Source: Narcine bancroftii
Lineage: Eukaryota
Reading direction: 5' to 3'
NCBI RefSeq assembly: GCF_036971445.1
Contig: NC_091476.1
Coordinates: forward strand, 101,246,001 to 101,310,000
Length of the DNA stretch: 64,000 nt
Part shown: in pieces, positions 1 to 64,000 of the stretch
Layout of the letters: every line of letters begins with the position of its first letter
Position numbering within the stretch: position 1 is the stretch's first letter
Notes under the pieces: generated by a model
The model's input: only the letters and a program-made list of their open reading frames with translations
What the model was told of the DNA's origin: nothing
The model's database searches: none
Program-made: the position numbers and the translations under genes

Positions 1-1040
1 CAATTAAACATCACACTGAGTCCCCTGAGAGGATTCTATTCTTTTCTCTCAATTCTTCCATCTCCATCGTATCAGAAGAAGAGGTTTTCCAATACAGATC
101 ATCTTTCTTCCAAAATAGTGTCTTCCCCTCCACCATCAACTCAGCCCTTACCTGTATTTCCTCTACTTCCTGCTTATCTGCTTTGGCTTCCCCTTTCCCC
201 TGGATATAATAAAAGCAGGATTCCCTGTTCTTACCTACCACCCCACCAGCCTCCACATCCAACATATTATATTCCGCAACATCCGTTGCCTACAACATGA
301 TTCCATTGCCAGACACATCTTAGCTGCTCCTCCTCCCCTCTCCATGACTCCCACATCCACTAATCCCTTCCCAATAATCACCCCTTTGGTACCTTCCCCC
401 AAAACTCCTCCCTTACCACCATTTGGAGCCTGAAACAGTCCTTCCAAGTGAAGCGACACATCATCTTCGAATTTGCAGAAGTTACCTACTGCCTCCAGTG
501 CTCCCATTGTGGCCTTCTTTACATCAAAGAGACTGGACACAGACTGGGAGTACACTTCACTGAGCACCTTCATATTGTCTGCATCAATGATAGGAATCTC
601 CTAGTGGTCAACTGTTTCAATACTGCACCCCATTCATGCTAAACCAAGGCTACCTGTAAATTGGAGGAGCAGCACCTAATATTCCATTTGGGCACTGTCC
701 AACCAAGTATCATTAACATTGATTTCTCCAATTTCACTTGCTCACTCCCTTTTCTCCCTCTCTTCCTCATCCCTCTTTCTTCTTTCCTCCAGTTCTCCAC
801 CCCTTCCCTCTCCATTCACAGAGCCAATGCCCCACTCCCTGTTTGCCGGTGTGCCCTCCCTCCCTTATCGACCCATTACCTCCTGCCTGTGGGACTGTGC
901 TTGTCCCCCTGCCCCTACCATCACCATTTTGTTCAGATACCTGTCTACATTTTGCTCAAGCCCGAAATGTTGGAATTGTATCTTTTTCTTCACTCATTCG
1001 ACCTGCTAAATTTTTACAGCTTTATGTTTTTACTTCAGTC
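1..1040 (+). mobile_element. Decayed Penelope-like element, 3' part (GIY-YIG endonuclease and pseudo-LTR)
   Basis: Frame 448-642 reads VTYCLQCSHCGLLYIKETGHRLGVHFTEHL (GIY-YIG with CxxC), followed by EEQHLIFHLGT. Homologous to 49030-49660. Confidence 0.8.
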
Positions 1041-1045
1041 ATGGT

Positions 1046-1860
1046 GTCTGCAGACCTTCATGTTACATAAGGACATAAGAAGTAGGAACAGGAGTAGGCC
1101 ATCTAGCCCATCAAGCCTGCTCTGCCATTCAATGAGATCATGGGTGATCTGATGAAAGGGTCATCTCCACTGACCTGACTTTTCCCCATAGCCCTTAATT
1201 CCCCTGCAAAGTACAAATCAATCTAACCTTATCTTAAATATATTTACTGAGGTAACTTCCACTGTAACAAAGAGCAGCAAATTCCACAGATTCACAACCC
1301 TGTGGGAAAAACAGTTCCTCCTCATCTCTGTCCTAGATCTAAAACCCTGAATCTTGAGGTTATGTCCCCTAGTTCCAGTCTCCCCCACCAATGGAAACAA
1401 CTTACCTACCTCCATCTTATCTATGCCTTTCATAATTTTATGTTTCTATAAGATCCTCTCTCATTGTTCTAAATTCCAACAAGTACACACCCAGATAACT
1501 CAATCTCTCCTCAGAGGCTAACCCCATCATCTTTGGAATCAACCTGGTGAACCTCCACTGCACCGCCTCCAAAGGCAGTACATCCTTCCTCAAGTAAGGA
1601 GTTCAGAACTGCACACAATACTCCAGATGCAGCCTCACCAGTACCTTGTATAGTTGTAACCTAACCTCACTGCTCATAAACTCAGTCCCTCTAGCAATGA
1701 AAGCCAACATTCCATTTTCCTTCTTGATAGCCTGCTGTAGCTGAAAACCAACCTTTTGCAATTCATGCACAGGCACCCCCATGTCTTTCTGCATGGCAGC
1801 ATGCTGCAATCACTTACCATTTAAATAATACTCCGATCTTCCATTTTTCCTTCCAAAGTG
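1046..1860 (-). mobile_element. CR1 LINE 3' fragment
   Basis: Frames LYKVLVRLHLEYCVQF and TRGHNLKI...FSHRVVNLWN are the CR1 ORF2 C-terminus; short tandem tail at about 1046-1060. Confidence 0.85.
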
Positions 1861-1865
1861 TTTTA

Positions 1866-2470
1866 CTCATTCAGCTCACCAGGTCTGTGCCGACCATCAT
1901 TTACACTAATGTAACATTGATTCCAATTTCCTTTTACCTTCCGCACATTCTCATCACTCCTCCCGCTGTTCCTCAGCCCCTCCCCTGGCCTAATTCTCCT
2001 GTTCACTGTTACACAAGGGTCAATTTACAATGGCCAATTCACTTACCAACTAGCATATCTTTGTGATGTGACAGGGAACTGGAGATCCTGGAGAAAATCC
2101 TGGGGCAGCACAGTTGGCATAGCGATTAGCACAAAGCCTTTATAGCGCCAGCGATCAGAACTGGGTCTTGAATCCCACACTGTCTGTAAGGAGTTTGTAC
2201 ATTCTCCCCATGTCTATGTGGGATTTCCCCGGGGGCTCTGGTTTCCTCCCACCATTCAAAAATGTGCTGGGATGTCAGTCAATCTTGTACAATTGGGCGG
2301 CACGGACCGAAATGGCCTCTTATCGTGCTGTATGTCTAAATTTATTTTTAAAAATTAAAACACACAGGAAGAGAGTGCAAACTGCACACAAGTGACACCC
2401 AAGGTCAGGATTGAACCCAGGTCCCTGGTGCTAGGGGCAGTAGATCCACCAGCTCCACCACTGTGCTGCA
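1866..2470. mobile_element. Nested tRNA-derived V-type SINEs (plus copy about 2102-2345 inside a minus copy)
   Basis: Core GAGTTTGTACATTCTCCCCATGTCT..GTGGG..TTCC..GG..CTCTGGTTTCCTCCC with A/B-box-like head. The same family recurs at about 4010-4255, 22100-22610, 23445-23585, 26035-26340, 27005-27270, 44255-44505, 55110-55340 and 63110-63270. Confidence 0.75.
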
Positions 2471-3203
2471 TATATTTCGATTTCACACCCTTTGAAAAGG
2501 AACTGCCTGAATCTCATTTGCTAAATGAACCAATCTCATGATCAGGGGCCCTCATTGCAGAGATTGCGATTGTGAAGCTGTGCTTTATGACTGCACAGTC
2601 TACCTCAGTCAGTGCACAGCACTCACCATGACGCCATCACACAGTGTAATGCTTAGCAAGCACTGCTCAGAATTGCTTCTTGTGAACATGGCAAATTCTT
2701 TTCTCCTAAACTCAGTTGGTGAAATTGCTACTTACAAGAAAAGGCTTTCTGTTCATTGATCTGGAAGGCTGCTCAGTGAAGGAAAATGCCATTAAAAATC
2801 CACCCAGCTAAGGTCAAGCTTCTAAATGTTGTAATGAAGAAAGACACACAGAAGTTAGAGAATACCCATTTAAATTTTACATGAACCATTGCTGCTTGCT
2901 GCTTCTATTACCTGATTAGCATTTTTCAATATTAAACAATATTTCCTTCTGATAGGGTTCATCTGAAACAAAGGCAATATTGTCCCTGTATGAACAGTCT
3001 GAATTTTAATGAGGAAGGTAGATTTTGGTGTCATTTTATTATTTTTTTCTGTACAGTCAAAATGGTAAACTGTGAAACAACTCAACAAATGCTTACACCA
3101 TGATTGCTGGCTATTAGCCAGGGGTTATATTTGCTGCAGCAGGTGTCTAAACGAATCCAGAGAATACCAGTCGTTTATATAAAATATAAGATCATTTCCA
3201 TTA

Positions 3204-3354
3204 TCTTTGGCTTGGCTTCGCGGACGAAGATTTATGGAGGGGGTAAAAAGTCCACGTCAGTTGCAGGCTCGTTTGTGGCTGACAAGTCCGATGCGGGACA
3301 GGCAGACACGGTTGCAGCGGTTGCAGGGGAAAATTGGTTGGTTGGGGTTGGGTG
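3204..3354 (-). mobile_element. 5'-truncated RTE LINE, 3' end only
   Basis: Near-identical to the 3' end of the long RTE at 36720-36870. Confidence 0.9.
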
Positions 3355-3439
3355 CAAAATAGAACACTTGCCTCTTTTGGTCTTAAGGTTATCAATGTCT
3401 ACATACCATCAGGCCAACATGAAACTAGTGCGGTCCGAA

Positions 3440-4640
3440 CTACTCACCACCAAGAAACAACCTGGAAACAAAGTATCCCAAGGCTGCATTGATAACAGCC
3501 AGGGACATCAACCAAGCCAACCACAAGAGCCCTCCAGTGATCCCAATACACTTGTCCACTGCTCAACAATAAAAAATGCCTTCCATTCCATCCCTCATGC
3601 ATATTTCGGCAAGTCAGATCAATAAACTGTGCTGTTGCTAACCGCCTACAAGGGAAGACCCAGAAGAGCACATCATTCAACTACTGACTGAGGATACAGT
3701 CAACATCCTACAAAACTGCTTTGAATTGACAGTCTAGTCCCTATTCAAGGATTCAGCAAAATACCCTGATGACTATATCACCGTCATTTCTGACTTCATT
3801 AGCAAGTGTGTAAAGGACTGCATGACCTAGAAGACAATAAAGGCATTCCCCATTTGGAAATCATGGATGATCCATGATATTGTCTTGCTGATGAAGGCCA
3901 GGTATGAGTCATTCAATTCAGCACTCCCAGATCTTTGCACAAAATCCAAGTGTGGTCTTCAGGGAACCTAAGGGGCAATCTCACCCCAGATGAAAATCCC
4001 AAGAGAACATTTTTATTTTATTCAGACATATAGCATGGAAACAGGGCATTTCAGCCCATGGGTCTGTGCTGCCCAATTCACACCCAATTAACCTACACCC
4101 CTAGTATGTTTTAAATGGTGGGAGGAAACCAGAGCCCCCAGGGAAAACCCACACAGACATGGGGAGAATGTACAAACTCCTTGAATTTGAACCCCGGTCC
4201 CAATCACTGGCGTAGTGAAGGCATTGTGCTAACCGCCATGCCAACGGTGCCACCCATCATGGATACCCAGCAACTATGGCAAGACATGCATGCTATCACA
4301 TAATTTTATGTTTCTATAGCAAGAGTGCAACACCTCCCGATGAGCTATATGTGTTCTATACTCCCTTCAAACAGGGAGACCTCCACATCAACTACTACAT
4401 ACACTTCTGCAACGATGAAGCTGAAATTAGGTGGGCCTTATGAAGGGTGAGCCCACAGAAAACTGTCCCAGGGTGGGTTCTGTGAGTCTGCACAGATCAA
4501 CTGTGGCCACATTTACAGACATCTTTAATCAATCCCTGAAATAGGCTGTAGTACCCACTTGTTTCAAGAAGGCCATCATCATACCAGAACTGAAGAACAA
4601 TCGCAGGCTTAAATGATGACTGTCCAGTGGCTCTGACATT
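3440..4640 (+). mobile_element. Decayed Rex1/Babar-type LINE internal fragment, interrupted by a SINE at about 4010-4255
   Basis: TIKNAFHSIPHAYFGKSD (APE C-terminal SDH region) and PTCFKKAIIIP / PVALT RT-proximal motifs. Confidence 0.65.
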
Positions 4641-4679
4641 TATTTGATGTGATACCACATGTCATATAAAGATTAAATA

Positions 4680-4965
4680 TTGACACCAGAAATACATTCC
4701 CCAGATTCTAGCCAGAAAAGATGCCTTTCCCATCCATCTAAGAGGGCAGAGAAAGCCCTGTTATAAGTCTCATACAAAAGATCCCTTGGGACCATCTTTA
4801 CGAAGAGTTGTAGCATCATCCCTGGTGCTCTCACCAGCATTTATCTCCAGATGAACATCACAAAAACATTTAATCCAATCATAATCACATTAAGAGTATA
4901 TAATTCTGCTGCATTCAAATTGGGTTACTGTGTTCCTTACACCAAAACTGTGACAGTAGTTCAAA
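4680..4965 (+). mobile_element. Ancient Deu-domain SINE relic
   Basis: AAAAGATCCC..GG..CA.T..GAAGAG ... CCTGGTG..CT..CCA.CATTTATC ... AAATTGG pattern of the Deu core. Similar relics at about 24860-25130 and 42720-42940 (+), and 53950-54150 and 63330-63500 (-). Confidence 0.55.
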
Positions 4966-4966
4966 G

Positions 4967-5157
4967 TACAATAAAACAAACGCGTTAGCCCGAATTCAAG
5001 CAATCAGCAAAAAATAAAAAGGTAAAATATATGGAAGTTTAAAAAAGGCGTGTCTTGACATCAATTCGCCAATCTAAGCAACACACAATCTCAGAAAATT
5101 CACTTATCCAGCATCTACCAATCCTCATAGGTGCTGGACACCAGGGGTTTTACTGCA
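4967..5157 (-). mobile_element. Short Tc1/mariner-pogo-type MITE
   Basis: Terminus ...CCAGGGGTTTTACTG; reverse complement matches the element at 63779-64000. Confidence 0.65.
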
Positions 5158-5554
5158 CTTTTTTTTTGTTTTCTAATGACCAGAACAATATAACAATATA
5201 ATTGTACATTACAATACAATTGTAAAGTCAGTATTATAATCAACATTATACTAACTCAGGGGGCTGATTTCCAGTTTTCTAGTGATGCATGGGAGTGACC
5301 CGCACTATTGAGAGGGTTCACATTGGCCTACAGACAGGGTAAAGCTCAAGCAGGGATCTCTGCTCACTATTTGTGTTTTCAACACATCTTGATGCAAAAA
5401 CACAGAACATGGATAATGAGGATCCATAATACTGTCTACCATTTTTCAGTTGTTTCATATTTTTTAACATCTGTATGAATGCCTGCATTTGCTTACCACC
5501 AAATATATTATATACTTCATACTTTGGGACTGTTTTCTTGAAATTAAAGAAGGT

Positions 5555-6012
5555 GAGAGGTGACCTATAGGGGTTTAAAAATATTGAGGGACAGAGTTAA
5601 GGCTTTTTTTTTCTGGAGTGGGGAGTCTAAAACTAGAGGGCATAAGATTAATGTAAGAGGGAAAAGGTTTAAAGGGGATCTGGAAGGCCATATTTTCACA
5701 CAGAAGATGGCAGATACGGGATACGGGATGAGCTGCCAGAGGAATTGGTAGAGATGAGTTGAAAAGACATTTGGATCCATTCATGGATAGGAAAGATTTA
5801 GAGGGATATAGGCCAAATGAAGGCAAATGGGATTAGCTCAGAACAGCATCTGGATCAAAGTTCAAATTTATTGTCAGAGTATATACATATAACCTTGAAA
5901 TTCTTTTTCTGCATGATTTAATGATTTCTATACCAGTAACTGTAAACTCTAAACAAATGAGCATCGATTAGTTGGGCTAAAGGGCCTGTTTCTGTATCGT
6001 AAAATTCTATGA
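5555..6012 (+). mobile_element. CR1 LINE 3' end
   Basis: KTRGHKINVRGKRFKGDL motif followed by a CR1-type 3' UTR. Confidence 0.75.
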
Positions 6013-6442
6013 TGCTTCAGAATTCACAAAATTATTCACAGATGTAGACTGGATTTTTATATTATGCAAATCTACTAAATTCATCAAAGATACAAGAATC
6101 TCACGAAGTATTCAGCAATGATACCATTTAGATTGTCCCTCAGCAAGGGTAGTGCATGCTATGGGTTATAACAGCATCTCCTTGGAAACTGATTCATTCT
6201 ATACATTCATGGATTGTTGTTACTTCAAATGAATCAAAAATCAGATTGGCTAAAACAAGCACTGAGCAGCAAGTTTTGGCAATGTAAGAGCACAAATAAT
6301 GTGATCGTCCTTAATTAACTCCCAGCTGTATGACCACAGAAACTCACAATATGGTGAATCAATCATAAAGTTGGAATGTGATAAAAGATAGATACAAGAA
6401 ATTAAACAATATTTAGATTAACTTATGTTTCATAGCCTATTA

Positions 6443-8220
6443 CAGAGGAACCCTGTTATAGTGTGATGGTTCAGGTCCAAAAAATATTGGATCACGATAA
6501 GAGCGTGGGTCGCGCTAAATCAGGGTCACAAAAGCAGTCTTTTCAAAAAAATAAAGAACACGTGTACAATACCTGTATTTGCAATCTCTCTTTTTATTTC
6601 TTACAATCATCATTTTATTTCTTAAAAAAGCAATCACGTGTTCGTTGCCTGAACTTAGCTTGAGCTCCAAAATGCTTCTGAGCTGGAGGATTTTTATGTA
6701 GCCCACATTCCGGGTCCTAGTTAATGTAGGCTGGCCTCCAGGTACTCAGTGGCTTCAGGCAATTCTGGGGGTGGGGGTGGAGGCTCCTCATTGTCATCCT
6801 CCTGTGGTTCGGGAACCAGTGCTATAGTAACGTTACAGACGATCTCGGAGTCTGTCAGATGCTCATATGTTGGGCATTCGTCATCGGCAGAGTACCACTG
6901 TGAAAATCCTCTTTGCTAATTTGAAACACCCTCTGCGCCTCACCCACCTCTTCATCCATGAAGCCGTAGAATTCCTGCTCATTATCATCTTCATTGGTGG
7001 ATTTTTGTGATGTAAAGGCTGGACCTAGGCCCTTCTCCCAACAATTTTCCACACACAAGGAGCTGACTGTTGCCCAGCCCTTCCCACCTAAGGGGCAAAC
7101 TTCTTTAACATTAATGCTTTTCAGATATTCTTCCAGCGTTGTTGAGTCATCTACAATTCTACAAATTAATTAATGTATGCAATTCTGCTTGAACATGGAG
7201 ATGATCCCCTGATCTAGGCGCTGGATCTTTGGGAGGTAAGAAACTCAATCTTTCTGTAGCGTCGTAATAAGTTGGCAGCTGGCAAGTGGGTGGGACAGTT
7301 GTCAAGCAAAAGAAGAGTGGGGACAGCAGGGACAAAAGTTATGTAAAACCAATCCTCAAAGATGACACTGGTCATCCAAGTGCTGCTACTATGCGTGTAC
7401 TTGAATGTTAACTACTTCATGTTGACCTGATGGAAACAGTGGGGGAGAGCAAAATTTGCCAATCATGAGTGGTTTTAACTTATGTGTTCCAATCTTGTTA
7501 ACACAAAACTATCTTTGTGTTGTTTGAACCCCTCACGTCGATGGGCGTCATCTTTGTTAGACAGTGTGTGGTCTGGGATCAACCTGTTTCGTCACAGTCT
7601 TATACTTCTTCTTTGACGTCACCACTTTCTTCTAAGAGAGTTTTTAGTTATGCCGGGAACATGCAGCAGCACGGTCTGCTGAGCGACTTCTCCAGACATT
7701 AACATTTGAGAAATCCCGTGACAGTGTTTAAAACAGTCTTGGCATCCATTGCTAGCTTTGAACTATGAAGTTTCTCCATTGATCAGCTGGTCAAACTTCT
7801 CGGATTGAGCTTTGAGAATAGGCCCGGAAATTGGAAGGCCTTCTGAGCACGCTTGAATGGACCACTCATGCAGGGAGTTACTGAGGTTGCCATCACTGGC
7901 TGTCTTCATGTGTTTGGCCTTTAGTTCCACCTCTTCCTCAACCTTCCAAAGTGACGCACGTAACTTATCTTCCTGAGATTTTCCAGCCACAAAGTGTTGA
8001 ATCATGTATGCTGAGGTCCCATGCAACTTGGGTCTGACTTTAATTCTTGATCATGTCAAGTGCCTGAAGCTTATCTATCACAGAAAAAGATTTTCATCTT
8101 CTAATGGTGTGTTCCATTTTGATCGGAAAACAATTTCAATTCCATAAAGAGGAAAAAAAAAGGGGGGTTCACTGGTTGATCGCATTATATCTGGGGTCTT
8201 GTTAAATCGGGGTTCCACTG
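6443..8220 (-). mobile_element. Tigger/pogo DNA transposon, full-length but with a disrupted transposase
   Basis: TA|CAGAGGAACCCTGTTATA ... TTAAATCGGGGTTCCACTG|TA (TIRs plus TA TSD). Minus-strand motifs: CENP-B-type HTH (GLPISGPILKAQSEKF), DETG, MTSVIFEDWF, LLLDNCPTH, LDQGII. Multiple frameshifts. Confidence 0.85.
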
Positions 8221-8411
8221 TATTATTATTGTTATTTGATGTGTCAAATGTTAAAAAAAAACATGCACCATATCAGTATCAAATATGAATTTTACAGATT
8301 TCATTTTTTCCCCATATTTATGTAACTCCTTGACTAGGCAGATTATAATGGAGATATCTTGCATCATGTCACTTGTGGCACATTATAACATGTATGGGTT
8401 GTGTTACTCAC

Positions 8412-8558
8412 CATTTACTGTGACATATACCCAGCTGCCATTGTGGAATGTGTCATATTGCTGGTCCAACATAAGCACTTTACATTCATACCATCCCTGG
8501 TCCTCTGAGCGGAGCTGGTCAATTCGCAAAGAAGCCTTGTCATATAGACTGGCTCGAC
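8412..8558 (-). CDS. IGSF9B: Internal coding exon of IGSF9B (protein turtle homolog B), second half of the first Ig domain
   Basis: Translates to (G)RASLYDKASLRIDQLRSEDQGWYECKVLMLDQQYDTFHNGSWVYVTVN, which I recognise as the IGSF9B/turtle Ig1 segment (DQGWYEC F-strand motif). Acceptor ttttggttttgcag| at 8559-8560, donor |gtgagt at 8411-8410. Length 147 bp, phase 1-1 as typical of Ig-domain exons. Paralog IGSF9 is less likely but not excluded. Confidence 0.9.
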
Positions 8559-8779
8559 CTGCAAAACCAAAATAAGGATCAGTACACATTAATAGAGGAA
8601 ATTCAGATATCCAGAAATTAATACATGGTTATAGTTACATTGAAGTAATTCCAATTGTCAGACTAAAACCACAAAACAAATCTCATTGACAATGCAGGGG
8701 AGAGAAGTGGTCTGGTAGAATACTTTAACTAATATCAATGCATGACATAACCATGCAATTAAAACCTGCTTCAGAATTC

Positions 8780-9280
8780 TCATGGAAACTTAAGGAAGTT
8801 CAGCATGTCCCCTTTGTCCCTCAACAATGTCTACAGGTTTAACACTGAAAGCATACTTGCTATCAAGGCATGGGAGCTGTTCTGCTAAAAATCGGAAGAA
8901 GCTGTAAAAGACAGTGAAAATAACTCAGAGCATCATGCAAACTTCCCACCCCTCCATTGACTTCATCTACATCTCTCGCTGCCTTGGAAAGATCCATCAC
9001 ACCCCAGACACATTCTCTTTCCCTTCCTCCCATCGGCAATAAGGCTCAAGAGTGTGAAACTGCATTCCAACAGGCTTAAAGACAGTTTTCTCACTGCAGC
9101 CATCAATCAGTCAACAAATCCCACAAATGAGCTGCAGTGCTGCCCTTGCTTGGTGCTAATTTTTTTTTCCATTTTAACTCTGCACTTTTTAATTGTGCTC
9201 AGTCTGTTAGACTGCTTGGATAAGAACCCTTCTGACTGCATTAGGTATGAACATGAAAAATGCATGTGAATTTAAACTTA
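8780..9280 (+). mobile_element. Rex1/Babar-type LINE 3' fragment
   Basis: LRKFSMSP...NVYR...ESIL and RLKDSF motifs. Same class as 23810-24305, 25290-25770, 34330-34880, 35500-35820, 41400-42260 and 42950-43980. Confidence 0.6.
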
Positions 9281-10099
9281 AATCATAAGATTTGTGCAGT
9301 GGTTAAAATGTGGCCTTCAGCTGCAAAGAATAGTGATACCTGCAGGATGAGAAATGAGCCATTTAATTAATTTTAAACATTGTTTATAATTACAGGAACA
9401 GGATTTCAAGGGAAGTTGACATCAGATAAAAATTTATCCCTAATTCTTGCACCTCAGAATCTGCCTCTACATTCCGGCCACTCCATGCAGTGCCAATTAT
9501 CATCCATTTTCTCGTTTGCGCCAAAAGATAGTCATTGCAACTAATGACAATACACTACTGTGCCGCTGAACAAGCTGTGCTTTCGGTGCCAGGCAGCCCA
9601 GAGGCAGATCCTGGATGGCTCATTCAGTTACTCTAATTGTACCTGGCAGCTGCATCACGCACTTTCATTTTGATAAACTACATCCATAATGCCAGCAAAT
9701 AATACGTATTCTGCCAACTTCTGGAAGGAAAAGCAATCCCCCGATCCAATAATATTTATTACTACTTACCGTGAACCAATTATATTTATTACTATCCATG
9801 AAATTTTTGTCACTTCATCAGATGACTGGTTATAAATTCATTTCTAAATTAAACCTAAGCTGCAATCAAAAAAGTTAATGATGAAGTGGTCTCAAAAAGA
9901 ACTAGAAAAAATCTAGAAATTAAAAAATATTGATTTTCTTATTACAATGGGAACAGAGTTTTATACTGAATTGGCAGGGGGAGGGGAACCAGACTGGATA
10001 GGAAGAAGAACATAGGGGTAGTTCCAATAGACTGTGAAATCTCAAAGCCGGAGGGAGCAAAGAGGGATAGGAAAGTTTCAGAGAGGGTGTCAGGTAGCA

Positions 10100-12960
10100 A
10101 ATTGGAGAGAGCAGGGTGGTACAGTTTCAAGGTATTATATATGAATGCACGGAGTATAAGGAATAAAATGGATGAGTTTGAGGTGCAAATGGACATTGGA
10201 GGTTATGATGTTATTGGAGTAATGGAGACATGGCTGCAGGAGGGACAGGATTGGATAATTAATGTTCCAGAATATGCGCCCTATCAAAAAGACAGAAAGT
10301 TAGGTAGAGGAGGTGGAGTGGCTCTGTTGGTGAAGAATGAAATTCAGGCAATGAAAAAGAAAGACATTGAATCAGGTGGAGTAGAGTCTGTTTGGAGAGA
10401 GTTGAGAAATTGCAATGGCTAAAGAACCATAATGGTAGTTATATACAAACAGTGGCTCTGATGTGGGAATCAGTACAAGTAAAGAATTAAAAATGGCATG
10501 TCAGAGTGGTAGTGATACAGTAGTTATGGGTGACTTCAACTTGCAAGTGGACTGGGAATATCAAGTGGGAAAGCTAGAGAATGAGTTTATTGAATGTCTC
10601 CGAGATACATTCCTGGAGCAGCTTGTGACGGAACCTACCAGGGAAAGTCGATTCTGGACTTGATACTGTGTAACGACGTAGAGTTAATAAGGGACCTTGA
10701 GATAGGGGTGCCATTAGGTAATAGTGACCATAATATGATTACTTTTAATCTGCAAATGGAAAGGGAGAAAAGAAGGAAGTCAGAAACATTAGTGCTACAG
10801 CTAAATAAGGGTGACTATACAGCTATGAGGGAGGAGCTAGCCAAAATAAAATGGAAGGACATTCTAGCTGGGAGGACAACTGGGCAAAAATAGCAGGTAT
10901 TTCAAGATATTTTTCACAGGATTCAGAATAGATTCATCCCAAAGAGGAGGAAAGGCTCTTCGAAGAGCAAATGGCAGCCGTGGCTGACAAAGGAGATTAA
11001 GAGCAGTATCAGGTCTAAAAGAAATAAGTATAAGATGGCAAAGCAGAGTGGGAGGTTAGAGAATTAAAAGCCATCAGAGAGAAACTAAGAAAGTCATTCA
11101 CGAGGGGAAATGAACTACGAGGGCAAATTGGCAAGTAATATAAAATGGGATAGCAAAAGCTTCTTCAGATATGTTAAAAGGAAGAAATTGGTTAGGGCAA
11201 AAATTGGGCCTTTGAAAAGGGAGAAAGGTGAAATTATCATTGGGGACATGGAGATGGCTGAGGAATTTAACAATTACTTTCACCAAGGAGGATATGGGTT
11301 ATGATCCGAATAGGGGTATCTAGGGACTTGGTGAAATTACCGAAGGCAACAGAGAATTTGATGGATATTCAGATCCAGAAGCAGGTGGTTGTGAGCAAAT
11401 TGTTAGAACTGAGGCCTGATGGGCTGCATCCCAGTTGCTTAGAGAGGTTGCTCTGGAAATTGTGGAAGCACTAGTTGACATTTTCCAAAGTACTTTAGAT
11501 TCCGAGGAAGTGCCTGCAGACTGGAGAGTGGCCGATGTTGTACCACTTCTTAAGAAGGGAGGGAGAGAGAATATGGGAAATTATAGACCAGTCAGCCTGA
11601 TGTCAGTAGTGGAGAAGATATTGGAATTCATCATTAAAGGAGAAATAACAGAACATTTAGGAAGGAATAATAGTATAGGCATTAGTCAGCATGGGTTCCT
11701 TAAAGGAAAAATTTCCTTGACTAATCTCCTGGAATTTTTCGAGGACGTAACAAGGAGGGTGGACACAGATATGGGTAGATGTGGTGTACTTGGACTTTCA
11801 GAAAGCCTTCGATAAAATCCCACACAATAGGCTAGTTTGCAAAATCAAGGAGCATGATATCGGGGGTAGGGTGCTGTCATGGAGAGATAATTGGTTGAGA
11901 AATAGGAAACAAAGGTTTGGGATAAACGGGTCATTTTCTGGATGGCAGAATGTGACAAGTGGGGTCCCGCAGGGGTCGGTGTTAGGCCCTCAGTTGTTTA
12001 TCATTTATGTAAATTATTTGGATGAGGGGATAAATAACTACATATACAAATTCGCAGATGACACTAAACTGAGTGGCAGTGTAAAGAGTGAGGAGGATGT
12101 CAGGAAATTGCAAGGGTACTTGGACAGTTTAGGGGAATGGCCGGAAAGATGGCAGATGAAGTTTAATGTGAGTAAATGTGAGGTTGTCCATTTTGGAGGC
12201 AGAAACAAGAGAGCAGAATATTATTTACATGGAGTTAAGCTAGGGAGTGGGGTAATGCAAAGGAATCTGGGCATACTTGTTCACCGGTCATTGAAAACTA
12301 GCATGTAGGTTCAGCAAGTGGTGAAGAAGGCGAATGGTATGTTGGCTTTCATAAAGAGGGGATTGGAGTATAGGAGTAGAGAAGTCCTCCTGCAGTTGTA
12401 CAGGGCCCTGGTGAGACCTCACCTGGAGTATTGCATCCAGTTCTGGTCCCCATATTTAAGAAAGGACATACTTGCTATAGAGGGAGTGCAGCGCAGGTTT
12501 ACAAGGTTAGTTCCCGGGATGGCAGGATTGTCATACCCTGATAGGTTAGAAAGACTTGGATTATATGCGATGGAGTTTAGAAGGATGAGGGGAGATGTGA
12601 TTGAGGTATTTAGGATTATCAAAGGGCTTGACAGGGTGAAATCAAAGCACATGTTCCCAATGATGGGTGAGACTAGGACTAGAGGGCATAGTTTAAGAAT
12701 ACAGGGAAGGCCATTTAAGACAGAAATGAGGAGAATTTTTTTTACCCACAGAGTTGTGGGTCTGTGAAATACATTGCCACGGAGGGTAGTAGGGGCGGAT
12801 TCGTTGGATAGATTTAAGAGAGAGTTGGATAAGGCTCTTGTAGGCAGGGGAGTTAAGGATTATGGGGATAAGGCTGTGATTGGTTATTGAAAGGAAAAGA
12901 TCAGTCATGATCCGATAAGCTCGAAGGGCCAATTTACCTACTCCAGCACCTATTGTCCAT
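10100..12960 (+). mobile_element. CR1 LINE, near-complete ORF2 (APE endonuclease plus RT), pseudogenised
   Basis: YMNARSIRNK, ETWL, MGDFN, GNSDHN (APE); NYRPVSL, QHGF, YLDFQKAFD, GVPQGSVLGP, FADDTK (RT); CR1 3' UTR. Several stops and frameshifts. Confidence 0.92.
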
Positions 12961-13234
12961 TATTGAGTCAGCACTGGAGTAATTCGCCAAAATGTAATTT
13001 CCCTGCAAACTCTATCACTGAGAAAAGAAGGAAAAGAGAAGCAATGTCCTAAACCTAAAGAGATGTAATCCTCCTTACCAATTAATCCCTTCGTTAGCTA
13101 ACTTTGAGTGGTAGGTCATGTTTAACCATTGTAATATGAGTTGTTTGAGAAAGTTACCAGAAAAGTTGATGAAGGAAATGTGGATGTTGTCTACATGGAC
13201 TTCAGTAAGGCCTTTGACAAGGTCCCACATGGGA

Positions 13235-16200
13235 GGCAGAGGTAAGGGAGGTTTTTTTTTGAGATATGTTTATCTAGACATAGACATTGGGAATGGCAAC
13301 CAAGGCAGGGAATGCTCCTCTTGCAAAATGTGGGTCGTCAGGGAAGCCAGCAGTATCCTTGATGATATCATCTGAAAAAAGTGTAGCTCCTGACAAGTCG
13401 AGTTAAGGAATTGGAGCTAGATTTGGATGAATTCTGGATCATTCAGGAGGCAGAGAGGATGATAGACAGGAGTTACAGGGACACTATCACACCCAGGAGG
13501 GAGGAGGACAGTAGATGGGTAACAGTCAGGAGAGGGAAAGGGAACAAGGAGGCAGTGCAGGGCACTCCTTTGGCCGTCACCCTCAATAACAAATAGACCA
13601 TTTTGGATACTGTTGCTGGGGCAGGGGAACCCTACCAGGGACAAACCACAGTGATCAGGTCTCTGTCACGGAGTTTGGTCCTGCGGCTAAGAAAGGAAGG
13701 GAGAAGAAGAGGTGAGCTATAGTGATAGGGAATTCTATAATAAAGAGGAGGTTCTGTGGAAGATATCAAGTGACCCAGGTGATCTGTTGCTTCTCTGGTG
13801 CCAGGGTCCGAGATATCTCAGATTGAGTTCACGGCATTCTCAGGAGGGAGGATGAGCAGCCAGATGTCCTCGTCCATGTAAGGACCAATGATTTGGGTAG
13901 GAAGGGTGGCGAGGTCCTGCAAGGAGAGTTAGGCACTAGGATGAAGGACAGGACCTCCAGGGTACTGATTTCAGGATTGCTATCCATGCCACCCTGGTAG
14001 TGAAGTTAGAAATAGGAGGCTAATGCAGCTTAACATGTAGCTAAAGACATGGTGCAGGAGGGAGGGCTTCAGATTTCTAAATCATTGGGCTCTCTTTCAG
14101 GGAAGGTGGGACATTTTCCAATGGAACAGTTTGCGTCAGACCTGGAAGGGGACTAATATCCTTGTGGGAAGGTTTGCTGGTGCTGCTCTGGTGGGTTTAA
14201 ACCAGATTTGCAGGGGGAGGAAAAATATGAAGTGAAAATTGCATGTACCGTTAGAAGTCAATGGGTTGTACGTGTTGAAATGTTCTTAGGTTCCTCTATT
14301 TTAATGCAATGAGAATTGTAAAAATGGCAGATGATCTTAGGGCATGGATTAGCACATGGAATTATGCCACTGAGGCCATTAGTGAAACTTGGTTGTAGGA
14401 GGGGCAGCACTGGCAGCTTAATGTTGTGGTTTCCCTTGCTTTAGATGCATTAGAACAGGGAACATGAAAAGGGAAGGAGTGGCATTGGTCGTCAGGGAAA
14501 ATATCACAGCTGTGCTCAGGCAGGACAGACTAGAAGGCTCGTCTACTGAGGCTATATGGGTCAAGCTGAGGTATGGGAAAGGTATGACCGCACTCAATTG
14601 GCCACCCAATAATCAGCGAGAATTAAGGAAGTGAATCTGAAGAGGGATAGCAGAAAGCTGCAGGAAACATAAGGTTGTGATAGTAGGGTATTTTAATTTT
14701 CCACATATTGACTGGGACTCCCATAATGAAAAAGGGCTAGATGACTTGGAGTTTGTCAAATGCGTTCAGGAAAGTTTTCTAAATCAATATATAGAGGTAC
14801 CAACTAGAGAGGGAGTGCAAGACTGTATCACCTATTAGGGAATGAGGCAGGACAGGTGACAGAGTACATGTAGAAGAACATTTTGGGACAAGAGACCATA
14901 ATGCCATTAGTTTCAAGTTAATTATGGAGAAGAATAGAGCTGGGCATCGGGTTGAGATTCTAAATTGAAGAAAGACCGATTTTGAGGAAGTTAGAAAGAA
15001 TCTAGAATGTATGGATTGGGATTTGTTGTTTTTGAGCACAGATATGGGAGGAAAGTGGAGGATCTTCAAAGGTGAATATTTTGAGATACAGAGTTTGTAT
15101 GATCCTGTCAGGATCAAAGGCAAGAAAACCTTGGTTTTTAAAGGATATTGGGGATTTGGCTCAGAAGAAGAGAGAAGTGTGTAACAGGTATAGGCAACAT
15201 GGAACAAATTAGGTACATGAGGAGAATTTTAAAAATACAAGAAAGAATGAAATCTAGCAGACTAAAAGACATGAGGTTGCTTTGGCTGATAATGTGAAGG
15301 AAAATCCTAAGGGTTTCTAAAGGATAGTAAGGGACAAATTGGTCACCTTCAAGATCAGAGTGGTTGGCATTTTTTTGGAGCCAAAAGAGATGGGAGAGGA
15401 GCGAAACATTTTTTCTTTATCAGTATCTACTCAGGAAAAGGGCACAGAGTCGTGAGAAGTAAGGCAAACAACAATTGACGTCATGGAACCTATACAAATT
15501 AAAGAAGATGAGGTGCTTGCTGTCTCAAACCAAATAAATCCCCATGGCCTGACAAGATAATCCCTCAGACCTTGAGGAGGCTAGTGTAGAAATTTCAGGG
15601 GCTTTGGCAGAAATATTTAAAATGTCATTAGCCACAGGTGTGGTGCCAGAGGATTGGAGGGTAGTGCACATGGTTCCGTTGTTTAAAAATGGCTCCAAAA
15701 GTAACTCTTGAAATTATAGGCCAGTGAGCCTGACATTAGAAGTAGGTAAATTATTGGAAGGTGTTCTAAGATATTGGATATACAATTATTTGAATAGCCA
15801 GAAACTGATTAGGGATAGTCAACATGGCTTTGAGCATGCTAAGTCGCGTTTAACAAATCATAAAGTTTATCAAGGAGGTTACCAGGAAAGGTGACAAATA
15901 AAACGCTGTGGATGTTGTCTACATGGACTTTAGTAAGGCATTTGTCAAGGTGCCTCATTGGAGGTCAGTTAGGAAGGTTCAGATGCTGGGTATTCATGGA
16001 GAAGTAGTGAACTGGATTCGACAATACCCGGACGGGGGAAGCTAAAGAGTAATGGTGGATGATTACTTCTCAGACTGAGGCCTGTGACTAGTGGTGTGCC
16101 TCAGGGATCGATAATGGGACTATGGTTGTTTGTCATCTATATCAATGATCTGGATGATAATGTGCTAAATTGCAAGTTTGCTGATGAGACTAAGATTAGA

Positions 16201-17010
16201 GGTGTTGTGGACAACGAAGAAGGTTTTCAAAGCTTGCAGAGGGATCTGGACGAGCTGGAAAAAATGGGATGAAGAATGGCAAATGGGATTTAATTTGGAA
16301 AGACATACACAGTGAGTGGTAGGCCACTAAGGAGTGCAGTAGACATAGGGATATGGGAAAACAGATACATAATTCCCTGAAAGTAGCATCACAGGTCGAT
16401 AGGGTTGTAAGGAAAGCTTTTGGCATGTTGGCCTTCATAAAACAAAGTATTGAGTACAGCAGTTGGGATGTTACGTTTAAGGTGTATAAAACATTGGTGA
16501 ATTTGAAGAATTCTGTGCAGTTTTGCTCATCTAACTGGAGGAAAGATGGCAATAAGATTGAAAGATTATAGAGAAGATTTACTAGGATGTTGCCCAGACT
16601 GCAGGAAATGAGTTGCAGGGAAAGGTAAAAGAGGTTAGGATTTTTTTTTCCCTGGAGCAGAGAAGAATGAGGTATATGCAGAGTAAATGTCGGTAGGGTT
16701 TTTCCACTGAGGGTTGGTGAGATACAAACTGGAGAACATGGGTTGATGGTGAAAAGGTAAAAATTCAGGGGGACATGAGGGAAACATCTTCACATGGAGA
16801 ATGGTGGGAGTGTAGAACCAGCTGCCAGTTGAAGTGGGGAATGTGGGTTCAATTTTAACATTTAAGGACAGTTACATGGATGGGAGGGGCATGGACTGAC
16901 TGCTATGCACTGGGTGCTGATCAATGGGACTAGGCAGTAGCACAGTTTGGCACAGACTAGAAGGGTTGAGGGACTGACCTGTTTCTGTGGTATAATGTTC
17001 TATTGATCTA
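13235..17010 (+). mobile_element. Second CR1 LINE, near full length (ORF1 with zinc finger and SGNH esterase, ORF2), heavily decayed
   Basis: CSSCKMW, ELDLDEFWIIQEAE, CCFSGARVRDIS and VHVRTND in ORF1; APE and RT remnants including SGVPQGS and KFADETK; 3' UTR ending TTCTATTGATCTA. Confidence 0.85.
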
Positions 17011-17569
17011 AAACTGAGAACTAATTGGGAATCCCCATTGAATGAACACTGGACGTACGTGGCCAAAAGCATTTCCAAGTGGGAGCCCACCGCCTTGTCA
17101 CGATAACCACTACCATGTGGCACTGTGCAGAGGCTGGGACAACAAGGTTCAATCCTATGCTGCTTGTGTGGGCTTCTCCCAGTGATGGTTTCCTGCAAGT
17201 GCTCTGGTTTACACCCACTTCGCAAATAGCTGAAAGTTTGTAGATTAATTAAGCATTATAAATTGCCCCTGGTGTGCAGTAGAATCGGAGGGGTGTTGTT
17301 GGGAATGTGGGGAGAATAATGAAGAATTAGTGTAGGGCCAGTGAAAGTGGTTTCTTGCTTGACAACATAGACTCAGGGGTCTGAAGGGTCTGTTTCCATC
17401 CCTTATGGCGCCATGACTATGACTCAATGAACGGTAAATGTGATTCCAAGAACCAATTGAAAAAATAATTTATCAAAGTTTCTGTTTGTCTTTGTGGTTA
17501 CTGCTACATATTAAGGGAATAACGTGTTAGCGTTATCACAGAGCATCCTTTGTGCAAGGTGTTATATTT

Positions 17570-18300
17570 TCTATTTCAAAGATACACTTTATTCATAAAA
17601 TATAGACAAAAATGCAATCAGTACATTTCAATCTATTTCTCATTGCACCATTAAATCAGTGGATTCGCTATCAATGTCTGCAAAAGAGGGGCCCCCAGAA
17701 TCACCTCTAGCACTCCCACAGCCCCAGCAGCTGCACAGAGTCCAGTCCAAACCACTGGCAACCCAGGCTCCAGATCTGAACCTCCGATGCATTTCCTCGC
17801 ATCCTGGTTCCAATACTTGGTAAACCTCCAGCCAATTTGAGCCAGTCTACAGCAGTCCGCAGCCTGGCGCGAGTCTCCTGACAGCAGTCACAGCAGCCCA
17901 CAGCTTCCTCGCCTTGAGTCGCTGGCAGCCCGCCACGTGTGCTGGTCCCTCAGCTGCAGAGTCCCCTCATTGGTCCGCCACCCTGGTCAACATCCCCACA
18001 GATTGTCTCCTCTCAGATGGTGCATGATCTTCCTGTCCTCTGGTACCCTACACCTCAGGAGTCTGCAGCCCCTCATGGCTGCTGCCGATTAATAGGCACC
18101 GGATTTCAAATAAACACCCTCCCCCCCCCACCCCCAATCAGCACCTCAATGGGCCGTTCAAAGCCCATTTAGATTTGACGGTAGTTGAATGGGTGGCTGG
18201 ACCCCGCAGAAGGGCTGCAACTCCGGTCTCTCACTCCCTGCAGGTTTGCACTAGTGGCAGCGTTGCCGCTATGGTGGCTCCGTTAACACCACTATCTTGA
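17570..18300 (-). mobile_element. GC-rich non-coding interspersed repeat (non-autonomous retroelement-like)
   Basis: Head (CGCTGCCACTAGTGCAAACC on the minus strand) matches CGCTGCCACTGGTGCGGACC at about 27725 on the plus strand; AT-rich AATAAA tail. Family not identified. Confidence 0.5.
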
Positions 18301-18544
18301 GGCCTGTACATCAGTGAGTTCTCTATTATGCAGCTACACATGACAAACCTTGACAAGGGCTGCTTGCAGAAGGGAGAAAAATCTCATCGAACAGCAGCTT
18401 CCAATACAACAAGACTTGCCACATGGTGTATACAGATATTGTCAGCACAAATACACTAAAGTAGTTAAGGTAATACTTGATTATAAAACAGCTCGTCAGG
18501 TTTCAGATATTTCACAGCTAAGGACAAATCAGAGCATGGAAGTA

Positions 18545-19174
18545 CAGGTACTCCCCGACTTGTGACTTATGCGACTTACGTCCATCCACACATATGACTG
18601 AATTTTTTTTTAATTTAAGAAAAAATATAAAATTTACGCAGTTTATGTTGTATTTGACAAATTATAACAGGAATACAGGCCACGTAAGATCCAAAATGTG
18701 CATACTTACTTTGTTAGTTGGTGTACTGGGCACAGCTATCTTGATTCCTGTGCACATGCGCAAATCTTCGGATGGCGCTTGTGCAGAGGGTTTCCATTTT
18801 GGAGTTCGGTTGGTGCATACGCGAGAGTCAAGCACCCTGACAATATTGACTTCATGCCCTTAACACTCGCACATGTGCCAACTGAATGCCATACATCAAC
18901 CCACTGTGCTTATACCAAGTGAAGACTTGTGTTTGCGCACAGGAATTAAGATGGCCGTACTCAGCCTACGGACGTTGGGATGCCAACTAACCAAAACAAG
19001 TATGCACATTTTGGCTCTTAAATGCCCTGTATCCCTGTTTTAGTTTGTCAAATACAACATTTGATTAAAAAATATGCTTTAAGACTTTGCGCACATGGCA
19101 AAATTCCAACACATCCATTTTGAGATACAACCGATCCTTCGTCCTGATTATGGTCGTAAGTCGGGGAATACCTG
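18545..19174. mobile_element. Tigger-like MITE with long internal inverted arms
   Basis: TA|CAGGTACTCCCCGACTT ... AAGTCGGGGAATACCTG|TA. Sub-terminal arms at about 18647-18721 and 18983-19059 are reverse complements. Confidence 0.85.
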
Positions 19175-19404
19175 TATGCTAAACTTGATTACCTAAGCCA
19201 TGAGGTAGGGTCAGAAAAAAAGAGTGAGCAGGAAGGTACATTCTGCATATTCACAAAAAAAATGTGTACACAGTGCAAGTGGTTATGCGCCTCTTCAAAT
19301 AATCAGATTAATAAGTCCATAGAAGTTCAATTTAAAATATTTGCTGCAATGTAAAATCATGTTTGGAAAATTGCACAGAGGGACAGAAAGGGAAAATAAA
19401 AGGA

Positions 19405-20370
19405 TTTATTTTTGAAAATTTTATTTTTCATTTACATCAATACATACATATAATTCTTCACCATATAACAGTACAATGTAATAAAAATTATATTTTTTTC
19501 TTTTTATCCCCCTCCCTCCCCAAAAGAAAAAGCAAGAGATAAGAAAAAAAACCTTTAATTTATTTATCATTCACTATTCATATATTCCTAACATATTATT
19601 CTATCCTGTACATATTAATTAGGAGGAGCGGGTGTTATGGATGATGTGGATGGACTCTTACTGATGAAATCCATATATGGTTTCCAAATCATATAAATAT
19701 TCTCAGGTTGATTCCTTAAATTATAAGTAATCTTTTCCAATGGTATACAATTTTTAATTTCTGTATGCCATATATCCAACCTTATACAATTATCTGACTT
19801 CCACGTTATTGCCATACATTTCTGTGGAACCACTATTGCCACACTCAAAAATTTTTGTTGATATTTGTCTAACTTCAATTTAGAATCAGTGTCGTATAAA
19901 TCATCAAGCAAAAATATTCTGGGATATTTTGGTATCTTGTATCTTCATAATTTGTCCCAATAATATATTCAAGTCTTCCCAAAATTTTCCAACTTTTTCA
20001 CCAAACCAAACTGCATGTCATAAAGTTCCTGTTTCTTTGTTACATCTAAAAACACTTGTCAGAACAATTTGAATTAAGTCAATGTAATTTATATGGAGTG
20101 TAGTATAATTGGTGCAAAAAAAAATTACATTGTATCATTTGATATCTAACATTAATTGTATTAGTTACACTCTCCTAGCACAATCTTGGCCAGGCCTCAT
20201 CATGAATTTGTATATTTAAATTTTTTTCCCATTTTTTTTAACCTTATATTGTTCCTTTTTCTGCATTGGGCCTTGTAATTGTATATACATATTAGTAATA
20301 AATTTCTCAATAAATGTATAAATTATTAAATATTCAAATGGGCTCAGTTCTGGAAGTTTAAAAAATTTTG
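19405..20370 (-). mobile_element. Old L1-clade LINE 3' fragment
   Basis: C-terminal ORF2 motifs (CF.RCNKETGTL.HAVWF zinc knuckle, IPLEKITYNLR, IWKPYM) and an A-rich tail with AATAAA. Confidence 0.75.
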
Positions 20371-20829
20371 GATTTAATGATCTTCAAGCAATGTTAATTA
20401 AAGTCTGAAGAACTGAGAATTTATGTCTTTCCTTCAAAGTTAAGTTTGAGAGCCAGAGAGACAGAATAATGGTAATTATGATCTTAGGTCATTAAAATTA
20501 ACAATCAACAAACTTCTTGGTGTACATAGTGAGTACACAATAGGAAGTTCTCTAACCTCATTCCCTTTGTATGTCTGATACATATCCCTTTGTATGTCTG
20601 ATACCGTCTCTCCCTGCAAAGCAAAGTTTCCGGAGGACCAGCTCAGAGTAAGCTTCAGCTTTCTGGGATTTAGTTTTATGTGTGTACTTTAATGTTGACC
20701 TATTTATTTCCCCCTCCTTTTTAAGCAAAGTTGAGGATTGCTGTTCCAATTCTGAGGCATGCTGAGGAAGCTACTGATGCCAGCGTGGGACCTGCACACT
20801 TAGCCACAGCCAGATAAGGAGGTGTTGAT

Positions 20830-21500
20830 GGTGGATAACCTGAGAAACAATGTTCTGTTACTTCTGTTTGGCTTCCATGTGCTTCAAGGACTCAAGGTTC
20901 TCAATGTTATCTGGATGATCCTGGGCCAGAGATTCCAAGGACTCAGCGGGGAAGTTGCACTTCATTAAGGAGATTTTGAGAACACCTTTGACCTATTTTG
21001 TCTGTCAGTCTGGAAATCTGTCTGCATGATGCTCACAATAGAACACAGTTTTGGCGATCTGGTGCTGGACATGTAAAGGAGGTAGTCTGACAATGAAAGC
21101 TGCTTGACAATCAAATCTTGACCAGGGAACTCATGGCCAAGAGAGAGGCAAGGCAGTGTGGGATTGTTCCTCACAGTTTATAACGTCGATGGTGGTCAAA
21201 TGTCGAAGATCCTGAGAGGGTTTGTCAGGGAAGACATGGAACATGGAAGAGTAAAAGACAGGGACAGCCCCTTCTCTCTTCAATGTGTCAGTCAGTGCAC
21301 GGAGGGCCCAACGAGAGAGGGACAATCTTGTAACTCCAGATGTTACACTGATGTTGATTTGCTTCAGGAGGGAGCAGCTACAGTGGCCCATCAGACCACA
21401 ACTGCATCAGAGCATTTGGAGAGCAGCCATTCGATAGAGGAGTGGAATCTTGATTTTCCAACACTCTTGCTCAAATTGGAAACGACAGTGCCAACACACT
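20830..21500 (-). mobile_element. Old RTE-type LINE fragment
   Basis: Decayed minus-strand RT-proximal sequence (CEEQSHTALPLSWP-type region corresponding to YRGITLLS); many disablements. Confidence 0.45.
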
Positions 21501-22291
21501 GAAAGTTTTATGAGTTTCGGCTTTGAGGAGGAAGTTCCTGAGATAATGGTTACTTGTTGAAATCTTTTATTGATTTATTCTACAGCAGGCATGAACATAG
21601 TCAGCTACAGCCCTATCATCAAAGTAGAATCCAAGTTGTTATAGCATATCCATTCTGGGATAAAATGATGAGTCTCATGTATTTGCAAACAGGATAAAAT
21701 TCTCATCAAACACTGCACATGTAATGGAGAGGACTGGTAAAAGCTTTCATTGTAATGAAGAATCTCAACCAAATGATAGTTAATGATTTCCAAATATAAA
21801 GCTAGGGTGAATTGTCTGATTCTCTCAGATATAATTCATGCTCAGTGCTCACACACTCAGGAGAATTGTGTCCTCAGTAAGATCATTTGCAATAGTTCAG
21901 AATAAAATTTCAATGTGTGCCTATCTACTCCAATAAAAAAAGCCATGAAAATCCATGAACACAAAGCAGATAGGAATCAAATATGATATCCCGATGCTAG
22001 TGTCACTGAAGCCTGGAGTAGTCCAGGAGGCACCCAATCAAGCCATTGATTCTGCATAAATTCTCTCTAAAAGCAATCCAGATGAAACAATTTCATCATG
22101 AGTCATACAGTGTGGAAACAGACCCTTCGGCTCACTGAGTCCACGCTAACCATCAACACCCGTTTATACAAGTTTCATTTTATTCTCCCCATACTCTCAT
22201 TGTCTCCATCAGGCTGGTGCACGCACTTGTACACTAGAGGCAGTTTACAGTAGGCGATTAGTCTAACAAGTAGCATGTCTGTGCAAGGAAA

Positions 22292-22456
22292 AAACCCAAC
22301 ACCCAACCCCAATCAACCAATTTTCCCTTGCAACCGCTGCAACCATGTCTGCCTGTCCCGCATTGGACTTGTCAGCCACAAACTATCCTGCAGCTGACGT
22401 GGACTTTTCCCCTCCATAAATCTTCGTCCGCGAAGCCAAGCCAAAGAAAAAGAAGG
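22292..22456 (+). mobile_element. 5'-truncated RTE 3' end inserted in a SINE, with 20-bp TSD
   Basis: TSD AGCATGTCTGTGCAAGGAAA at 22272-22291 and 22457-22476; insert matches the RTE 3' end. Confidence 0.92.
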
Positions 22457-23069
22457 AGCATGTCTGTGCAAGGAAATCAGAGCACTTGTGGGAAACCCAC
22501 ATGGACACATGTCAGAGCTTTGCAAACTCCATATTCACAACCACTGGATGTCAGGATTGAACCTCTGTAACTGACACCAAGAGCCAGTCACTACTCGCTA
22601 TGCCACGGTTCTGTTCATTCTGTCCCCATATCGGCAATTTTTTTAACATATATTTATACAATTCTCTTTTATAGATAACTATTCAATCTGCATACTCCAC
22701 TATATCGGGTTGCACTTTTCAAATTCTATTATCATATTTTTCTGATTCTTTTGCCAGTTGCCTTAAAGCTCTGTTCTATATCATTATTTTCTCAGCCTTC
22801 TTAAGCATTTACTATTACATCTTCTATTTGCTTTCTTTGTTTTACAGAGAACAAAACCATATTATTCAGCCAAGTGCACTGCAGGATAGAAATCCACAAA
22901 TTGAACCAATCTGGTAAATCTCTTCTTTCCAAAACCCTCATTTTCTGTCTAGTGATCTGAATTGGAATTGATATTCCAGATGGGCCCCAAACAACATTTA
23001 TGAAAACAACAGCAACTGTTTCAGTAAACAATTTACAAATGAGTTAGTCAATTTTATTGGACATTGGCT

Positions 23070-23440
23070 TTGCAGGAGAAGTCATAGAGTGGTAGTATAT
23101 GTTTGGTTGCCTTGAGGTATGTGACTCATGGTGCCCCTCAGGGATCGGTGCTGGGTCCATTGTTGTTTGTCATCTACATCAATGATCTGGATGGTTATGT
23201 GGTAAATTGGATCAGCAAATTTTCAGATGATACTAAGATTGGGAGAATAGTGGACAGTGAGAAAGGCTTTCAAAGCTTGTAGTGGATCCACACGAGCTGG
23301 AAAAATGTGCAAATAGAATTTAATGTGGACAACTGAAGCATTGAACTTTGGGATGGAAAACCAGGTTAGGACTTGCATGGTAAATGGTAGGGGATTGCAA
23401 CATGTGGTAGAATATAGAGATTTGGAAATACAGATACATA
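23070..23440 (+). mobile_element. CR1 RT fragment
   Basis: GGTGCCCCTCAGGGATCGGTGCTGGG (GVPQGSVLG-type) and GATGATACTAAG (DDTK) motifs. Confidence 0.75.
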
Positions 23441-23649
23441 ACTGGTGCTGTCTGTAAGGATTTTGTATTTTCTCCAAGCGACCTGTGGGGGTTTTTCATG
23501 GATGATCTGGTTTCCTCCTGCCCTCCAAAAATGCACAGGGTTGGTAGGTTAATTGGGTGTAATAGGGTGGCACAGGTTTCCATTTTACCAATAACACTGT
23601 CACTTTGACCTTCTTATTTCCATTTTCAATTTTTCTTCTTACATTCAGT

Positions 23650-25914
23650 CTGATTTTATTGTATTTTATCGTGTAGCATCTCCTATATTCTGTCATCATC
23701 CAGCGAGATCTGGCAGGGGTTGCCCTCTATTACCCATATGATGGGAAGTACCCAGAAACTATCCAAAATATATCTTTTTAGGCTACTTACCTTTCACAAG
23801 TTCACCTATGGCTGTACTTGATGAGGTATTTGAGGAGATTTGGTATGTCACCGAAGACTCTTAAAAATTTCTACAGGTGTACTGAGGAGAATGGTTGCAT
23901 CACTGTCTGGTATGGAGGTGCCAAAGCTCAGGACAAGAAAAAAACCGGAGGGTTGGTTGTTAACTTGGCCCATGACATCATGGGCACCACTCCATCAAGG
24001 ACATCTACAAGAGGTGGTGTCTTAAGAAAGCAGCCTCTATCCTCAAGGACCCCCACCACCCAGGCCTGCCCTCTTCACACTACTACCATCGGGGAAAAGG
24101 TACAGGAGCCTGAAGATCAGCACTCAGTAGCACAAGGACAGCTTCTTCCCCTCTTTCATCAGATTCCTGATGACTCAATGAACCAAAGATTCTGCCTTAT
24201 TTTGACTTTTCGGGCACTATTTTTATTTATTTTTAGAAGGTGATTTATATGAACGTTTGCACTCTGATGCCTGCAGTAAAAAAATGACAATAAATTCTGA
24301 TTCTGACATATGCTCAACAAGCTCTATGTAGCACATCCTGCCAGAATATCGTACATCTCTCTCCTGTCTTAAAAAGTTACCACAAAACAATGATTTTGCT
24401 TTTTATTTGGTGATAAGAATTTTTTTTTTAAAAATCCTGTGTCTCTTGCAGATTAGATGGCTATAAGGAAAAAGTTACCTTTAATTATTGACTTTCACTG
24501 TACTTCCCATAATTAAACATCACACAAAATTAATAACTTAAATTGTTTTATATAGTTGGCTTTCCATGAAAATCAGTTTGAAAGGAATGTAGGAGAATTG
24601 ATATAACCTCATTTCTTCTTTCAACCCAATTATTGTTTCTTGTTTCTGATAGACAGTGCTATTCCATTGGAAACTGAGCAGGAAACAATTTTCTTTTGCA
24701 GAAAATTATGGTTTTTGCAGAACCATAATATTAAATCATTCAATTACATCTTGCCTCCAAGAGAGATTCAAGGAGATTTAAGAATTTAAGACATCTTTTA
24801 TTTCTCTTTCAAAACAGAACAGACAAGCAATTTGCAAACAAAATCGAGACCAGTATAAAATGAGCGGCCAGATTCCCCAATATCCATTCTGTGCTGTCTT
24901 CAGAAGAACATAAAATATTTTCTGGCTGTTTTATGGAAAAACTATCTGTCCAAAAAGTCATTGGTCAGCAAACGTCACAGAAAAACAGATGATCTGTTGG
25001 CTCAGTTCATATACTGTTTGTGGAATCTGATTATGTACTGACTGACTGCCGCATTTATCTAAAAGATCAGCAAGATGCTTGCTCTGAAACATCATTCATC
25101 AGCAAGAAGTGTTTTAGATTGCTGAGTGAGCAATACAAGATAAAGCTTTATTTCTCCTGAGGTTCCCAAAGCCAATAAAATGATATCTAACAAAACATAG
25201 GGAAAATGAAAATCCTAAGTGTATCAAAAAGGCAGAATAAAATTTAGAACACACCAAAAAGCAAAGGTAAAGCTAGATCAGAGAATAAGGTAACCATTTT
25301 ACTGCAGCAAACAGTGCAAACAGTCATACAAATCACCTTATAAAAGTAAATAAGTAAAAATAGTGCCCAATAAGTCGAAGTGAGGCAGTGTCTTTGGTTC
25401 ATTGAGTCATCAGGAATTCTGATGAAAGAAGGGAAGAAGCTGTCCTTGTGCTACTGAGTGCTGACCTTCAGGCTCCTGTACCTTTTTCCCGATGGTAGCA
25501 GAGTGAAGAGGGCATGGCCTGGGTGGTGGAGAGGATAGAGGCTGCTTTCTTTAGACACTGTCCTTGATGGAGTGGTGCCCATGATGTCATGGGCCAAGTT
25601 AACAACCCTCTTGTTTTCTTGTCCTGAGCGTTGACACCTCCATACCAGATAGTGATGCAACCAGCCAGAAAACTCTCCTCAGTACACCTGTAGAAATTTT
25701 TGAGAGTCTTTGGTGGCATACCAAATCTCCTCAAACACCTCATAAAGTATAGCCAATAGCAAAGCTGAGGAAGGTAAGCAGCCTGAAAATATATGTTTTG
25801 GATAGTTTCTGGATATTTCCCATCACATGGGTAATAGAGGGCAACTACTGCCAGATTTCACTGGATGATGACAGAATATAGGAGATGCTACATGATAAAA
25901 TACAATAAAATCAG
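23650..25914. repeat. Local inverted duplication, arms about 23650-24281 and 25297-25914, spacer about 1 kb
   Basis: Each arm is about 140 bp of unassigned sequence plus a Rex-type 3' fragment, and the arms are reverse complements (e.g. CTGATTTTATTGTATTTTATC / GATAAAATACAATAAAATCAG). Confidence 0.85.
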
Positions 25915-27714
25915 TATTGTATCATCTGTATGGCAATAAACTCATTCTCATTATCAATATCAATAGAATCCATCCAATATCAGCCTTTAAGCCAAAATTA
26001 AATCAAGAGAGCAGACCATGTGATGTTTTAAGTATGGGCAGCATGGTTAGAGTAGTGGTCTGCATGATGCTATTACAGCACCAGCAATGTGGGTACAAAT
26101 CTGGGGGGAGCTAGTGGAGTTGTTCAAGTGAACCGGCACGGACTCGAATGGCCGGCATGGTCTGTTTCCATGCCGTAAACGTTTATATGGTAAGGAGTTT
26201 GTATGTTCTCCCCGTGTCTGCATGGGTTTTCCCAGGTTTCTCCATTTTCCTTCTACCCTCCAAAAAGTATGGGGTTGCAGTTAATTTGGGTTTAATTGGG
26301 TTTAAATGGCTGATTCGGCTTCTACTGTGCTATAAATAAAATTTACATGTAATAATTTAATGTGGTGCCAGCTGGAGAAGTTTTTGCCTTCATGCTACAG
26401 TTTACGGCTGCAAGGTGGACTCTGGCCTTTTCCCTAAGCACGAGATTTTCAGTGCAACGAATCTGGTTGAGAGAGACTTGCTAAGTGTCAGCAATAAATT
26501 AGATCTTGCCACTCAAACAGAAATGTTGGTGCAATGAGTGAGAAAGCCTTCTTGACAACCACATTATTTTTAAATCTCCAAAATAATTTCCATTTTTATT
26601 GATGATATATTAGGACAGATTCCCATTATAGTCATTGCTCATTAAAGGAGCAAATGGGAGCAAATTAAACAAGGTGACTTCAATTCAGTCATGCATTATA
26701 GCAGCTCAAGAAAGAATTATGTAAAGTGTCCTTACAATAGCAAGTCAGCAGTTTTAACCTTATAAAACATTGTATGCCATTTCTTTGTTCTCACATAATC
26801 ACATTCTTACATACAAGGCTTGTTCACAAATATCTTAAAAATGATAAAAAATCAATTATATATTTGCTCTATACCAATGGTGTCACTTGTACGTTAATAT
26901 ACACTCTCACTATTACGGTACTATCAATTTCCTTTCAGAGTTATGAAGCATACTTTTTCTTGTCCAATCACTGGTGATTTAAGTTTTTAAATTAAAAAAC
27001 TGTTTAAATTAAGACATACAGCATGGTAACAGGCCATTTTGACCCACGAGTCCATGCCACCCAATTACACCAAATCAGCCTACATCCCCTCAGGACTTTT
27101 CGAATAGTGGGAGGAAACTGGAGCCCTCGGGAAAACTCACACAGGCATGGGAAAATGTACAAACTCCCTACATACAGCGCAGGATTCGAACCCCAGTCCC
27201 AATCACTGGCGCTGTAAAGACGGTGTGCTAACCGCTATGTTAACCATGCCACCCTGCGCCAACCGTGCTGCCCCATCCCCAGATTTGGTTCCATTCTCTT
27301 GTCACAGTAGACAAATGCTACAATGTCAGTCATGATTATAATATCACTTTTGAACTGTGAGGCTGACAAGACTGAGAACTGCATTCAGGCTGTGAATGAT
27401 ATGCTGCTGCCAACGTTTGCTGCAAATGATATTCTGAGCTTTTGAGGTGGATCAATAAATAGCCAATTTAGTCAAGTTAAAATTTAGTCAGATTGAGTAA
27501 GCAGACTTCTATTCATTTTACTCATTAGTTCAGGCAGCTGATCAAAACAACAAGTGGATGTTATACTGATGAACATGCTCCAGTGAGGAGTATTTCTTCC
27601 ATGAGAGGAAGAGTACCAGATACTGAATGATATATTAAACTGTTTTAGATCAAGTTTTCACCAGCTGTTGCACAAGTCTCCTCTCAACCTCACCATCACC
27701 ATAACAAAAAATGT

Positions 27715-28486
27715 TTAAAGGACGGCGCTGCCACTGGTGCGGACCCATGGTGAGCAGGTAGAGAAGTTCGGTCCAATGCCCAGTCCTACTGCTTGTACAG
27801 GCTTTAAACAGCCTGTTTAAGGAGCTGACGATGGTTTATTTTAAAATCCTGCAATCGCGGGTCCTGGGCCCAAGATGGCAATGCTCATGATCTGCAGTGG
27901 CTACGAGGGGTTGCAGACTCCAGCAAAGTGGACTGGCACAGGGCACCAGAAAATGGGGAGACCACCCCCTCTCTTCCCCTCCCCCACCCCATTTGCGAAG
28001 GAGAAGCAGTGGTGCGACCCACAGGACAGTGACCATGGTAGCGGACCAGTGAGGGGCTTTGAGGCTGGAGAATATACAGGCGGCGAGATGCTGGTGACTC
28101 AAGGTTAGGAACCCATGCATCTGCAGGCTGCTAGTGACTGTGGTCAAAGGACTCACTCCAGGCTGAGGACTGCTGGAGCCTGGCTAAGGGGTACCAGGTA
28201 CTGGAACCGGGATGCGCAAGGGTACTGGAGGTATCATGATCATGTCAGAAGTGTGCATCTGGACCTTGGGTTGCTAATGGTTTGGACTGAAGGCTGTGTG
28301 GCTGCAGAGGCTATGGGAGTGCTGGAAGCGAATTCATGGATACTCAGTGACTCTGGGAGTCTCTTTTGCTTTTCTTTCTCTGGCTGTAAGGGGTGCTGGG
28401 CAATTTCTGCTGAAAGCAAATCTTTTGTCAATGTTAAGATAGACTAAAGGAAATTTCATGTAATATTACATTTCTGTTTTATTACA
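27715..28486 (+). mobile_element. GC-rich non-coding interspersed repeat, tail split by a solo LTR
   Basis: Same family as 17570-18300; contains AAGATGGC motif; tail resumes after 29175. Confidence 0.5.
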
Positions 28487-29170
28487 TGTTGTGCTCTGAA
28501 TAGGTTCGATGGATTCAAAGAGAATTAAGGCTGGGCACATGTTATCAATAAACAGTGGCCTTTATTTACTCACAGGAGAACTCATAAAAATGCACCAGCT
28601 CACAGACTAACCTGGAATAATATGCAAATAACTGCACATCAGATGCAAATAAATCCCTGACAAACATGCTCAACTCCAGTTTGGGAACACAAATGTTAAA
28701 CATACAATTCCCAACACCTATCTCTAACTCTAGCAATTACCAGCACAATAATAAACAGTAAATTAATTAAAACTAATAATTATTTCAAATGAACACAAAC
28801 TCCAGCATTACCCATGGCTCAGTGTCTGGGACAGGCCCACTCCAGTTGGCCCTCCATGCAGCAGCAAGAACAGAGTCCAGAGAAATTCCACATGCTGCTT
28901 TTACAATGTAGGGCCTGTCCACCTGACCTGCGAGGACCAATCCCACTTCAGCCTCACCTGTGGAGTTAACCATTGATTGGAACCTGCAGAACTAATCACA
29001 TGTCAGCTGCAAGGTCCAATCCCACATCAACCTCACAGGTTTGTGCAGATTGGCAGGTGAGGTGACTTCTGACAGGGTCCCAGCCAGAGAGGTCACATGA
29101 CCCTTCGTAATCCACTTTCTGATCAGGTCCAGATGGAGAAGTCATGTAACCCTCCACAATCCACGCGACA
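28487..29170 (-). mobile_element. Solo LTR (684 bp)
   Basis: TGTTGTG...CGCGACA termini, 5-bp TSD TTACA at 28482-28486 and 29171-29175, AATAAA on the minus strand near 28560. Confidence 0.8.
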
Positions 29171-29499
29171 TTACATGGCCATAAAAATAATATTGAATCT
29201 AGCTAGAGAAAATATCCTACACATGTTCATTGTTACAGTACAAGGGCAGATCGGTCCCTTAACAGCTGTTGGCACTATACCTTCCTGATGGATATTAATT
29301 GGTTCCTACCGGCTCAAAAGGAATCAGCAGGCTTCTTCATGTTACAGGCTCAAAACTACCTAACAAAGGACATCTGAAATAATACTAATTTCAACAAAAA
29401 GTTAATTGAAAACAAAGAAGAAATGGCCCTGAAAATAGAATCTTGGCTTGGAAAGATGTCTCTAAATTTATGCTGACTTCTAATCAAGAAAGTTTAAAG

Positions 29500-30150
29500 T
29501 CCATTCGGCACATCATTTGAGAGTGAGGAGGTAAGCGAAAGGACCTTAAATCTTCCCACAGGACATACCTGTAGGGGATGTAATGAGACACAAGCATTAA
29601 AAAATAAAATTAAAGAAATGGAGTTGCAGCTTGATGATCTGAGGCTTATCAGGGAGAGTGAAGAATTTATAGATACAACGCTCAGGGAAGTGCTTACCCC
29701 TGGATTGGGGGGGGGGGGGTCAGGTAAGTGGACTACTCTCAGGGGAGGGGGGAAAGTTGCTAGCTCTGTGGTGAGCACCCCGGTGGCTACTGCTCTTAGC
29801 AACAAATATAGTGTATTGGATGTAGTTGGGGAAGACAACCTGCCAGAGGTTGCACCAAGGGAACCGGTGGTGCGGAAAGGAAGGAAGGGGAACAAGGTGG
29901 TCATTGGGGACTCCATCGTCAGGGGAACAGACAAAAGATTCTGCGAACCTGACAAGTGCTCCCGTATGGTGTGTTGCCTCCCAGGAGCTAGGGTGCGAGA
30001 CGTCTCGGATAGGGTTCAGAGTATCCTGGGGGGGAAGGTGAACGGCCAGAAGTCCTGATACACGTGGGTACAAATGACGTGGATAAGATGAAGGAGGAGA
30101 ACCTGAAGAGGGACTACCGTGAGCTCTCCAAATCCAGGAGGAATGCAAGG
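29500..30150 (+). mobile_element. CR1 ORF1 fragment (zinc finger, coiled coil, SGNH esterase)
   Basis: CRGC, ELQLDDLRLIRESEEFID, IGDSIVRG, CCLPGARVRDV, IHVGTND. Confidence 0.85.
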
Positions 30151-30320
30151 TCATGGAAATCAAACCTCAGTAACTCAGAATCAGAATTTATTGTTATGAA
30201 CAAGTCATGAAATTCAGTGTGAAACTATAGTGCCCTCCATAATATTTGGGACAAAGACGCATTTTCTTCCTTTATTTGGCCCTGTGCTCCACAGTTTTAA
30301 AATTGTATTCAAATTATTCA

Positions 30321-31330
30321 CCAATTCTCTTCTTTTAGTTATATCTTCCTTCATTGCTAATTCTTTTTCTATATTTACTATTTCCCTTTCCAACTACTCT
30401 GTTTCCTGGTTATAGTCCTTCTTCATCTTGGTTACATAACTTATTATTTGCCCTCTAATGAATGCTTTCATTGCATCCCATAGTATAAACTTATCTTCCA
30501 CTGATTCCGTATTTATTTCAAAATACATTTTTATTTGTTTTTCAATAAATTCTCTAAAATCCTGCCTTTTAAGTAACATGGGGTTTAATCTCCATCTATA
30601 CATTCTTGGAGGGATGTCTTCTAACTTTACTGTCAATATTAAGGGTGAATGGTCCGATAGTATTCTAGCTTTATATTCTGTTTTTCTTACTCTATCTTGC
30701 ATACGAGCTGATAACAAAAATAGGTCTATTCTTGAGTATGTTTTATGTCTAGCCGAGTAATATGAATATTCCTTTTCCTTTGGGTGTTGTTTCCTCCATA
30801 TATCCAAAAGTTGCATTTCTTCCATCGATTTAATTATAAATTTGGATACTTTGTTCTTTGTTAATTTTTTTCCCAGTTTTGTCCATATTTGAATCCAAAT
30901 TCAGGTTGAAGTCCCCTCCTATTAATATGTTCCCTTGCGTATCTGCTACCTTCAAAAAGATATCTTGCATAAACTTTTGATCTTCTTCGTTAGGTGAATA
31001 TAGATTGAGTAGATTCCAAAACTCCGAATATATCTGACATTTTATCATTACATATCTCCCTGCTGGATCTATTATTTCCTCTTCTATTTTAAATGGCACA
31101 TTTTTACTAATTAATATAGCTACTCCTCTTGCTTTTGAATTATACGATGCTGCTGTTACGTGTCCTACCCAATCTCTCTTTAATTTCTTGTGCTCCAATT
31201 CAGTTAAATGTGTTTCTTGCACAAATGCTATATCAATTTTTTCTTTTTTCAGTAAATTTAGCAGTTTCTTCCTTTTAATTTGGTTATGTATTCCATTAAT
31301 ATTTAAAGTCATATAGTTCAGCGTAGCCAT
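30321..31330 (-). pseudogene. L1 ORF2 N-terminus (APE endonuclease), frameshifted and truncated
   Basis: TLNINGI, QETH, GGDFN, YSRID, SDHSP motifs; frameshift near 30855, stop at 30394, sequence ends at the TSD. Confidence 0.9.
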
Positions 31331-32013
31331 TTTATACTTTGTTTATCTTCCCTTTCCGTTTCTCCATCATTACCTTTCCTTCTTATCCATTTCTGTTTTC
31401 TTGTTTTGAACCCTTTATAAGACAACATTCCTAAAACATCAAACATTTTCCTTATTCTCCTATTTAAAACTTCTTTAGCCCCAATCTCCCCTTCTCCTCC
31501 TGAGTTGTCCTTTATCCCTTGTCGGACAACCACATCTCCCCTCTCCATTTGGATTTGTGAATTCACTCGCAAGCATCAGCTGATTTTGCAGTGACCGCAA
31601 CTCCTCCCCACCCAGCCCCCCCAGAAAAGATTTCACTTTTCATATGTAACAAAGGTCACTCTTTTAGTTCCCTCCTTATTCCCTCTATTCCATTTCCTTC
31701 CCTTATTAATTCTTGTCTATACTATCTATATTTTCCTCTAAATACGGATACATTCATGTATGCACATTATACATATACACACATATACCTCTTTACCCAC
31801 ATACATATAAATCGTGGTCATTTTTACTCTTATTACATGTCTTCATCTCTCTGGTTGTTTTGTAGTTGTTCTGCATATTTCCTTGCTTCCTCTGGATCCG
31901 AGAATAGTTTTTTTTCTTCCCATAAGGTCGTTTTCGATGTATTGAACTCCTTTCTCTTCTTCAGGAGTTCAAAACTTATGTGTCTTTTTAGTTCTCAGTC
32001 TTTTGTCCTCTCG

Positions 32014-32976
32014 TTACACGTCTTCATCCCTCGGTCTATTTTGTAATTGTTCTGCAAATTTTCGTGCTTCCTCTGGATCCGAGAATAGTCTGTTTTGTTG
32101 TCCTGGAATAAATATTTTCAATACCGCTGGATGCTTTTGTATAAATTTATACCCTTTCTTCCATAAAATCGCCTTTGCTGTATTGAACTCCTTTCTCTTC
32201 TTCAGGAGTTCAAAACTTATATCTGGATAAATGAAGATTTTTTGCCCTTTGTACTCCAGTGGCTTGTTGCCCTCTCTTACTTTTTCCATTGTCTTCTCCA
32301 GTACCCTTTCTCTTGTAGTATATCTTAGGAATTTTACTAAAATAGATCTTGGCCTTTGTTGTGGTTGTGGTTTAAAGGCCAATGCTCTATGTGCCCTTTC
32401 TATTTCCATATCTTGCTGTAGTTCTGGACATCCTAGGATCCTGGGGATCCAATCTTTTATAAACTCTCTCATGTTCTTGCCTTCTTCATCTTCCTTAAGG
32501 CCCACTATCTTTATGTTATTTCTTCTGTTATAATTTTCCATTATATCTATTTTCTGAGCTAACAGTTCTTGTGTCTCTATAACTTTTTTATTAGATTCCT
32601 CTAATTTCTTTTTTAAGTCCTCTACCTCCATTTCTACTGCTGCTTCCCGCTCTTCCATCTTGTCCATTTTCTTTCCCATTTCTGTTAAGGTCATATCTAT
32701 TTTATTCATTTTCTCTTCTGTATTGTTTATTCTTCTTCTTAAATCATTAAATTCTTGCACTTGCCATTCTTTAAATGACTCCATGTATTCTTTAATAAGA
32801 GAAAGTATATCCTTTATCTTGCCTTTCCCTTCTTCTTCTATTTCTCTGTACTCTTCCTCTTCCTCTTCTTCTTCCTCTGGGTTGGCCATCTGTTTTTCTT
32901 TGTTGCCCTTCTCTTCTTTCTTGTTTTCGTTGTCTTCTATGTTCTCCTCTTGCTGCAGGTGTTCTGCAGGTGTCAT
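32014..32976 (-). CDS. L1 ORF1p (coiled coil, RRM, CTD), uninterrupted 320 aa
   Basis: ENYNRRNNIKIVGLKE, IERAHR, PRSILVKFLRY and IFIYPDIS are diagnostic L1 ORF1p motifs. Confidence 0.9.
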   Translation of the reverse strand: MTPAEHLQQEENIEDNENKKEEKGNKEKQMANPEEEEEEEEEYREIEEEGKGKIKDILSLIKEYMESFKEWQVQEFNDLRRRINNTEEKMNKIDMTLTEMGKKMDKMEEREAAVEMEVEDLKKKLEESNKKVIETQELLAQKIDIMENYNRRNNIKIVGLKEDEEGKNMREFIKDWIPRILGCPELQQDMEIERAHRALAFKPQPQQRPRSILVKFLRYTTRERVLEKTMEKVREGNKPLEYKGQKIFIYPDISFELLKKRKEFNTAKAILWKKGYKFIQKHPAVLKIFIPGQQNRLFSDPEEARKFAEQLQNRPRDEDV

Positions 32977-33609
32977 TGCCGGCTGTGGAGATCGACTCCC
33001 CAGCTGGTCACCCCTCCCGTCGGTGTGTTTTTTTGCATGCGCGGTTGCGCACTTTTACTCGGCTCAGCGAGCCATTTTTGTAGTCCACTTTTTACCGACC
33101 TGAGGGAGCGGGTATCTCTCTCCACCGCGGGCCTCTTCGAGCAGGTAAGGCCTTCTCCTTCTTCTTCCGTTGTCTTCTCTTCCTCTCTTCTTACCGTTGA
33201 TTTCGATTTTTCTTTTTTCGTCGCCATCTTCTTTCCACCTTTATACTCACTTTTCTTTAATTTTTATTTTTGTGCCTTTGTATTTTCCTTTGTTTTTCCC
33301 GACTTTTCTGGAGAGGGCTGGAGTTCACCGTCCGGCCACTACTCCATGTGACTCCTCCAATTGTATTCAAATTATTCATGTGATTATAGTACACATTCCT
33401 GATTTTATTCAAGGGTATCTGTGTACATTTTGGTGTGGTGATGCTATCTACATTGACTTGAACAAGATCCCACATAGGAGCTTAGTTGAAAAAGGCTTTA
33501 GGTGCATCCTCAAACACTGGCTTGTTTCTGCCATATGTCTAAATTCAAATTTAAAAGCAAAATTAATTATTACCAATGCACTGCATTTGTCTACCTCACT
33601 TTCACACTT

Positions 33610-36222
33610 GGTCATAAAGTCATAGTGTTGTACAGCATGATAAAGGCCCTTCAGTACAACTCATTCATGCCAACCAAGATGGCATTCAGGATTGTCCCAT
33701 TTGCCTGCATTTGCTCCATATCCTTCAAAACCCTTTCTAATGATAAATCTGTCCAAATGCCTTTGAGTATTATAACTATAACTGCTTCCAAATTTTCCAG
33801 ATGCAAAATACCCAGTGAGTTTAAAATATTGCCCCCCAGGTCCCTTTTAAATCTCTTCACTCTCATTATAAACATATGCCCACTTATTCTAGAATTGTCT
33901 ATCATGGGAAAAAGACTGAACATTCACTTGACCCATAGCCCTTATGTTTATAAACCTCTGTAATAGCCTCCTATGCTATTGGGAATTGAAGACCAAGCCT
34001 ATCTAACCTCTTATAATTCAAGCCCAAATCCCAGCAGCATGCTGGAGAATCTTTTCTGCATCCTTTCCAACTTATTGATATTTTTTCTACAGTTGGGTTA
34101 CAAGAACTGCACACAGTACTTCAGCTATGGTCTCGCTAATACCTTGTACAACTGTATCATGAGGTCGCAACTTTTGTACTCAATACCCATCCCAATGAAG
34201 GCAAGTAAGCCAAAAGCCATCTTTACCACCTTGCCCACCTGAGTTGCCACTTTCATAGAATTATGCAAATGGTATTTCTGTACTTCAACAATCTCCAGGG
34301 CCCTGCCATTGGGACCTCTCCTGGGACAATCATGAAGAAAGCACACCACTGTGGCTATATTCCCTTAGACATCTGAAGAGATTTGGTATATCACCAAAGA
34401 CTGATGCAAATTTCTACAGGTATATCATAGAGAGCATTCTGACTGGTTGCATCACTGCCTGCTATAGAGGTGTCAATGCACAGGACAGGAACAGGCTACA
34501 GAGGCTTGTAAGCTCACCCAGTGCCATCATGGGCATTAGTCTTCACTCCATTGAGCACCTCTTTAAGAGGTGGTGTCACAAGAAATCAGCTTCTATCATC
34601 AAGGATCCTCACCACCCAGGTCTTGCTCCTTTCTCACTGCTACCATCAAGAAGAAGGTGGTACAGAAGCCTGAAGACACACACTCAATACAGTATTACAA
34701 AAACAGCTTCTTCCACTCCGCCACCAGATTTCTGGATGGCCAATGAATCTATGGACACCACCTGACTTTTTCTCTTTTCTTGAACATTTTTTAAAAAAAT
34801 GCTGTTCACTGAAGTGTAATTTATAGAAATTTTGCACCTTGTACGGCACAATACTGCTGCCTCAAAACAACAAATTTTGTGGCACATGTTCACATCAGTA
34901 AACCTTTTATTAAAGACCTACCCTGGTTTGACTTACCAAAGTGCAACACCTCACACTTGTCAGTGTGAAATTCTATTTGCCATTCCGTTCTCCACTTTCT
35001 CAACTGATCCCGGTCCTGTTCTAAACTTGGATATACTTTCTCACTGTCCACCACACCACCAATTTCCATGTCATCTGCAGATTTACTAATTGTCATAATT
35101 ATATTGCCAACCAAATTGGTAATATAGATAACAAATACCATTGGACGCTACAGTACACCACTGGTGCAGACCAATTAGTAAAACAATGCTCTACTACCTC
35201 CCTTTGACCCCTTCCACAAAGCCAGTTTTAAATCTAATTGTCCAGCTCACCTTGCACCCCATGTGATGTAATTTTGCACACTGACTTCCTTCGACAGCTC
35301 ATTTCATAAACTCAACACCCTCTGTTGACCCACTGGAACCTTTTAAATCTTTGCTCTCTCATTTTAAATACATCAACTAACTCTGGGAAAAAGACTGACT
35401 CTTCACTTTACTGACATATTTCTGGAGTCTCCCTTTCCGCCATTGATGTGATTTACCAGGATAATTGACTGAAGAGGGGACGCAAGATTGCTGAGGGGAC
35501 CTTCCACTCTGCATACAGCCTCTTTCAGCTTCTCCCATCGGGAAAGAGATACAGGAGTATCAGAGCCAGGATTACCAGGCTGAGAAACAGCTTCTTCCCA
35601 AGGGTAGGGAGAATGCTGAGTGACCAAAGGAGCTGCTCACACTAACCATCTGAGACTTTCATATCCACGAAGCAATATTTATTTTTTCATTTGTAATATG
35701 TATTGTTTTCTGTTCGTGTGTTATGCCTGGTGGTATGTCAGCATGTTTTGCACTGAGGATCAGAGAATGCTGTTTTATTGGGTTATACTTGTACAATCAG
35801 ATGACAATAAACTTGACTTGATTTTACTTGACTTGCATATGTCCCTGATGACTTGATATTCCTCTACACAGTCTCCCCTCAGCCTTCTATCCCCAAGAGA
35901 AAGAAAGTTGTAGCCTTTCCAGCTTTTCCTTGTAGCTCAAGCTATACAACATCCTTGTGAATTATTTTGACCCCTTTCCAGCTTAAAGACATTCTTCCTG
36001 TAGTTGGGTGACCAGACCTATGCACAATTCTTCTAATGCGGACTCATCAATGTCTTGTACAGCTGTAACATGACATCCCAACTCCTGCACTCAGTGCCCT
36101 GACTGATGAAGGAAATAATGGCAAACACATTCTTTGCCACCCTGTCTGCCTGTGTTGCCACCTTCAGGGAACCCCGTACCTATACCTCTCAATCTTTCTG
36201 CTCTACAATATTCTTCAAGGCC
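33610..36222. mobile_element. Mosaic of old CR1 (mostly minus) and Rex-type (plus) fragments
   Basis: CR1 motifs at about 33610-34310, 34890-35400 and 35840-36222; Rex-type 3' ends at about 34330-34880 and 35500-35820. Confidence 0.7.
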
Positions 36223-36519
36223 AAAGAGCAGGCCTTGGACCACCACCACCTAAAATGATAAGAAGATAAACATGATCAGATTTAATGTGTATAAGTAGAT
36301 GATAGGTCTTTTTTGTTTGTATTCCTTTTGTATAAAGTTATGGTTTTATTGTATTCTATATGTTCAATATTTATTGTTTTTGGAGGGGGTGGGAAGGGGG
36401 AAGGGAGGGATGGGGAAAAAAAAGAGAAAATGTCATTGTGAATATTTAAAGAGATGCATCTGTAAATATATTGATTGATATGGTTCATAGTGCGATGAAT
36501 AAAGAAATACAAAAAAAAA
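36223..36519 (+). mobile_element. Short 5'-truncated L1-type 3' UTR with poly(A)
   Basis: G-rich tract, AATAAA, A-tail; TSD ATTCTTCAAGGCC at 36210-36222 and 36521-36533. Confidence 0.75.
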
Positions 36520-36771
36520 CATTCTTCAAGGCCTCGTTCCTTTCCAATGTGATGGCTGGTACAAAAGTGTGCATGTTCTTTGTTGAACCCACCAGACAAT
36601 TTGACACTTCTTGCACCCATACAACAGTAAGCACAGAAATAAATATTACAGCTATTCTGTGCAAAATTACTGTAAAGCAAAATTGTTCCATTATTCCTTT
36701 TTTTTTTTCTTTTCTTTTTCTTTGGCTTGGCTTCGCGGACGAAGATTTATGGAGGGGGTAAAAAGTCCACG

Positions 36772-38484
36772 TCAGCTGCAGGCTCGTTTGTGGCTGACCA
36801 GTCCGATGCGGGACAGGCAGACACGATTGCAGCGGTTGCAAGGGAAAATTGGTTGGTTGGGGTTGGGTGTTGGGTTTTTCCTCCTTTGCCTTTTGTCAGT
36901 GAGGTGGGCTCTGCGGTCTTCTTCAAAGGAGGCTGCTGCCCGCCAAACTGTGAGGCGCCAAGATGCACGGTTTGAGGCTTTATCAGCCCACTGGCGGTGG
37001 TCAATGTGGCAGGCACCAAGAGATTTCTTTAGGCAGTCCTTGTACCTTTTCTTTGGTGCACCTCTGTCACGGTGGCCAGTGGAGAGCTCGCCATATAATA
37101 CGATCTTGGGAAGGCGATGGTCCTCCATTCTGGAGACGTGACCCATCCAGCGCAGCTGGATCTTCAGCAGCGTGGACTCGATGCTGTCGACCTCTGCCAT
37201 CTCGAGTACCTCGACGTTAGGGGTGTGAGCGCTCCAATGGATGTTGAGGATGGAGTGGAGACAACGCTGGTGGAAGCGTTCTAGGAGCCGTAGGTGGTGC
37301 CGGTAGAGGACCCATGATTCGGAGCCGAACAGGAGTGTGGGTATGACAACGGCTCTGTATACGCTTATCTTTGTGAGGTTTTTCAGTTGGTTGTTTTTCC
37401 AGACTCTTTTGTGTAGTCTTCCAAAGGCGCTATTTGCCTTGGCGAGTCTGTTGTCTATCTCATTGTCGATCCTTGCATCTGATGAAATGGTGCAGCCGAG
37501 ATAGGTAAACTGGTTGACCGTTTTGAGTTTTGTGTGCCCGATGGAGATGTGGGGGGGCTGGTAGTCATGGTGGGGAGCTGGCTGATGGAGGACCTCAGTT
37601 TTCTTCAGGCTGACTTCCAGGCCAAACATTTTGGCAGTTTCCGCAAAGCAGGACGTCAAGCGCTGAAGAGCTGGCTCTGAATGGGCAACTAAAGCGGCAT
37701 CATCTGCAAAGAGTAGTTCACGGACAAGTTTCTCTTGTGTCTTGGTGTGAGCTTGCAGGCGCCTCAGATTGAAGAGACTGCCATCCGTGCGGTACCGGAT
37801 GTAAACAGCGTCTTCATTGTTGGGGTCTTTCATGGCTTGGTTCAGCATCATGCTGAAGAAGATTGAAAAGAGGGTTGGTGCGAGAACACAGCCTTGCTTC
37901 ACGCCATTGTTAATGGAGAAGGGTTCAGAGAGCTCATTGCTGTATCTGACCCGACCTTGTTGGTTTTCGTGCAGTTGGATAATCATGTTGAGGAACTTTG
38001 GGGGACATCCGATGCGCTCTAGTATTTGCCAAAGCCCTTTCCTGCTCACGGTGTCGAAGGCTTTGGTGAGGTCAACAAAGGTGATGTAGAGTCCTTTGTT
38101 TTGTTCTCTACACTTTTCTTGGAGCTGTCTGAGGGCAAAGACCATGTCAGTGGTTCCTCTGTTAGCGCGAAAGCCGCACTGTGATTCTGGGAGAATATTC
38201 TCAGCGACACTAGGTATTATTCTATTTAGTAGAATCCTAGCGAAGATTTTGCCTGCAATGGAGAGCAACGTGATTCCCCTGTAGTTTGAGCAGTCTGATT
38301 TCTCGCCTTTGTTTTTGTACAGGGTGATGATGGTGGCATCACGAAGATCCTGAGGCAGTTTACCTTGGTCCCAACAAAGCTTGAAAAACTCATGCAGTTT
38401 GGCATGCAGAGTTTTGCCGCCAGCCTTCCAGACTTCTGGGGGGATTCCATCCATACCTGCTGCTTTGCCACTTTTCAGCTGTTC
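36772..38484 (-). CDS. RTE reverse transcriptase half (570 codons, no stops, C-terminal Cys/His motif)
   Basis: NYRGITLLS, QCGFR, FVDLTKAFD, GVKQGCVLAP, LFADD, YLG, CNRCNRVC...HKRAC. Confidence 0.93.
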   Translation of the reverse strand, partial: EQLKSGKAAGMDGIPPEVWKAGGKTLHAKLHEFFKLCWDQGKLPQDLRDATIITLYKNKGEKSDCSNYRGITLLSIAGKIFARILLNRIIPSVAENILPESQCGFRANRGTTDMVFALRQLQEKCREQNKGLYITFVDLTKAFDTVSRKGLWQILERIGCPPKFLNMIIQLHENQQGRVRYSNELSEPFSINNGVKQGCVLAPTLFSIFFSMMLNQAMKDPNNEDAVYIRYRTDGSLFNLRRLQAHTKTQEKLVRELLFADDAALVAHSEPALQRLTSCFAETAKMFGLEVSLKKTEVLHQPAPHHDYQPPHISIGHTKLKTVNQFTYLGCTISSDARIDNEIDNRLAKANSAFGRLHKRVWKNNQLKNLTKISVYRAVVIPTLLFGSESWVLYRHHLRLLERFHQRCLHSILNIHWSAHTPNVEVLEMAEVDSIESTLLKIQLRWMGHVSRMEDHRLPKIVLYGELSTGHRDRGAPKKRYKDCLKKSLGACHIDHRQWADKASNRASWRLTVWRAAASFEEDRRAHLTDKRQRRKNPTPNPNQPIFPCNRCNRVCLSRIGLVSHKRACS

Positions 38485-38680
38485 CGATACGGGCAGGAGC
38501 AAGGGGGAGACGGCGGCCCCGGCCTCGGTCGAGTGAGGCAGACGGAGGCCCCGGTCCGGGCAGTATGGACCGACCTAGGAGGGGAGGCAGGCCCCTCCAG
38601 CCCGGGTAAGAAACCTGCATAGGAGAAGGCCACTCCGATATAAAACCTACGACCCAAGGACCTCGCTGCCACGTCCCAGC

Positions 38681-40453
38681 TTGCTTGGCCACGGCACACG
38701 AACCATGGGTGTAAAGGGTGGGGCCAGTACTGCGCGCACTGCACTCCACCTAAAAGCTCCTTTGCGCAGGCCCGAGGACAGGTCCACGTCCTCCCCCTCC
38801 ACGTCCTCCCCCTCCACGTCCTCCCCCTCCACGTCCTCCCCCTCCACGTCCTCCCCCTCCACGTCCTCCCCCTCCACGTCCTCCCCCTCCACGTCCTCCC
38901 CCTCCACGTCCTCCCCCTCAAAAGATGCTCACAAACTCAAGCTAGCATGCTGGAACATCAGAACCATGCTAGATAAGACTGACAGCCATCGACCTGAACG
39001 TCGGTCTGCCCTCATTGCACATGAACTCCTCAGACTTGACATCGACATAGCCGCTCTCAGTGAAGTCCGCCTGGCAGATGTAGGCAGCTTCCAAGAACGC
39101 GGCGCGGGCTACACACTCTACTGGTCTGGCAAGCCTTCGGATGAACGACGCCTATCTGGTGTAGGCTTCATGGTCAAGAGCTTCATTGCCTCCAAACTCG
39201 AAAACCTTCCGACAGGCCTCTCGGACCGAATCATGTCCATGCGACTCCCACTTCAAAACAAGCGTCACATCACCCTCATCAGTGTCTATGCTCCAACCCT
39301 CCAGGCGGAACCAGTAGAAAAGAACAAGTTCTACACCGACCTGCGCAACCTCATCCAACGTACCCCTACAGCCGACAAGGTTGTCATCCTGGGCGACTTC
39401 AACGCTCGTGTCGGCAAAGACTCAGAAACCTGGCCAGGAATCCTGGGCAAGCATGGCGTCGGCAAGTGCAACGACAATGGGCGCCTCCTGTTGGAGCTCT
39501 GCGCAGAACAGCGGCTTGTCATTACAAACACCCTTTTTCAGCAGAGGGACAGCCTTAAGACCACCTGGATGCATCCCCGATCCAAACACTGGCACCTCCT
39601 GGACTACATCCTGGTGCGAGAAAGTGACAAACAAGATGTGCTCCACACCAGGGTCATGCCTAGCGCGGAATGCCACACTGACCACCGGCTGGTTCGCTGC
39701 AAGCTCAACCTTCACTTCAAGCCAAAGCCCAGGAACAATAAAGCCCCCAGAAAGAGGTTCAATGTTGGAAAACTGCAGTCAGACGAAGCGAGAGGAAACT
39801 TCCAGGCAAACCTCAAAGCAAAGCTCGACGTTGCAACCCGCCTCACGGACCCGTCCCCTGAAACCCTCTGGGATCAGTTGAAGACTACCATACTGCAATC
39901 CACTGAAGAGGTACTGGGCTTCTCCTCCAGGAAAAACAAGGACTGGTTTGACGAAAACAGCCAGGAAATCCAGGAGCTGCTGGCAAAGAAGCGAGCTGCC
40001 CACCAGGCTCACCTTACAAAGCCGTCCTGTCCAGAGAAGAAACAAGCCTTCCGTCGCGCATGCAGCCATCTTCAGCGCAAACTCCGGGAGATCCAAAATG
40101 AGTGGTGGACTAACCTCGCCAAACGAACACAGCTCAGCGCGGACATTGGCGACTTCAGGGGTTTCTACGAGGCTCTAAAGGCTGTGTACGGCCCCTCACC
40201 CCAAGTCCAAAGCCCGCTGCGCAGCTCAGACGGCAAAGTCCTCCTCAGCGACAAGATCTCCATCCTCAACCGATGGTCAGAACACTTCCAATCTCTTTTC
40301 AGTACCAACCGCTCAGTCCAAGATTCCGCCCTGCTCCAGCTCCCTCAACAGCCCCTAAGGCTAGAGCTGGATGAGGTTCCCACCCTGGATGAGACATATA
40401 AGGCAATCCATTATTCCTACTGCAACATTAAAGAGTTAATTAGTTATAAATAA
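38681..40453 (+). CDS. RTE APE endonuclease half; last 14 codons come from flanking DNA
   Basis: WNIRT, LSEVR, VYAPT, LGDFNARVG, LDYI, TDHRLV motifs. RTE homology ends at YKAI (40408). First in-frame ATG is at 38705-38707 region (MGVKGG); the annotated start is a TTG. Confidence 0.9.
   Translation: MLGHGTRTMGVKGGASTARTALHLKAPLRRPEDRSTSSPSTSSPSTSSPSTSSPSTSSPSTSSPSTSSPSTSSPSTSSPSKDAHKLKLACWNIRTMLDKTDSHRPERRSALIAHELLRLDIDIAALSEVRLADVGSFQERGAGYTLYWSGKPSDERRLSGVGFMVKSFIASKLENLPTGLSDRIMSMRLPLQNKRHITLISVYAPTLQAEPVEKNKFYTDLRNLIQRTPTADKVVILGDFNARVGKDSETWPGILGKHGVGKCNDNGRLLLELCAEQRLVITNTLFQQRDSLKTTWMHPRSKHWHLLDYILVRESDKQDVLHTRVMPSAECHTDHRLVRCKLNLHFKPKPRNNKAPRKRFNVGKLQSDEARGNFQANLKAKLDVATRLTDPSPETLWDQLKTTILQSTEEVLGFSSRKNKDWFDENSQEIQELLAKKRAAHQAHLTKPSCPEKKQAFRRACSHLQRKLREIQNEWWTNLAKRTQLSADIGDFRGFYEALKAVYGPSPQVQSPLRSSDGKVLLSDKISILNRWSEHFQSLFSTNRSVQDSALLQLPQQPLRLELDEVPTLDETYKAIHYSYCNIKELISYK
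38783..38917 (+). repeat. Perfect 15-bp minisatellite x9 (TCCACGTCCTCCCCC) encoding (STSSP)9
   Basis: Read directly from the sequence; in frame just before the APE domain. Confidence 0.97.
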
Positions 40454-41517
40454 CTTGTAAACCACTGGCTTTTCTGTTTTATATAAATTGAAATTAGTGA
40501 ATGTATACAACCCAAGACAAATAAAAGTTGACTACTGACACATATTTCTTCTAAAACAATGATTGCTGATCATATTTTCAGCTGCAATAACTAGTTCATT
40601 GAAATATTTTAATAGTTGCACTGTGGTGCAATGAATTGTTCGTCTTTGTGTGATCAAGAATGTAGTTCACAGGACCAGTACATTGTAGATCAAGGTCAAC
40701 GCATCAGCCAACATGAATCTACTATAAAAATTTGTGCGCTGTCTTTCTTTATCACCCAGAATGTTTTAACAGAATGCCATGAAGGGACACAGGTTTAGGG
40801 TGGTGTTGTTACCATGGAAAATGGCCATTTATGGGAGAGAACGTACTTTTCAATGGCCAAAATGTTAAAGAAACAATTACACTGTGTTTTCTGGACCAGA
40901 TCTTCCCCAATATCAAAAGCATATTGCTATCTCATATACACTGGCTGAAAACTCAAACCATGCATTGCCAAGAGAAAACGGATTGTTCTTGCCTACAACT
41001 GGTACAGATTTAATTAGGAAAATTGCTCATTTTTTGCAACCATTCTTTGATTCTATAAAGAAAATCAAGACTTTTGAAAACAAATGATGTTGTTATGCCT
41101 TATTTTTTAAATTCCGCTTCAGAAAAATAGAGAAAGATGTGGAATGGAGACTACTGAGAGATTTGCAATTCTTTTCAACACCCTGCTGCATATCTGCAAT
41201 TCATATCAAGTTCTAAGCATATGAATAAAGGCCATGATAAGCTGCAACAGAAAGAAATGAATGTTTTTTGCTACTTCCCTCCAGCCATGGAATAGGATCA
41301 GGATACTTCCAGTAAATTCTATTATAAAGAAATTCTGAGCAAATCCAACATTTCCTAACAAAGTAACCTACAACAAAAAAATCAGTTGTACTGTTACGGT
41401 GTTATAATCTGTTACAGTGTGCTGACCGGCTGCACCCCTGAGTGGAAAGCTCTGCAAGAGGTGGTGAACACAACCCAGGACATCACAGGCAAAACCCTCC
41501 ACTCCACAGAACATCTG

Positions 41518-41852
41518 CAGTGGCTCTCAACCTTTTTTTTTCCACTCACATACCACTTTAAGTATTCCCTAGGGAATAGGGAGCTCTGTGATTAGTAAGG
41601 GATTGCTTGAGGTGGGATGTGGATGGAAAGAAAAAGTTCAAAAATCACTGTTTTAATTGACTCGCTCTATGTACGGTTTCATAACTCCAAAGGAAATGGG
41701 CCAATGACAATTTTTCTCAAGCAAAATATTTCAGTAACAATTGGGTCTAGAGCAGTGATTCTCATCCTTCCCTCACTAATCGCAGAGCACCCATGGCATA
41801 GGGATTACTTAAAGTGGTATGTGAGTGGAAAGAAAAAGGTTGAGAACCACTG
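41518..41852. mobile_element. hAT (Charlie-like) MITE inserted in a Rex-type fragment
   Basis: CAGTGGCTCTCAACCTTTTT ... AAAAAGGTTGAGAACCACTG with about 85-bp inverted arms. Right flank ATCTACAG, left flank a degenerate copy. The host Rex fragment (41400-42260) resumes after it. Confidence 0.85.
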
Positions 41853-43261
41853 ATCTACAGGGAACGCTGCCATTAGAGAGCAGCAGCAATCCTCAGGGAT
41901 CTACCCCACCCAGCACATGATCTGTTGTTCTTGCTGCCACCATTAGGAAAGAGGCAAAAATGCCACAAGACACACACCACCAAGTTAAGAAACAGTTGCT
42001 ACCCCTTCACCATCAGACTTTCAACATCAAACTTAATCACGGACTCATTTCAGGGCTCTTACTTTTGCACTTTGTTGATTTTTTTTCTCTCTATATGGCA
42101 CAGTTGTTTTCATTTCTTTCTTTATTTACATGTGTATGTGTGTACAGCCTTTTTGCACTACCAATAAGTTGTAATTCTGCCTCATCCACCAGAAAAAGAA
42201 TCTGTATTGTCATCATGTGATGTCATGCATGTATTCTGACAATAAATCAGAAATCTGAAAAATAATCCGGACAGGTTAAAATCTCCAGAATCTGAATTCC
42301 AGAAGCTAGGTCAAACATCTAAGTTCTATTAGTTGACCATCGGGAGCCCAGGTTATATTGGATCACTGTACTGCAAATCCATTAAAAAAGGTGAGAACTT
42401 TTATTCACAGAAGCTGTTTATTGATAAAATATAGCTCTTATTTCTGTTTTCCTAACTGCAGTGAGGATGGATTTGCTCTAGCGAGAAGAAAATGGTATTA
42501 TTTTGTTGGAAAGTTAATTTCTGTTTAATTGCTGCTGTTCATCTCACTTTGAAATATTCATTGAGTTGACACATCCAGCAGGAAGCTGGCTCTGTGTTAC
42601 AGAGTGAGAACTGCCACCAGTTTCTCACTCTGAACTGTTGAATAACAAATCATAATTTCAAACACAGCTTTGGCTCCTTATAACAACGTAGTGCTATAAG
42701 GGTTAGGGTAGGGTTCTTCCATGGGTTTTTATGCCTTCCTCCAGAGCTTAAGTCAGTAAAATGAAGTTCCAGAGTCAATTCCTACTGCAGACCCTTGAGC
42801 TAAAAGTCCCTGCTAACACTTCAGTGATGTACTGAAGGAGTATTATACTATCGGACATGCCATTTTTCAGTCATGTTGTGGCAGTGATACTTCATTGGCC
42901 CTCAGAATGAAATAAAAGATCCAATGGGCACTATTCCTATGAGGTAGATTCAGATTTATTGTCAGACTACATAAATGACATCACATACAAACTGGAGATT
43001 CTTTTTCCTGCAGGCCTGGCAGAATTACGACGTATTGGTAGTGAAAAAGAAATTGTACATAATGCACACATGTAAAGAAATAAAGAAATGTAAACAATTT
43101 GAACGTGCAATACAGAGAGAAAGAAATCAATAAAGTGCAAAACTAAGAGTCCTTAAATGAGTCCCTGATTCAGCTTGCTGTTGAGGCATCTGATGGTGGA
43201 GGGATAGCAGCTGTTCCTGAACCTGGGGGTATATGGCACCAATACCTCCTTCCTGACGGTA

Positions 43262-43609
43262 CAGGGTCAGTGCCACAGCGAGTGTTAGAAGGGGGCATTA
43301 GCATGACCGGAATGGGCACAGTGTAACGCTTGTAAACCTACTCAACAGTAAGGGGGTGCAGGTAGATGCTGTTAACTATCTGCCGATTAATGTTATTGTC
43401 CCTCTGACGTAGCAGGCAAAAGCACTGCTTTTATGCTGGGAAAGTCATTAGTGCGCATCAAGCTAGACGCTAGTAACTCAAGACACACGCCAGTGACATG
43501 GGTGGGGGAGGTCTGATGGCGAGCAATGGCTACGTGTGTATGGGCACAGGACCTCACTTGGGCAGTCAAATCCTGTGAATTCCACCCCACCCCCCTCCAC
43601 TTAGGACTG
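43262..43609. mobile_element. Probable hAT non-autonomous element inside a Rex-type fragment (42950-43980, minus)
   Basis: CAG...CTG ends, 8-bp TSD TGACGGTA (43254-43261) / TGATGGTA (43610-43617). TIRs are otherwise degenerate. Confidence 0.6.
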
Positions 43610-45024
43610 TGATGGTAGCAGTGGGAACAGAGTATGTGCTGGATGATGTGGGTCCTTGATAATAGCCGCTGCTCTCCGACAGCAGCGTTCCCTGTAGATA
43701 TTCTCGATGGTGGGGAGGGTTTTGCCTGTGATGTCCTGGACTGCGTCCACTACCTTTTTCAGAGCTTTTTGCTCAGGGGTATTGGTATCCCCATGCCAGA
43801 CTGTGATGCAGCTGGTCAGCGCACATTTGTAGAAATTTGCTAGGGTTTCTGATGTCATACCAAACCTCCACAAACTCCCGAGCAAGTCAAGGAGTTGACG
43901 TACTTTCTTCATGATGACATTAGTGTATTGGGTCCAGGAAAGATTCTCTGAGATAGTGACTCCCAAGAACTTAAATTTCCTTCCCCTCTACATGTACCTG
44001 TTCAAGAATGTTCTTTCTCCGTCTGGCAAAACATAGTAATTTTTACTTCACTGTTGTTATGTGCACATTGTCAACTGCATTTTCAATGTCATAGCCAATG
44101 TCTTCACCAAACTGTTCATCTCAAAACCTCGAATGTGAAAGAATTGGGACTGCTTACCTTGGACCTAATATTTTAACAGTAATTAGCTTGTAATATGTAA
44201 AGACATTCTGCTAGGCAGATCATATTTCGAATGTTACAAACAGTTTTAAATATATTTTTAGACATATAGCATGGTAACAGGCCCTTTCAGCCCACATGAC
44301 CATGTTGTTCAATTACACCCGATTGACCTACACACCCTCATATGTTTTTGAACGGTGGGAGGAAGCCAAAGTGCCTGGGGAAAACCCACGTAGACACGGG
44401 GAGAATGTATAAACTCCTTACGTACTGCAAGTAAGTCGAACCCCAGTCCCGATCGCTGGTGCCGTAAATGTGTTGTGCAAACTACTAAGCCAACCGTGCC
44501 ACCTTTTGTCATCCAATTTATTGAAAGCACATTAACAATGGACTGATCGTGTGCAGCAGGTAGTTTTCGAGAGAGAATCTGAAGATGTGAGAATAGGGAA
44601 GAACCTGGCACTCCTTCCATTGGATCCCAGAATGCTGCACTTCCAATGGATCCCACAAGAATCGTCAAGTCAATTGGAAATTGGTGATGAAACTAGAAGT
44701 TAAAGTTCTCATCCATTGATCCAATGAAAATATTGATAATGTGGTTATGATTTAAGTACAATGGACATATGCATCAAAATTATGAGCTGCGTCCTTGTTT
44801 GGCAGTTCAGGAATTTAAATTAAAATAATTAGATAAAAATATTAATATTAAAATATAAAGCCAGTGTGGGCAACTGTGACAATATAAAATCCCAAGTGCT
44901 TTATTAATAGAAGGAGGAAATCTTCCACTCATACCAGATCTGGTACATGTGAGTCCAAACCCACACCATTATAGTTAACCCTTACCTGCCTCCTGACTTT
45001 AGAAAAAATAAGGGATGGACTGAT

Positions 45025-45165
45025 GTGTACCTGGACAAAGGGCTCAGGTTGAAATGCTGGTTACCCTCTACTTCCTTTAGATGCTGTGTGACCTACTGAG
45101 TTTCTCCAGCACGTTTGTGTATTTCACCACACTCCCAACATGTGCAGACTTTCCAGCTTAACTCC
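45025..45165 (+). mobile_element. Penelope-like pseudo-LTR fragment
   Basis: CCTGGACAAAGGGCTCAGGTTGAAATGCTGG ... GATGCTG..TGACCT.CTGAGTTTCTCCAGCA, homologous to 49530-49660. Confidence 0.6.
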
Positions 45166-46639
45166 AGCTTTGGCAGAGAGCAGGGTTGATAATGTTTTGT
45201 GTAGTTCAGGCTGAGTTGCGAAGGAATGACTTTCATTGATGCAGAGGTGAATCATGGTCCAAGGTTTTAAAGGAGCCTGGCGGCAGAAATAAGAAACTGT
45301 GCTGAAACGTAAAGGTGAATGGAACCCCTTTACACCTACATTGAGAAACCTTCCATGTCAGTGAAAAGTAGAAGAGTCAGAGAGGCCCTCAAGATAATCG
45401 TCACAGTGTAGCGTGGCTCAGCTCAAGTTCTTGGATGTCTTTATAATGTTAATATGTGGCCAGTCTCACTATATGATCCATAACTCTATCAAAACTTCTC
45501 TTAACTACTGCTGCCAAAGTAACAGGAAGTTGGTCAGATGAGAGATAACACAATCCCCTTTACATGTCAGTCTCACTCCACCCGTTGCAATGAACATAAC
45601 AGGACCTTAACCCGCATTTTCAATGTACCTGATTTGTAACTCAAGGAGGTCTTGTGTTTCAGGTCTTTGCTTTCAAGTCCAGGCCACTAACCAGTCCATT
45701 TTGTTTCCATGCATTTCCTTCTAAAGAGAGAAGAAATCTGAGGATATGATAATGGGACAAAGCACTGGCCTTGGTGCTACTTGTTTCCTAGATAAATCAT
45801 TTACCTGAGGAAGAAGGTCAGTTCTAATAAATAGAAGACTGTCTGCATTCTGTGCTGCGAGGCAGAATAGATTTATCTAAGGTTGACCTAAGAGCTACAA
45901 TAGAAAACAATTTGAACTTTGCGACATCTGGAGCTGCCCTTTGTTGATGATGTTGCTGTTAATGGAGTTTGCTTTTTGAACTGCACCCAGCTATTTGCTG
46001 AGATCTTGGTTAATCTGTTGTTGGTGCAAGATTGCAGAATCTGAATGCACAGATGGACACTGTGTGATTAGTCAGAGAGAGTGTAGAAAATGGCAGGCAC
46101 AAGGTGGCACAAAAAGTGTTAACGTGGGATAGAAGTGAAAATGTCAGGAGCAAGATGAGAATCCTGGCAAATAGAGGAGTCTAACAAGTGATTTTCACAC
46201 ATAGGAATAAACAAAAAACAGCCATGTGATAGAAGAAATGTCCCCAGTCCTACTGATTACAATCTTTACACCTCAAATGGAATAAACAATCAGTGCATAA
46301 CAACAGAATCCAGGGGTCTGTTTTACACCTCCATTAAAACCTGGAGAGGTGTCGGAGGTAGGAGTTACATTTGTGCTCCTTCATCCCCATTTCTACCCTA
46401 ATTTTCACAACTACATTGCCACCCCCACCCCTCCACACACCCCCAGCCTCCATGTTAACACAATCTGCTTTTATGATTCTCTTTCCTCAGGTATCAACCA
46501 CTCATCACCTGCATTTTCCCAGCTCCAATCTTCCATCCCTCCCCTGTCCATCTTTCCCATGCCTCAATGTTTGAACTCCTTCAGTCAAATTTCAACCCAC
46601 ACCACTAAACCTAAACAATCCTTCTCAGATGGGACCATG

Positions 46640-49600
46640 ATGTCTGTATCTTGTAATTTTCAACCTCCCATCCTTTCACAGAGGTGATCTCACCATCCTC
46701 CATCCCCTCTCCACAGCTGTCTGCCTATCCTGACTTGCATTTGCTGAATACCACCCTTGTAATTCCCGTTATTGCCAGAGAATGATACAAAGAAAAATAT
46801 AATTATCCCCCTCCTTACCCTTCCCCATCTCCCTATCTGAATCCCACAACCCTCAGACTCTTATCCAGTGACCCCACCCCCCAGGATCCCCTAGGATCGT
46901 CCTTCCCCCCCTAATGCCACTCCTTACCCTCCCCATCTCCCTACTCTATTCTACCCCATCTCCTTCTCTAAGCTCCCCTTTTCTTCCTAGCCTCAACCCT
47001 TAGACCCTCCCCTTCTCTCCAGTGACCTCCATACCCTCCACCTTCCCCCTCTAACTTCCCCAACCCTCCTCCTCCTCCCTCTGACCTCCTCATACACCCC
47101 TCCTCTCTCTGATCTCCCCAAACCCCCACCTTCCTCCTTTGACCTCCTACCTTTCACTCACCTCCTTGGACCTCCCCAACCCATCACTTCTCCCCCCTAA
47201 CTTCTATACCTTTCATCTCTACTCTTTGATCCCCCCAACCCTGCTCCTCCTCCCAACACACTCCACTATACCAAGTCCCACTATGACCCCTGCTTGGTCT
47301 TTACCATCACCTCTGACCTTCCCTTTTCTGAGATGAAGTGCTCAGTCCTCAGTAAAAGGCCTTACCTTCATCCTCCTCCATCCACACCTCAATGAGTTCC
47401 GCACATGCCAAGATGCTGAACTCTTCTTCCATCACCTCCATCTCCAGGCCTACTTCTATGACCATGACTCTCCACAACACTCCCACCCCCACACACAAGA
47501 CCCCTCTCCCACTTTAAGCCTTCTTCATCTTCTTGGACACCTCATCCTGGCCAGCTCTCTGCTCTGGATCTTTTTTTTCCAATTGCCGCTGAGACATCAT
47601 CCATCTCAACTTCACCACTCCCCTCTCTTGCTCTAATCTCACCTCCTCTGAACGCTCTGCTCTCCACAACAATCCCAACCTCACTATCAAACCCGCAGAC
47701 AAGGGTTGTGCTGTTGAGGTTTGGTCCACGGACCTCTACCTTGCCAAGGCCAGACGATAGCTCTCAGATTCCTCCTCCTAATTACCCCTTCCACAGGACC
47801 CCACCACAGCTCATGAAGCCACCATCTCCAACCTCATCATCTCTGGTCACTTCCCTACCATGGCCTCAAATCTCTTTGTTTTCCATCCCTGCATGGCCTG
47901 GTTCTACCTTTTACCCAGGATATAGAAACCCAATCATCCAGGCTCCATCAAACTAGTTTCATCTTAACTTGAACTCTATCTTTTCTCCATGGTCCAATCC
48001 CTCCCCATTTATATCTGTGATATGTCACATGCCCTCTATCTCTTCAATTACTTCAAATTCCCTGAAGTGGACCAACTCAATTTTACTATGGACGTCCAAT
48101 CCCTTTACACCTCCATCCCTCATAAAAAAGTTTATTTCTTGACGAGGGACCCAACCAGTCACCCTCCAACCTCCTCTGCCTGGCAGAACTTGCTCTCAAT
48201 CTTAATTACTTGTCCTTTGTCTCATCTCACTTCCTTCCAATCAAAGGAGTAGCCATGGGTACTCTGTTTCCCCTTTGTGGGGTTTGTGGAGCAATCCATG
48301 CTGCAAGCATACACAAGCCCCTCAACTCCACTATAATTGATGAATACATCAGGCCTGCCTTATGCCTGCATGATGAGTTTGTCAACTTTATTCACTTCGC
48401 TGCCAACTTCCACCCCAATCTCAAATTAACATATCCATCTTTGACAGCGCTCTCCACTTTCTTGATCTGTCTCCATCTTAGGAGACAAACTTTCTACAGA
48501 TATTTTCTACAAACCTACCAAATCCCACAACTACCTCGACTACACCTCCTCACCTCCAGTCCCTTGAAAGGATCCTATTCCTTTCTTGCAATTTCTCCAT
48601 CTTTGCTGCATCTGTTCCCAAGATGTGGTCTTCCAGTCTAGATCAACTGAAAAGTTTACTTTCCTCCTCAAACATGGCTTCCCACCACCACCATCAACTC
48701 AGCCCTAACCCACATTTCCTCCATTTTATGCTCATCTGCCCTGCCCCCCACTCTGGCCCCAGTCACAATGAACACATGATTCCCCTTGTGGTTAACTACC
48801 ACCCCCACCAGCCTCCATATCCAACACATTATCCTCCACAATTTCCACCACCTACAACGGTCTCATTACTAGACACATTTTCCCCTACCCCCTTCCTCGT
48901 GCACTCATCCCTCCCCACCAATCGCTCCCCCACCCACCCCAGCACCTTCCCGTTTAGCCGCAAGAAGTGCCACATTTGTGCCCGTAATTCCTCCCTCATC
49001 ACAATTCGGGGCCCCAAACAGGTCTTTAAAGTGAAGCAACACTTCACTTGTGATTTCGCAGGAGTTATCTACCTCATCCAGTGCTCCCTTTCTGGCTTTC
49101 TCTATATCAGAGAGACTGGGCAGAGACTGCAAGATTGCTTTACTGAAAATCTTCATTCTGTCCTCATCAGTGGCAGGGATCTCCCAGTAGCCAATTCTGT
49201 ATCCCACTCCCATACTCACATGTCTTCCGATGACTTCATGTACTGTCCCACCAAGACCAACCGTAAATTGGAGGAACAATGCTTGATTTTCTGTCTGGGC
49301 ACTCTCCAAATGAACGGCATTAACATCAGCTTCTCTAGTTTCTGCTAACCTACTCTCCATTCTTCCTCCCTTCCCTTTCCCCTTGTCTTCTTTGCGTTAG
49401 TTCTCCACCCCCTTCCCTCTCTGGAGGTGTGGCTTCCCTTCCTTATCCACATCCTGCATTTGGGACTGTACTCCTCTCCCTATCCCTCCACACCTACCAT
49501 TTTGTTTGGGCGCCTGCCAACATTTTTCCATACCTTGATGAAGTGCTCAAGCCTGAAATGTTGGTTATGTATCGTTACCTTTCCTGTATAAAGTACATTG

Positions 49601-49660
49601 CTCAACCTGTTGAGTTTCCCCAGTAATGTGTTTTTATTTCAACCAGGTGTCTGCAGACTT
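46640..49660 (+). mobile_element. Penelope-like element, most of its length, decayed (RT plus GIY-YIG)
   Basis: KPADKG, FTMDVQSLYTSIPH, KGVAMGT, GVIYLIQCSLSGFLYIRETGQRL, LEEQCLIFCLGTLQ; pyrimidine-rich N-terminal region at 46800-47320. Confidence 0.85.
49533..49566 (+). ncRNA. Degenerate minimal hammerhead ribozyme motif in Penelope pseudo-LTR
   Basis: TTGATGA-AGTGCTCAAGCCT-GAAATGTT resembles the CUGAUGA-stem II-GAAAC core at the position expected for Penelope-like elements. Core and stem carry mutations. Confidence 0.5.
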
Positions 49661-50433
49661 GCATGTTTTATTTTTCAATCTGCTAGAGTTCTCTTCCTAC
49701 AATTATACACTTTCTTCTGGTTTCTCCTGCTGATCTGTCCCAGGACTCCACCCGATTCTCATCTCTATCAGCAACAATAACCAAAAAGTAAGTTGTCTAT
49801 TCCTGTGCACCCTGCTTGCACTTCACTACCATGGCCCTGCATTACTTTTCAACTGCACAAAAAACTGTTTATCTTGTCACACAGCTAAATATTGGAACTA
49901 TCAAAGTCATTGGCTTTGATTCCCATCATAAACTCTTCTCCACAATGAATGACACTCTCCCTAATTCCTGGCATCTCACTGAAACTGAACCAGGCTGCAT
50001 GCGACATTCATGTCACAGTTAAGTCCAGAACTTAATATCCAGTCAATTACCTTTTATTCTGCCACCATAATATCATCCAACTCTATCCCTGCCTCAGCTC
50101 ATCTGCTGCTAAAACCCTCATCTGTGGCTTTCCCATTACTCTATGGTCTATCAAGGTATTTTTTCTTTTCCCATTCAAGGATCTTGTCTTTCCATCACTG
50201 TTGACCACATCTTCTGTCATTGTGGGTTTCCTTCTCACCTCTCTTTCCTTCTTAGAATCTGCTTTGGATGTCTGCTTCTATATCAATCCATGTGGCATGG
50301 TATCAAATTTTATTTAGTAACATTCTGAAATTCTTTGTTTTTTTTTATGTTCTAAAGGTGCCCATATAGCATTGTTGCCCTCCACTGATTTCCATCTGGA
50401 CTAGTCATCAGTATGGTCTGGCATCCAACCTGG

Positions 50434-51367
50434 TTCTCTTCTTCTTCTTTGGCTTGGCTTCGCGGACGAAGATTTATGAAGGGGTAATTGTCCACGTCAG
50501 CTGCAGGCTCGTTTGTGGCTGACAAGTCCGATTCGGGACAGGCAGACACGGTTGCAGCGGTTACAGGGGAAAATTGGTGGGTTGGGGATGGATGTTGGGA
50601 TTTTCCTCCTTTGTCTTTTGTCAGTGAGGTGGGCTCTGTGGTCTTCTTCCAAGGAGGTTGCTGCCCGCCGAACTGTGAGGTGCCAAGATGCACGGTTGGA
50701 GGCGATATCAGCCCACTGGCAGTGGTCAATGGGGCAGGCACCAAGAGATTTCTTTAGGCAGTCCTTGTACCTCTTCTTTGGTGCACCTCTGTCTCGGTGG
50801 CCAGTGGAGAGCTCGCCATATAACACGATCTTGGGAAGGCGATGGTCCTCCATTCTGGAGACGTGACCTACCCAGCGCAGTTGGATCTTCAGCAGCATGG
50901 ATTCGATGCTGTCAGCCTCTGCCATCTCGAGTACTTCAATGTTGGTGATGAAGTCGCTCCAATGAATGTTGAGGATGGAGCGGAGACAACGTTGGTGGAA
51001 GCGTTCTAGGAGCCGTAGGTGATGCCGGTAAAGGACCCATGATTCGGAGCCGAACAGGAGTGTGGGTATGACAACGGCTCTGTATACGCTAACCTTTGTG
51101 AGGTTTTTCAGTTGGTTGTTTTTCCAGACTCTTTTGTGTAGTCTTCCAAAGGTGCTATTTGCCTTGGAGAGTCTGTTGTCTATCTCGTTGTCGATCCTTG
51201 CATCCAATGAAATGGTGCAGCCGAGATAGGTAAACTGGTTGACCGTTTTGAGTTTTGTGTGCCCGATGGAGATGTGGTAGTCATGGTGGGGAGCTGGTGA
51301 TGGAGGACCTCAGTTTTCTTCAGACTGACTTCCAGGCCAAACATTTTGGCAGTTTCTGCAAAACAGG
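50434..51367 (-). mobile_element. 5'-truncated RTE, somewhat older copy or subfamily
   Basis: Homologous to 36720-37650 with more substitutions and small deletions; (GAA)n tail; no clear TSD. Confidence 0.92.
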
Positions 51368-53616
51368 CTTGTATATAGTCCAGATGCAGCTCACTGGAAC
51401 TAGGCAGAATAATAGTTTGGCATAGACTATTCAATGTCAGACAATTCGGGGTCAAAGAGTCTGTTGCTGTGCAGTAGTGTTCAGTGGTTCTATGGAAATG
51501 TTATGGTTTGTGATGTCTCATCATACAACAAACCCATAAGAAAATGCAACAAATTTGAGTGTGGCACATCCAATTGAGATGTGAAGACTTAATTGCTAAA
51601 TTTATGTTATAACTTTGCAAGTTTAAACATGACAACAATACATTTGCTGATAATCTGTACAAAATCATTTAATTTCTAAATTCAATTTTAGATCTTGTCC
51701 AGGATGCAGGAAGTAAATTAAGAAAGAAGTGATGCCTTCGATTATCTCAGCAGGCACACAATTCATTATAGCCACAAAGTAGTCTTGATTATTGTTGGAA
51801 TGCAGGAAATAGAGTGGTAAAGAAGTTTCCACAAAAGAGTTTTTCAGAAAACTAGAAGAATACTGTATCTTCTATGTAAATAAACAACCTGAGAATTCTT
51901 GACCTATGCCTCGGATTGCAGGCTTATTCAAAAGGATGGTTGTTGACATCTTTCCCTTAGTATTGCACCAATTTAGATTCTACGTGGGGTTCGGGAGGTT
52001 TACTGTAATGCTAGCTCTGATCTAAACACGAGATCATCAATCCTTGATCATTAAATGAACTACAAAATGCTGCAACACAAGGCAGTCGGTGACTGGCATA
52101 GTCAACAAAGTACATCATTACTTCAACTGAGGTTTTAAACACACTTTTCTCAAAAAGATAAAGAGAATTTTAAATGGATAATTTTAGCAATTTAAAATCC
52201 ATTCCAAGTGAATAGCTGGAGTGGAGATTCATGGATTATTAAAGAGATACTGCCAAAATCAGCTGGCCCTTGACTAAAAATGCCACTCTGAGACTTCATG
52301 GTGCCGTGAAAAGTTTTGCATATACATCCATATCAGTAGAACTATGTCTTTTCTCAGTACTTGAGATTAATTAACTAGTTGGCAGAAACATTTAAATACA
52401 ATAGAATGTCCTTCAGTATCCAGGAGCTATGGCAGAACATTACTTGGACTGGACTTTAATATAACTCAAGCACTGAACTGCAGTCTCTTCAGGGCCCTTA
52501 GCTTCTGGAATATTAACCTCTAATGTTTCCACTGGAACATCGCTACAATCCTAATTTCCATTTGTCAAGAACTCACGAGATAACAAACAGCTTTGAAAGC
52601 TGTTACTTATTGCAAAAACCAGTACCATCTATCAGTGATGAAACCCATGAGAAAAACAATATTTTTGGCAGAATTTGAAATGCAGTTCAATGTTCAATGT
52701 TATTTACAGTCGGGGATTTGCTATAATTGGCTTCAGTTCTGCAATGTCGATGTTGAGAAGCAAGAAATTTAGTGAAGGATAATGTCATATGTATTAAACA
52801 GTTTTTTTTTCTGTAGGCTGCGCCTCTAAGCTCACAATAGGGCAATGAAGTTATTGAAGTTTCACTTGAGACCCCTTCCCCCCACCCCCCTCCCCCCCCA
52901 TGTTTAAGCCCAGGTATGTGTGACGGGATGGTGTGGAGGGAGCTTCACTCTGTGTATGACCCTGGGAACGTGATATTTCAGAACACTGGGTGTTCTCTGT
53001 TCCTTATTGTTATTCTGTTCTCTGGATCATTGTTGAGTTCTTTCATCCAGCATTCCCATAGATACATAGTTGAGAAACTTTTTCAAAACACTGATCTTAA
53101 TTCAAGCAGACAGGAGCATATTTTTGCCCAGTAGCCTCCTGGCTTGTCTCTGAAAGTGGGTTTCCCTGTCAACAATTGACAGGACACATTCCATCTGGTG
53201 CTACAGACCTTTTGACAAATATTCAATCTCATAGGATTCAAAATGAACTGTTGCGATGTTGGCTTATGCACACTTTGATTCATTATCGTCACAGCTTTCT
53301 TCTTGCTTGTTGTTCAAAGGCTAGCAAACCATCACCATGCTCCGGCATGATTTTGCATCAAAAAAAAATTGGAAGGGAAGGTCCTGCAGAGACAGTGAAT
53401 AGTCAAGGATCAAACTGCCTCCACTGATGGCTGAGGCTGCATTGGTGATGCATGTCTTAAAAAATATAACATTTTGCCATGCTATTTCGATATACCATCT
53501 GTCAAAACCCTTTTCTCCCATTCTTAGTGACACTAATTGCAACTTAGTTATGTGACATCTGTGTTTAATATACAATCAATTACTCTGAAAGAAAGCTAGT
53601 GGGCTAACAGACAGTG

Positions 53617-53850
53617 TGTAGTGCACTATCAGAAACCACCAAGACTAGGCTGAGGAACGATAGGCTTTAATATACAGAAGAACCTTGCTGGCCCGGATCC
53701 AGGTATAGGAATGGAGGGAAGGGTGAGGTGGCTCGACCTTTATGGCCCAAGACCATGGGAAAGGAGTCATCAGTCATCAATGGATGGGCCAGTTCTATAT
53801 ATACAGTAGCCAACAATAACTATACACAATGGAGAAAACATATCACCACA
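53617..53850 (-). mobile_element. Short solo LTR (234 bp)
   Basis: TGTAGTG...CACCACA termini, 5-bp TSD CAGTG at 53612-53616 and 53851-53855, ATTAAA and TATA-like motifs on the minus strand. Confidence 0.8.
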
Positions 53851-56800
53851 CAGTGTTTTAAGTGGATCAGTTACTTTCTGTGGAGCAAACAGAAATGAGA
53901 AGAATGCAGGTTTTGGATGGTGTGGGGACAGTGAGAACCCTTAGTTTAAAGTCAAAAAGTCATTGGTATTCAACAAGCCTTTGGTTCAACTTTTTGATAA
54001 GGACACCTGCATATCGCACAGGGGCCCATTTAAAAATTCATCAGAATCTCCAGTAACACTGCATTCCCTTAACGCCTGAGTATCAACATCATTTATGAAC
54101 TCAGATCCCAGAGTGAAGTTTGGATTTGAACTTGGCTGATTCAGAAACATGAGAGCAACCAAATGGGGAAAGCTGATTATGATGTTCTAAAGAAAGCCAG
54201 TTATTCTGTCCACCTGCTTTATACAAGGATGGATTGCTATTAGTTTATAATACAGTTTACATGGGCATTCTTTGATGATATCCCCTATGGGTAAGTGCCA
54301 ACATCTGCCACTATACTCATTTGATTCTGGCATGTTTCCTACAGCTGGCTACCAGCTTTGATATTTAAATGCATGCTAAGAATCAATGCAATTTGGAATA
54401 CTCTCCCAGTTTGTACCCAACTGTTAACATATACAAGGGTTAGAAAGTACAACCAATTACCATTACAGTCAAGACAAATGCCCAATAGATCAGTTATGCA
54501 AGCCTTTCTGGAAACCTAAGACATCACCAAGAAACAACAAGCATTAGCAGATTTCTTAAACTTCCCACCCATGAGGCAACTGGCCCTGACACCCACATTA
54601 TAATTCACCATAGCTGTTCTATAATTAGTTGTGCACCCAGCTATGCATTTTCTTCACTGTTGGGAGAAATAGAGCTTTTGGCAGGCAAACCTAAGATATT
54701 TATTCTTCACTTAGGAAAAGCTAAAAGCACTGTGCAAGGCTCATGAATTAGAGAGATGACACTGTCTTCTCAATGTTTTCTAAACACCATCTCCTCATCT
54801 CAATTTTCAATGGTATCCTCCACTCTCCACAGACAGACCAAAGCAAGTCTGAGCCATTCACTATGATCATCTCTCCTGTGGTCAGCCTACAGTTTGCAGT
54901 GGGCTCACAGCAAGATAGGCGATCAGGGTAGATTACAGTTCGTAATAGGAGAACATCAGGTCCCTCTTCCCTCACCTACTTGGCAACCTTTTCTTTGTGT
55001 ATTATGGTTGGCACCGGAACAGTCCTCTGAATGCAGTGTCACTTCCTTCTACACACCACAGCAATGACACAGCATTTGGGAGCTCCTCTAATTTCCCCCC
55101 CCCCCCCCCCCCAGATGCTCAGGTTCCTCTTCACATCCCAGAAGTGTGGACATTAAGGGATTAATTAGGACTGTGATTTCTCCCTAGTGCATAGATGAGT
55201 TGACGTCATCTGGAAGGGCATTGTTGGTAATGTGGGGAAGATGAAATAGGTTCAGGTGGGGGTTAGTGTAAGTGGGAGCTTGATGGTCAATGTGAACTCA
55301 GTTGGCCAGAGGGTCTGTTTCCATGCTCTATGTCTCTTGAATCCTCACTGTAGCTCCACTCTCCTCACCACTCTGGTCTTATTGCTGAGGCAGAGCCGTC
55401 TGCAGGTGCTTTAAGCTGCAAGAGGCTGAATCTACAGCCCCATCCACAGTGTATAAGGTTGAAGGCTCACTGATGATGAAAGATATTTCAAAACAAAATT
55501 TAAATAATCAGTAAAATAATTAAAAAGCCATATTCAACAAATACATTTTTTTAAAATACCAATATTAATGAAAGCAATGCAAAAGAGAATAAATTATTTT
55601 CCTTCCCTTATCATTTTAATGCAGGTTGGTGGCTCCATCTTAATGTTGTACTAGTCACAACTAGCATAAAGCTGAGGGGCTAGATGTGAAATGTATTCAG
55701 CTCCTCTGCCCAGCAAGTTCTGGAAGTTCTGTGATGCACTGGTGAATCCAGAGGAAATGTACTGATCTCCAGTATGTTACTCCAGTGGTGCAGCGTGCAG
55801 GAGTGATTGCGATTCCCGTTCACCACAACTGCAGCAATGTACTAAACAGCCCAAATTTGGATGGGGTGTGGAGGAGGGGAATGGGGGGGGTAGATGTTTT
55901 TTTTTAATATTTGCCAGTTTCTGGCAATATCTATCAAAATTGGCAGGAGATGTTTTAAAGTATTTTGCCTTAATTAGGCAGGAAGATTTGAACACCACAG
56001 ATAGATAAATAAGAGGGGAAGGGACAGGTCCTGATAGAATTGTGAACAATCCCGGCTCCAAAAATGACAAATAGTTTTGAACTGCAAGGCTATTTAATGG
56101 GTTGAAAAGTGATCCATTTAAAAGGTTCTCAAGGAGAGTTTAAGTACAGAATATTATTCAACATTTATTTTATTGTTTTATTATTTTAAAGTGTTTTCTC
56201 AATTCAGAGAATTACCAGCTATAATCTTTTTTGCAAGTTTTGACAGTTTTGATTTTCCTTTAAGTGTTTAGCAGACATAATTTTGAAGACAATGTGGGAA
56301 AATATACAATTATCTATGTCAAAGACTGATTTAATAAACCTTTTTCTACCTTTGATTTGTGATCCAACTGCTTCTCCTCCATAAAAGCCTGCTTTAGGAA
56401 AGCCCTATCGAGGAATATGTCTGCTGTCAGACCATCTGCCACAGGAATTACATTTTGAGATGGAACAAAGTAAAGAAATTGATTCTTTCCCTTTAAAGTT
56501 ACTTCCTCAACACACCAAATGTCTTCTGACAGAAATATCTCTACCTTTAGAGAAAGAATTTCTTCATTTGGCTGCATTTTATCAAACTTCACTGAGCACG
56601 TCACACTGTTTATACCAAGCGACTGGCATAAGTTCAACTTGAACAGAAATTGAGGGGGATTGGCATATTGTGGGCAGATGGTGCTCTGTATTGGTATGTG
56701 GTGTGGGCACAGGTTATAACGCAGCATGCATGTATCTTTGCATGCAGAGACATTAGAGGTGCCAAGAGAGAACTGGAAAAGGGCAAAACAACCAAAGCAA

Positions 56801-58149
56801 ATCATAACAACAAAATATTCTGGTCCAGACACCTAGCAGGAGTTTATTCAGGAACAAGGGTTATTGTAACATAGCAAAACATAGGATAACAACTCAAGAA
56901 ATATTCTAAATGGCTAGTTTCTGAAACTTTACCCTAGCAAACCACTTAAATCCTACACCTGAATTTTTTTGCTGTTGATATTCTTGATTGGAAAAGAATG
57001 AATGTCATAAAATTTCTAAAAAGCATCGTAATTACAGGGAACAGGAAAATTCTTGCAAGTATGTATAATTTTCCACATATGCAAAATCAATAAAATCACC
57101 ATCAAAGGGAAAAGTAAAAGACAGGGAACATGACCTTGCCCAGGTAGATCTTTCTTAAACAATTTCATATAGTTCAGTTTTGTGAAAACCTGACAACCCA
57201 TATTGACAGGAGAAGGCCCTATCACTTTATATCTGTTAACATTAGTGGAATACTCCATTAATAATGCAGGTAAGATAGAAAAGAAGAATCACAACATGCT
57301 ATAAGAAAGCAAATTGAGGGAATCGCAAGAGGTGCAAGGTCACAGTAGGGTTAACATTACATCGAAGTAGAGGTGTGCTCGTGCATGACCAAGAACATCT
57401 ATGCATGGCCAAAAATTGACTTACCAGGTTTGGCTCTTCCAAAGCACGCTCAGGAGCTTTCTCAATGTGATGAGGAATTCTGCCTCCATCACCCTTTTGA
57501 GCAGAGCAATCCAAATATTTTTTTCAACTTCTGTCAATTTTAACAAATTTGCTTTCCAGTTGCTCTGAGAGATCAGTAAGTTTACCTGATCCAGATCTCA
57601 CATAATGTTATGCATCTCAATTAAATCTCCTGTCGGGCTCCTTGTTTTCCAAAGAAACAGTAAAGCCTGAGCATTCTCTCCTTACAATAAGTTTCCAGCA
57701 ACATCCTTGAAACCACCCCTGAGCCCCCTCTGGTGCTTGTTAAATTTTCAGGAGATACTGACGAGATGTAGAGTGCGAACTCACAGACTACAGGAGTCCT
57801 CACCAGTACTATTCAGAGGTAAAATAAAGTTCAACCCAGGAAAATATCCCAAGTAACAATTGCAGATAAATGGTAAACCACCTCTGACAGATTTACACAT
57901 GAAATTGGTTGCAAGTATTTGAGGAATTATTTTCTCATGCATTGGGTAATAATGAATAGAGACTGGCAGAATGTTCTCTTACCATTTTTGTGAGTGCTTT
58001 TTCCAATATTAATGAACATTTCTAAACTATTCTGTGCAGTGCATGTGATTTTTGCTTGCCAATTATTTTCATAAATGTATAAACGATATCTCAACAGAAT
58101 TTCTAATAGGCTGGATTTTTCTAGTCAGCATCAAAGAGATGACATTTGC

Positions 58150-58970
58150 TTTGAGCCGAGGGTAGGGTGAAGGTGACAACAGGTTATAGAGTGATAAGCA
58201 GGGACATAAAAGTTAACTAACCAGTGGTGAAATCTGATAAGGAGGAAGGTGAACATGAAGGGGGGAAGGGCAGATGGAACCTCATGGAGAAGGGGAGAGG
58301 GAGTCTGATGGGTGAAATATGTGGGCAGAGGTGGATGGAACTAGGAGGACGACAAAAATGGATGATTGGGGGGGTGGGGGAAAGTGTGCAGGTGGAAAGG
58401 ATGTTTGTGGTAAAGGGAACACAACTGAAAGGACCAGAGGTGGATGCATACTTTCTACAGATCATAGTTGGAGCCATGGGTGCTCACTACAGTGAGGCCA
58501 AATGCAAACTAGAAGAACAACACTTTAATTTCCATGTGAGTAGTCCACTATGGACACTGAGTTTGCCAATGTCAGGTAACCTTCACTTTCTATGTTCCCT
58601 CTCTCCCTCTGATCCACCTCTGGTCCTCCCAGTCTTGTTTCCTGTCCCATATCTCCCCTCCATCCTGCAGCATCCATATTTGTTCCTCTCACCCTATTCT
58701 TTAACCTTCTACCCACATGATTCACGTACAAGATCCTCTCTCCCATCTGGTCCCATCCGCCCCTCATGTCTCCCTTGTGGTTCCCATTATCACCTCTCTA
58801 ATGTATCAGATCTCAGCACTTGTAGCATTTGTGCCTCTGCTTATCAAACTAGAACTCTATATTCACCTTTATCACACCATTTCCCCATCTGGCTTGATCT
58901 GCCCCTTTTTATCCTTGTCTGTTCATCCTATCACCTACCTGCCTCAGTTTCTCAACCTCCCTCCTCCCCA
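58150..58970. mobile_element. Penelope-like 3' fragments in both orientations
   Basis: EAKCKLEEQHFNF motif at about 58490-58535 followed by pyrimidine-rich sequence; purine-rich mirror segment upstream. Confidence 0.5.
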
Positions 58971-59041
58971 TCCAGAGAGACAGCACTACAGGGGCAACTG
59001 ACCAGCAAGTTCAGCCATCTCACTGATGAGTAGAAGACCCT

Positions 59042-59214
59042 AGAGTGTAGAGTGCTCTGAGGAGATGGAGTACCTTTGGTGCTGATAGCTGCACCTCATT
59101 AAGGTGGGGATGATAGGCATCACTGGACCTCACTCATCTCCTAAATCTCTCACTTGTTGGCTCCTCGTGCCACACCCTGGAAACTGTTTCAGTTAGCGGG
59201 AGAAAACAAGTGAG
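59042..59214 (+). ncRNA. HDV-like self-cleaving ribozyme fold at the 5' end of the RTE derivative
   Basis: P1 AGAGTGT(59042-48)/ACACCCT(59172-78); P2 CTCACTTGTT(59149-58)/AACAAGTGAG(59205-14); P3 GGC/GCC around L3 TCCTCGT; P1.1 GG(59179-80); P4 AACTG-TTT-CAGTT; J4/2 AGCGGGAGAA. Confidence 0.75.
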
Positions 59215-60137
59215 GGGGTGGTGTCATTACTACACCACTAGGTGATCATCCCAACGGTGGAACAGGTGGAAGAGGAGACATCTCCCAACGGCTGCAAAGG
59301 CGGATGAGGATACCCAATAATGGATGGGGAGGCTTGTGAGCATGCCGCAAGAACTGCCGTGGACCCACAACACTCAGGGCTTGTCTAGCTAGTGTGTGAA
59401 GCCTGGATTCAGCGGACTGTGCAGAAAAAACCATCACTGGTTCAACGGGCAGAAAGGTGATTCTCAGCGATGCATTGTGGAGCGCTAAGAGGGCACAGTG
59501 AGACACATACAGAACACTACTGGCCATCCACTGCATCGTGACCTGTCTCCAGCCATCTTGACTATGTCTTGCCACTGGGTCCAGATAGGCTGGGGCGAGA
59601 GAGTGAGGCTGACGACCTGTTCAACTCTCCCTCACTTTAAATCCAAATCAAATGCAAGTCAATGAAACCCAATACACAACACCTAAAGTCCTGCGGTGAT
59701 GGGGAGTGGCGAAACAATAGGTACAAATACACTGGAAGCTGTAGATACAAACCTGCACAAAGACGGCTCAGGGAATAGGGTCACTCTCTACTGGACAGAA
59801 GCAGCAGTTGCGTTTGGCTGCCCCCTGGGTGTCTGAGCAGCCCTCTTTAGGATCGCTCTGCTCACCTCCATGGAAGAATGGGCTGCAAAAGGTGCTTCAA
59901 ACATAGACTGCTTCAGCTGAAGTCAGGCACATCATCGAGGTGCAACTAAAGTGTGCTATGTGCAAGACCCGAGCAGCATCCACTGCCACGACAGCACCCA
60001 CCCACTTGTGTCCCAAATGTGGGCAAGCCTTCAGGCCCCAGATTGGGCTCACCAGTCACCTCCGGACCACAGCCATTTGACTTTAAAGCCATGGTCATCT
60101 TCAACTATGAAGGATGAACAAGAAGAAGAACAACAAC
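59043..60137 (+). mobile_element. Internally deleted (bipartite) RTE derivative: about 870 bp of 5' region joined to about 225 bp of 3' end
   Basis: 3' part encodes HLCPKCGQAFRPQIGLTSHLRT, then CTTCAACTATGAAG hairpin and (AAG/AAC)n tail. Putative TSD AGAAGACCCTA (59032-59042) / AGAAGACACTA (60138-60148). No EN or RT. Confidence 0.75.
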
Positions 60138-61617
60138 AGAAGACACTAATGGCTATTTCAGCTGAAGTTTGCATCAAGCCAGTGTATTTTGGTTGAATGC
60201 TTATGAAAAGACTGCAGCAGTACAATCTGAGGAAGAAACATCTGGATTTCTGGCAGTAACATCTGGATTTCTGCATTTAACTGAACATTTGGGATGTGGG
60301 AGGTTGCAATCAGCAGTTCACTAATAACTGCCTCATTCTAACAACTGCAAATTGTTGATCAAAATATAATTGCTTGGTTCCTGTTAAAATTTTGTTCCTG
60401 TCGACAATTTGCAATGAATATCAGCATTAACACCTAGACATCGATGTTATTGAGAAGCATGAATGTGATCGTCATGTACATTATGTACTAAATAATTTCA
60501 GAAAGGTTAACCTCCAAGTAGTTTTCCCAAATCGCAAACACTTTCAAATAAGTTTTAATCACCAGTATAATGCATTTGTCAATGTAATTTAGAGAGGAAA
60601 GATTTATTGGGATATAAATTGAATTCAGGCAAATGGGACTAGCTTAATGGGCATGAAGTTGGGCTGAATGGCCTGTTTCTGTGTAATCTTCTATGACTCC
60701 ATGACAAAATAAGTCATTTTTTTCCCATTTATTTTCTCAAACCCAATTCCAGCATTTTCACTCAAGATGACTCAATGCCATGACTTCTCGAACTCTCCTG
60801 TTCTGGTTGGTATAAATGAGAGAGAAATGGAAAACAGAAGATGCAGAGATTTAAAGGAAGGACACTACAAATTCAAAAGAATATGACCCAGGAACTAATA
60901 AAAAGACTGGGCTACTGCCCTTGTAAAAAGAAAGTTGAGGGCTAACCTACCAAAGGCCTTTAAAATTGTGACATGTCGCTGAGGCAGAGGGAATATTTCT
61001 AGATAGCTAGAAAACATCAATTTAAGAGAGTCAACAGGTTCTTTCTTCAATGTTTTGGCTTTATCTGAGATTTCCATCTCCTATTTTGGGGGAAGGCTTA
61101 ACAGGTTTAAGATATATAATTACCTTGGAAAACTGGCAATTATGTGTTAAGTATCAATCCTTCCATTTAATCTGAATAAAGTATGTTGAACAACGCAAAA
61201 TGGATATTGAATCACTGGTAACAAATGCTCATGAAACAGCACGCTCCACTTCATGATCACTCATGTGTTTTGTATAAATGTCAGAAGCCTTGAATCATGG
61301 GCATGGTAAGACAACAAACACTTCGAATGCACTATCATGCTTTATGACACTGTAAACCACTGCATTTTGTTCTTATTTAGTCCTGAAGAGCTCAGGATTG
61401 CCTGCACAGTTTAAATAAAAAGTGTCACTTAATTAATTTCACGTGAAGTAATTAATTCTGGGATATTGGTCTCCTTTATAAATGCAGGTGAGGGGAATGG
61501 ATTGCAGTCTTGGAAAAGACTGTCTATCTTGCATCCAGCCCTGAGTGGGTGAAGGAAGTGGTTTGGGTTGGTAGGTGGGCCTTACATGATCAGATGAGTT
61601 TCTCCCACACTTTAGTG

Positions 61618-61717
61618 TCTTTGGCTTGGCTTCGCGGACGAAGATTTATGGAGGGGGTAAAAGTCCACGTCAGCTGCAGGCTCGTTTGTGGCTGACAAGT
61701 CCGATGCGGGATAGGCA
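61618..61717 (-). mobile_element. 100-bp RTE 3' end with 17-bp TSD
   Basis: TCTCCCACACTTTAGTG at 61601-61617 and 61718-61734. Confidence 0.93.
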
Positions 61718-61959
61718 TCTCCCACACTTTAGTGGATAACAAATGTAAAGGGCAGCACTCACCACTAGGGGAGATCTTGCTCAACCTTTTAAACAGCAGA
61801 TGAGAGACAGGTGTTCTTCCTGTTTATTCCTCATTAGATAAAGGAAGGGCAAAAAAAAGATGGAACAGATGTGCAGGATTCGTATTCAATAAAAAAAAGA
61901 TGCTTCACTTGTATGCTAATCTGCCTTAGGGAAATGCTAATTTATTTATGTCTCATTCT

Positions 61960-62937
61960 CTTCTCTTTGGCTTGGCTTCGCGGACGAAGATTTATGGAGG
62001 GGGTAAAAAGTCCACGTCAGCTGCAGGCTCGTTTGTGGCTGACCAGTCCGATGCGGGACAGGCAGACACGATTGCAGCGGTTGCAAGGGAAAATTGGTTG
62101 GTTGGGGTTGGGTGTTGGGTTTTTCCTCCTTTGCCTTTTGTCAGTGAGGTGGGCTCTGTGGTCTTCTTCAAAGGAGGCTGCTGCCCGCCAAACTGTGAGG
62201 CGCCAAGATGCACGGTTTGAGGCGTTATCAGCCCACTGGCGGTGGTCAATGTGGCAGGCACCAAGAGATTTCTTTAGGCAGTCCTTGTACCTTTTCTTTG
62301 GTGCACCTCTGTCACGGTGGCCAGTGGCGAGCTCGCCATATAATACGATCTTGGGAAGGCGATGGTCCTCCATTCTGGAGACGTGACCCATCCAGCGCAG
62401 CTGGATCTTCAGCAGCGTGGACTCGATGCTGTCGACCTCTGCCATCTCGAGTACCTCGACGTTAGGGGTGTGAGCGCTCCAATGGATGTTGAGGATGGAG
62501 CGGAGACAACGCTGGTGGAAGCGTTCTAGGAGCCGTAGGTGGTGCCGGTAGAGGACCCATGATTCGGAGCCGAACAGGAGTGTGGGTATGACAACGGCTC
62601 TGTATACGCTTATCTTTGTGAGGTTTTTCAGTTGGTTGTTTTTCCAGACTCTTTTGTGTAGTCTTCCAAAGGCGCTATTTGCCTTGGCGAGTCTGTTGTC
62701 TATCTCATTGTCGATCCTTGCATCTGATGAAATGGTGCAGCCGAGATAGGTAAACTTGTTGACCGTTTTGAGTTTTGTGTGCCCGATGGAGATGTGGGGG
62801 GGCTGGTAGTCATGGTGGGGAGCTGGCTGATGGAGGACCTCAGTTTTCTTCAGGCTGACTTCCAGGCCAAACATTTTGGCAGTTTCCGCAAAGCAGGACG
62901 TCAAGCGCTGAAGAGCTGGCTCTGAATGGGCAACTAA
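61960..62937 (-). mobile_element. Young 5'-truncated RTE with open reading frame and 11-bp TSD
   Basis: Nearly identical to 36720-37691. TSD TGTCTCATTCT at 61949-61959 and 62948-62958. Confidence 0.95.
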
Positions 62938-63778
62938 TGAGACATGGTGTCTCATTCTACTGCTTCATTAATGCACCATGCCTCAGAAATGAAAATTCAC
63001 CAAGTTACATGTCATATGAGCAGAGTTGTGATGCATTTCCCCTTCTTTCTCTCTCTTCCTTTCCACTTTTCCAACAAGTGAAGTTCTTTTTAGAGATACC
63101 ACCCAACAAGCTGCACCGCTCAAATACACTAATTAACCTACAAACACTGGATATCTTTGGAGGGTGGGAGGAAATCGGAGCACACAGACAAAACGTGCAA
63201 ACCTCTTACAGACTGCACTGGAGTCACACCTGGGTTGCAGGCACTGTAACAGTGTTGCGCTACCTACTACACTAATCGTGTCACCCTGTTGCATTGAATG
63301 TTCTCTGGCTTTCATTCCTTTTGACTGTGAAATAAGGACGTCCTGAGTTACAAAGCAATCATTGGGGCTGTTAAAGTGCAGTAAGGTGACTCCAAAGTCC
63401 CATTCCATGGGACAGAATCCCAACTCCAGGAAGTACTGAAATAGCAGGATTTAGTTAGATCCTTGGCCCCCATTTCCAGTGAACACAACCTAGCACAAGA
63501 TGTCTGAAGTGTGATTGTTTTACAGTGATAAAGTGGAACACATGGTGCTTTAAAAAAATGCAGGAGAGTAGTGAAAATTATTTTACAGATGGGACTTATT
63601 TTGAGAAGAACCCTTTGCCGTGATAAAAATATCTAAACAATTCTGTGAAGATGAAATGTTACAATGAAACCAATCTAGCGAGTCAGTAATGACTCCCAGG
63701 CCCATTGGAGTAAAACATGACTACAATTTTCAAAGGACAGGATTTAAATAATTTGAATAAAACAATCTAAATCATTAT

Positions 63779-64000
63779 ACATTTAAACCCCTGGTATCCA
63801 GTACTTATGGGGATTGGTAGATGCTGGATAAGTGAACTTACTGGTAGCTTGAGAGTGTGTGTGTTGCATTGAATGGTGAATTGACCGTTAGGGGCAGCAA
63901 TTTTAAACTTTCAAATTTTTTACCTATTTATTTTCCACAATATTTTTGCTGGTTACTTGAGGTTGCCAGTTGTTTGAATTCCGGATAATGGGGATTTTAC
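63779..64000 (+). mobile_element. Tc1/mariner-pogo-type MITE running to the window edge
   Basis: AAACCCCTGGTATCC ... GGATAATGGGGATTTTAC inverted ends; same family as 4967-5157. Confidence 0.65.

What the first reader, a model, noticed from the sequence alone, without database searches (positions are those of the whole stretch)
30299..62958. Three non-canonical integration structures from two LINE clades in one intron
Seen: the inverted-only L1 (30321-33358), the twin-primed RTE (36699-40406) and the fold-back RTE junction (62936-62956) all involve unusual use of the second target end. Inference: second-strand priming or template switching may be common in this genome and may reflect host repair or local chromatin rather than one element's enzyme. 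This is my best candidate for an undescribed system, but three events in one window is a small sample.
Basis: inference. Interest (0 to 1): 0.7.

Follow-up and report, generated by a model that had tools for sequence, protein, structure and literature searches.

The report
Front-flipped RTE jumping genes are common
Three odd-looking jumping-gene insertions in one intron of the IGSF9B gene are real but are separate accidents rather than a local system; the useful result is that the RTE-type family involved carries a flipped front end in about three of ten sampled long copies elsewhere in this genome, likely by the 'twin priming' copying route so far described mainly for mammalian L1.

Summary
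All three structures are real and lie in one 94-kb IGSF9B intron. (1) RTE 36699-40408: textbook twin-priming anatomy (12-bp TSD, segments abut with no loss, microhomology at both joints); the empty site exists in a related species. (2) L1 30321-33358: 5'-complete, 3'-truncated, tailless, 20-bp TSD; internally primed; 'inverted-only' is favoured by target polarity but unproven. (3) RTE 61960-62937: ordinary 5' truncation with a 10-nt inverted copy of its own target. None is rare enough to need a local cause: 26 of 86 sampled long RTE copies (30%) and 4 of 72 copies of all lengths are inverted; tailless L1s with TSDs (3 of 69) and a second fold-back (1 of 56) occur elsewhere. Clustering evidence is weak. 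A pure host explanation is not supported: L1 is inverted less often (1 of 49 long copies), CR1 0 of 19, and an RTE relative from another source shows the same flip. Eight literature searches found no report of RTE twin priming, but three key papers were not held. This scan has already reported RTE inversions on other DNA of the same genome; the rates are the addition here.

The parts
8412..8558 (-). IGSF9B (turtle homolog B)-like exon, second half of the V-set domain; everything from 8559 to the window's end is one intron
30301..30320 (.). L1 TSD, left copy (20 bp); starts 2 nt downstream of a T4|A4 site at 30295-30302
30321..33358 (-). L1, 5'-complete, 3'-truncated after the EN domain, no tail; 5' UTR, ORF1 32014-33054, ORF2 from about 31330 with a frameshift near 30830-30900
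33359..33378 (.). L1 TSD, right copy, joined directly to the L1 5' end with no poly(T)
36687..36698 (.). RTE TSD, tail side (12 bp)
36699..38484 (-). RTE non-inverted 3' part: A/G-rich tail, short 3' UTR, RT domain (reference 2877-4641)
38484..40408 (+). RTE inverted 5' part: last 5' UTR monomer, 15-bp repeat tract, EN domain (reference 952-2876); 1-nt microhomology at the inversion joint, 2 nt with the TSD
40407..40418 (.). RTE TSD, 5' side (first 2 nt shared with the RTE)
50434..51367 (-). older 5'-truncated, non-inverted RTE copy (92.5% to reference), no TSD found
61618..61717 (-). 100-nt RTE 3' end with 17-bp TSD, blunt canonical junction
61949..61959 (.). third RTE TSD, tail side (11 bp)
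61960..62937 (-). 5'-truncated RTE, about 980 nt, 99% to reference
62936..62956 (.). fold-back junction: 10 extra nt (62938-62947); 62936-62945 is the reverse complement of target 61948-61957, 2 nt of it shared with the RTE end
62948..62958 (.). third RTE TSD, 5' side

Best explanation
The three insertions are likely independent products of target-primed reverse transcription in a genome with very active LINEs, and the RTE family likely uses twin priming as a routine pathway. Shown: the anatomy and the rates. Inferred mechanism: the RTE endonuclease cuts the two strands 9-13 bp apart; the first 3' end primes at the tail; the second strand is cut early, and its 3' overhang pairs by 1-5 bases inside the same RNA just ahead of the first polymerase and copies towards the 5' end; the two cDNA ends are then joined by microhomology. 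The window's L1 is an internally primed copy (about 5-7 bases of target-RNA pairing just before an A-rich tract), more likely primed from the second nick with the first cDNA lost (about 60:40 over priming at an atypical first nick). The fold-back is a templated 5' extra: the truncated cDNA end likely paired by 2 bases with the single-stranded target overhang, copied 8 bases of it and was then joined. Overhang length, an element property, likely decides which clades can twin-prime.
For: RTE rates: 26 of 86 consecutive copies holding a mid-element 33-mer (4,595 genome matches) are inverted, 95% CI 22-41% (one copy, L068); 4 of 72 consecutive 3' ends (68,751 matches), 0 of 43 under 900 nt and 4 of 28 at 900 nt or more (71 de-duplicated); 7 of 40 5'UTR-bearing copies (2 rest on tandem-repeat alignments). 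Of 34 inverted copies: TSD 9-13 bp, median 11, in 30 (2 lacked the 3' end, 1 no TSD, 1 in a TA run); 24 of 30 two-part cases abut within 35 nt, median 6.5 nt lost (4 complex or UTR-repeat cases dropped); 5' microhomology in 23 of 30 and extra bases in 4 of 30, against extras in 33 of 59 non-inverted copies. PMC2912911 reports the same contrast for human L1. The inverted piece comes from RNA upstream of the break, which excludes cDNA snap-back (PMC11371274). L1 twin priming: L222/L255 (16-bp TSD), L246. CR1 0 of 19 junctions in view, in line with the short-overhang model of PMC4245944. RTE relative L395 from another source: inverted 225 nt, 9-bp TSD. Window L1: 13 of 15 tailed copies have TSDs starting with A in sense; the window TSD does so only in the opposite polarity (read by eye).
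Against: The RTE rate samples come from the first 50 Mb of one contig and differ by stretch (5 of 30, 17 of 35, 4 of 21; scan p 0.03-0.04), so a regional effect is not excluded; 10 of the first 30 had their 5' end out of view. In 3'-anchored samples RTE and L1 do not differ (4 of 72 vs 2 of 30, p = 1); most long L1s are simply full length. The CR1 family is older (85-93% to the window copy), anchored near its 3' end, upper CI 17%. Only 1 of 79 outside RTE loci showed the geometry (short, collapsed contigs). Other tailless L1s (L171, L187, L371) do not clearly show reversed polarity; L171 ends on an A-rich tract with sense polarity. The RTE clade label rests on architecture, not on a tree with named RTEs (one search gave no clade names).
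Confidence: 0.82

Rival explanations
1. Host state (repair factors, early unwinding of the target) makes second-end priming frequent for all LINEs in this species; the element's enzyme matters little.
For: Both L1 and RTE show inversions here; extra 5' nucleotides are frequent (33 of 59) as for zebrafish ZfL2-2, where they are host dependent; PMC4245944 found L1 inversions in HeLa but not DT40 cells.
Against: Long L1 1 of 49 vs long RTE 26 of 86 (p = 3e-5; per junction in view 1 of 12 vs 26 of 63, p = 0.046); CR1 0 of 19; the same flip in an RTE from another source.
Confidence: 0.2
2. Local chromatin or sequence of this intron promotes non-canonical resolution (a hotspot).
For: Weak regional heterogeneity on C1 (scan p 0.032-0.037); an earlier AI note saw 3 of 4 inverted in one window (e1-9946022, untested).
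Against: Only 1 of 6 RTE copies in the window is inverted, as expected from the genome rate; runs and adjacency tests p = 0.17 and 0.16; the three events are of three different kinds.
Confidence: 0.07
3. The RTE inversion arose after insertion (recombination between short inverted repeats) or is an assembly error.
For: The internal inversion joint at 38484 was not among the contig pieces listed.
Against: One breakpoint coincides with the TSD in 30 copies; perfect TSDs; segments 98-100% identical to the family; short-read contigs carry the outer junction; a related species has the empty site.
Confidence: 0.03
4. For the L1 only: it is a plain tailless copy, primed internally at the first nick (or made from a shortened RNA), with nothing inverted.
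For: No poly(T) or 3' L1 remnant at the right junction; three other tailless TSD-flanked L1s without clear reversed polarity; target-RNA pairing exists either way.
Against: In the element's own sense the TSD begins with T, unlike 13 of 15 tailed copies; a T4|A4 site lies 2 nt from the TSD start in the opposite polarity; PMC2837659 describes twin-priming variants whose first strand copied only the tail.
Confidence: 0.4

Closest known systems
[quoted passage not shown]
   Same: One TSD around two opposed pieces of one RNA; pieces abut with small deletion or duplication; microhomology at the 5' and inversion joints; few extra nucleotides; about 30% of insertions in human and chimp L1 (PMC2912911 Table 2) versus 30% of long RTE copies here.
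   Different: A single-ORF, ORF1-less element of another clade, TSD 9-13 bp rather than about 15, in a non-mammalian vertebrate; over all lengths the rate is about 6% (4 of 72).
Tailless retrocopies / internal priming (PMC5322556) and poly(T)-headed L1 twin-priming variants (PMC2837659)
   Same: 3'-truncated, tailless, TSD-flanked copy with target-RNA complementarity next to an A-rich stretch.
   Different: The template is L1's own RNA, 3 kb long with a complete 5' end, and there is no poly(T) remnant; host is not a therian or lizard.
5' extra nucleotides of zebrafish ZfL2-2 (PMC4245944, PMC2666801), R2 snap-back junctions (PMC11371274), L1 templated insertions (10.1101/2024.08.27.596794)
   Same: Short extra DNA at the 5' junction copied from target DNA within about 15 bp of the site.
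   Different: Only that it is an RTE copy and the copied piece is inverted; direct-repeat extras are commoner here (3 of 56 vs 1 of 56 other copies).

Membership tests
Twin-primed (5'-inverted) LINE insertion | Single TSD flanks both opposed segments | tested here: met
   12 bp in the window; 9-13 bp in 30 of 34 inverted copies; empty site in another species
Twin-primed (5'-inverted) LINE insertion | Inverted segment derives from RNA upstream of the non-inverted segment and nearly abuts it | tested here: met
   0 nt in the window; within 35 nt in 24 of 30
Twin-primed (5'-inverted) LINE insertion | Microhomology between target end and internal RNA site | tested here: met
   2 nt in the window; 1 nt or more in 23 of 30 by alignment edge; no shuffled control run
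Twin-primed (5'-inverted) LINE insertion | Both cDNAs made by the element's RT from one RNA during integration | not testable with these tools
   needs a retrotransposition assay
RTE-clade LINE | Single ORF with APE-type endonuclease and RT, no ORF1, short 3' UTR with simple-repeat tail | tested here: met
   Pfam EN and RT; 1180-codon open frame in natural copy L059; homologues of 1030-1100 aa with the same domains; tail
RTE-clade LINE | TSD peak 10-12 bp | tested here: met
   median 11, peak 10-12; expected value from PMC4245944
RTE-clade LINE | RT groups with named RTE elements in a tree | not tested
   no named RTE sequence was returned; the label is recalled from architecture
L1-clade LINE | ORF1p and ORF2 EN homologous to human L1; poly(A) tail and 13-19 bp TSD in full-length copies | tested here: met
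   ORF1 E 1.8e-11 to 2ykp; EN E 4e-23 to L1 EN; 6.1-kb tailed copies
'Inverted-only' twin-primed L1 | Endonuclease motif in the polarity opposite to the element | tested here: inconclusive
   favoured by eye, offset by 2 nt; no scored test available
'Inverted-only' twin-primed L1 | Remnant of the first cDNA (poly(T) or L1 3' end) | tested here: not met
   L1 5' end joins the TSD directly at 33358/33359
Templated 5' extra nucleotides | Extra bases match DNA flanking the site | tested here: met
   10-nt inverted match to 61948-61957; the 10 extra bases have no full match in the RTE reference, one 9-nt partial match about 800 nt upstream

The most novel reading that the evidence does not exclude
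Twin priming is not an L1-in-mammals quirk but the default side reaction of any LINE whose endonuclease leaves a stagger of about 9 bases or more. It needs no ORF1 chaperone, and in this RTE family it accounts for about 40% of long truncating insertions (26 of 63), more than in the co-resident L1, making it a main route by which the family inactivates its own copies and a natural model for second-strand cleavage timing.
Probability: 0.5. Interest if true: 0.62.

Novelty: new member of a known kind. Interest (0 to 1): 0.45.

Why it matters
How and when the second DNA strand is cut in LINE integration is an open question, and twin priming is its clearest genomic footprint. The study read here (PMC4245944) saw inversions almost only with human L1 in human cells and proposed that overhang length and host factors decide. 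A young single-ORF family with tens of thousands of copies, in the same genome as L1 and CR1 families with different staggers, lets that model be tested at scale and shows that ORF1p is not needed. It also matters for anyone using RTE-like enzymes for gene insertion. The three-in-one-intron coincidence itself carries little information.

Tried and rejected
Micro twin-priming origin of the third junction: the 10 extra bases have no full match in the RTE on either strand; a 9-nt match at reference 2857 lacks microhomology with the TSD; rejected in favour of the 10-nt target match. cDNA snap-back for the big inversion: rejected, the inverted part is not a duplicate of the 3' part. DNA search with a mid-RTE stretch found nothing because the words are too common. 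Pfam scans of 225 candidate frames in unique-looking DNA found one host exon only. L383 (nested half-L1), L384, L385 and L342 (L1/RTE nests) were not counted as inversions; L031, L041, L060, L069, L091 are collinear internal deletions. Outside RTE loci L424 and L444 carry an inverted piece from downstream and L451 a distant one: not counted. Run X5 gave no unique-flank cover; X6 gave no cover of the third site or a listed empty site for the L1. A scored comparison of L1 target polarity was not obtained, so that point rests on reading junctions by eye. A test of inversion rate in the 200 kb around the window was not obtained. The protein atlas gave no result.
Full report
Setting. The window is G000:C17:101246001-101310000 of a 3.33-Gb vertebrate genome; earlier AI notes call it a ray, which I did not test. 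One host exon lies at 8412-8558 on minus. It matches residues 92-143 of a protein named turtle homolog B, IGSF9B, and the preceding exon maps to C17:101348381-593.

Structure 1, the RTE. Tail and RT half lie on minus (36699-38484), the 5' half with the endonuclease on plus (38484-40408), between 12-bp direct repeats. In uninverted full-length copies the base equivalent to 40408 is followed at once by that of 38484, so nothing is lost or duplicated; there are 2 nt of microhomology with the TSD and 1 nt at the inversion joint. The inverted part ends inside the family's tandem-repeat 5' UTR, so it is not shown to be full length. Short-read contigs of probably the source sample hold 40379-41300 without difference, and a contig from another species joins 36690 to 40435, the empty site.

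How common is this? The family has 68,751 exact matches to a 3' 32-mer and 4,595 to a 33-mer 1.74 kb from the 3' end. Using natural copy L034 as reference I classified consecutive listed copies on contig C1. 3'-anchored: 4 of 72 inverted; 0 of 43 under 900 nt and 4 of 28 longer (71 after de-duplication). Mid-anchored: 26 of 86 (30%, CI 22-41%, with L068); one copy (L165 = L196) is in both samples, and 10 of the first 30 had the 5' end out of view. By my count from these outputs 37 of the 60 non-inverted copies are truncated in the ORF and 23 reach the UTR or are open, giving 26 of 63 junctions. Among 40 best hits to the 5' UTR on four contigs, 7 are inverted. For 34 inverted copies including the window's: TSD 9-13 bp in 30; segments within 35 nt in 24 of 30 two-part cases (4 dropped as complex or in UTR repeats); 5' microhomology in 23 of 30 and extra bases in 4 of 30. 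Non-inverted copies with a TSD of 8 bp or more (59 of 133 closed copies) show extras in 33, microhomology in 23, blunt joins in 3 (7 of the extras are in copies reaching the UTR and may be reference mismatch). These are the marks of twin priming given for human L1 in PMC2912911.

Structure 2, the L1. ORF1 and the endonuclease match human L1; tailed full-length copies are about 6.1 kb (7,090 matches to a 3' 28-mer). The window copy has the family's 5' end, stops after 3,038 nt and has a 20-bp TSD. The family sequence beyond the stop matches the target at 5-6 of 7 positions and is followed by an A-rich tract, so internal priming is likely. Whether the primer was the first or second nick cannot be read directly. 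I put it at about 60:40. Tailless TSD-flanked L1s recur: L171 and L187 (2 of 20) and L371 (1 of 49). True L1 inversions also occur: 2 of 30 within 1.5 kb of the 3' end (L255 has a 16-bp TSD), 1 of 49 mid-anchored (no TSD found; 25 had ends out of view), 0 of 20 EN-anchored.

Structure 3, the fold-back. A 980-nt truncated RTE with an 11-bp TSD carries 10 extra bases; 62936-62945 is the reverse complement of target 61948-61957, the stem is beyond shuffle expectation, and short-read contigs hold it. The simplest reading is that the cDNA end paired by two bases with the single-stranded target overhang and copied it before joining. One more fold-back (L303, AT-rich) and three direct-repeat extras of 10 nt or more occur among the 56 other copies. 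PMC4245944 reports that many 5' extras of ZfL2-2 come from flanking DNA, PMC11371274 describes snap-back onto nearby target DNA for R2, and 10.1101/2024.08.27.596794 describes templated insertions from within 15 bp of L1 sites.

Local system, host or enzyme? One of six RTE copies in the window is inverted; with three long copies at least one is expected 43-66% of the time. Along C1 the runs and adjacency tests give p = 0.17 and 0.16, scans of 10, 20 and 35 copies 0.22, 0.037 and 0.032 uncorrected: weak heterogeneity, no hotspot shown. Long RTE copies are inverted more often than long L1 copies (p = 3e-5; per junction p = 0.046), but 3'-anchored samples do not differ (p = 1). An older CR1 family shows 0 inversions in 19 junctions in view among 29 loci. 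One of 79 RTE relatives from metagenome contigs, L395, has twin-priming geometry with a 9-bp TSD. The pattern fits the proposal in PMC4245944 that an overhang of about 10 nt is needed and 5 nt is too short, i.e. an element property with possible host tuning.

Literature. Eight searches found no paper reporting twin priming in RTE-clade elements. Seen: PMC4245944 (passages, sections 3 and 16: inversions only with human L1 in human cells, bar one Nimb-2 insert); passages of PMC2912911, PMC6007223, PMC4476161, PMC5322556, PMC11371274, PMC2666801, PMC2837659, PMC3747384 and 10.1101/2024.08.27.596794; PMC5389967 only a reference hit. Ostertag and Kazazian 2001 was seen only as cited. Ichiyanagi and Okada 2008, Ichiyanagi 2007 and Kojima and Okada 2009 were not held; the first analysed vertebrate RTE junctions and could already report inversions. 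No supplements were read. This scan has noted RTE inversions at other places in the same genome.

Verdict. Observation confirmed; no undescribed local system. The lasting result is frequent twin priming by a single-ORF, non-L1 LINE in a non-mammalian vertebrate: a new member of a known kind, interest 0.45.

Noticed in passing
L224, L231, L232, L237, L238, L241, L243, L244, L245, L383, L181: An ORF1-only internally deleted L1 derivative (shared break, reference 2142 joined to 5726) makes up 9 of 30 L1 3' ends sampled: a half-L1-like non-autonomous family.
   Followed up: no
window:36775-38484; P0157, P0176: The RTE RT half is 76% identical to an amphioxus protein and 71% to a cyprinid protein, and the family is present in run X5 but nearly absent in X6: suggests horizontal transfer.
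   Followed up: no
window:38484-38563; L034:3253-4240: The RTE 5' UTR is a variable array of GC-rich monomers of about 105 and 170 nt, and the start of the ORF holds a 15-bp repeat (window 38783-38919) that expands to over 1 kb in L148, L281, L304, L306.
   Followed up: partly
L165 (G000:C1 about 4553000-4555200): Complex RTE insertion in one 11-bp TSD with a tail and 42-nt RTE 3' end at the second target end followed by an inverted internal piece: priming at the RNA 3' end from both nicks plus template switch.
   Followed up: partly
L063:4631-5597, L067:4596-4927: Twin-primed RTE copies with non-RTE DNA (about 225 and 47 nt) captured at the inversion joint.
   Followed up: no
L031, L041, L060, L069, L091, L052: RTE copies that join the 5' UTR region to the 3' end by large collinear internal deletions.
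   Followed up: no
window:7217-7411 (-): DDE_1 transposase fragment (Tigger/pogo-like), Pfam E 3e-7.
   Followed up: no
window:9970-12961 (+): Decayed CR1 element of a family with at least 4,873 candidates.
   Followed up: partly
window:48126-49421 and 19-1064: Decayed RT fragments that look Penelope-like (recalled; no Pfam hit).
   Followed up: no
window:18645-19060: About 415-nt imperfect palindrome (69% self-complementary), probably a MITE.
   Followed up: no
window:59907-60077 (+): Short frame with a weak C2H2 zinc-finger hit below the Pfam cut-off; may be an old LINE C-terminus.
   Followed up: no

What the first reader, a model, noticed from the sequence alone, without database searches (positions are those of the whole stretch)
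30299..33378. Tailless L1: 5'-complete, 3'-truncated, perfect TSD, oriented against its endonuclease site
Seen: the element runs from its 5' terminus to about 1 kb into ORF2 and stops at ...AGAAGAGAATTGG directly against a perfect 20-bp TSD, with no poly(A). The left flank reads GTTTT/AAAATTG, a canonical L1 endonuclease site whose polarity predicts a plus-strand insertion, but the element is on minus, and two of the four As are missing at the right copy. Established: normal TPRT gives 3'-intact, 5'-truncated copies with the TSD starting at the A-run after the tail. Inference: this insertion was primed internally from the second-strand nick, like the inverted arm of twin priming, with the poly(A)-primed arm absent. 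The intact TSD argues against a simple later deletion.
Basis: partly seen in the sequence, partly recalled or inferred. Interest (0 to 1): 0.8.

Follow-up and report, generated by a model that had tools for sequence, protein, structure and literature searches.

The report
Tailless half L1 copy, ray genome
A 3-kb front half of a LINE-1 jumping gene in an electric-ray genome was pasted in without its usual poly(A) tail. It lies the "wrong way round" relative to the enzyme's cutting site, which is a rare by-product of L1 copying already described in primates rather than a new mechanism.

Summary
Window 30321-33358 (minus strand, 3038 bp) is an L1 copy that starts at the family's own 5' terminus. 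It carries an intact 320-aa ORF1 and stops about 1010 nt into ORF2, near residue 338 and upstream of the RT domain. It has no A-run and lies between two perfect 20-bp repeats (30301-30320 and 33359-33378).

Paralogous copies of the host repeat carry this 20-mer once, so it is a true target-site duplication. A palindromic TTTTAAAA sits 2 nt outside the TSD, at the end next to the element's 5' end after insertion. Reverse transcription must therefore have been primed by the + strand 3'-OH at the other TSD edge (...TTATTCA-3'), at an internal site of the RNA.

This is the limiting case of the 39 poly(T)-headed primate L1 loci of Meyer et al. 2010. Tailless 3'-truncated L1 copies with TSDs were counted in human by Noll et al. 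2015.

The microhomology test stayed indirect.

It is one locus of a known kind, of modest interest. The scan had not noted this type before, although an RTE twin-priming case lies 3.3 kb away.

The parts
30295..30302 (.). Palindromic TTTTAAAA, a canonical L1 endonuclease-type site (TTTT/AA on either strand). Its centre lies 2 nt outside the TSD.
   Evidence: TTTTAAAA occurs 7 times and TTAAAA 49 times in 64 kb. It is host sequence, because a paralog reads GGTTTTAAAT at the same place (table 5c).
30301..30320 (.). Left copy of the 20-bp target-site duplication. It abuts the element's truncated 3' end.
   Evidence: (family D7, 100%).
30321..31330 (-). First 1010 nt of L1 ORF2: the endonuclease domain and the start of the linker. 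It is broken by a frame shift near 30826-30858 and a TAG at 30394-30396, and it ends at about residue 338, upstream of RT.
   Evidence: table 3 (30396 A>G in other copies) and table 4 (2 nt put in at 30858 in a small share of the other copies' contigs).
31331..32013 (-). Spacer between ORF1 and ORF2. It holds a partial duplicate (31817-31979) of the ORF1 3' end and downstream sequence (31998-32220).
   Evidence: (D1 and D2). The joint 32042->31790 appears in all four runs (table 5c).
32014..32976 (-). Intact L1 ORF1, 320 aa.
   Evidence: 90% identical over full length to the NCBI 'LINE-1 retrotransposable element ORF1 protein' of Narcine bancroftii.
32977..33358 (-). 5' leader up to the family's 5' terminus (sense GGAGGAGTCACATGG...).
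   Evidence: table 7: other copies end at the same point and continue into unrelated flanks.
33359..33378 (.). Right copy of the 20-bp target-site duplication. It abuts the element's 5' end.

Best explanation
An L1 ribonucleoprotein engaged a host-repeat site that carries TTTTAAAA. The minus strand was nicked at the canonical TTTT/AAAA (between 30298 and 30299). The + strand was nicked 22 nt away, at TTCA/TGTG. The usual poly(A)-primed cDNA from the canonical nick never started or was lost. Instead the + strand 3' end (...AAATTATTCA-3') annealed inside the L1 RNA, about 3.04 kb from its 5' end, and primed reverse transcription that ran off the RNA's 5' end. The cDNA end was then joined without homology to the other target end, which lost 2 T. 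Fill-in produced a 20-bp TSD. The outcome is a single 'inverted arm' of twin priming: 5'-complete, 3'-truncated, tailless, and antisense to the endonuclease site. Shown: the anatomy, the TSD, the 5' terminus, the single-copy target in paralogs, and the position of the EN-type site. Inferred: the order of the two nicks, a full-length RNA as template, and microhomology at the priming site.
For: The perfect 20-bp TSD is unique in the window. Paralogous host-repeat contigs carry the 20-mer once and join both flanks (tables 5 and 5c). The element ends at the shared family 5' terminus, which means RT run-off on RNA rather than a DNA-level copy (table 7). There is no A-run at the 3' end, and ORF2 is cut at about residue 338 of a roughly 1230-1270-aa protein. 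A canonical EN-type site lies 2 nt from the TSD edge opposite the priming end, with chance about 0.004. [quoted passage not shown] RT extension of the reciprocal break end has been seen in experimental L1 integration intermediates (bioRxiv 10.1101/2024.12.14.628481). There is a hint of microhomology: in ungapped register the closest ORF2 relative, P0016, reads ...RLVN where the window reads ...EL|VN, with V-N encoded by the TSD (G|TG AAT). Kojima 2010 found microhomology, mostly 2-5 bp, at over 95% of junctions of inverted arms (PMC2912911).
Against: This is a single locus, and the final structure does not record which nick came first. No trace of a poly(A)/poly(T) arm is left, unlike all 39 loci of Meyer et al. 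The TSD edge is 2 nt off the canonical cut, so end trimming has to be assumed. The endonuclease preference of this ray L1 family was not measured here. The microhomology hint rests on one relative at 50% identity and fixes only 3 of 5 bases. The family's normal 3' tail is unknown to me.
Confidence: 0.5

Rival explanations
1. Plain 'tailless' internal priming. The first nick was the non-canonical + strand cut TTCA/TGTG, or a pre-existing nick there. Its 3' end primed inside the L1 RNA, or at the end of a broken, tail-less L1 RNA. The TTTTAAAA at the other edge is merely where the second strand was cut, or a coincidence.
For: Tailless, 3'-truncated retrocopies with TSDs are numerous in mammals, and 90 5'-complete 3'-truncated L1 copies with TSDs were counted in human (PMC5322556). 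The final structure is identical to that of the twin-priming variant. If second-strand cleavage is also made by the L1 endonuclease, it could favour TTTT/AA.
Against: Tailless retropseudogenes have TT/WAAAA at the priming (3') junction and A-rich end points. Here that junction is ACA/TGAATAA, and the element ends in ...GAATTGG. This reading needs two unusual steps, a non-canonical first nick and non-poly(A) priming, plus a chance of about 0.4% for the canonical site at the other edge.
Confidence: 0.27
2. The polarity is not reversed at all. Because TTTTAAAA is a palindrome, the + strand was nicked at TTTT/AAAA. Its 3' end was extended about 22 nt on the DNA template by strand displacement. The polymerase then switched to an internal site of the L1 RNA, and the displaced flap, trimmed by 2 nt, was rejoined at the cDNA end. 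This also yields a 20-bp duplication.
For: The site is a perfect palindrome, so a canonical nick on the + strand agrees with a minus-strand element. The right-hand junction CC|AATTG equals the displaced 5' end minus 2 nt.
Against: I know of no described precedent for L1, and none turned up in the papers read. It needs DNA-templated synthesis, a template switch and flap rejoining, which is more steps than twin priming.
Confidence: 0.08
3. Not a primary insertion product. Either a normal tailed L1 was later deleted at its 3' end, or a DNA-level capture or templated insertion brought in an L1 fragment, or the structure is an assembly artefact.
For: The copy is not young: it has a frame shift, a stop codon and CpG decay, so there was time for rearrangement. 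Junction-spanning reads could not be inspected.
Against: A deletion would have to end exactly at the TSD edge. A DNA-level copy would not stop exactly at the family's 5' terminus. A misjoin does not create a perfect 20-bp duplication of a target that is single-copy in paralogs. Endonuclease-independent insertions characteristically lack TSDs (my recollection of Morrish et al. 2002 and Sen et al. 2007, PMC1920257, of which only the abstract was seen here).
Confidence: 0.05

Closest known systems
Poly(T)-headed, 3'-truncated L1 insertions = twin (or dual) priming with a very short direct arm (Meyer, Srikanta, Conlin & Batzer 2010, Mob DNA 1:7; PMC2837659)
   Same: A single L1 segment lies between TSDs. 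[quoted passage not shown] The 3' end lies inside L1 and has no tail. The junction on the canonical side formed without homology.
   Different: Those 39 primate loci keep a poly(T) stretch (the reverse-transcribed tail) at the 5' end, and they are 5'-truncated. Here no T beyond the target is present, and 2 target T are even missing. The arm also reaches the RNA's very 5' end, and the host is an electric ray.
Classical twin priming / 5'-inverted L1 (Ostertag & Kazazian 2001, cited; junction statistics in Kojima 2010, PMC2912911)
   Same: The second-strand 3' overhang primes inside the L1 RNA. TSDs are normal. Microhomology is expected at the junction of the inverted arm.
   Different: The defining second, poly(A)-bearing arm is absent.
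Tailless retropseudogenes and tailless L1 (Schmitz et al. 2004; Noll et al. 2015, GBE 7:889; PMC5322556)
   Same: The copy is 3'-truncated, lacks oligo(A), has perfect TSDs, is 5'-complete and was made by L1 machinery. A count of 90 such L1 copies in human is given.
   Different: Their target consensus TT/WAAAA lies at the priming junction and their end points are A-rich. Here the priming junction is non-canonical and the canonical site is at the other edge.
Endonuclease-independent L1 insertion (Sen et al. 2007, PMC1920257)
   Same: It can also be 3'-truncated and tailless.
   Different: By my recollection those insertions lack TSDs and EN sites. This copy has a 20-bp TSD and an adjacent EN-type site.

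Membership tests
L1-clade LINE | ORF1 protein homologous to L1 ORF1p | tested here: met
   90% identity over 320 aa to the NCBI 'LINE-1 retrotransposable element ORF1 protein' of Narcine bancroftii, and 33% identity to an 'L1 transposable element RRM domain-containing' protein of Huso huso. No Pfam ORF1 model scored.
L1-clade LINE | ORF2 begins with an APE-type endonuclease | tested here: met
   PF03372, E 2.5e-12. Full-length relatives have EN at 1-240 and RT at 525-780.
L1-clade LINE | Reverse transcriptase domain and a 3' UTR with an A-rich tail in the copy | tested here: not met
   The copy stops at about residue 338 of ORF2 and has no A-run. This is the truncation under study, not evidence against the family.
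Twin priming (classical) | Two L1 arms in opposite orientation inside one TSD pair | tested here: not met
   Only one arm is present. No L1 sequence lies between 33358 and the TSD, or left of 30321.
Twin priming (classical) | Canonical EN site on the strand that would prime the poly(A) arm, at the TSD edge away from the inverted arm's priming site | tested here: met
   TTTT/AAAA lies at 30295-30302, 2 nt outside the TSD. The chance of this is about 0.004.
Twin priming (classical) | Microhomology between the target 3' overhang and the L1 RNA at the start of the inverted arm | tested here: inconclusive
   No close full-length copy could be fetched. The relative P0016 reads V-N where the TSD encodes V-N, which is compatible with 1-5 nt.
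Poly(T)-headed L1 (Meyer 2010) | Poly(T) stretch between the 5' TSD and the sense L1 | tested here: not met
   The sense junction reads ...ACAATT|GGAGG, and the target itself reads ...ACAATTTT.
Poly(T)-headed L1 (Meyer 2010) | [quoted passage not shown] | tested here: met
   the 3' junction is ACA/TGAATAA. The other edge is as described above.
Tailless retropseudogene (Noll 2015) | No oligo(A), 3' truncation, flanking TSDs, 5' end complete | tested here: met
Tailless retropseudogene (Noll 2015) | Target TT/WAAAA at the priming junction and an A-rich end point | tested here: not met
   The priming junction is ACA/TGAATAA and the element ends in ...AAAAGAAGAGAATTGG.
Endonuclease-independent L1 insertion | No TSD and no EN site | tested here: not met
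   A perfect 20-bp TSD and an adjacent TTTTAAAA are present.

The most novel reading that the evidence does not exclude
Priming from the second strand alone is a recurrent pathway of this ray's L1, not a one-off. It yields tail-less copies that keep the promoter, leader and an intact ORF1. Such copies, read through into downstream host DNA, could have been the seeds of the very abundant ORF1-only 'half-L1' families, one with a captured HSP90 scrap, that earlier notes report in this genome.
Probability: 0.08. Interest if true: 0.6.

Novelty: new member of a known kind. Interest (0 to 1): 0.3.

Why it matters
If the reading is right, this locus is a clean snapshot of a TPRT intermediate in which only the reciprocal (second-strand) end was extended. 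It would extend twin-priming-type events to L1 of cartilaginous fish and show that the inverted arm can reach the RNA's 5' end. Copies of this type escape the usual screens, which require two arms or a poly(T). Tailless-L1 counts such as those of Noll et al. 2015 may therefore hide a class with reversed polarity. As a single, slightly decayed copy it changes no established model.

Tried and rejected
**Fetching full-length copies of the family to read the bases 3' of the breakpoint**
- The word search with the 143-aa ORF2 piece found only relatives of at most 52% identity, because of its length limit.
- A 20-mer scan of metagenome contigs gave 8 chance hits with no L1 similarity.
- The window holds no second copy.
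- The big protein search was used because the word search left this open. It returned only representatives of at most 45% identity, plus one at 60% over just 70 residues, so no Narcine ORF2p is in that library.
- I built no family consensus.

**Other dead ends**
- The Rfam scan of 28-36 kb found nothing.
- Earlier findings searched by sequence gave a blank, which means nothing.

**Readings rejected**
- Premature polyadenylation: there is no A-run and no AATAAA within 50 nt of the end.
- A retrocopy of an antisense transcript: its 3' end would have to coincide exactly with the L1 5' terminus.
- The left flank as a continuation of ORF2: there is no protein similarity, and the flanks are contiguous in paralogs.
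- The 20-mer as part of L1: other copies diverge at 33358.

Full report
**What is there**

The stretch 30321-33358 is a single copy, on the minus strand, of a very abundant LINE family.

- In sense orientation it has a 382-nt leader, then an intact ORF1 of 320 aa (32976-32014).
- A 683-nt spacer follows. It contains a partial duplicate of the ORF1 3' end.
- Last come the first 1010 nt of ORF2, from 31330.
- ORF1 is 90% identical over its full length to a protein that NCBI names 'LINE-1 retrotransposable element ORF1 protein' of Narcine bancroftii.
- The ORF2 part carries an APE-type endonuclease domain (PF03372).
- It is decayed, with a frame shift near 30826-30858 and a TAG at 30394-30396. 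Practically all other copies read CAG at that codon (table 3).
- Full-length relatives have EN at residues 1-240 and RT at 525-780 of about 1230-1270 aa. The window's second ORF2 piece aligns to about residues 180-313 of them.
- The copy therefore stops near residue 338, in the linker before RT. In sense, the last bases are ...AAAAGAAGAGAATTGG, with no A-run.

**The duplication**

AATTGTATTCAAATTATTCA stands at 30301-30320 and 33359-33378, directly against both ends of the element. It occurs nowhere else in the window, even with 3 mismatches (0.05 expected).

Laying Logan contigs of four runs on 29500-34200 gave three useful results.

- The L1 part is hugely repeated in the probable source organism and in a close relative.
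- Contigs of other copies in two other organisms run to ...CACGTGACTCCTC(C) and then go into unrelated sequence, at the very point where this copy meets the TSD. So 33358 is the family's 5' terminus. This copy reads CATGTG there, a CpG decay.
- The flanks belong to a moderately repeated host element. Five single-depth contigs of its paralogs join 30258-30307 directly to 33361-33394. For example, one reads ...GGTTTTAAAT followed by TTGTATTCAAATTATTCATGTG.... These are paralogous empty sites that carry the 20-mer once.

The 20-mer is therefore target sequence duplicated by the insertion. It is neither part of L1 nor a chance repeat. An orthologous empty site was not seen, and the short contigs cannot bridge the junctions.

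**Geometry**

A TSD made by target-primed reverse transcription implies two staggered nicks. One is on the minus strand at the left TSD edge and the other on the + strand at the right edge, each leaving a 3' overhang.

The cDNA of a minus-strand element is part of the + strand. It was therefore primed by the + strand 3'-OH at 30320 (...AAATTATTCA-3'), a site (TTCA/TGTG) that does not resemble TTTT/AA. Priming took place 3038 nt from the RNA's 5' end, not on a tail.

The other edge lies 2 nt inside a perfect TTTTAAAA (30295-30302), which is host sequence in the paralog too. TTAAAA occurs 49 times in 64 kb. A canonical site in that polarity within 2 nt of a given edge is thus expected in about 0.4% of cases.

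TTTTAAAA is a palindrome, so the statement about polarity rests on the TSD geometry and not on the motif alone.

**Mechanism**

That the insertion was RNA-mediated and made by L1 machinery is well supported. The evidence is the exact 5' terminus (RT run-off), a 20-bp TSD, and an adjacent EN-type site. What cannot be read from one locus is the order of events.

The most economical account runs as follows.

1. A canonical first nick was made on the minus strand.
2. The poly(A)-primed cDNA failed or was lost.
3. The second-strand overhang primed internally and the RT ran to the 5' end.
4. The ends were joined without homology, with loss of 2 T.

This is twin priming without the direct arm.

Three papers bear on this account.

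- Meyer et al. 2010 (PMC2837659) described 39 primate L1 loci with the same geometry. [quoted passage not shown] They explained these loci as twin priming in which the first RT never left the tail. Their loci keep a poly(T); this one keeps nothing.
- Experimental L1 integration intermediates with RT extension of the reciprocal end have been reported (bioRxiv 10.1101/2024.12.14.628481).
- Noll et al. 2015 (PMC5322556) counted 90 5'-complete, 3'-truncated tailless L1 copies with TSDs in human. They assign tailless copies to internal priming at TT/WAAAA targets with A-rich end points. This locus does not show either feature at its priming junction.

**Microhomology**

Kojima 2010 (PMC2912911) found microhomology, mostly 2-5 bp, at over 95% of junctions of inverted arms. 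The prediction is therefore that the L1 RNA just 3' of ...GAAUUGG begins like UGAAU.... I could not read that sequence.

- The word search, the metagenome pattern scan and the exhaustive protein search gave no close relative.

One indirect hint remains. The ORF2 frame stays open across the junction (...KRREL|VNNL...). In ungapped register from the conserved LE.EI...EKE anchor, the closest relative (P0016, 50% identical) reads ...YQRLVN, where the window reads ...RRELVN with V-N encoded by the TSD bases G|TG AAT.

If the family also has V-N there, 3 of the first 5 bases are fixed matches and up to 5 could match. Because this rests on one distant relative, I count it as suggestive only.

**Rivals**

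- Plain internal priming at a non-canonical first nick, possibly on a broken RNA: 0.27.
- A + strand nick in the palindrome, followed by short DNA-templated extension and a switch to RNA: 0.08.
- Later deletion, DNA-level capture or misassembly: 0.05. A deletion ending exactly at the TSD, or a DNA copy ending exactly at the L1 5' terminus, is very unlikely. A misjoin does not duplicate a single-copy target.

**Unexplained detail**

The hexamer AATTGG stands at both junctions in sense orientation (...ACAATT|GGAGG at the 5' junction and ...GAGAATTGG| at the 3' end). I have no use for it and it may be chance.

**Verdict**

The kind is already described in primates, in Meyer et al. 2010 and Noll et al. 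2015. This is a new member of a known kind: a limiting case in a cartilaginous fish.

Noticed in passing
window 30175-30214: A stretch of about 40 bp in the left flank matches over 1000 contigs of the probable source run, and these continue differently on both sides (loose ends at 30175 and 30214). It looks like a shared module of some very abundant element. It is not L1 as far as tested.
   Followed up: no
window ~29500-30320 and 33379-34200: The DNA that received the L1 belongs to a repeat family; its summed contig depth is about 100-300 times single-copy depth. Its paralogs supply the empty-site evidence. No Pfam domain was found in its ORFs, so it remains unnamed.
   Followed up: partly
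window 31790-32220: The ORF1 3' end and the sequence after it are partly duplicated (31817-31979 against 31998-32220, 82-90% identical). Contigs of all four organisms show a joint 32042->31790, so the number of these units of roughly 250 bp seems to vary among family members.
   Followed up: no
window 11781-12308 (+), within about 10-18 kb: There is an RT-bearing LINE fragment (RVT_1, E 2.5e-22) in a long purine-skewed stretch. It has no similarity to this L1's ORF1 or EN, so it belongs to another LINE family.
   Followed up: no
window 34371-34768, 23828-24182, 25378-25733: Three copies, one of them inverted, of a repeat of about 380 bp at 69-72% identity.
   Followed up: no
proteins P0002, P0003, P0005, P0007, P0008: NCBI gene models of several rays (named FAM122B, GrpE-like, transcriptional adapter 1, ADAT1, syntaxin-binding protein 6 'isoforms') match L1 ORF1 over 54-98% of the query. 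They are probably annotation chimeras that swallowed an L1 ORF1.
   Followed up: no
That makes two priming accidents of different LINE families in one 10-kb neighbourhood, probably by coincidence.
   Followed up: no

What the first reader, a model, noticed from the sequence alone, without database searches (positions are those of the whole stretch)
36687..40418. Twin-priming-type 5' inversion in an RTE LINE with no coding loss
Seen: in tail orientation the order is TSD, inverted 5' half, 3' half, tail, TSD. The plus half ends ...TAT AAG GCA ATC (YKAI, 40408) and the minus half starts GAA CAG CTG AAA (EQLK, 38484). Re-inverting gives a continuous stop-free ORF of about 1140 aa, apparently with nothing lost or duplicated. 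The internal breakpoint shares TC with the TSD. Established: this geometry is the twin-priming signature described mainly for mammalian L1. Inference: an RTE in a non-mammalian vertebrate uses the same pathway, and reverse transcription from the second primer ran well into the 5' UTR.
Basis: partly seen in the sequence, partly recalled or inferred. Interest (0 to 1): 0.85.

Follow-up and report, generated by a model that had tools for sequence, protein, structure and literature searches.

The report
5'-inverted RTE-like LINE insertion
One 3.7-kb copy of an RTE-like retrotransposon, probably in an electric ray genome, was inserted with its front half flipped; every junction fits the "twin priming" accident known from mammalian L1, so it is a clear new example of a known process.

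Summary
A perfect 12-bp target-site duplication (36687-36698 and 40407-40418) brackets one non-LTR retrotransposon copy. Its 3' half (reverse transcriptase, 3' UTR, A/G-rich tail) lies on the minus strand at 36699-38484. Its 5' half (220 nt of 5' UTR, ATG, endonuclease) lies on the plus strand at 38485-40408.

Contigs from four public runs, labelled as four organisms, contain uninverted copies in which base 40408 is followed directly by the complement of 38484. Twenty-three longer relatives place the last residue of one half and the first residue of the other on adjacent positions. So nothing was lost or duplicated. One uninverted contig matches both halves at about 99.3%.

The TC at 40407-40408 is shared by element and duplication. 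That is the 2-nt pairing expected where the second-strand nick primed on the RNA.

Twin priming in a single insertion event is the best explanation (0.85). The element is clearly not L1. It is RTE-like in architecture, but its clade was not placed by phylogeny. The inner junction was not verified in reads and no empty site was found.

First readers of this scan flagged four more inverted copies in the same genome, all unchecked. The kind is known and the family and host are new, so interest is moderate.

The parts
36687..36698 (.). Target-site duplication, tail-side copy (TCCATTATTCCT). Its 3' end on the + strand is the first-strand primer.
   Evidence: the 12-mer occurs only here and at 40407-40418.
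36699..36718 (-). A/G-rich microsatellite-like tail ending in A11, read on the minus strand. The inner limit is approximate.
   Evidence: five other copies in the window share the 3' end ...GCCAAGCCAAAGA, and each is followed by a different short purine-rich tail.
36719..36771 (-). Short 3' UTR, conserved among copies.
   Evidence: alignment of six 3' ends by eye., BLAST hits at 92-99% identity.
36772..38484 (-). 3' half of the single ORF: 570 codons plus stop. It holds RVT_1 at 37486-38301, an FADD motif, and a C-terminal CX2CX12HX3C zinc-finger-like motif at 36778-36840.
   Evidence: translation; Pfam; only weak PDB matches to the R2 and L1 RT cores.
38484..38485 (.). Inversion junction. The 3' end of the first cDNA (the element base next to the second priming site) is joined to the far end of the second cDNA (inside the 5' UTR). 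Overlap is 0-1 nt.
   Evidence: A loose end in run X6 shows another copy with a C upstream of 38485. The junction itself was not verified in reads.
38485..38704 (+). 220 nt of GC-rich 5' UTR with a roughly 67-nt repeated unit.
   Evidence: contigs of other runs match 38547-38812 without differences, there is a 'goes back 67' joint, and other copies continue upstream.
38705..40408 (+). 5' half of the ORF, 568 codons from the ATG. It holds an in-frame 15-bp x 9 repeat (38783-38919), an APE-type endonuclease (about 38951-39694) and a linker. The last codon is ATC at 40406-40408.
40407..40418 (.). Target-site duplication, second copy. Its first two bases (TC, 40407-40408) are also the next two bases of the element, giving a 2-nt microhomology at the second priming site.
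   Evidence: uninverted copies run through 40408 and then into the complement of 38484.

Best explanation
This is a single retrotransposition event of an RTE-like, APE-type LINE that went through twin priming.

Shown by the sequence:
- The element's endonuclease nicked the window's + strand after ...TTCCT (5'-CT^ACTG-3').
- That 3' end primed cDNA 1 on the A/G-rich tail of the RNA.
- The other strand was cut 12 bp away (5'-TGGA^ACAA-3' on the minus strand).

Inferred:
- The freed 3' overhang ending ...GGA paired its last two bases (GA) with an internal UC of the same RNA. It then primed cDNA 2 towards the RNA's 5' end, running about 1.9 kb into the 5' UTR.
- cDNA 1 stopped at the very next base 3' of the second primer site, so nothing was lost or duplicated. 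This argues for a collision on one RNA molecule without strand displacement.
- The two cDNA 3' ends were then joined with 0-1 nt of overlap, by end joining or a template jump, and were copied.

The product has the order TSD, tail, RT half (minus strand), 5' UTR plus endonuclease half (plus strand), TSD. It was dead on arrival, because endonuclease and reverse transcriptase lie on opposite strands. It is young, because both frames are still open.
For: - Perfect 12-bp TSD found only at the two outer borders.
- Tail directly next to one TSD copy. An internal element base next to the other, with a 2-nt overlap.
- Exact adjacency of the two breakpoints in uninverted copies: joint 38484<->40408, opposite strands, both = 0, 10 contigs in 4 runs.
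- Adjacent residues in 23 longer relatives.
- A Narcine bancroftii gene model (P0051) reads antisense straight through an uninverted junction, TTC|GATTGCC....
- One uninverted contig (X6 record 20) matches both halves with 6/694 and 4/775 differences, so both come from the same subfamily.
- Summed contig depth declines smoothly in element coordinates across the rejoined point, 0.95M versus 1.18M.
- A contig of run X1 crosses the right outer junction from the flank to 40379. Another reaches the left TSD.
- TSDs of this family in the window are 11, 12, 17 and 20 bp. That is the 10-20 bp range in which 5' inversions were seen for L1 (PMC4245944).
- Microhomology at the 5' junction is the commonest feature of 5'-inverted L1 (PMC2912911).
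Against: - The inner junction 38484/38485 was not shown to be crossed by any read or contig in the tables returned. It lies in very high-copy sequence.
- Run X1 may be the sample the assembly was made from, so its support for the outer junctions is not independent.
- No empty site was found. The flanks had no coverage in the other three organisms, and there is no paralogous site in the window.
- A 2-nt microhomology arises by chance once in 16.
- This is a single event.
Confidence: 0.85

Rival explanations
1. Assembly artefact: a segment of a high-copy repeat was placed in the wrong orientation or joined wrongly during assembly.
For: The family is extremely abundant, with 93,080 contig pieces laid in one run. 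No listed piece spans the whole stretch or the inner junction.
Against: A mis-join would not place an internal element base exactly against a second copy of the 12-bp sequence that flanks the tail. It would also not make the two breakpoints exactly adjacent in element coordinates. A contig from the flank crosses the right outer junction 29 nt into the inverted half.
Confidence: 0.06
2. Ordinary near-full-length insertion followed later by a DNA inversion of its 5' 1.9 kb, through breakage and rejoining.
For: The final geometry would be the same. Nothing in one sequence dates the inversion relative to the insertion.
Against: One inversion breakpoint would have to fall exactly on the element/TSD border, and neither breakpoint could lose or gain a base. 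No inverted repeats or other footprints lie at the breakpoints. Twin priming predicts the coincidence and the 2-nt overlap without extra assumptions.
Confidence: 0.04
3. Two separate insertion events, or a second cDNA primed on a different RNA molecule of the same family.
For: RNAs of the family were presumably abundant. 5'-truncated copies are common in the window.
Against: The plus-strand half has no tail and no TSD of its own. With two independent templates or events, the breakpoints would not be expected to abut to the base, at roughly 1 chance in a few thousand.
Confidence: 0.04

Closest known systems
5'-inverted L1 insertions of human and mouse made by twin priming (Ostertag & Kazazian 2001, as summarised in PMC2912911 and PMC4245944)
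   Same: - One TSD around the whole insert, and the tail at one end.
- The inverted 5' segment abuts the other TSD with microhomology.
- The two segments are adjacent in element coordinates.
- The TSD falls in the 10-20 bp class.
- The product is dead on arrival.
   Different: - The element is not L1. It has a single ORF and no ORF1.
- The endonuclease half has no PDB match. The RT matches L1 ORF2p only weakly (1e-18 over 215 aa), no better than it matches R2.
- The tail is A/G-rich and microsatellite-like, not a long poly(A).
- The nick context is CT^ACT rather than TTTT^AA.
- The host is a cartilaginous fish.
- The junction shows exactly zero loss or gain.
The single 5'-inverted Nimb-2_DR insert recovered in chicken DT40 cells (PMC4245944)
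   Same: A non-L1 vertebrate LINE with TSDs of about 12 bp that gave a 5' inversion.
   Different: That was one event in a cell-culture assay with a zebrafish element of another clade. Here it is a natural genomic copy of an RTE-like family. First readers flagged four further inverted copies in the same genome, all unchecked.
RTE-clade LINEs such as Bov-B (PMC6007223, PMC13295347)
   Same: - Roughly 3-4 kb with one ORF holding APE endonuclease and RT.
- Very short 3' UTR and a microsatellite-like tail.
- The TSD starts with A preceded by T, with a T-run about a helical turn upstream.
- Wide, patchy spread among unrelated animals.
   Different: Clade membership was not tested by phylogeny. This family has a C-terminal zinc-finger-like motif, a monomer-like GC-rich 5' UTR and an N-terminal pentapeptide repeat. 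In the papers I could search, I found no report of 5' inversions for RTE-clade elements.

Membership tests
Twin-priming-type 5'-inverted LINE insertion | A single target-site duplication flanks the composite of both segments. | tested here: met
   A 12-bp perfect repeat occurs only at 36687-36698 and 40407-40418.
Twin-priming-type 5'-inverted LINE insertion | The 3' segment is in sense orientation and ends with the element's tail against one TSD copy. | tested here: met
   The RT half, 3' UTR and tail on the minus strand abut 36698.
Twin-priming-type 5'-inverted LINE insertion | The inverted 5' segment has its 3'-most element base against the other TSD copy, usually with microhomology. | tested here: met
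   The plus half ends at 40406/40408. The TC at 40407-40408 belongs to both the element and the TSD.
Twin-priming-type 5'-inverted LINE insertion | The two segments are adjacent, or nearly so, in the element's own coordinates and come from one source. | tested here: met
   Joint 38484<->40408 with no ambiguity in 10 contigs of 4 runs. One contig matches both halves at about 99.3%. Adjacent residues in 23 relatives.
Twin-priming-type 5'-inverted LINE insertion | The structure exists in the genome: reads cross the inversion junction, and an empty site has one copy of the TSD. | tested here: inconclusive
   The outer junctions are reached by contigs of X1 only. The inner junction is not shown. 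No empty site was found.
RTE clade of non-LTR retrotransposons | Single ORF with N-terminal APE-type endonuclease and RT, no ORF1, total length about 3-4 kb. | tested here: met
   Exo_endo_phos and RVT_1 are the only domains. Only 220 nt lie upstream of the ATG. Element length is 3.7 kb.
RTE clade of non-LTR retrotransposons | Very short 3' UTR ending in short microsatellite-like repeats. | tested here: met
   The 3' UTR is about 50 nt. Six copies have different short A/G-rich tails.
RTE clade of non-LTR retrotransposons | The RT groups with RTE reference elements in a phylogeny. | not testable with these tools
   No classified reference sequences were available. The only indirect hint is that a 78%-identical endonuclease relative is named 'craniofacial development protein 2-like'. 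From my own knowledge, that name traces to the Bov-B/RTE-1 endonuclease domain in cattle.
RTE clade of non-LTR retrotransposons | Tn-TA target signature: the TSD starts with A after T, about 10 nt downstream of a T-run (PMC13295347). | tested here: inconclusive
   The sense strand reads ...CTTTAATGTTGCAGT|AGGAAT.... Three of four copies with a TSD in the window show CT^ACT at the nick. Four sites are too few for a test.
L1 clade | ORF1 plus ORF2, poly(A) tail, TTTT^AA nick site, and close similarity to L1 ORF2p. | tested here: not met
   There is no ORF1. The tail is A/G-rich and the nick is CT^ACTG. The RT half matches L1 ORF2p at only 1e-18 over 215 aa, no better than R2. The endonuclease half has no PDB match although L1 ORF2p is in the PDB.

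The most novel reading that the evidence does not exclude
Twin priming may be a regular pathway of this RTE-like family in a cartilaginous fish, not a one-off. Several independent 5'-inverted copies would then share long TSDs (11-20 bp) and base-exact or near-exact abutment. That would show that 5' inversion depends on the length of the target overhang and on early second-strand cleavage, not on L1-specific proteins or mammalian host factors. It would also suggest that this RT stops rather than displaces at the second primer.
Probability: 0.45. Interest if true: 0.55.

Novelty: new member of a known kind. Interest (0 to 1): 0.4.

Why it matters
5' inversion by twin priming is documented almost only for mammalian L1. 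In cell-culture assays it appeared only with L1 in human cells, plus one Nimb-2_DR insert in chicken cells. This led to the view that it depends on the LINE and on the host, and needs 10-20 nt overhangs (PMC4245944). Kojima likewise suggested that early top-strand cleavage may be nearly exclusive to L1 (PMC2912911).

A natural, base-resolved case in an RTE-like element of a ray, with a 12-bp TSD, a 2-nt primer overlap and zero loss, extends the process to another clade and another vertebrate lineage. It also fits the overhang-length idea. For genome annotation, such copies can be misread as two opposed fragments or as intact genes.

Tried and rejected
- Rfam at gathering thresholds on the whole window, and at permissive thresholds on 38400-38800, found no ribozyme or other RNA family in the 5' UTR.
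I therefore could not fetch other copies of the family as DNA, and could not define the full-length 5' end.
- BLAST of 1 kb of each flank against the window found no paralogous empty site.
- The flanks had no coverage in the three other organisms' runs, so no orthologous empty site was seen.
- Ostertag & Kazazian 2001 (PMC311219) is not held. The model is cited through PMC2912911 and PMC4245944.
- Paper searches for twin priming together with RTE, BovB, CR1 or non-mammalian hosts returned no report of RTE-clade 5' inversions. This covers only the held library.
- I did not build, translate or search the re-joined (re-inverted) reading frame. The two halves were searched separately by reference, and contiguity was judged from alignment coordinates.
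- Names of protein hits did not settle the clade. They included 'jockey', 'LINE-1 ORF2', 'endonuclease-reverse transcriptase' and 'uncharacterized'.
Full report
**What is in the sequence**

The 12-mer TCCATTATTCCT occurs exactly twice in the 64-kb window, at 36687-36698 and 40407-40418. It cannot be extended on either side.

Between the two copies lie 3.7 kb of one non-LTR retrotransposon in two oppositely oriented pieces.

- **36699-38484, read on the minus strand.** This piece holds an open frame of 570 codons plus a stop. It starts EQLK, contains RVT_1 (E 5.6e-36) with an FADD motif, and ends in a CX2CX12HX3C motif. A roughly 50-nt 3' UTR and a short A/G-rich tail follow and touch the left 12-mer.
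- **38485-40408, read on the plus strand.** This piece holds 220 nt of GC-rich leader and an ATG at 38705. An in-frame 15-bp x 9 repeat follows, then an APE-type endonuclease domain (Exo_endo_phos, E 1.9e-12) and a linker ending ...TYKAI.

The last codon, ATC, occupies 40406-40408, so its TC is also the first two bases of the right 12-mer. The two frames sum to 1138 codons. The halves were handled separately by reference.

**Are the two halves exactly contiguous in normal copies?** Yes, on three lines of evidence.

1. I laid Logan contigs of four public runs, coded as four organisms, on 36500-40600. This gave a joint '38484 <-> 40408, opposite strands' with no ambiguous letters in all four runs (6, 2, 1 and 1 contigs). 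In one 1469-nt contig, letters 1-775 lie on +39634-40408 and letters 776-1469 lie on -38484-37791. That contig differs at 4 of 775 and 6 of 694 positions, so both halves belong to the same subfamily.
2. A phmmer search of 1.8 billion representatives found 16 relatives of 1000 aa or more. In every one, the last residue of the 5' half and the first residues of the 3' half align to adjacent positions. Seven closer relatives (60-79% identity) from a second search do the same, for example 413|414 in P0165 and 375|376 in P0163.
3. A RefSeq model from Narcine bancroftii (P0051, 99% identical over 167 aa) begins with an antisense reading that runs straight through an uninverted junction, TTC|GATTGCC....

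Summed contig depth also declines smoothly from 3' to 5' in element coordinates across the rejoined point.

**Mechanism**

On the window's + strand, the left 12-mer is followed directly by the complement of the tail. So the first nick was 5'-...TTCCT^ACTG-3', and that end primed cDNA 1.

The second nick, 12 bp away on the other strand (5'-...TGGA^ACAA-3'), left a primer ending in GA. This GA is complementary to the UC that ends the 5' half in the RNA. The minus strand then reads primer, followed by the complement of ...TATAAGGCAA and so on. This is what priming at that internal site would produce.

cDNA 1 ends at the base immediately 3' of that site. This explains why nothing is lost or duplicated. 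It also argues that both cDNAs were made on one RNA molecule and that the first polymerase stopped at the second primer without displacing it.

cDNA 2 ran about 1.9 kb, to 220 nt upstream of the ATG. A contig from another run continues upstream of 38485 with related GC-rich sequence. Other copies carry extra units of about 67 nt. The copy is therefore probably truncated inside a monomer-like 5' UTR, and the RNA's 5' end was probably not reached.

The inner junction shows at most one shared base (C), judged from a single loose end.

The steps after the two nicks are inferred from the product. The product itself is what the sequence shows.

**Rivals**

- **Assembly error.** This would not reproduce the flanking 12-mer at an internal element base, and would not make the breakpoints abut to the base. 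A contig from the right flank enters the inverted half by 29 nt.
- **Later DNA inversion.** This needs one breakpoint exactly on the element/TSD border and no loss at either break.
- **Two events or two RNA templates.** Neither would give base-exact abutment, and the plus half has no tail and no TSD of its own.

What remains open is that no listed read or contig crosses 38484/38485, that run X1 may be the assembly's own sample, and that no empty site was found.

**What kind of element**

It is not L1. There is no ORF1. The RT half matches L1 ORF2p (1e-18) no better than R2 (3e-21), and only over the RT core. The endonuclease half has no PDB match at all.

The architecture fits the RTE clade as described in PMC6007223 and PMC13295347:
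- one ORF in 3.7 kb;
- a very short 3' UTR;
- variable A/G-rich tails in six copies;
- a TSD that starts with A after T, with a T-run a helical turn upstream.

Three of four copies with a TSD in the window share the nick context CT^ACT, and their TSDs are 11, 12, 17 and 20 bp. A 78%-identical endonuclease relative is named 'craniofacial development protein 2-like'. From my own knowledge, that name goes back to a Bov-B/RTE-1 endonuclease domain. No tree with classified references could be made, so I call the element RTE-like rather than RTE.

The host is probably the electric ray Narcine bancroftii or a close relative. This is judged from the 99%, 91% and 87% identical RefSeq proteins.

**Comparison with what is known**

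Twin priming was proposed for L1. Microhomology at the 5' junction is the most frequent feature of 5'-inverted L1 (PMC2912911).

In retrotransposition assays with human L1, zebrafish ZfL2-1 and Nimb-2_DR, 5' inversions appeared only with L1 in human cells, plus one Nimb-2_DR insert in DT40 cells. They went with TSDs of 10-20 bp (PMC4245944). The present copy has a 12-bp TSD and fits that rule.

My searches of the held library found no report of 5' inversion in RTE-clade elements.

First readers of this scan flagged four other 5'-inverted RTE copies in the same genome. I could not check them, and they are not counted as evidence.

**Verdict**

This is a new, unusually clean example of a known process in a new LINE family and host. 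It is not a new kind of mechanism. Interest is moderate. It would rise if a genome-wide count showed that inversion is a regular outcome for this family.

Noticed in passing
window 36775-38484 (-) and protein hits: The RT half is 70-80% identical in protein over nearly its full length to proteins from very distant marine and aquatic animals. These include a sea urchin (Diadema), shrimps (Penaeus), a mantis shrimp, teleosts (Oryzias, Cirrhinus), amphioxus and sea slugs. The pattern looks like repeated horizontal transfer. That is already known for RTE-type LINEs in marine animals (PMC7846101, PMC5055719).
   Followed up: partly
window 38783-38919: A perfect in-frame 15-bp x 9 tandem repeat encodes (STSSP)n just upstream of the endonuclease domain. 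Contigs of other copies skip 114-121 bp here, so the repeat number varies between copies.
   Followed up: partly
window 38485-38704: The GC-rich 5' UTR has a unit of about 67 nt (CGGGCAG at 38490 and 38557). Other copies show a 'goes back 67' joint and many loose ends at 38563 with related sequence. This suggests a variable, monomer-like 5' UTR as in mouse L1.
   Followed up: partly
window 61956-62945, 61618-61717, 22285-22454, 50434-51367, 3195-3354: Five 5'-truncated copies of the same family lie here, at 92-99% identity. Three have clear TSDs of 11, 17 and 20 bp. Two of those three, plus the main copy, show the same nick context CT^ACT.
   Followed up: partly
protein P0051 (XP_069764561.1, Narcine bancroftii): This RefSeq 'uncharacterized protein' is a chimeric model made only of transposon sequence. 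Its first 41 residues are read antisense across the RT/linker boundary of an uninverted copy. They are followed by 167 residues of the sense linker region.
   Followed up: yes
Read-laying runs X5, X6, X9 (coded organisms B, C, F): Contigs from runs labelled as other organisms match parts of the element with no differences over 170-370 nt, while the flanks are absent. These are either very close relatives of the host or very recent sharing of the family. The names are coded, so I could not tell which.
   Followed up: no

Follow-up and report, generated by a model that had tools for sequence, protein, structure and literature searches.

An internally deleted LINE copy in an intron of IGSF9B

The window, by which is meant the whole 64 000-nucleotide stretch of DNA that was analysed, comes from a genome of 3.3 Gb. 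Coding exons of IGSF9B were found on the minus strand at window positions 8407–8565 and ∼38 kb past the right end of the window; the exon at 8407–8565 encodes an Ig V-set domain and its top identities (92–94%) were with cartilaginous fishes. As IGSF9B exons on the minus strand lie on both sides, the segment 59042–60137, which reads on the plus strand, is intronic and antisense to the gene, the orientation that the original prediction had given.

This segment is a worn, internally deleted copy of an RTE-type LINE. Full-length relatives are ∼4.2 kb and contain endonuclease and RT domains; Pfam searches of long copies returned PF03372 with an E-value of 3.7e-5 (24.0 bits, just below the cut-off of 24.5) and PF00078 with an E-value of 4e-23. 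The APE-type endonuclease and RT, the length of 4.2 kb, the trinucleotide tail and the TSDs agree with an RTE-type architecture, and the clade label is one that we presume from this architecture and from sequence motifs. When the first 300 nt of the element were used as a query at least 231 candidates were obtained, of which 40 were scored, and the 39 besides the window copy were 88–92% identical. The copies described below are a sample of ∼70 of the at least 231 candidates.

The window copy corresponds to reference positions 1–876 and 3971–4199, joined at a 2-base microhomology (CA, 59914–59915), and ∼3.1 kb has been deleted, endonuclease and RT included. The product is a bipartite form, with the 5′ UTR fused to the 3′ end and the ORF removed. 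It is bordered by TSDs of 10–11 bp at 59032–59042 and 60138–60148, which match with one mismatch; the last base of the left TSD, A59042, is common with element position 1 and can be read as the final TSD base or as the first base of the element. The predicted ribozyme fold (59042–59217) is followed by the remaining 5′ UTR (59218–59657), which closes in a block at ∼59625–59660 that sister families and metagenome relatives have conserved, by the left arm of a predicted stem (59658–59670) and by the lead-in to the ORF start (59671–59915), up to the deletion junction. Beyond this junction are the 3′ end of the ORF with a Cys-His motif and the beginning of the 3′ UTR (59914–60081), the right arm of the stem (60082–60095) and a 3′ stem-loop with a short trinucleotide tail (60096–60137). 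All these features are on the plus strand.

An HDV-like fold at the head of the family

Copies were aligned in two rounds, 30 first and then 69, and a family majority was taken from the alignments. The majority satisfied a strict HDV-like descriptor of our own design, with a nested double pseudoknot in the order P1, P2, P3, P1.1, P4: a P1 of 7 bp from position 1, a J1/2 of 97 nt, a P2 of 13 bp, P3 as GGC/GCC, L3 as TCCTCGT, P1.1, a P4 of 5 bp and J4/2 as GCGAA. In window coordinates the 5′ strand of P1 is at 59042–59048, with predicted cleavage directly 5′ of 59042, and J1/2, which is predicted to form a long interrupted hairpin (−36.8 kcal/mol for the majority), is at 59049–59145. The strands of P2 are at 59146–59158 and 59205–59217, the latter closing the fold; the P3 strands are at 59159–59161 and 59169–59171 with L3 between them (59162–59168), providing the equivalents of U20, C21, C22 and G25. 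The 3′ strand of P1 (59172–59178, the last base being U37) is followed directly by the P1.1 GG at 59179–59180. P4 is formed by 59184–59188 with 59195–59199, and the five bases at 59200–59204 constitute J4/2.

Much of the original prediction was recovered at the place indicated, namely a P1 with six of seven pairs, P3, L3 and the P1.1 GG; the J1/2 of about 100 nt proved to be 97 nt, and the P2 of 10 bp, described as extendable, reaches 13 pairs if G-U is counted. The P4 first proposed was a different pairing, which arose from three C-to-T changes in the window copy, and J4/2, thought to be longer than canonical, has the canonical five bases. C59197, one of the two fates offered for the catalytic cytosine, sits in the 3′ strand of P4; the other, that it had been lost, was borne out, position 59201 being A.

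None of 20 000 dinucleotide shuffles passed the strict descriptor. When the P3/L3/GG core was held fixed 32 of 20 000 shuffles passed anywhere, and one of 20 000 passed with P1 at the first three bases. The core pattern was too unspecific for a scan of viral contigs, which was used as a control only; among 120 viral loci picked for having that core, three passed the descriptor, all with a short P2 (6–8 bp). Across the 69 copies the conserved core was maintained at U20 in 68, C21 in 64, C22 in 66, G25 in 60 and the two P1.1 G positions in 66 and 65. The position equivalent to C75 (59201) was C in 49 copies, T in 15, A in three and a gap in two, so the J4/2 cytosine that had been anticipated in a consensus was present; T in 15 of 69 is as expected from the decay of a CpG site. 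The same position was C in contigs from three public runs (3, 4 and 3 contigs), accounting for the full depth in two runs and for most of the depth in the third. The intact core was kept in seven of the 69 copies (L007, L020, L028, L081, L084, L091 and L119).

Rfam, the covariance-model check that had been suggested, gave no ribozyme match in 54000–64000 nor in five other loci; this result presumably carries little weight, as the models cannot score pseudoknots and J1/2 is long. A lower substitution rate at paired core positions (4.7% against 6.7%) was considered as evidence and rejected, because the pattern searches had selected intact cores.

State of the window copy

Over the first 175 positions the window copy departs from the majority 11 times. 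A G-to-A change at 59044 breaks one P1 pair, the mismatch that had been noted originally, and C-to-T changes are found at 59185, 59187 and 59193, with two P4 pairs decayed to U-G. The equivalents of U20, C21, C22 and G25 and the P1.1 GG are all present. The strict descriptor, passed by the family majority, gave no matches to the window copy on either strand of the window, and the copy passed only when the cytosine requirement was removed and one P1 mismatch was allowed.

A full pairwise mutant screen of HDV reportedly yielded no highly active mutant at C75 (PMC9901934). Together with the A at 59201 this suggests that the window copy is likely to be dead, and on its sequence the ribozyme in this copy is likely to be inactive through loss of the catalytic cytosine. 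That the copy might be an active or host-adopted ribozyme has in its favour the intact P2, P3, L3 and P1.1 and a region that folds better than all of 200 shuffles (z = −3.2), but the C75A change, which the mutant screen speaks against, the P1 mismatch and the antisense orientation make this reading hardly credible.

The 5′ boundary and the cut-site pair

Among 34 5′-complete copies, position +1 was A in 21, T in seven, G in three and C in three, an excess of A over the flank background of 27% (p = 2e-5). Position −1 was T in 16 copies (p = 0.05) and positions −2 to −6 looked random. The copies were alike from position +1 onward with nothing common upstream, and several TSDs stopped exactly before +1. 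The composition at +1, the random upstream positions and the TSD ends place the start of the family at the predicted cut site, where A1 pairs with U37. An A at position 1, originally listed as a defect, is the family state (21/34) and not decay.

Two further observations were made at the 5′ junctions. Three copies (L023, L037 and L081) had a short duplication of the first bases of the element, consistent with re-priming at a four-base internal repeat, and three (L005, L010 and L131) were inserted at a nearly identical site in the same short host repeat.

The cut-site pair 1:37 is A1-U37 in this family, while G1 is found in the sister families. G1-U37 is preferred in HDV and is not obligatory (PMC1874588, PMC8233481), and in CPEB3 G1A lowers cleavage from 92% to 3% (PMC8233481); consequently the family ribozyme with A1-U37 may have been slow. 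Changes at G1 are, however, tolerated by HDV variants that fold fast (PMC8233481). Large HDV-like ribozymes can gain speed from a structured J1/2 (PMC4908430), and by analogy the structured J1/2 of this family may offset the A1 penalty.

The A1-U37 pair is also the starting point of a different reading, according to which the fold is a weak or silent relic, retained for a protective or protein-binding role of the 5′ structure, with the 5′ end set by an internal promoter or an RT stop. The strong reduction of CPEB3 activity by G1A agrees with this, several copies are truncated at ∼190–220, right behind the fold, the template benefit in R2 is posited to rest on the fold and not necessarily on cleavage (PMC11331408), and the L1Tc ribozyme region doubles as a promoter (PMC3185411). 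However, the majority retains C75, A78, U20, G25 and P1.1, the copies start at the predicted scissile position and not behind the structure, and there is the tolerance of G1 changes in fast-folding HDV variants; we therefore consider a relic improbable. The copies truncated behind the fold (L061, L070, L116, L127 and L131, with 5′ ends at reference 190–220) begin just behind the ribozyme and a hairpin at 59217–59238, which was perhaps an RT stop.

Sister families

With the UTR of a metagenome relative as the query a sister family was reached, and with the head of that family as the query two families, S1 (11 copies) and S2 (14 copies), were obtained. The majority lines of both keep P1, P3, P1.1 and U20-C21-C22, P3 and U20-C21-C22 being identical in the two, and P1 begins with G. 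J4/2 is GCTAA in both, with the cytosine in all eight and all 12 parsed copies respectively.

Both strands of P4 are changed between families: CCGCT/AGCGG here, CGGCTT/AAGCCG in S1 and CCGTCT/AGACGG in S2. In P2 one pair changes from T-A to C-G, with a bulged C close by, and pair 1:37 is G-U or G-C in the sister families. Covariation between families was therefore seen in P2, P4 and pair 1:37, the majority lines being compared by eye because MAFFT misaligned the families. Within the family there were no double changes (12 hand-picked rows, six of them chosen as intact), as expected if copies decay from few masters, so the covariation that had been sought among other copies was found only at the level of families. 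In S2 conservation reaches 5–8 nt upstream of G1, in a near-duplicate of the P1 strand, and the match between boundary and cut site is therefore less clean there.

Some features of these relatives fall outside the shared fold. Both S1 and S2 (L391–L420, for example L392 and L404) have a hairpin inserted between L3 and the 3′ strand of P3, which is absent from this family. The descriptor gave no match in metagenome relatives (15 loci, 52–73% protein identity, most of them without the 5′ end). One metagenome RTE relative (L264:242–420, L266:736–915) opens with the same four bases as the element; by eye its head is double-pseudoknot-like, with a 10-bp stem on the first bases and a P2- and P4-like arrangement, without a canonical L3, and neither the descriptor nor Rfam matched it. 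The block of ∼35 nt at 59625–59660, just before the left arm of the predicted stem, is more conserved than its flanks in S1 and in metagenome relatives and may, judged from this pattern, be a candidate protein-binding site; no match to it was found in viral or prokaryotic contigs.

The observed basis for a ribozyme is that copies are alike from +1, that the majority fits all descriptor elements and that the sister families keep the fold with paired changes. We consider it probable, with good confidence, that 59042–59217 represents the 5′ head of an RTE-type LINE in a decayed state, and that the predicted HDV-like ribozyme of the family likely cut the element RNA from read-through host transcripts just before 59042; the window copy, antisense and without the catalytic cytosine, is likely inert. 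By the precedent of R2, L1Tc and RTE elements, self-cleavage would have been Mg2+-dependent with C75 as the general acid, and it would leave an exonuclease-resistant 5′-OH end, inherited by each new copy. The proposal of an HDV-like ribozyme with its cut site at the 5′ boundary is thus supported for the family, through the conservation from +1, the J4/2 cytosine of the majority and the paired changes in the sisters, and is not supported for the window copy as an active RNA, given the A at 59201 and the G-to-A change at 59044.

Shortened copies and their junctions

Deletion junctions were collected from 69 copies in which the 5′ UTR is represented up to its end, a sample in which 5′- and 3′-anchored searches are mixed. 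In ten copies the sequence goes on for 125 nt or more beyond the ATG located there, and 59 break earlier. Fifty-five of the 69 break at −2 to +27 of the ATG of the left arm, within 30 nt of one spot, and the commonest break is ATG+16 (14/59). The 3′ part could be aligned in 42 short copies, 35 of which resume 34–53 nt before the tail, while others resume 77–306 nt before it; 17 of the 59 have no alignable 3′ part. In the 3′-anchored sample alone nine of 30 copies were bipartite.

Thirty-five different junctions were present among the 42 copies, seven of them seen twice and none more often; one junction common to many copies, as in a propagating family, was not found among the 42. Some short copies may nevertheless have spread by themselves, in view of the seven that recur. 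Two subfamilies, A and B, differ only at the left indel and in linked changes at the right end, and both include long and short copies. Splicing was ruled out as the source of the deletions, as the junctions shift by single bases and have no fixed GT-AG ends. Two copies (L139:2873–3131 and L140:3019–3257) are 5′-inverted, the inverted piece being their own 5′ end (reference 2–266 and 5–258 respectively), so both second primings started within 8 nt of each other.

It could be argued that the short copies are a SINE-like family derived from one or a few short masters, with the stem described below selected there as a local hairpin and the variety of junctions due to later trimming of the loop. 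Seven junctions are each common to two loci, the younger B subfamily has an improved stem, and both bipartite RTE families and R2 SIDEs do propagate (PMC5786205, PMC3414825). Yet the A and B variants occur in long as well as short copies, no substitution separates short from long copies (55 against 10), and one short master cannot supply a set in which 17 of 59 lack an alignable 3′ part while others resume 77–306 nt before the tail. Short masters are on these grounds an unlikely, though still appreciable, alternative to the repeated new formation of short copies.

A predicted stem between the two ends

The left arm at 59658–59670, after which most short copies break, and the right arm at 60082–60095 are predicted to form a stem of 13 bp joining the 5′ UTR end to the 3′ UTR; in the window copy the left arm is damaged by a small deletion. 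No longer near-perfect complementarity was found when the 5′ 760 nt were compared with the last 54 nt. The length of the stem was reached anywhere in the 5′ 760 nt in 11 of 150 shuffles and within the break region in nine of 2000. The energy, −11.9 kcal/mol, is modest, and other stretches pair equally well.

Far stronger evidence came from the comparison across families. In S1 six bases of the left arm and seven of the right differ, and all 13 pairs are kept, five by double change; pairing was kept in two of 200 000 random-change trials. The S1 arms were taken from 18 left and nine right sequences; in short copies, the source of seven of the nine right arms, the stem is a local one. The same joining site is found in eight short S1 copies. 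Pairing across the junctions is generally weak (p = 0.024 for 35 standard junctions, which are not independent, and p = 0.067 for 16 others), and the junction of the window copy ranks at the 22nd percentile.

A ribosome footprint on the ATG reaches to about +16, which is close to the commonest break. A ribosome or protein on the ATG might therefore protect a 5′ fragment ending near +16, the RT then jumping end to end with no role for pairing, and many copies do jump from the tail itself, ahead of the right arm. S1, however, has no ATG at the homologous site and breaks in the same place, which argues against a ribosome-based cause; +16 also has microhomology to the 3′ side, and the compensatory changes are left unexplained. 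This origin of the breaks is very improbable.

The complementarity of the 5′ UTR end to the 3′ UTR over 13 bp, the compensatory changes in a sister family and the pile-up of deletion junctions at the inner base of the stem are the observations from which an end-to-end stem is proposed, and such a stem likely explains the repeated origin of shortened copies. The stem would have held both ends of the 4.2-kb RNA together, the RT would often have jumped across, and ribozyme-headed short copies would have been made anew many times; the window copy would be a less usual product, in which a larger piece was retained. We lean, by a little, towards a more general statement: that the RTE RNAs of this group are looped by a conserved 13-bp stem, that skipping by the RT is frequent enough to make new ribozyme-headed mini-elements of as many as a third of insertions, and that this supplies the lacking explanation for the continued production of bipartite elements and SINE bodies by RTEs, in contrast to most LINEs.

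Comparison with known systems

RTE elements have been reported with HDV-like ribozymes that cut at the 5′ junction (PMC3774820, PMC5786205), and there are reports for R2 and L1Tc, and a statement for RTE, that self-cleavage releases the element RNA from host transcripts (PMC3774820, PMC3185411, PMC6765202). The ribozymes of the RTE clade (Ruminski et al., 2011, as described in PMC5786205, PMC6765202 and PMC3774820) share the fold, the position at the 5′ junction and, by architecture, the clade; the present family differs from what is described there in its cartilaginous-fish-like genome, in A1-U37 instead of G1-U37 and in a J1/2 of 97 nt. Lamprey is among the hosts of HDV-like ribozymes (PMC13635239).

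The R2 ribozyme and R2 SIDEs are alike in the ribozyme head and the long J1/2, R2 likewise has 5′ junctions that vary where the ribozyme cuts at the end of the element, and R2 SIDEs are likewise internally deleted copies that keep the ribozyme and the 3′ end (PMC3774820, PMC3414825). Template jumps are documented for R2 (PMC3414825). As far as these accounts go, R2 SIDEs are old and rare, each lineage having a single junction, whereas many clustered junctions are found here, with short copies making up nine of 30 in the 3′-anchored sample. In L1Tc and NARTc a dispersed LINE and its short derivative also share an HDV-like head that cuts at +1, but L1TcRz is a compact 77-nt ribozyme with promoter function in another clade and host (PMC3185411).

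Bipartite RTEs are common and unexplained (PMC5786205, PMC7245038). The ORF-less derivatives Bov-A and WALLSI3 also have a 5′ UTR joined to an RTE 3′ end (PMC5786205); they are said to arise in few clades 'for unknown reasons', and the accessible text of that paper names no 5′-3′ stem. Here, as distinct from Bov-A and WALLSI3 as described, a stem with compensatory changes marks the junctions. No title or abstract opening in our literature search, whose coverage excluded most subscription papers, described a shark RTE ribozyme or a 5′-3′ stem. HDV-like heads on RTEs have thus already been published, and a stem pairing the element ends was not found in the literature searched.

The ribozyme is that of a vertebrate RTE, its cut-site pair is A-U and its two sister forms have an extra hairpin beside L3; together they are a natural series on the tolerance of the fold. 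The stem matters more, as it makes the origin of bipartite RTEs testable. The stem also concerns gene insertion with RTEs: the payload is placed between the 5′ and 3′ UTRs (PMC13708176) and would be lost if the RT jumped across a stem of this kind.

Other RTE copies in the window

A very young RTE family is represented at 37498–40294 (L277–L296), with 40 copies 100% identical over 291 nt; it has a GC-rich tandem-repeat 5′ end, and its copy in the window is 5′-inverted. The HDV descriptor did not match this family (window 38484) in 20 loci, and Pfam did not match an RTE piece at 62020–62961. On the minus strand 5′-truncated copies of another RTE family were found at 61960–62925, 36955–37488 and 50683–51213, one of them with an open frame of ∼300 codons.
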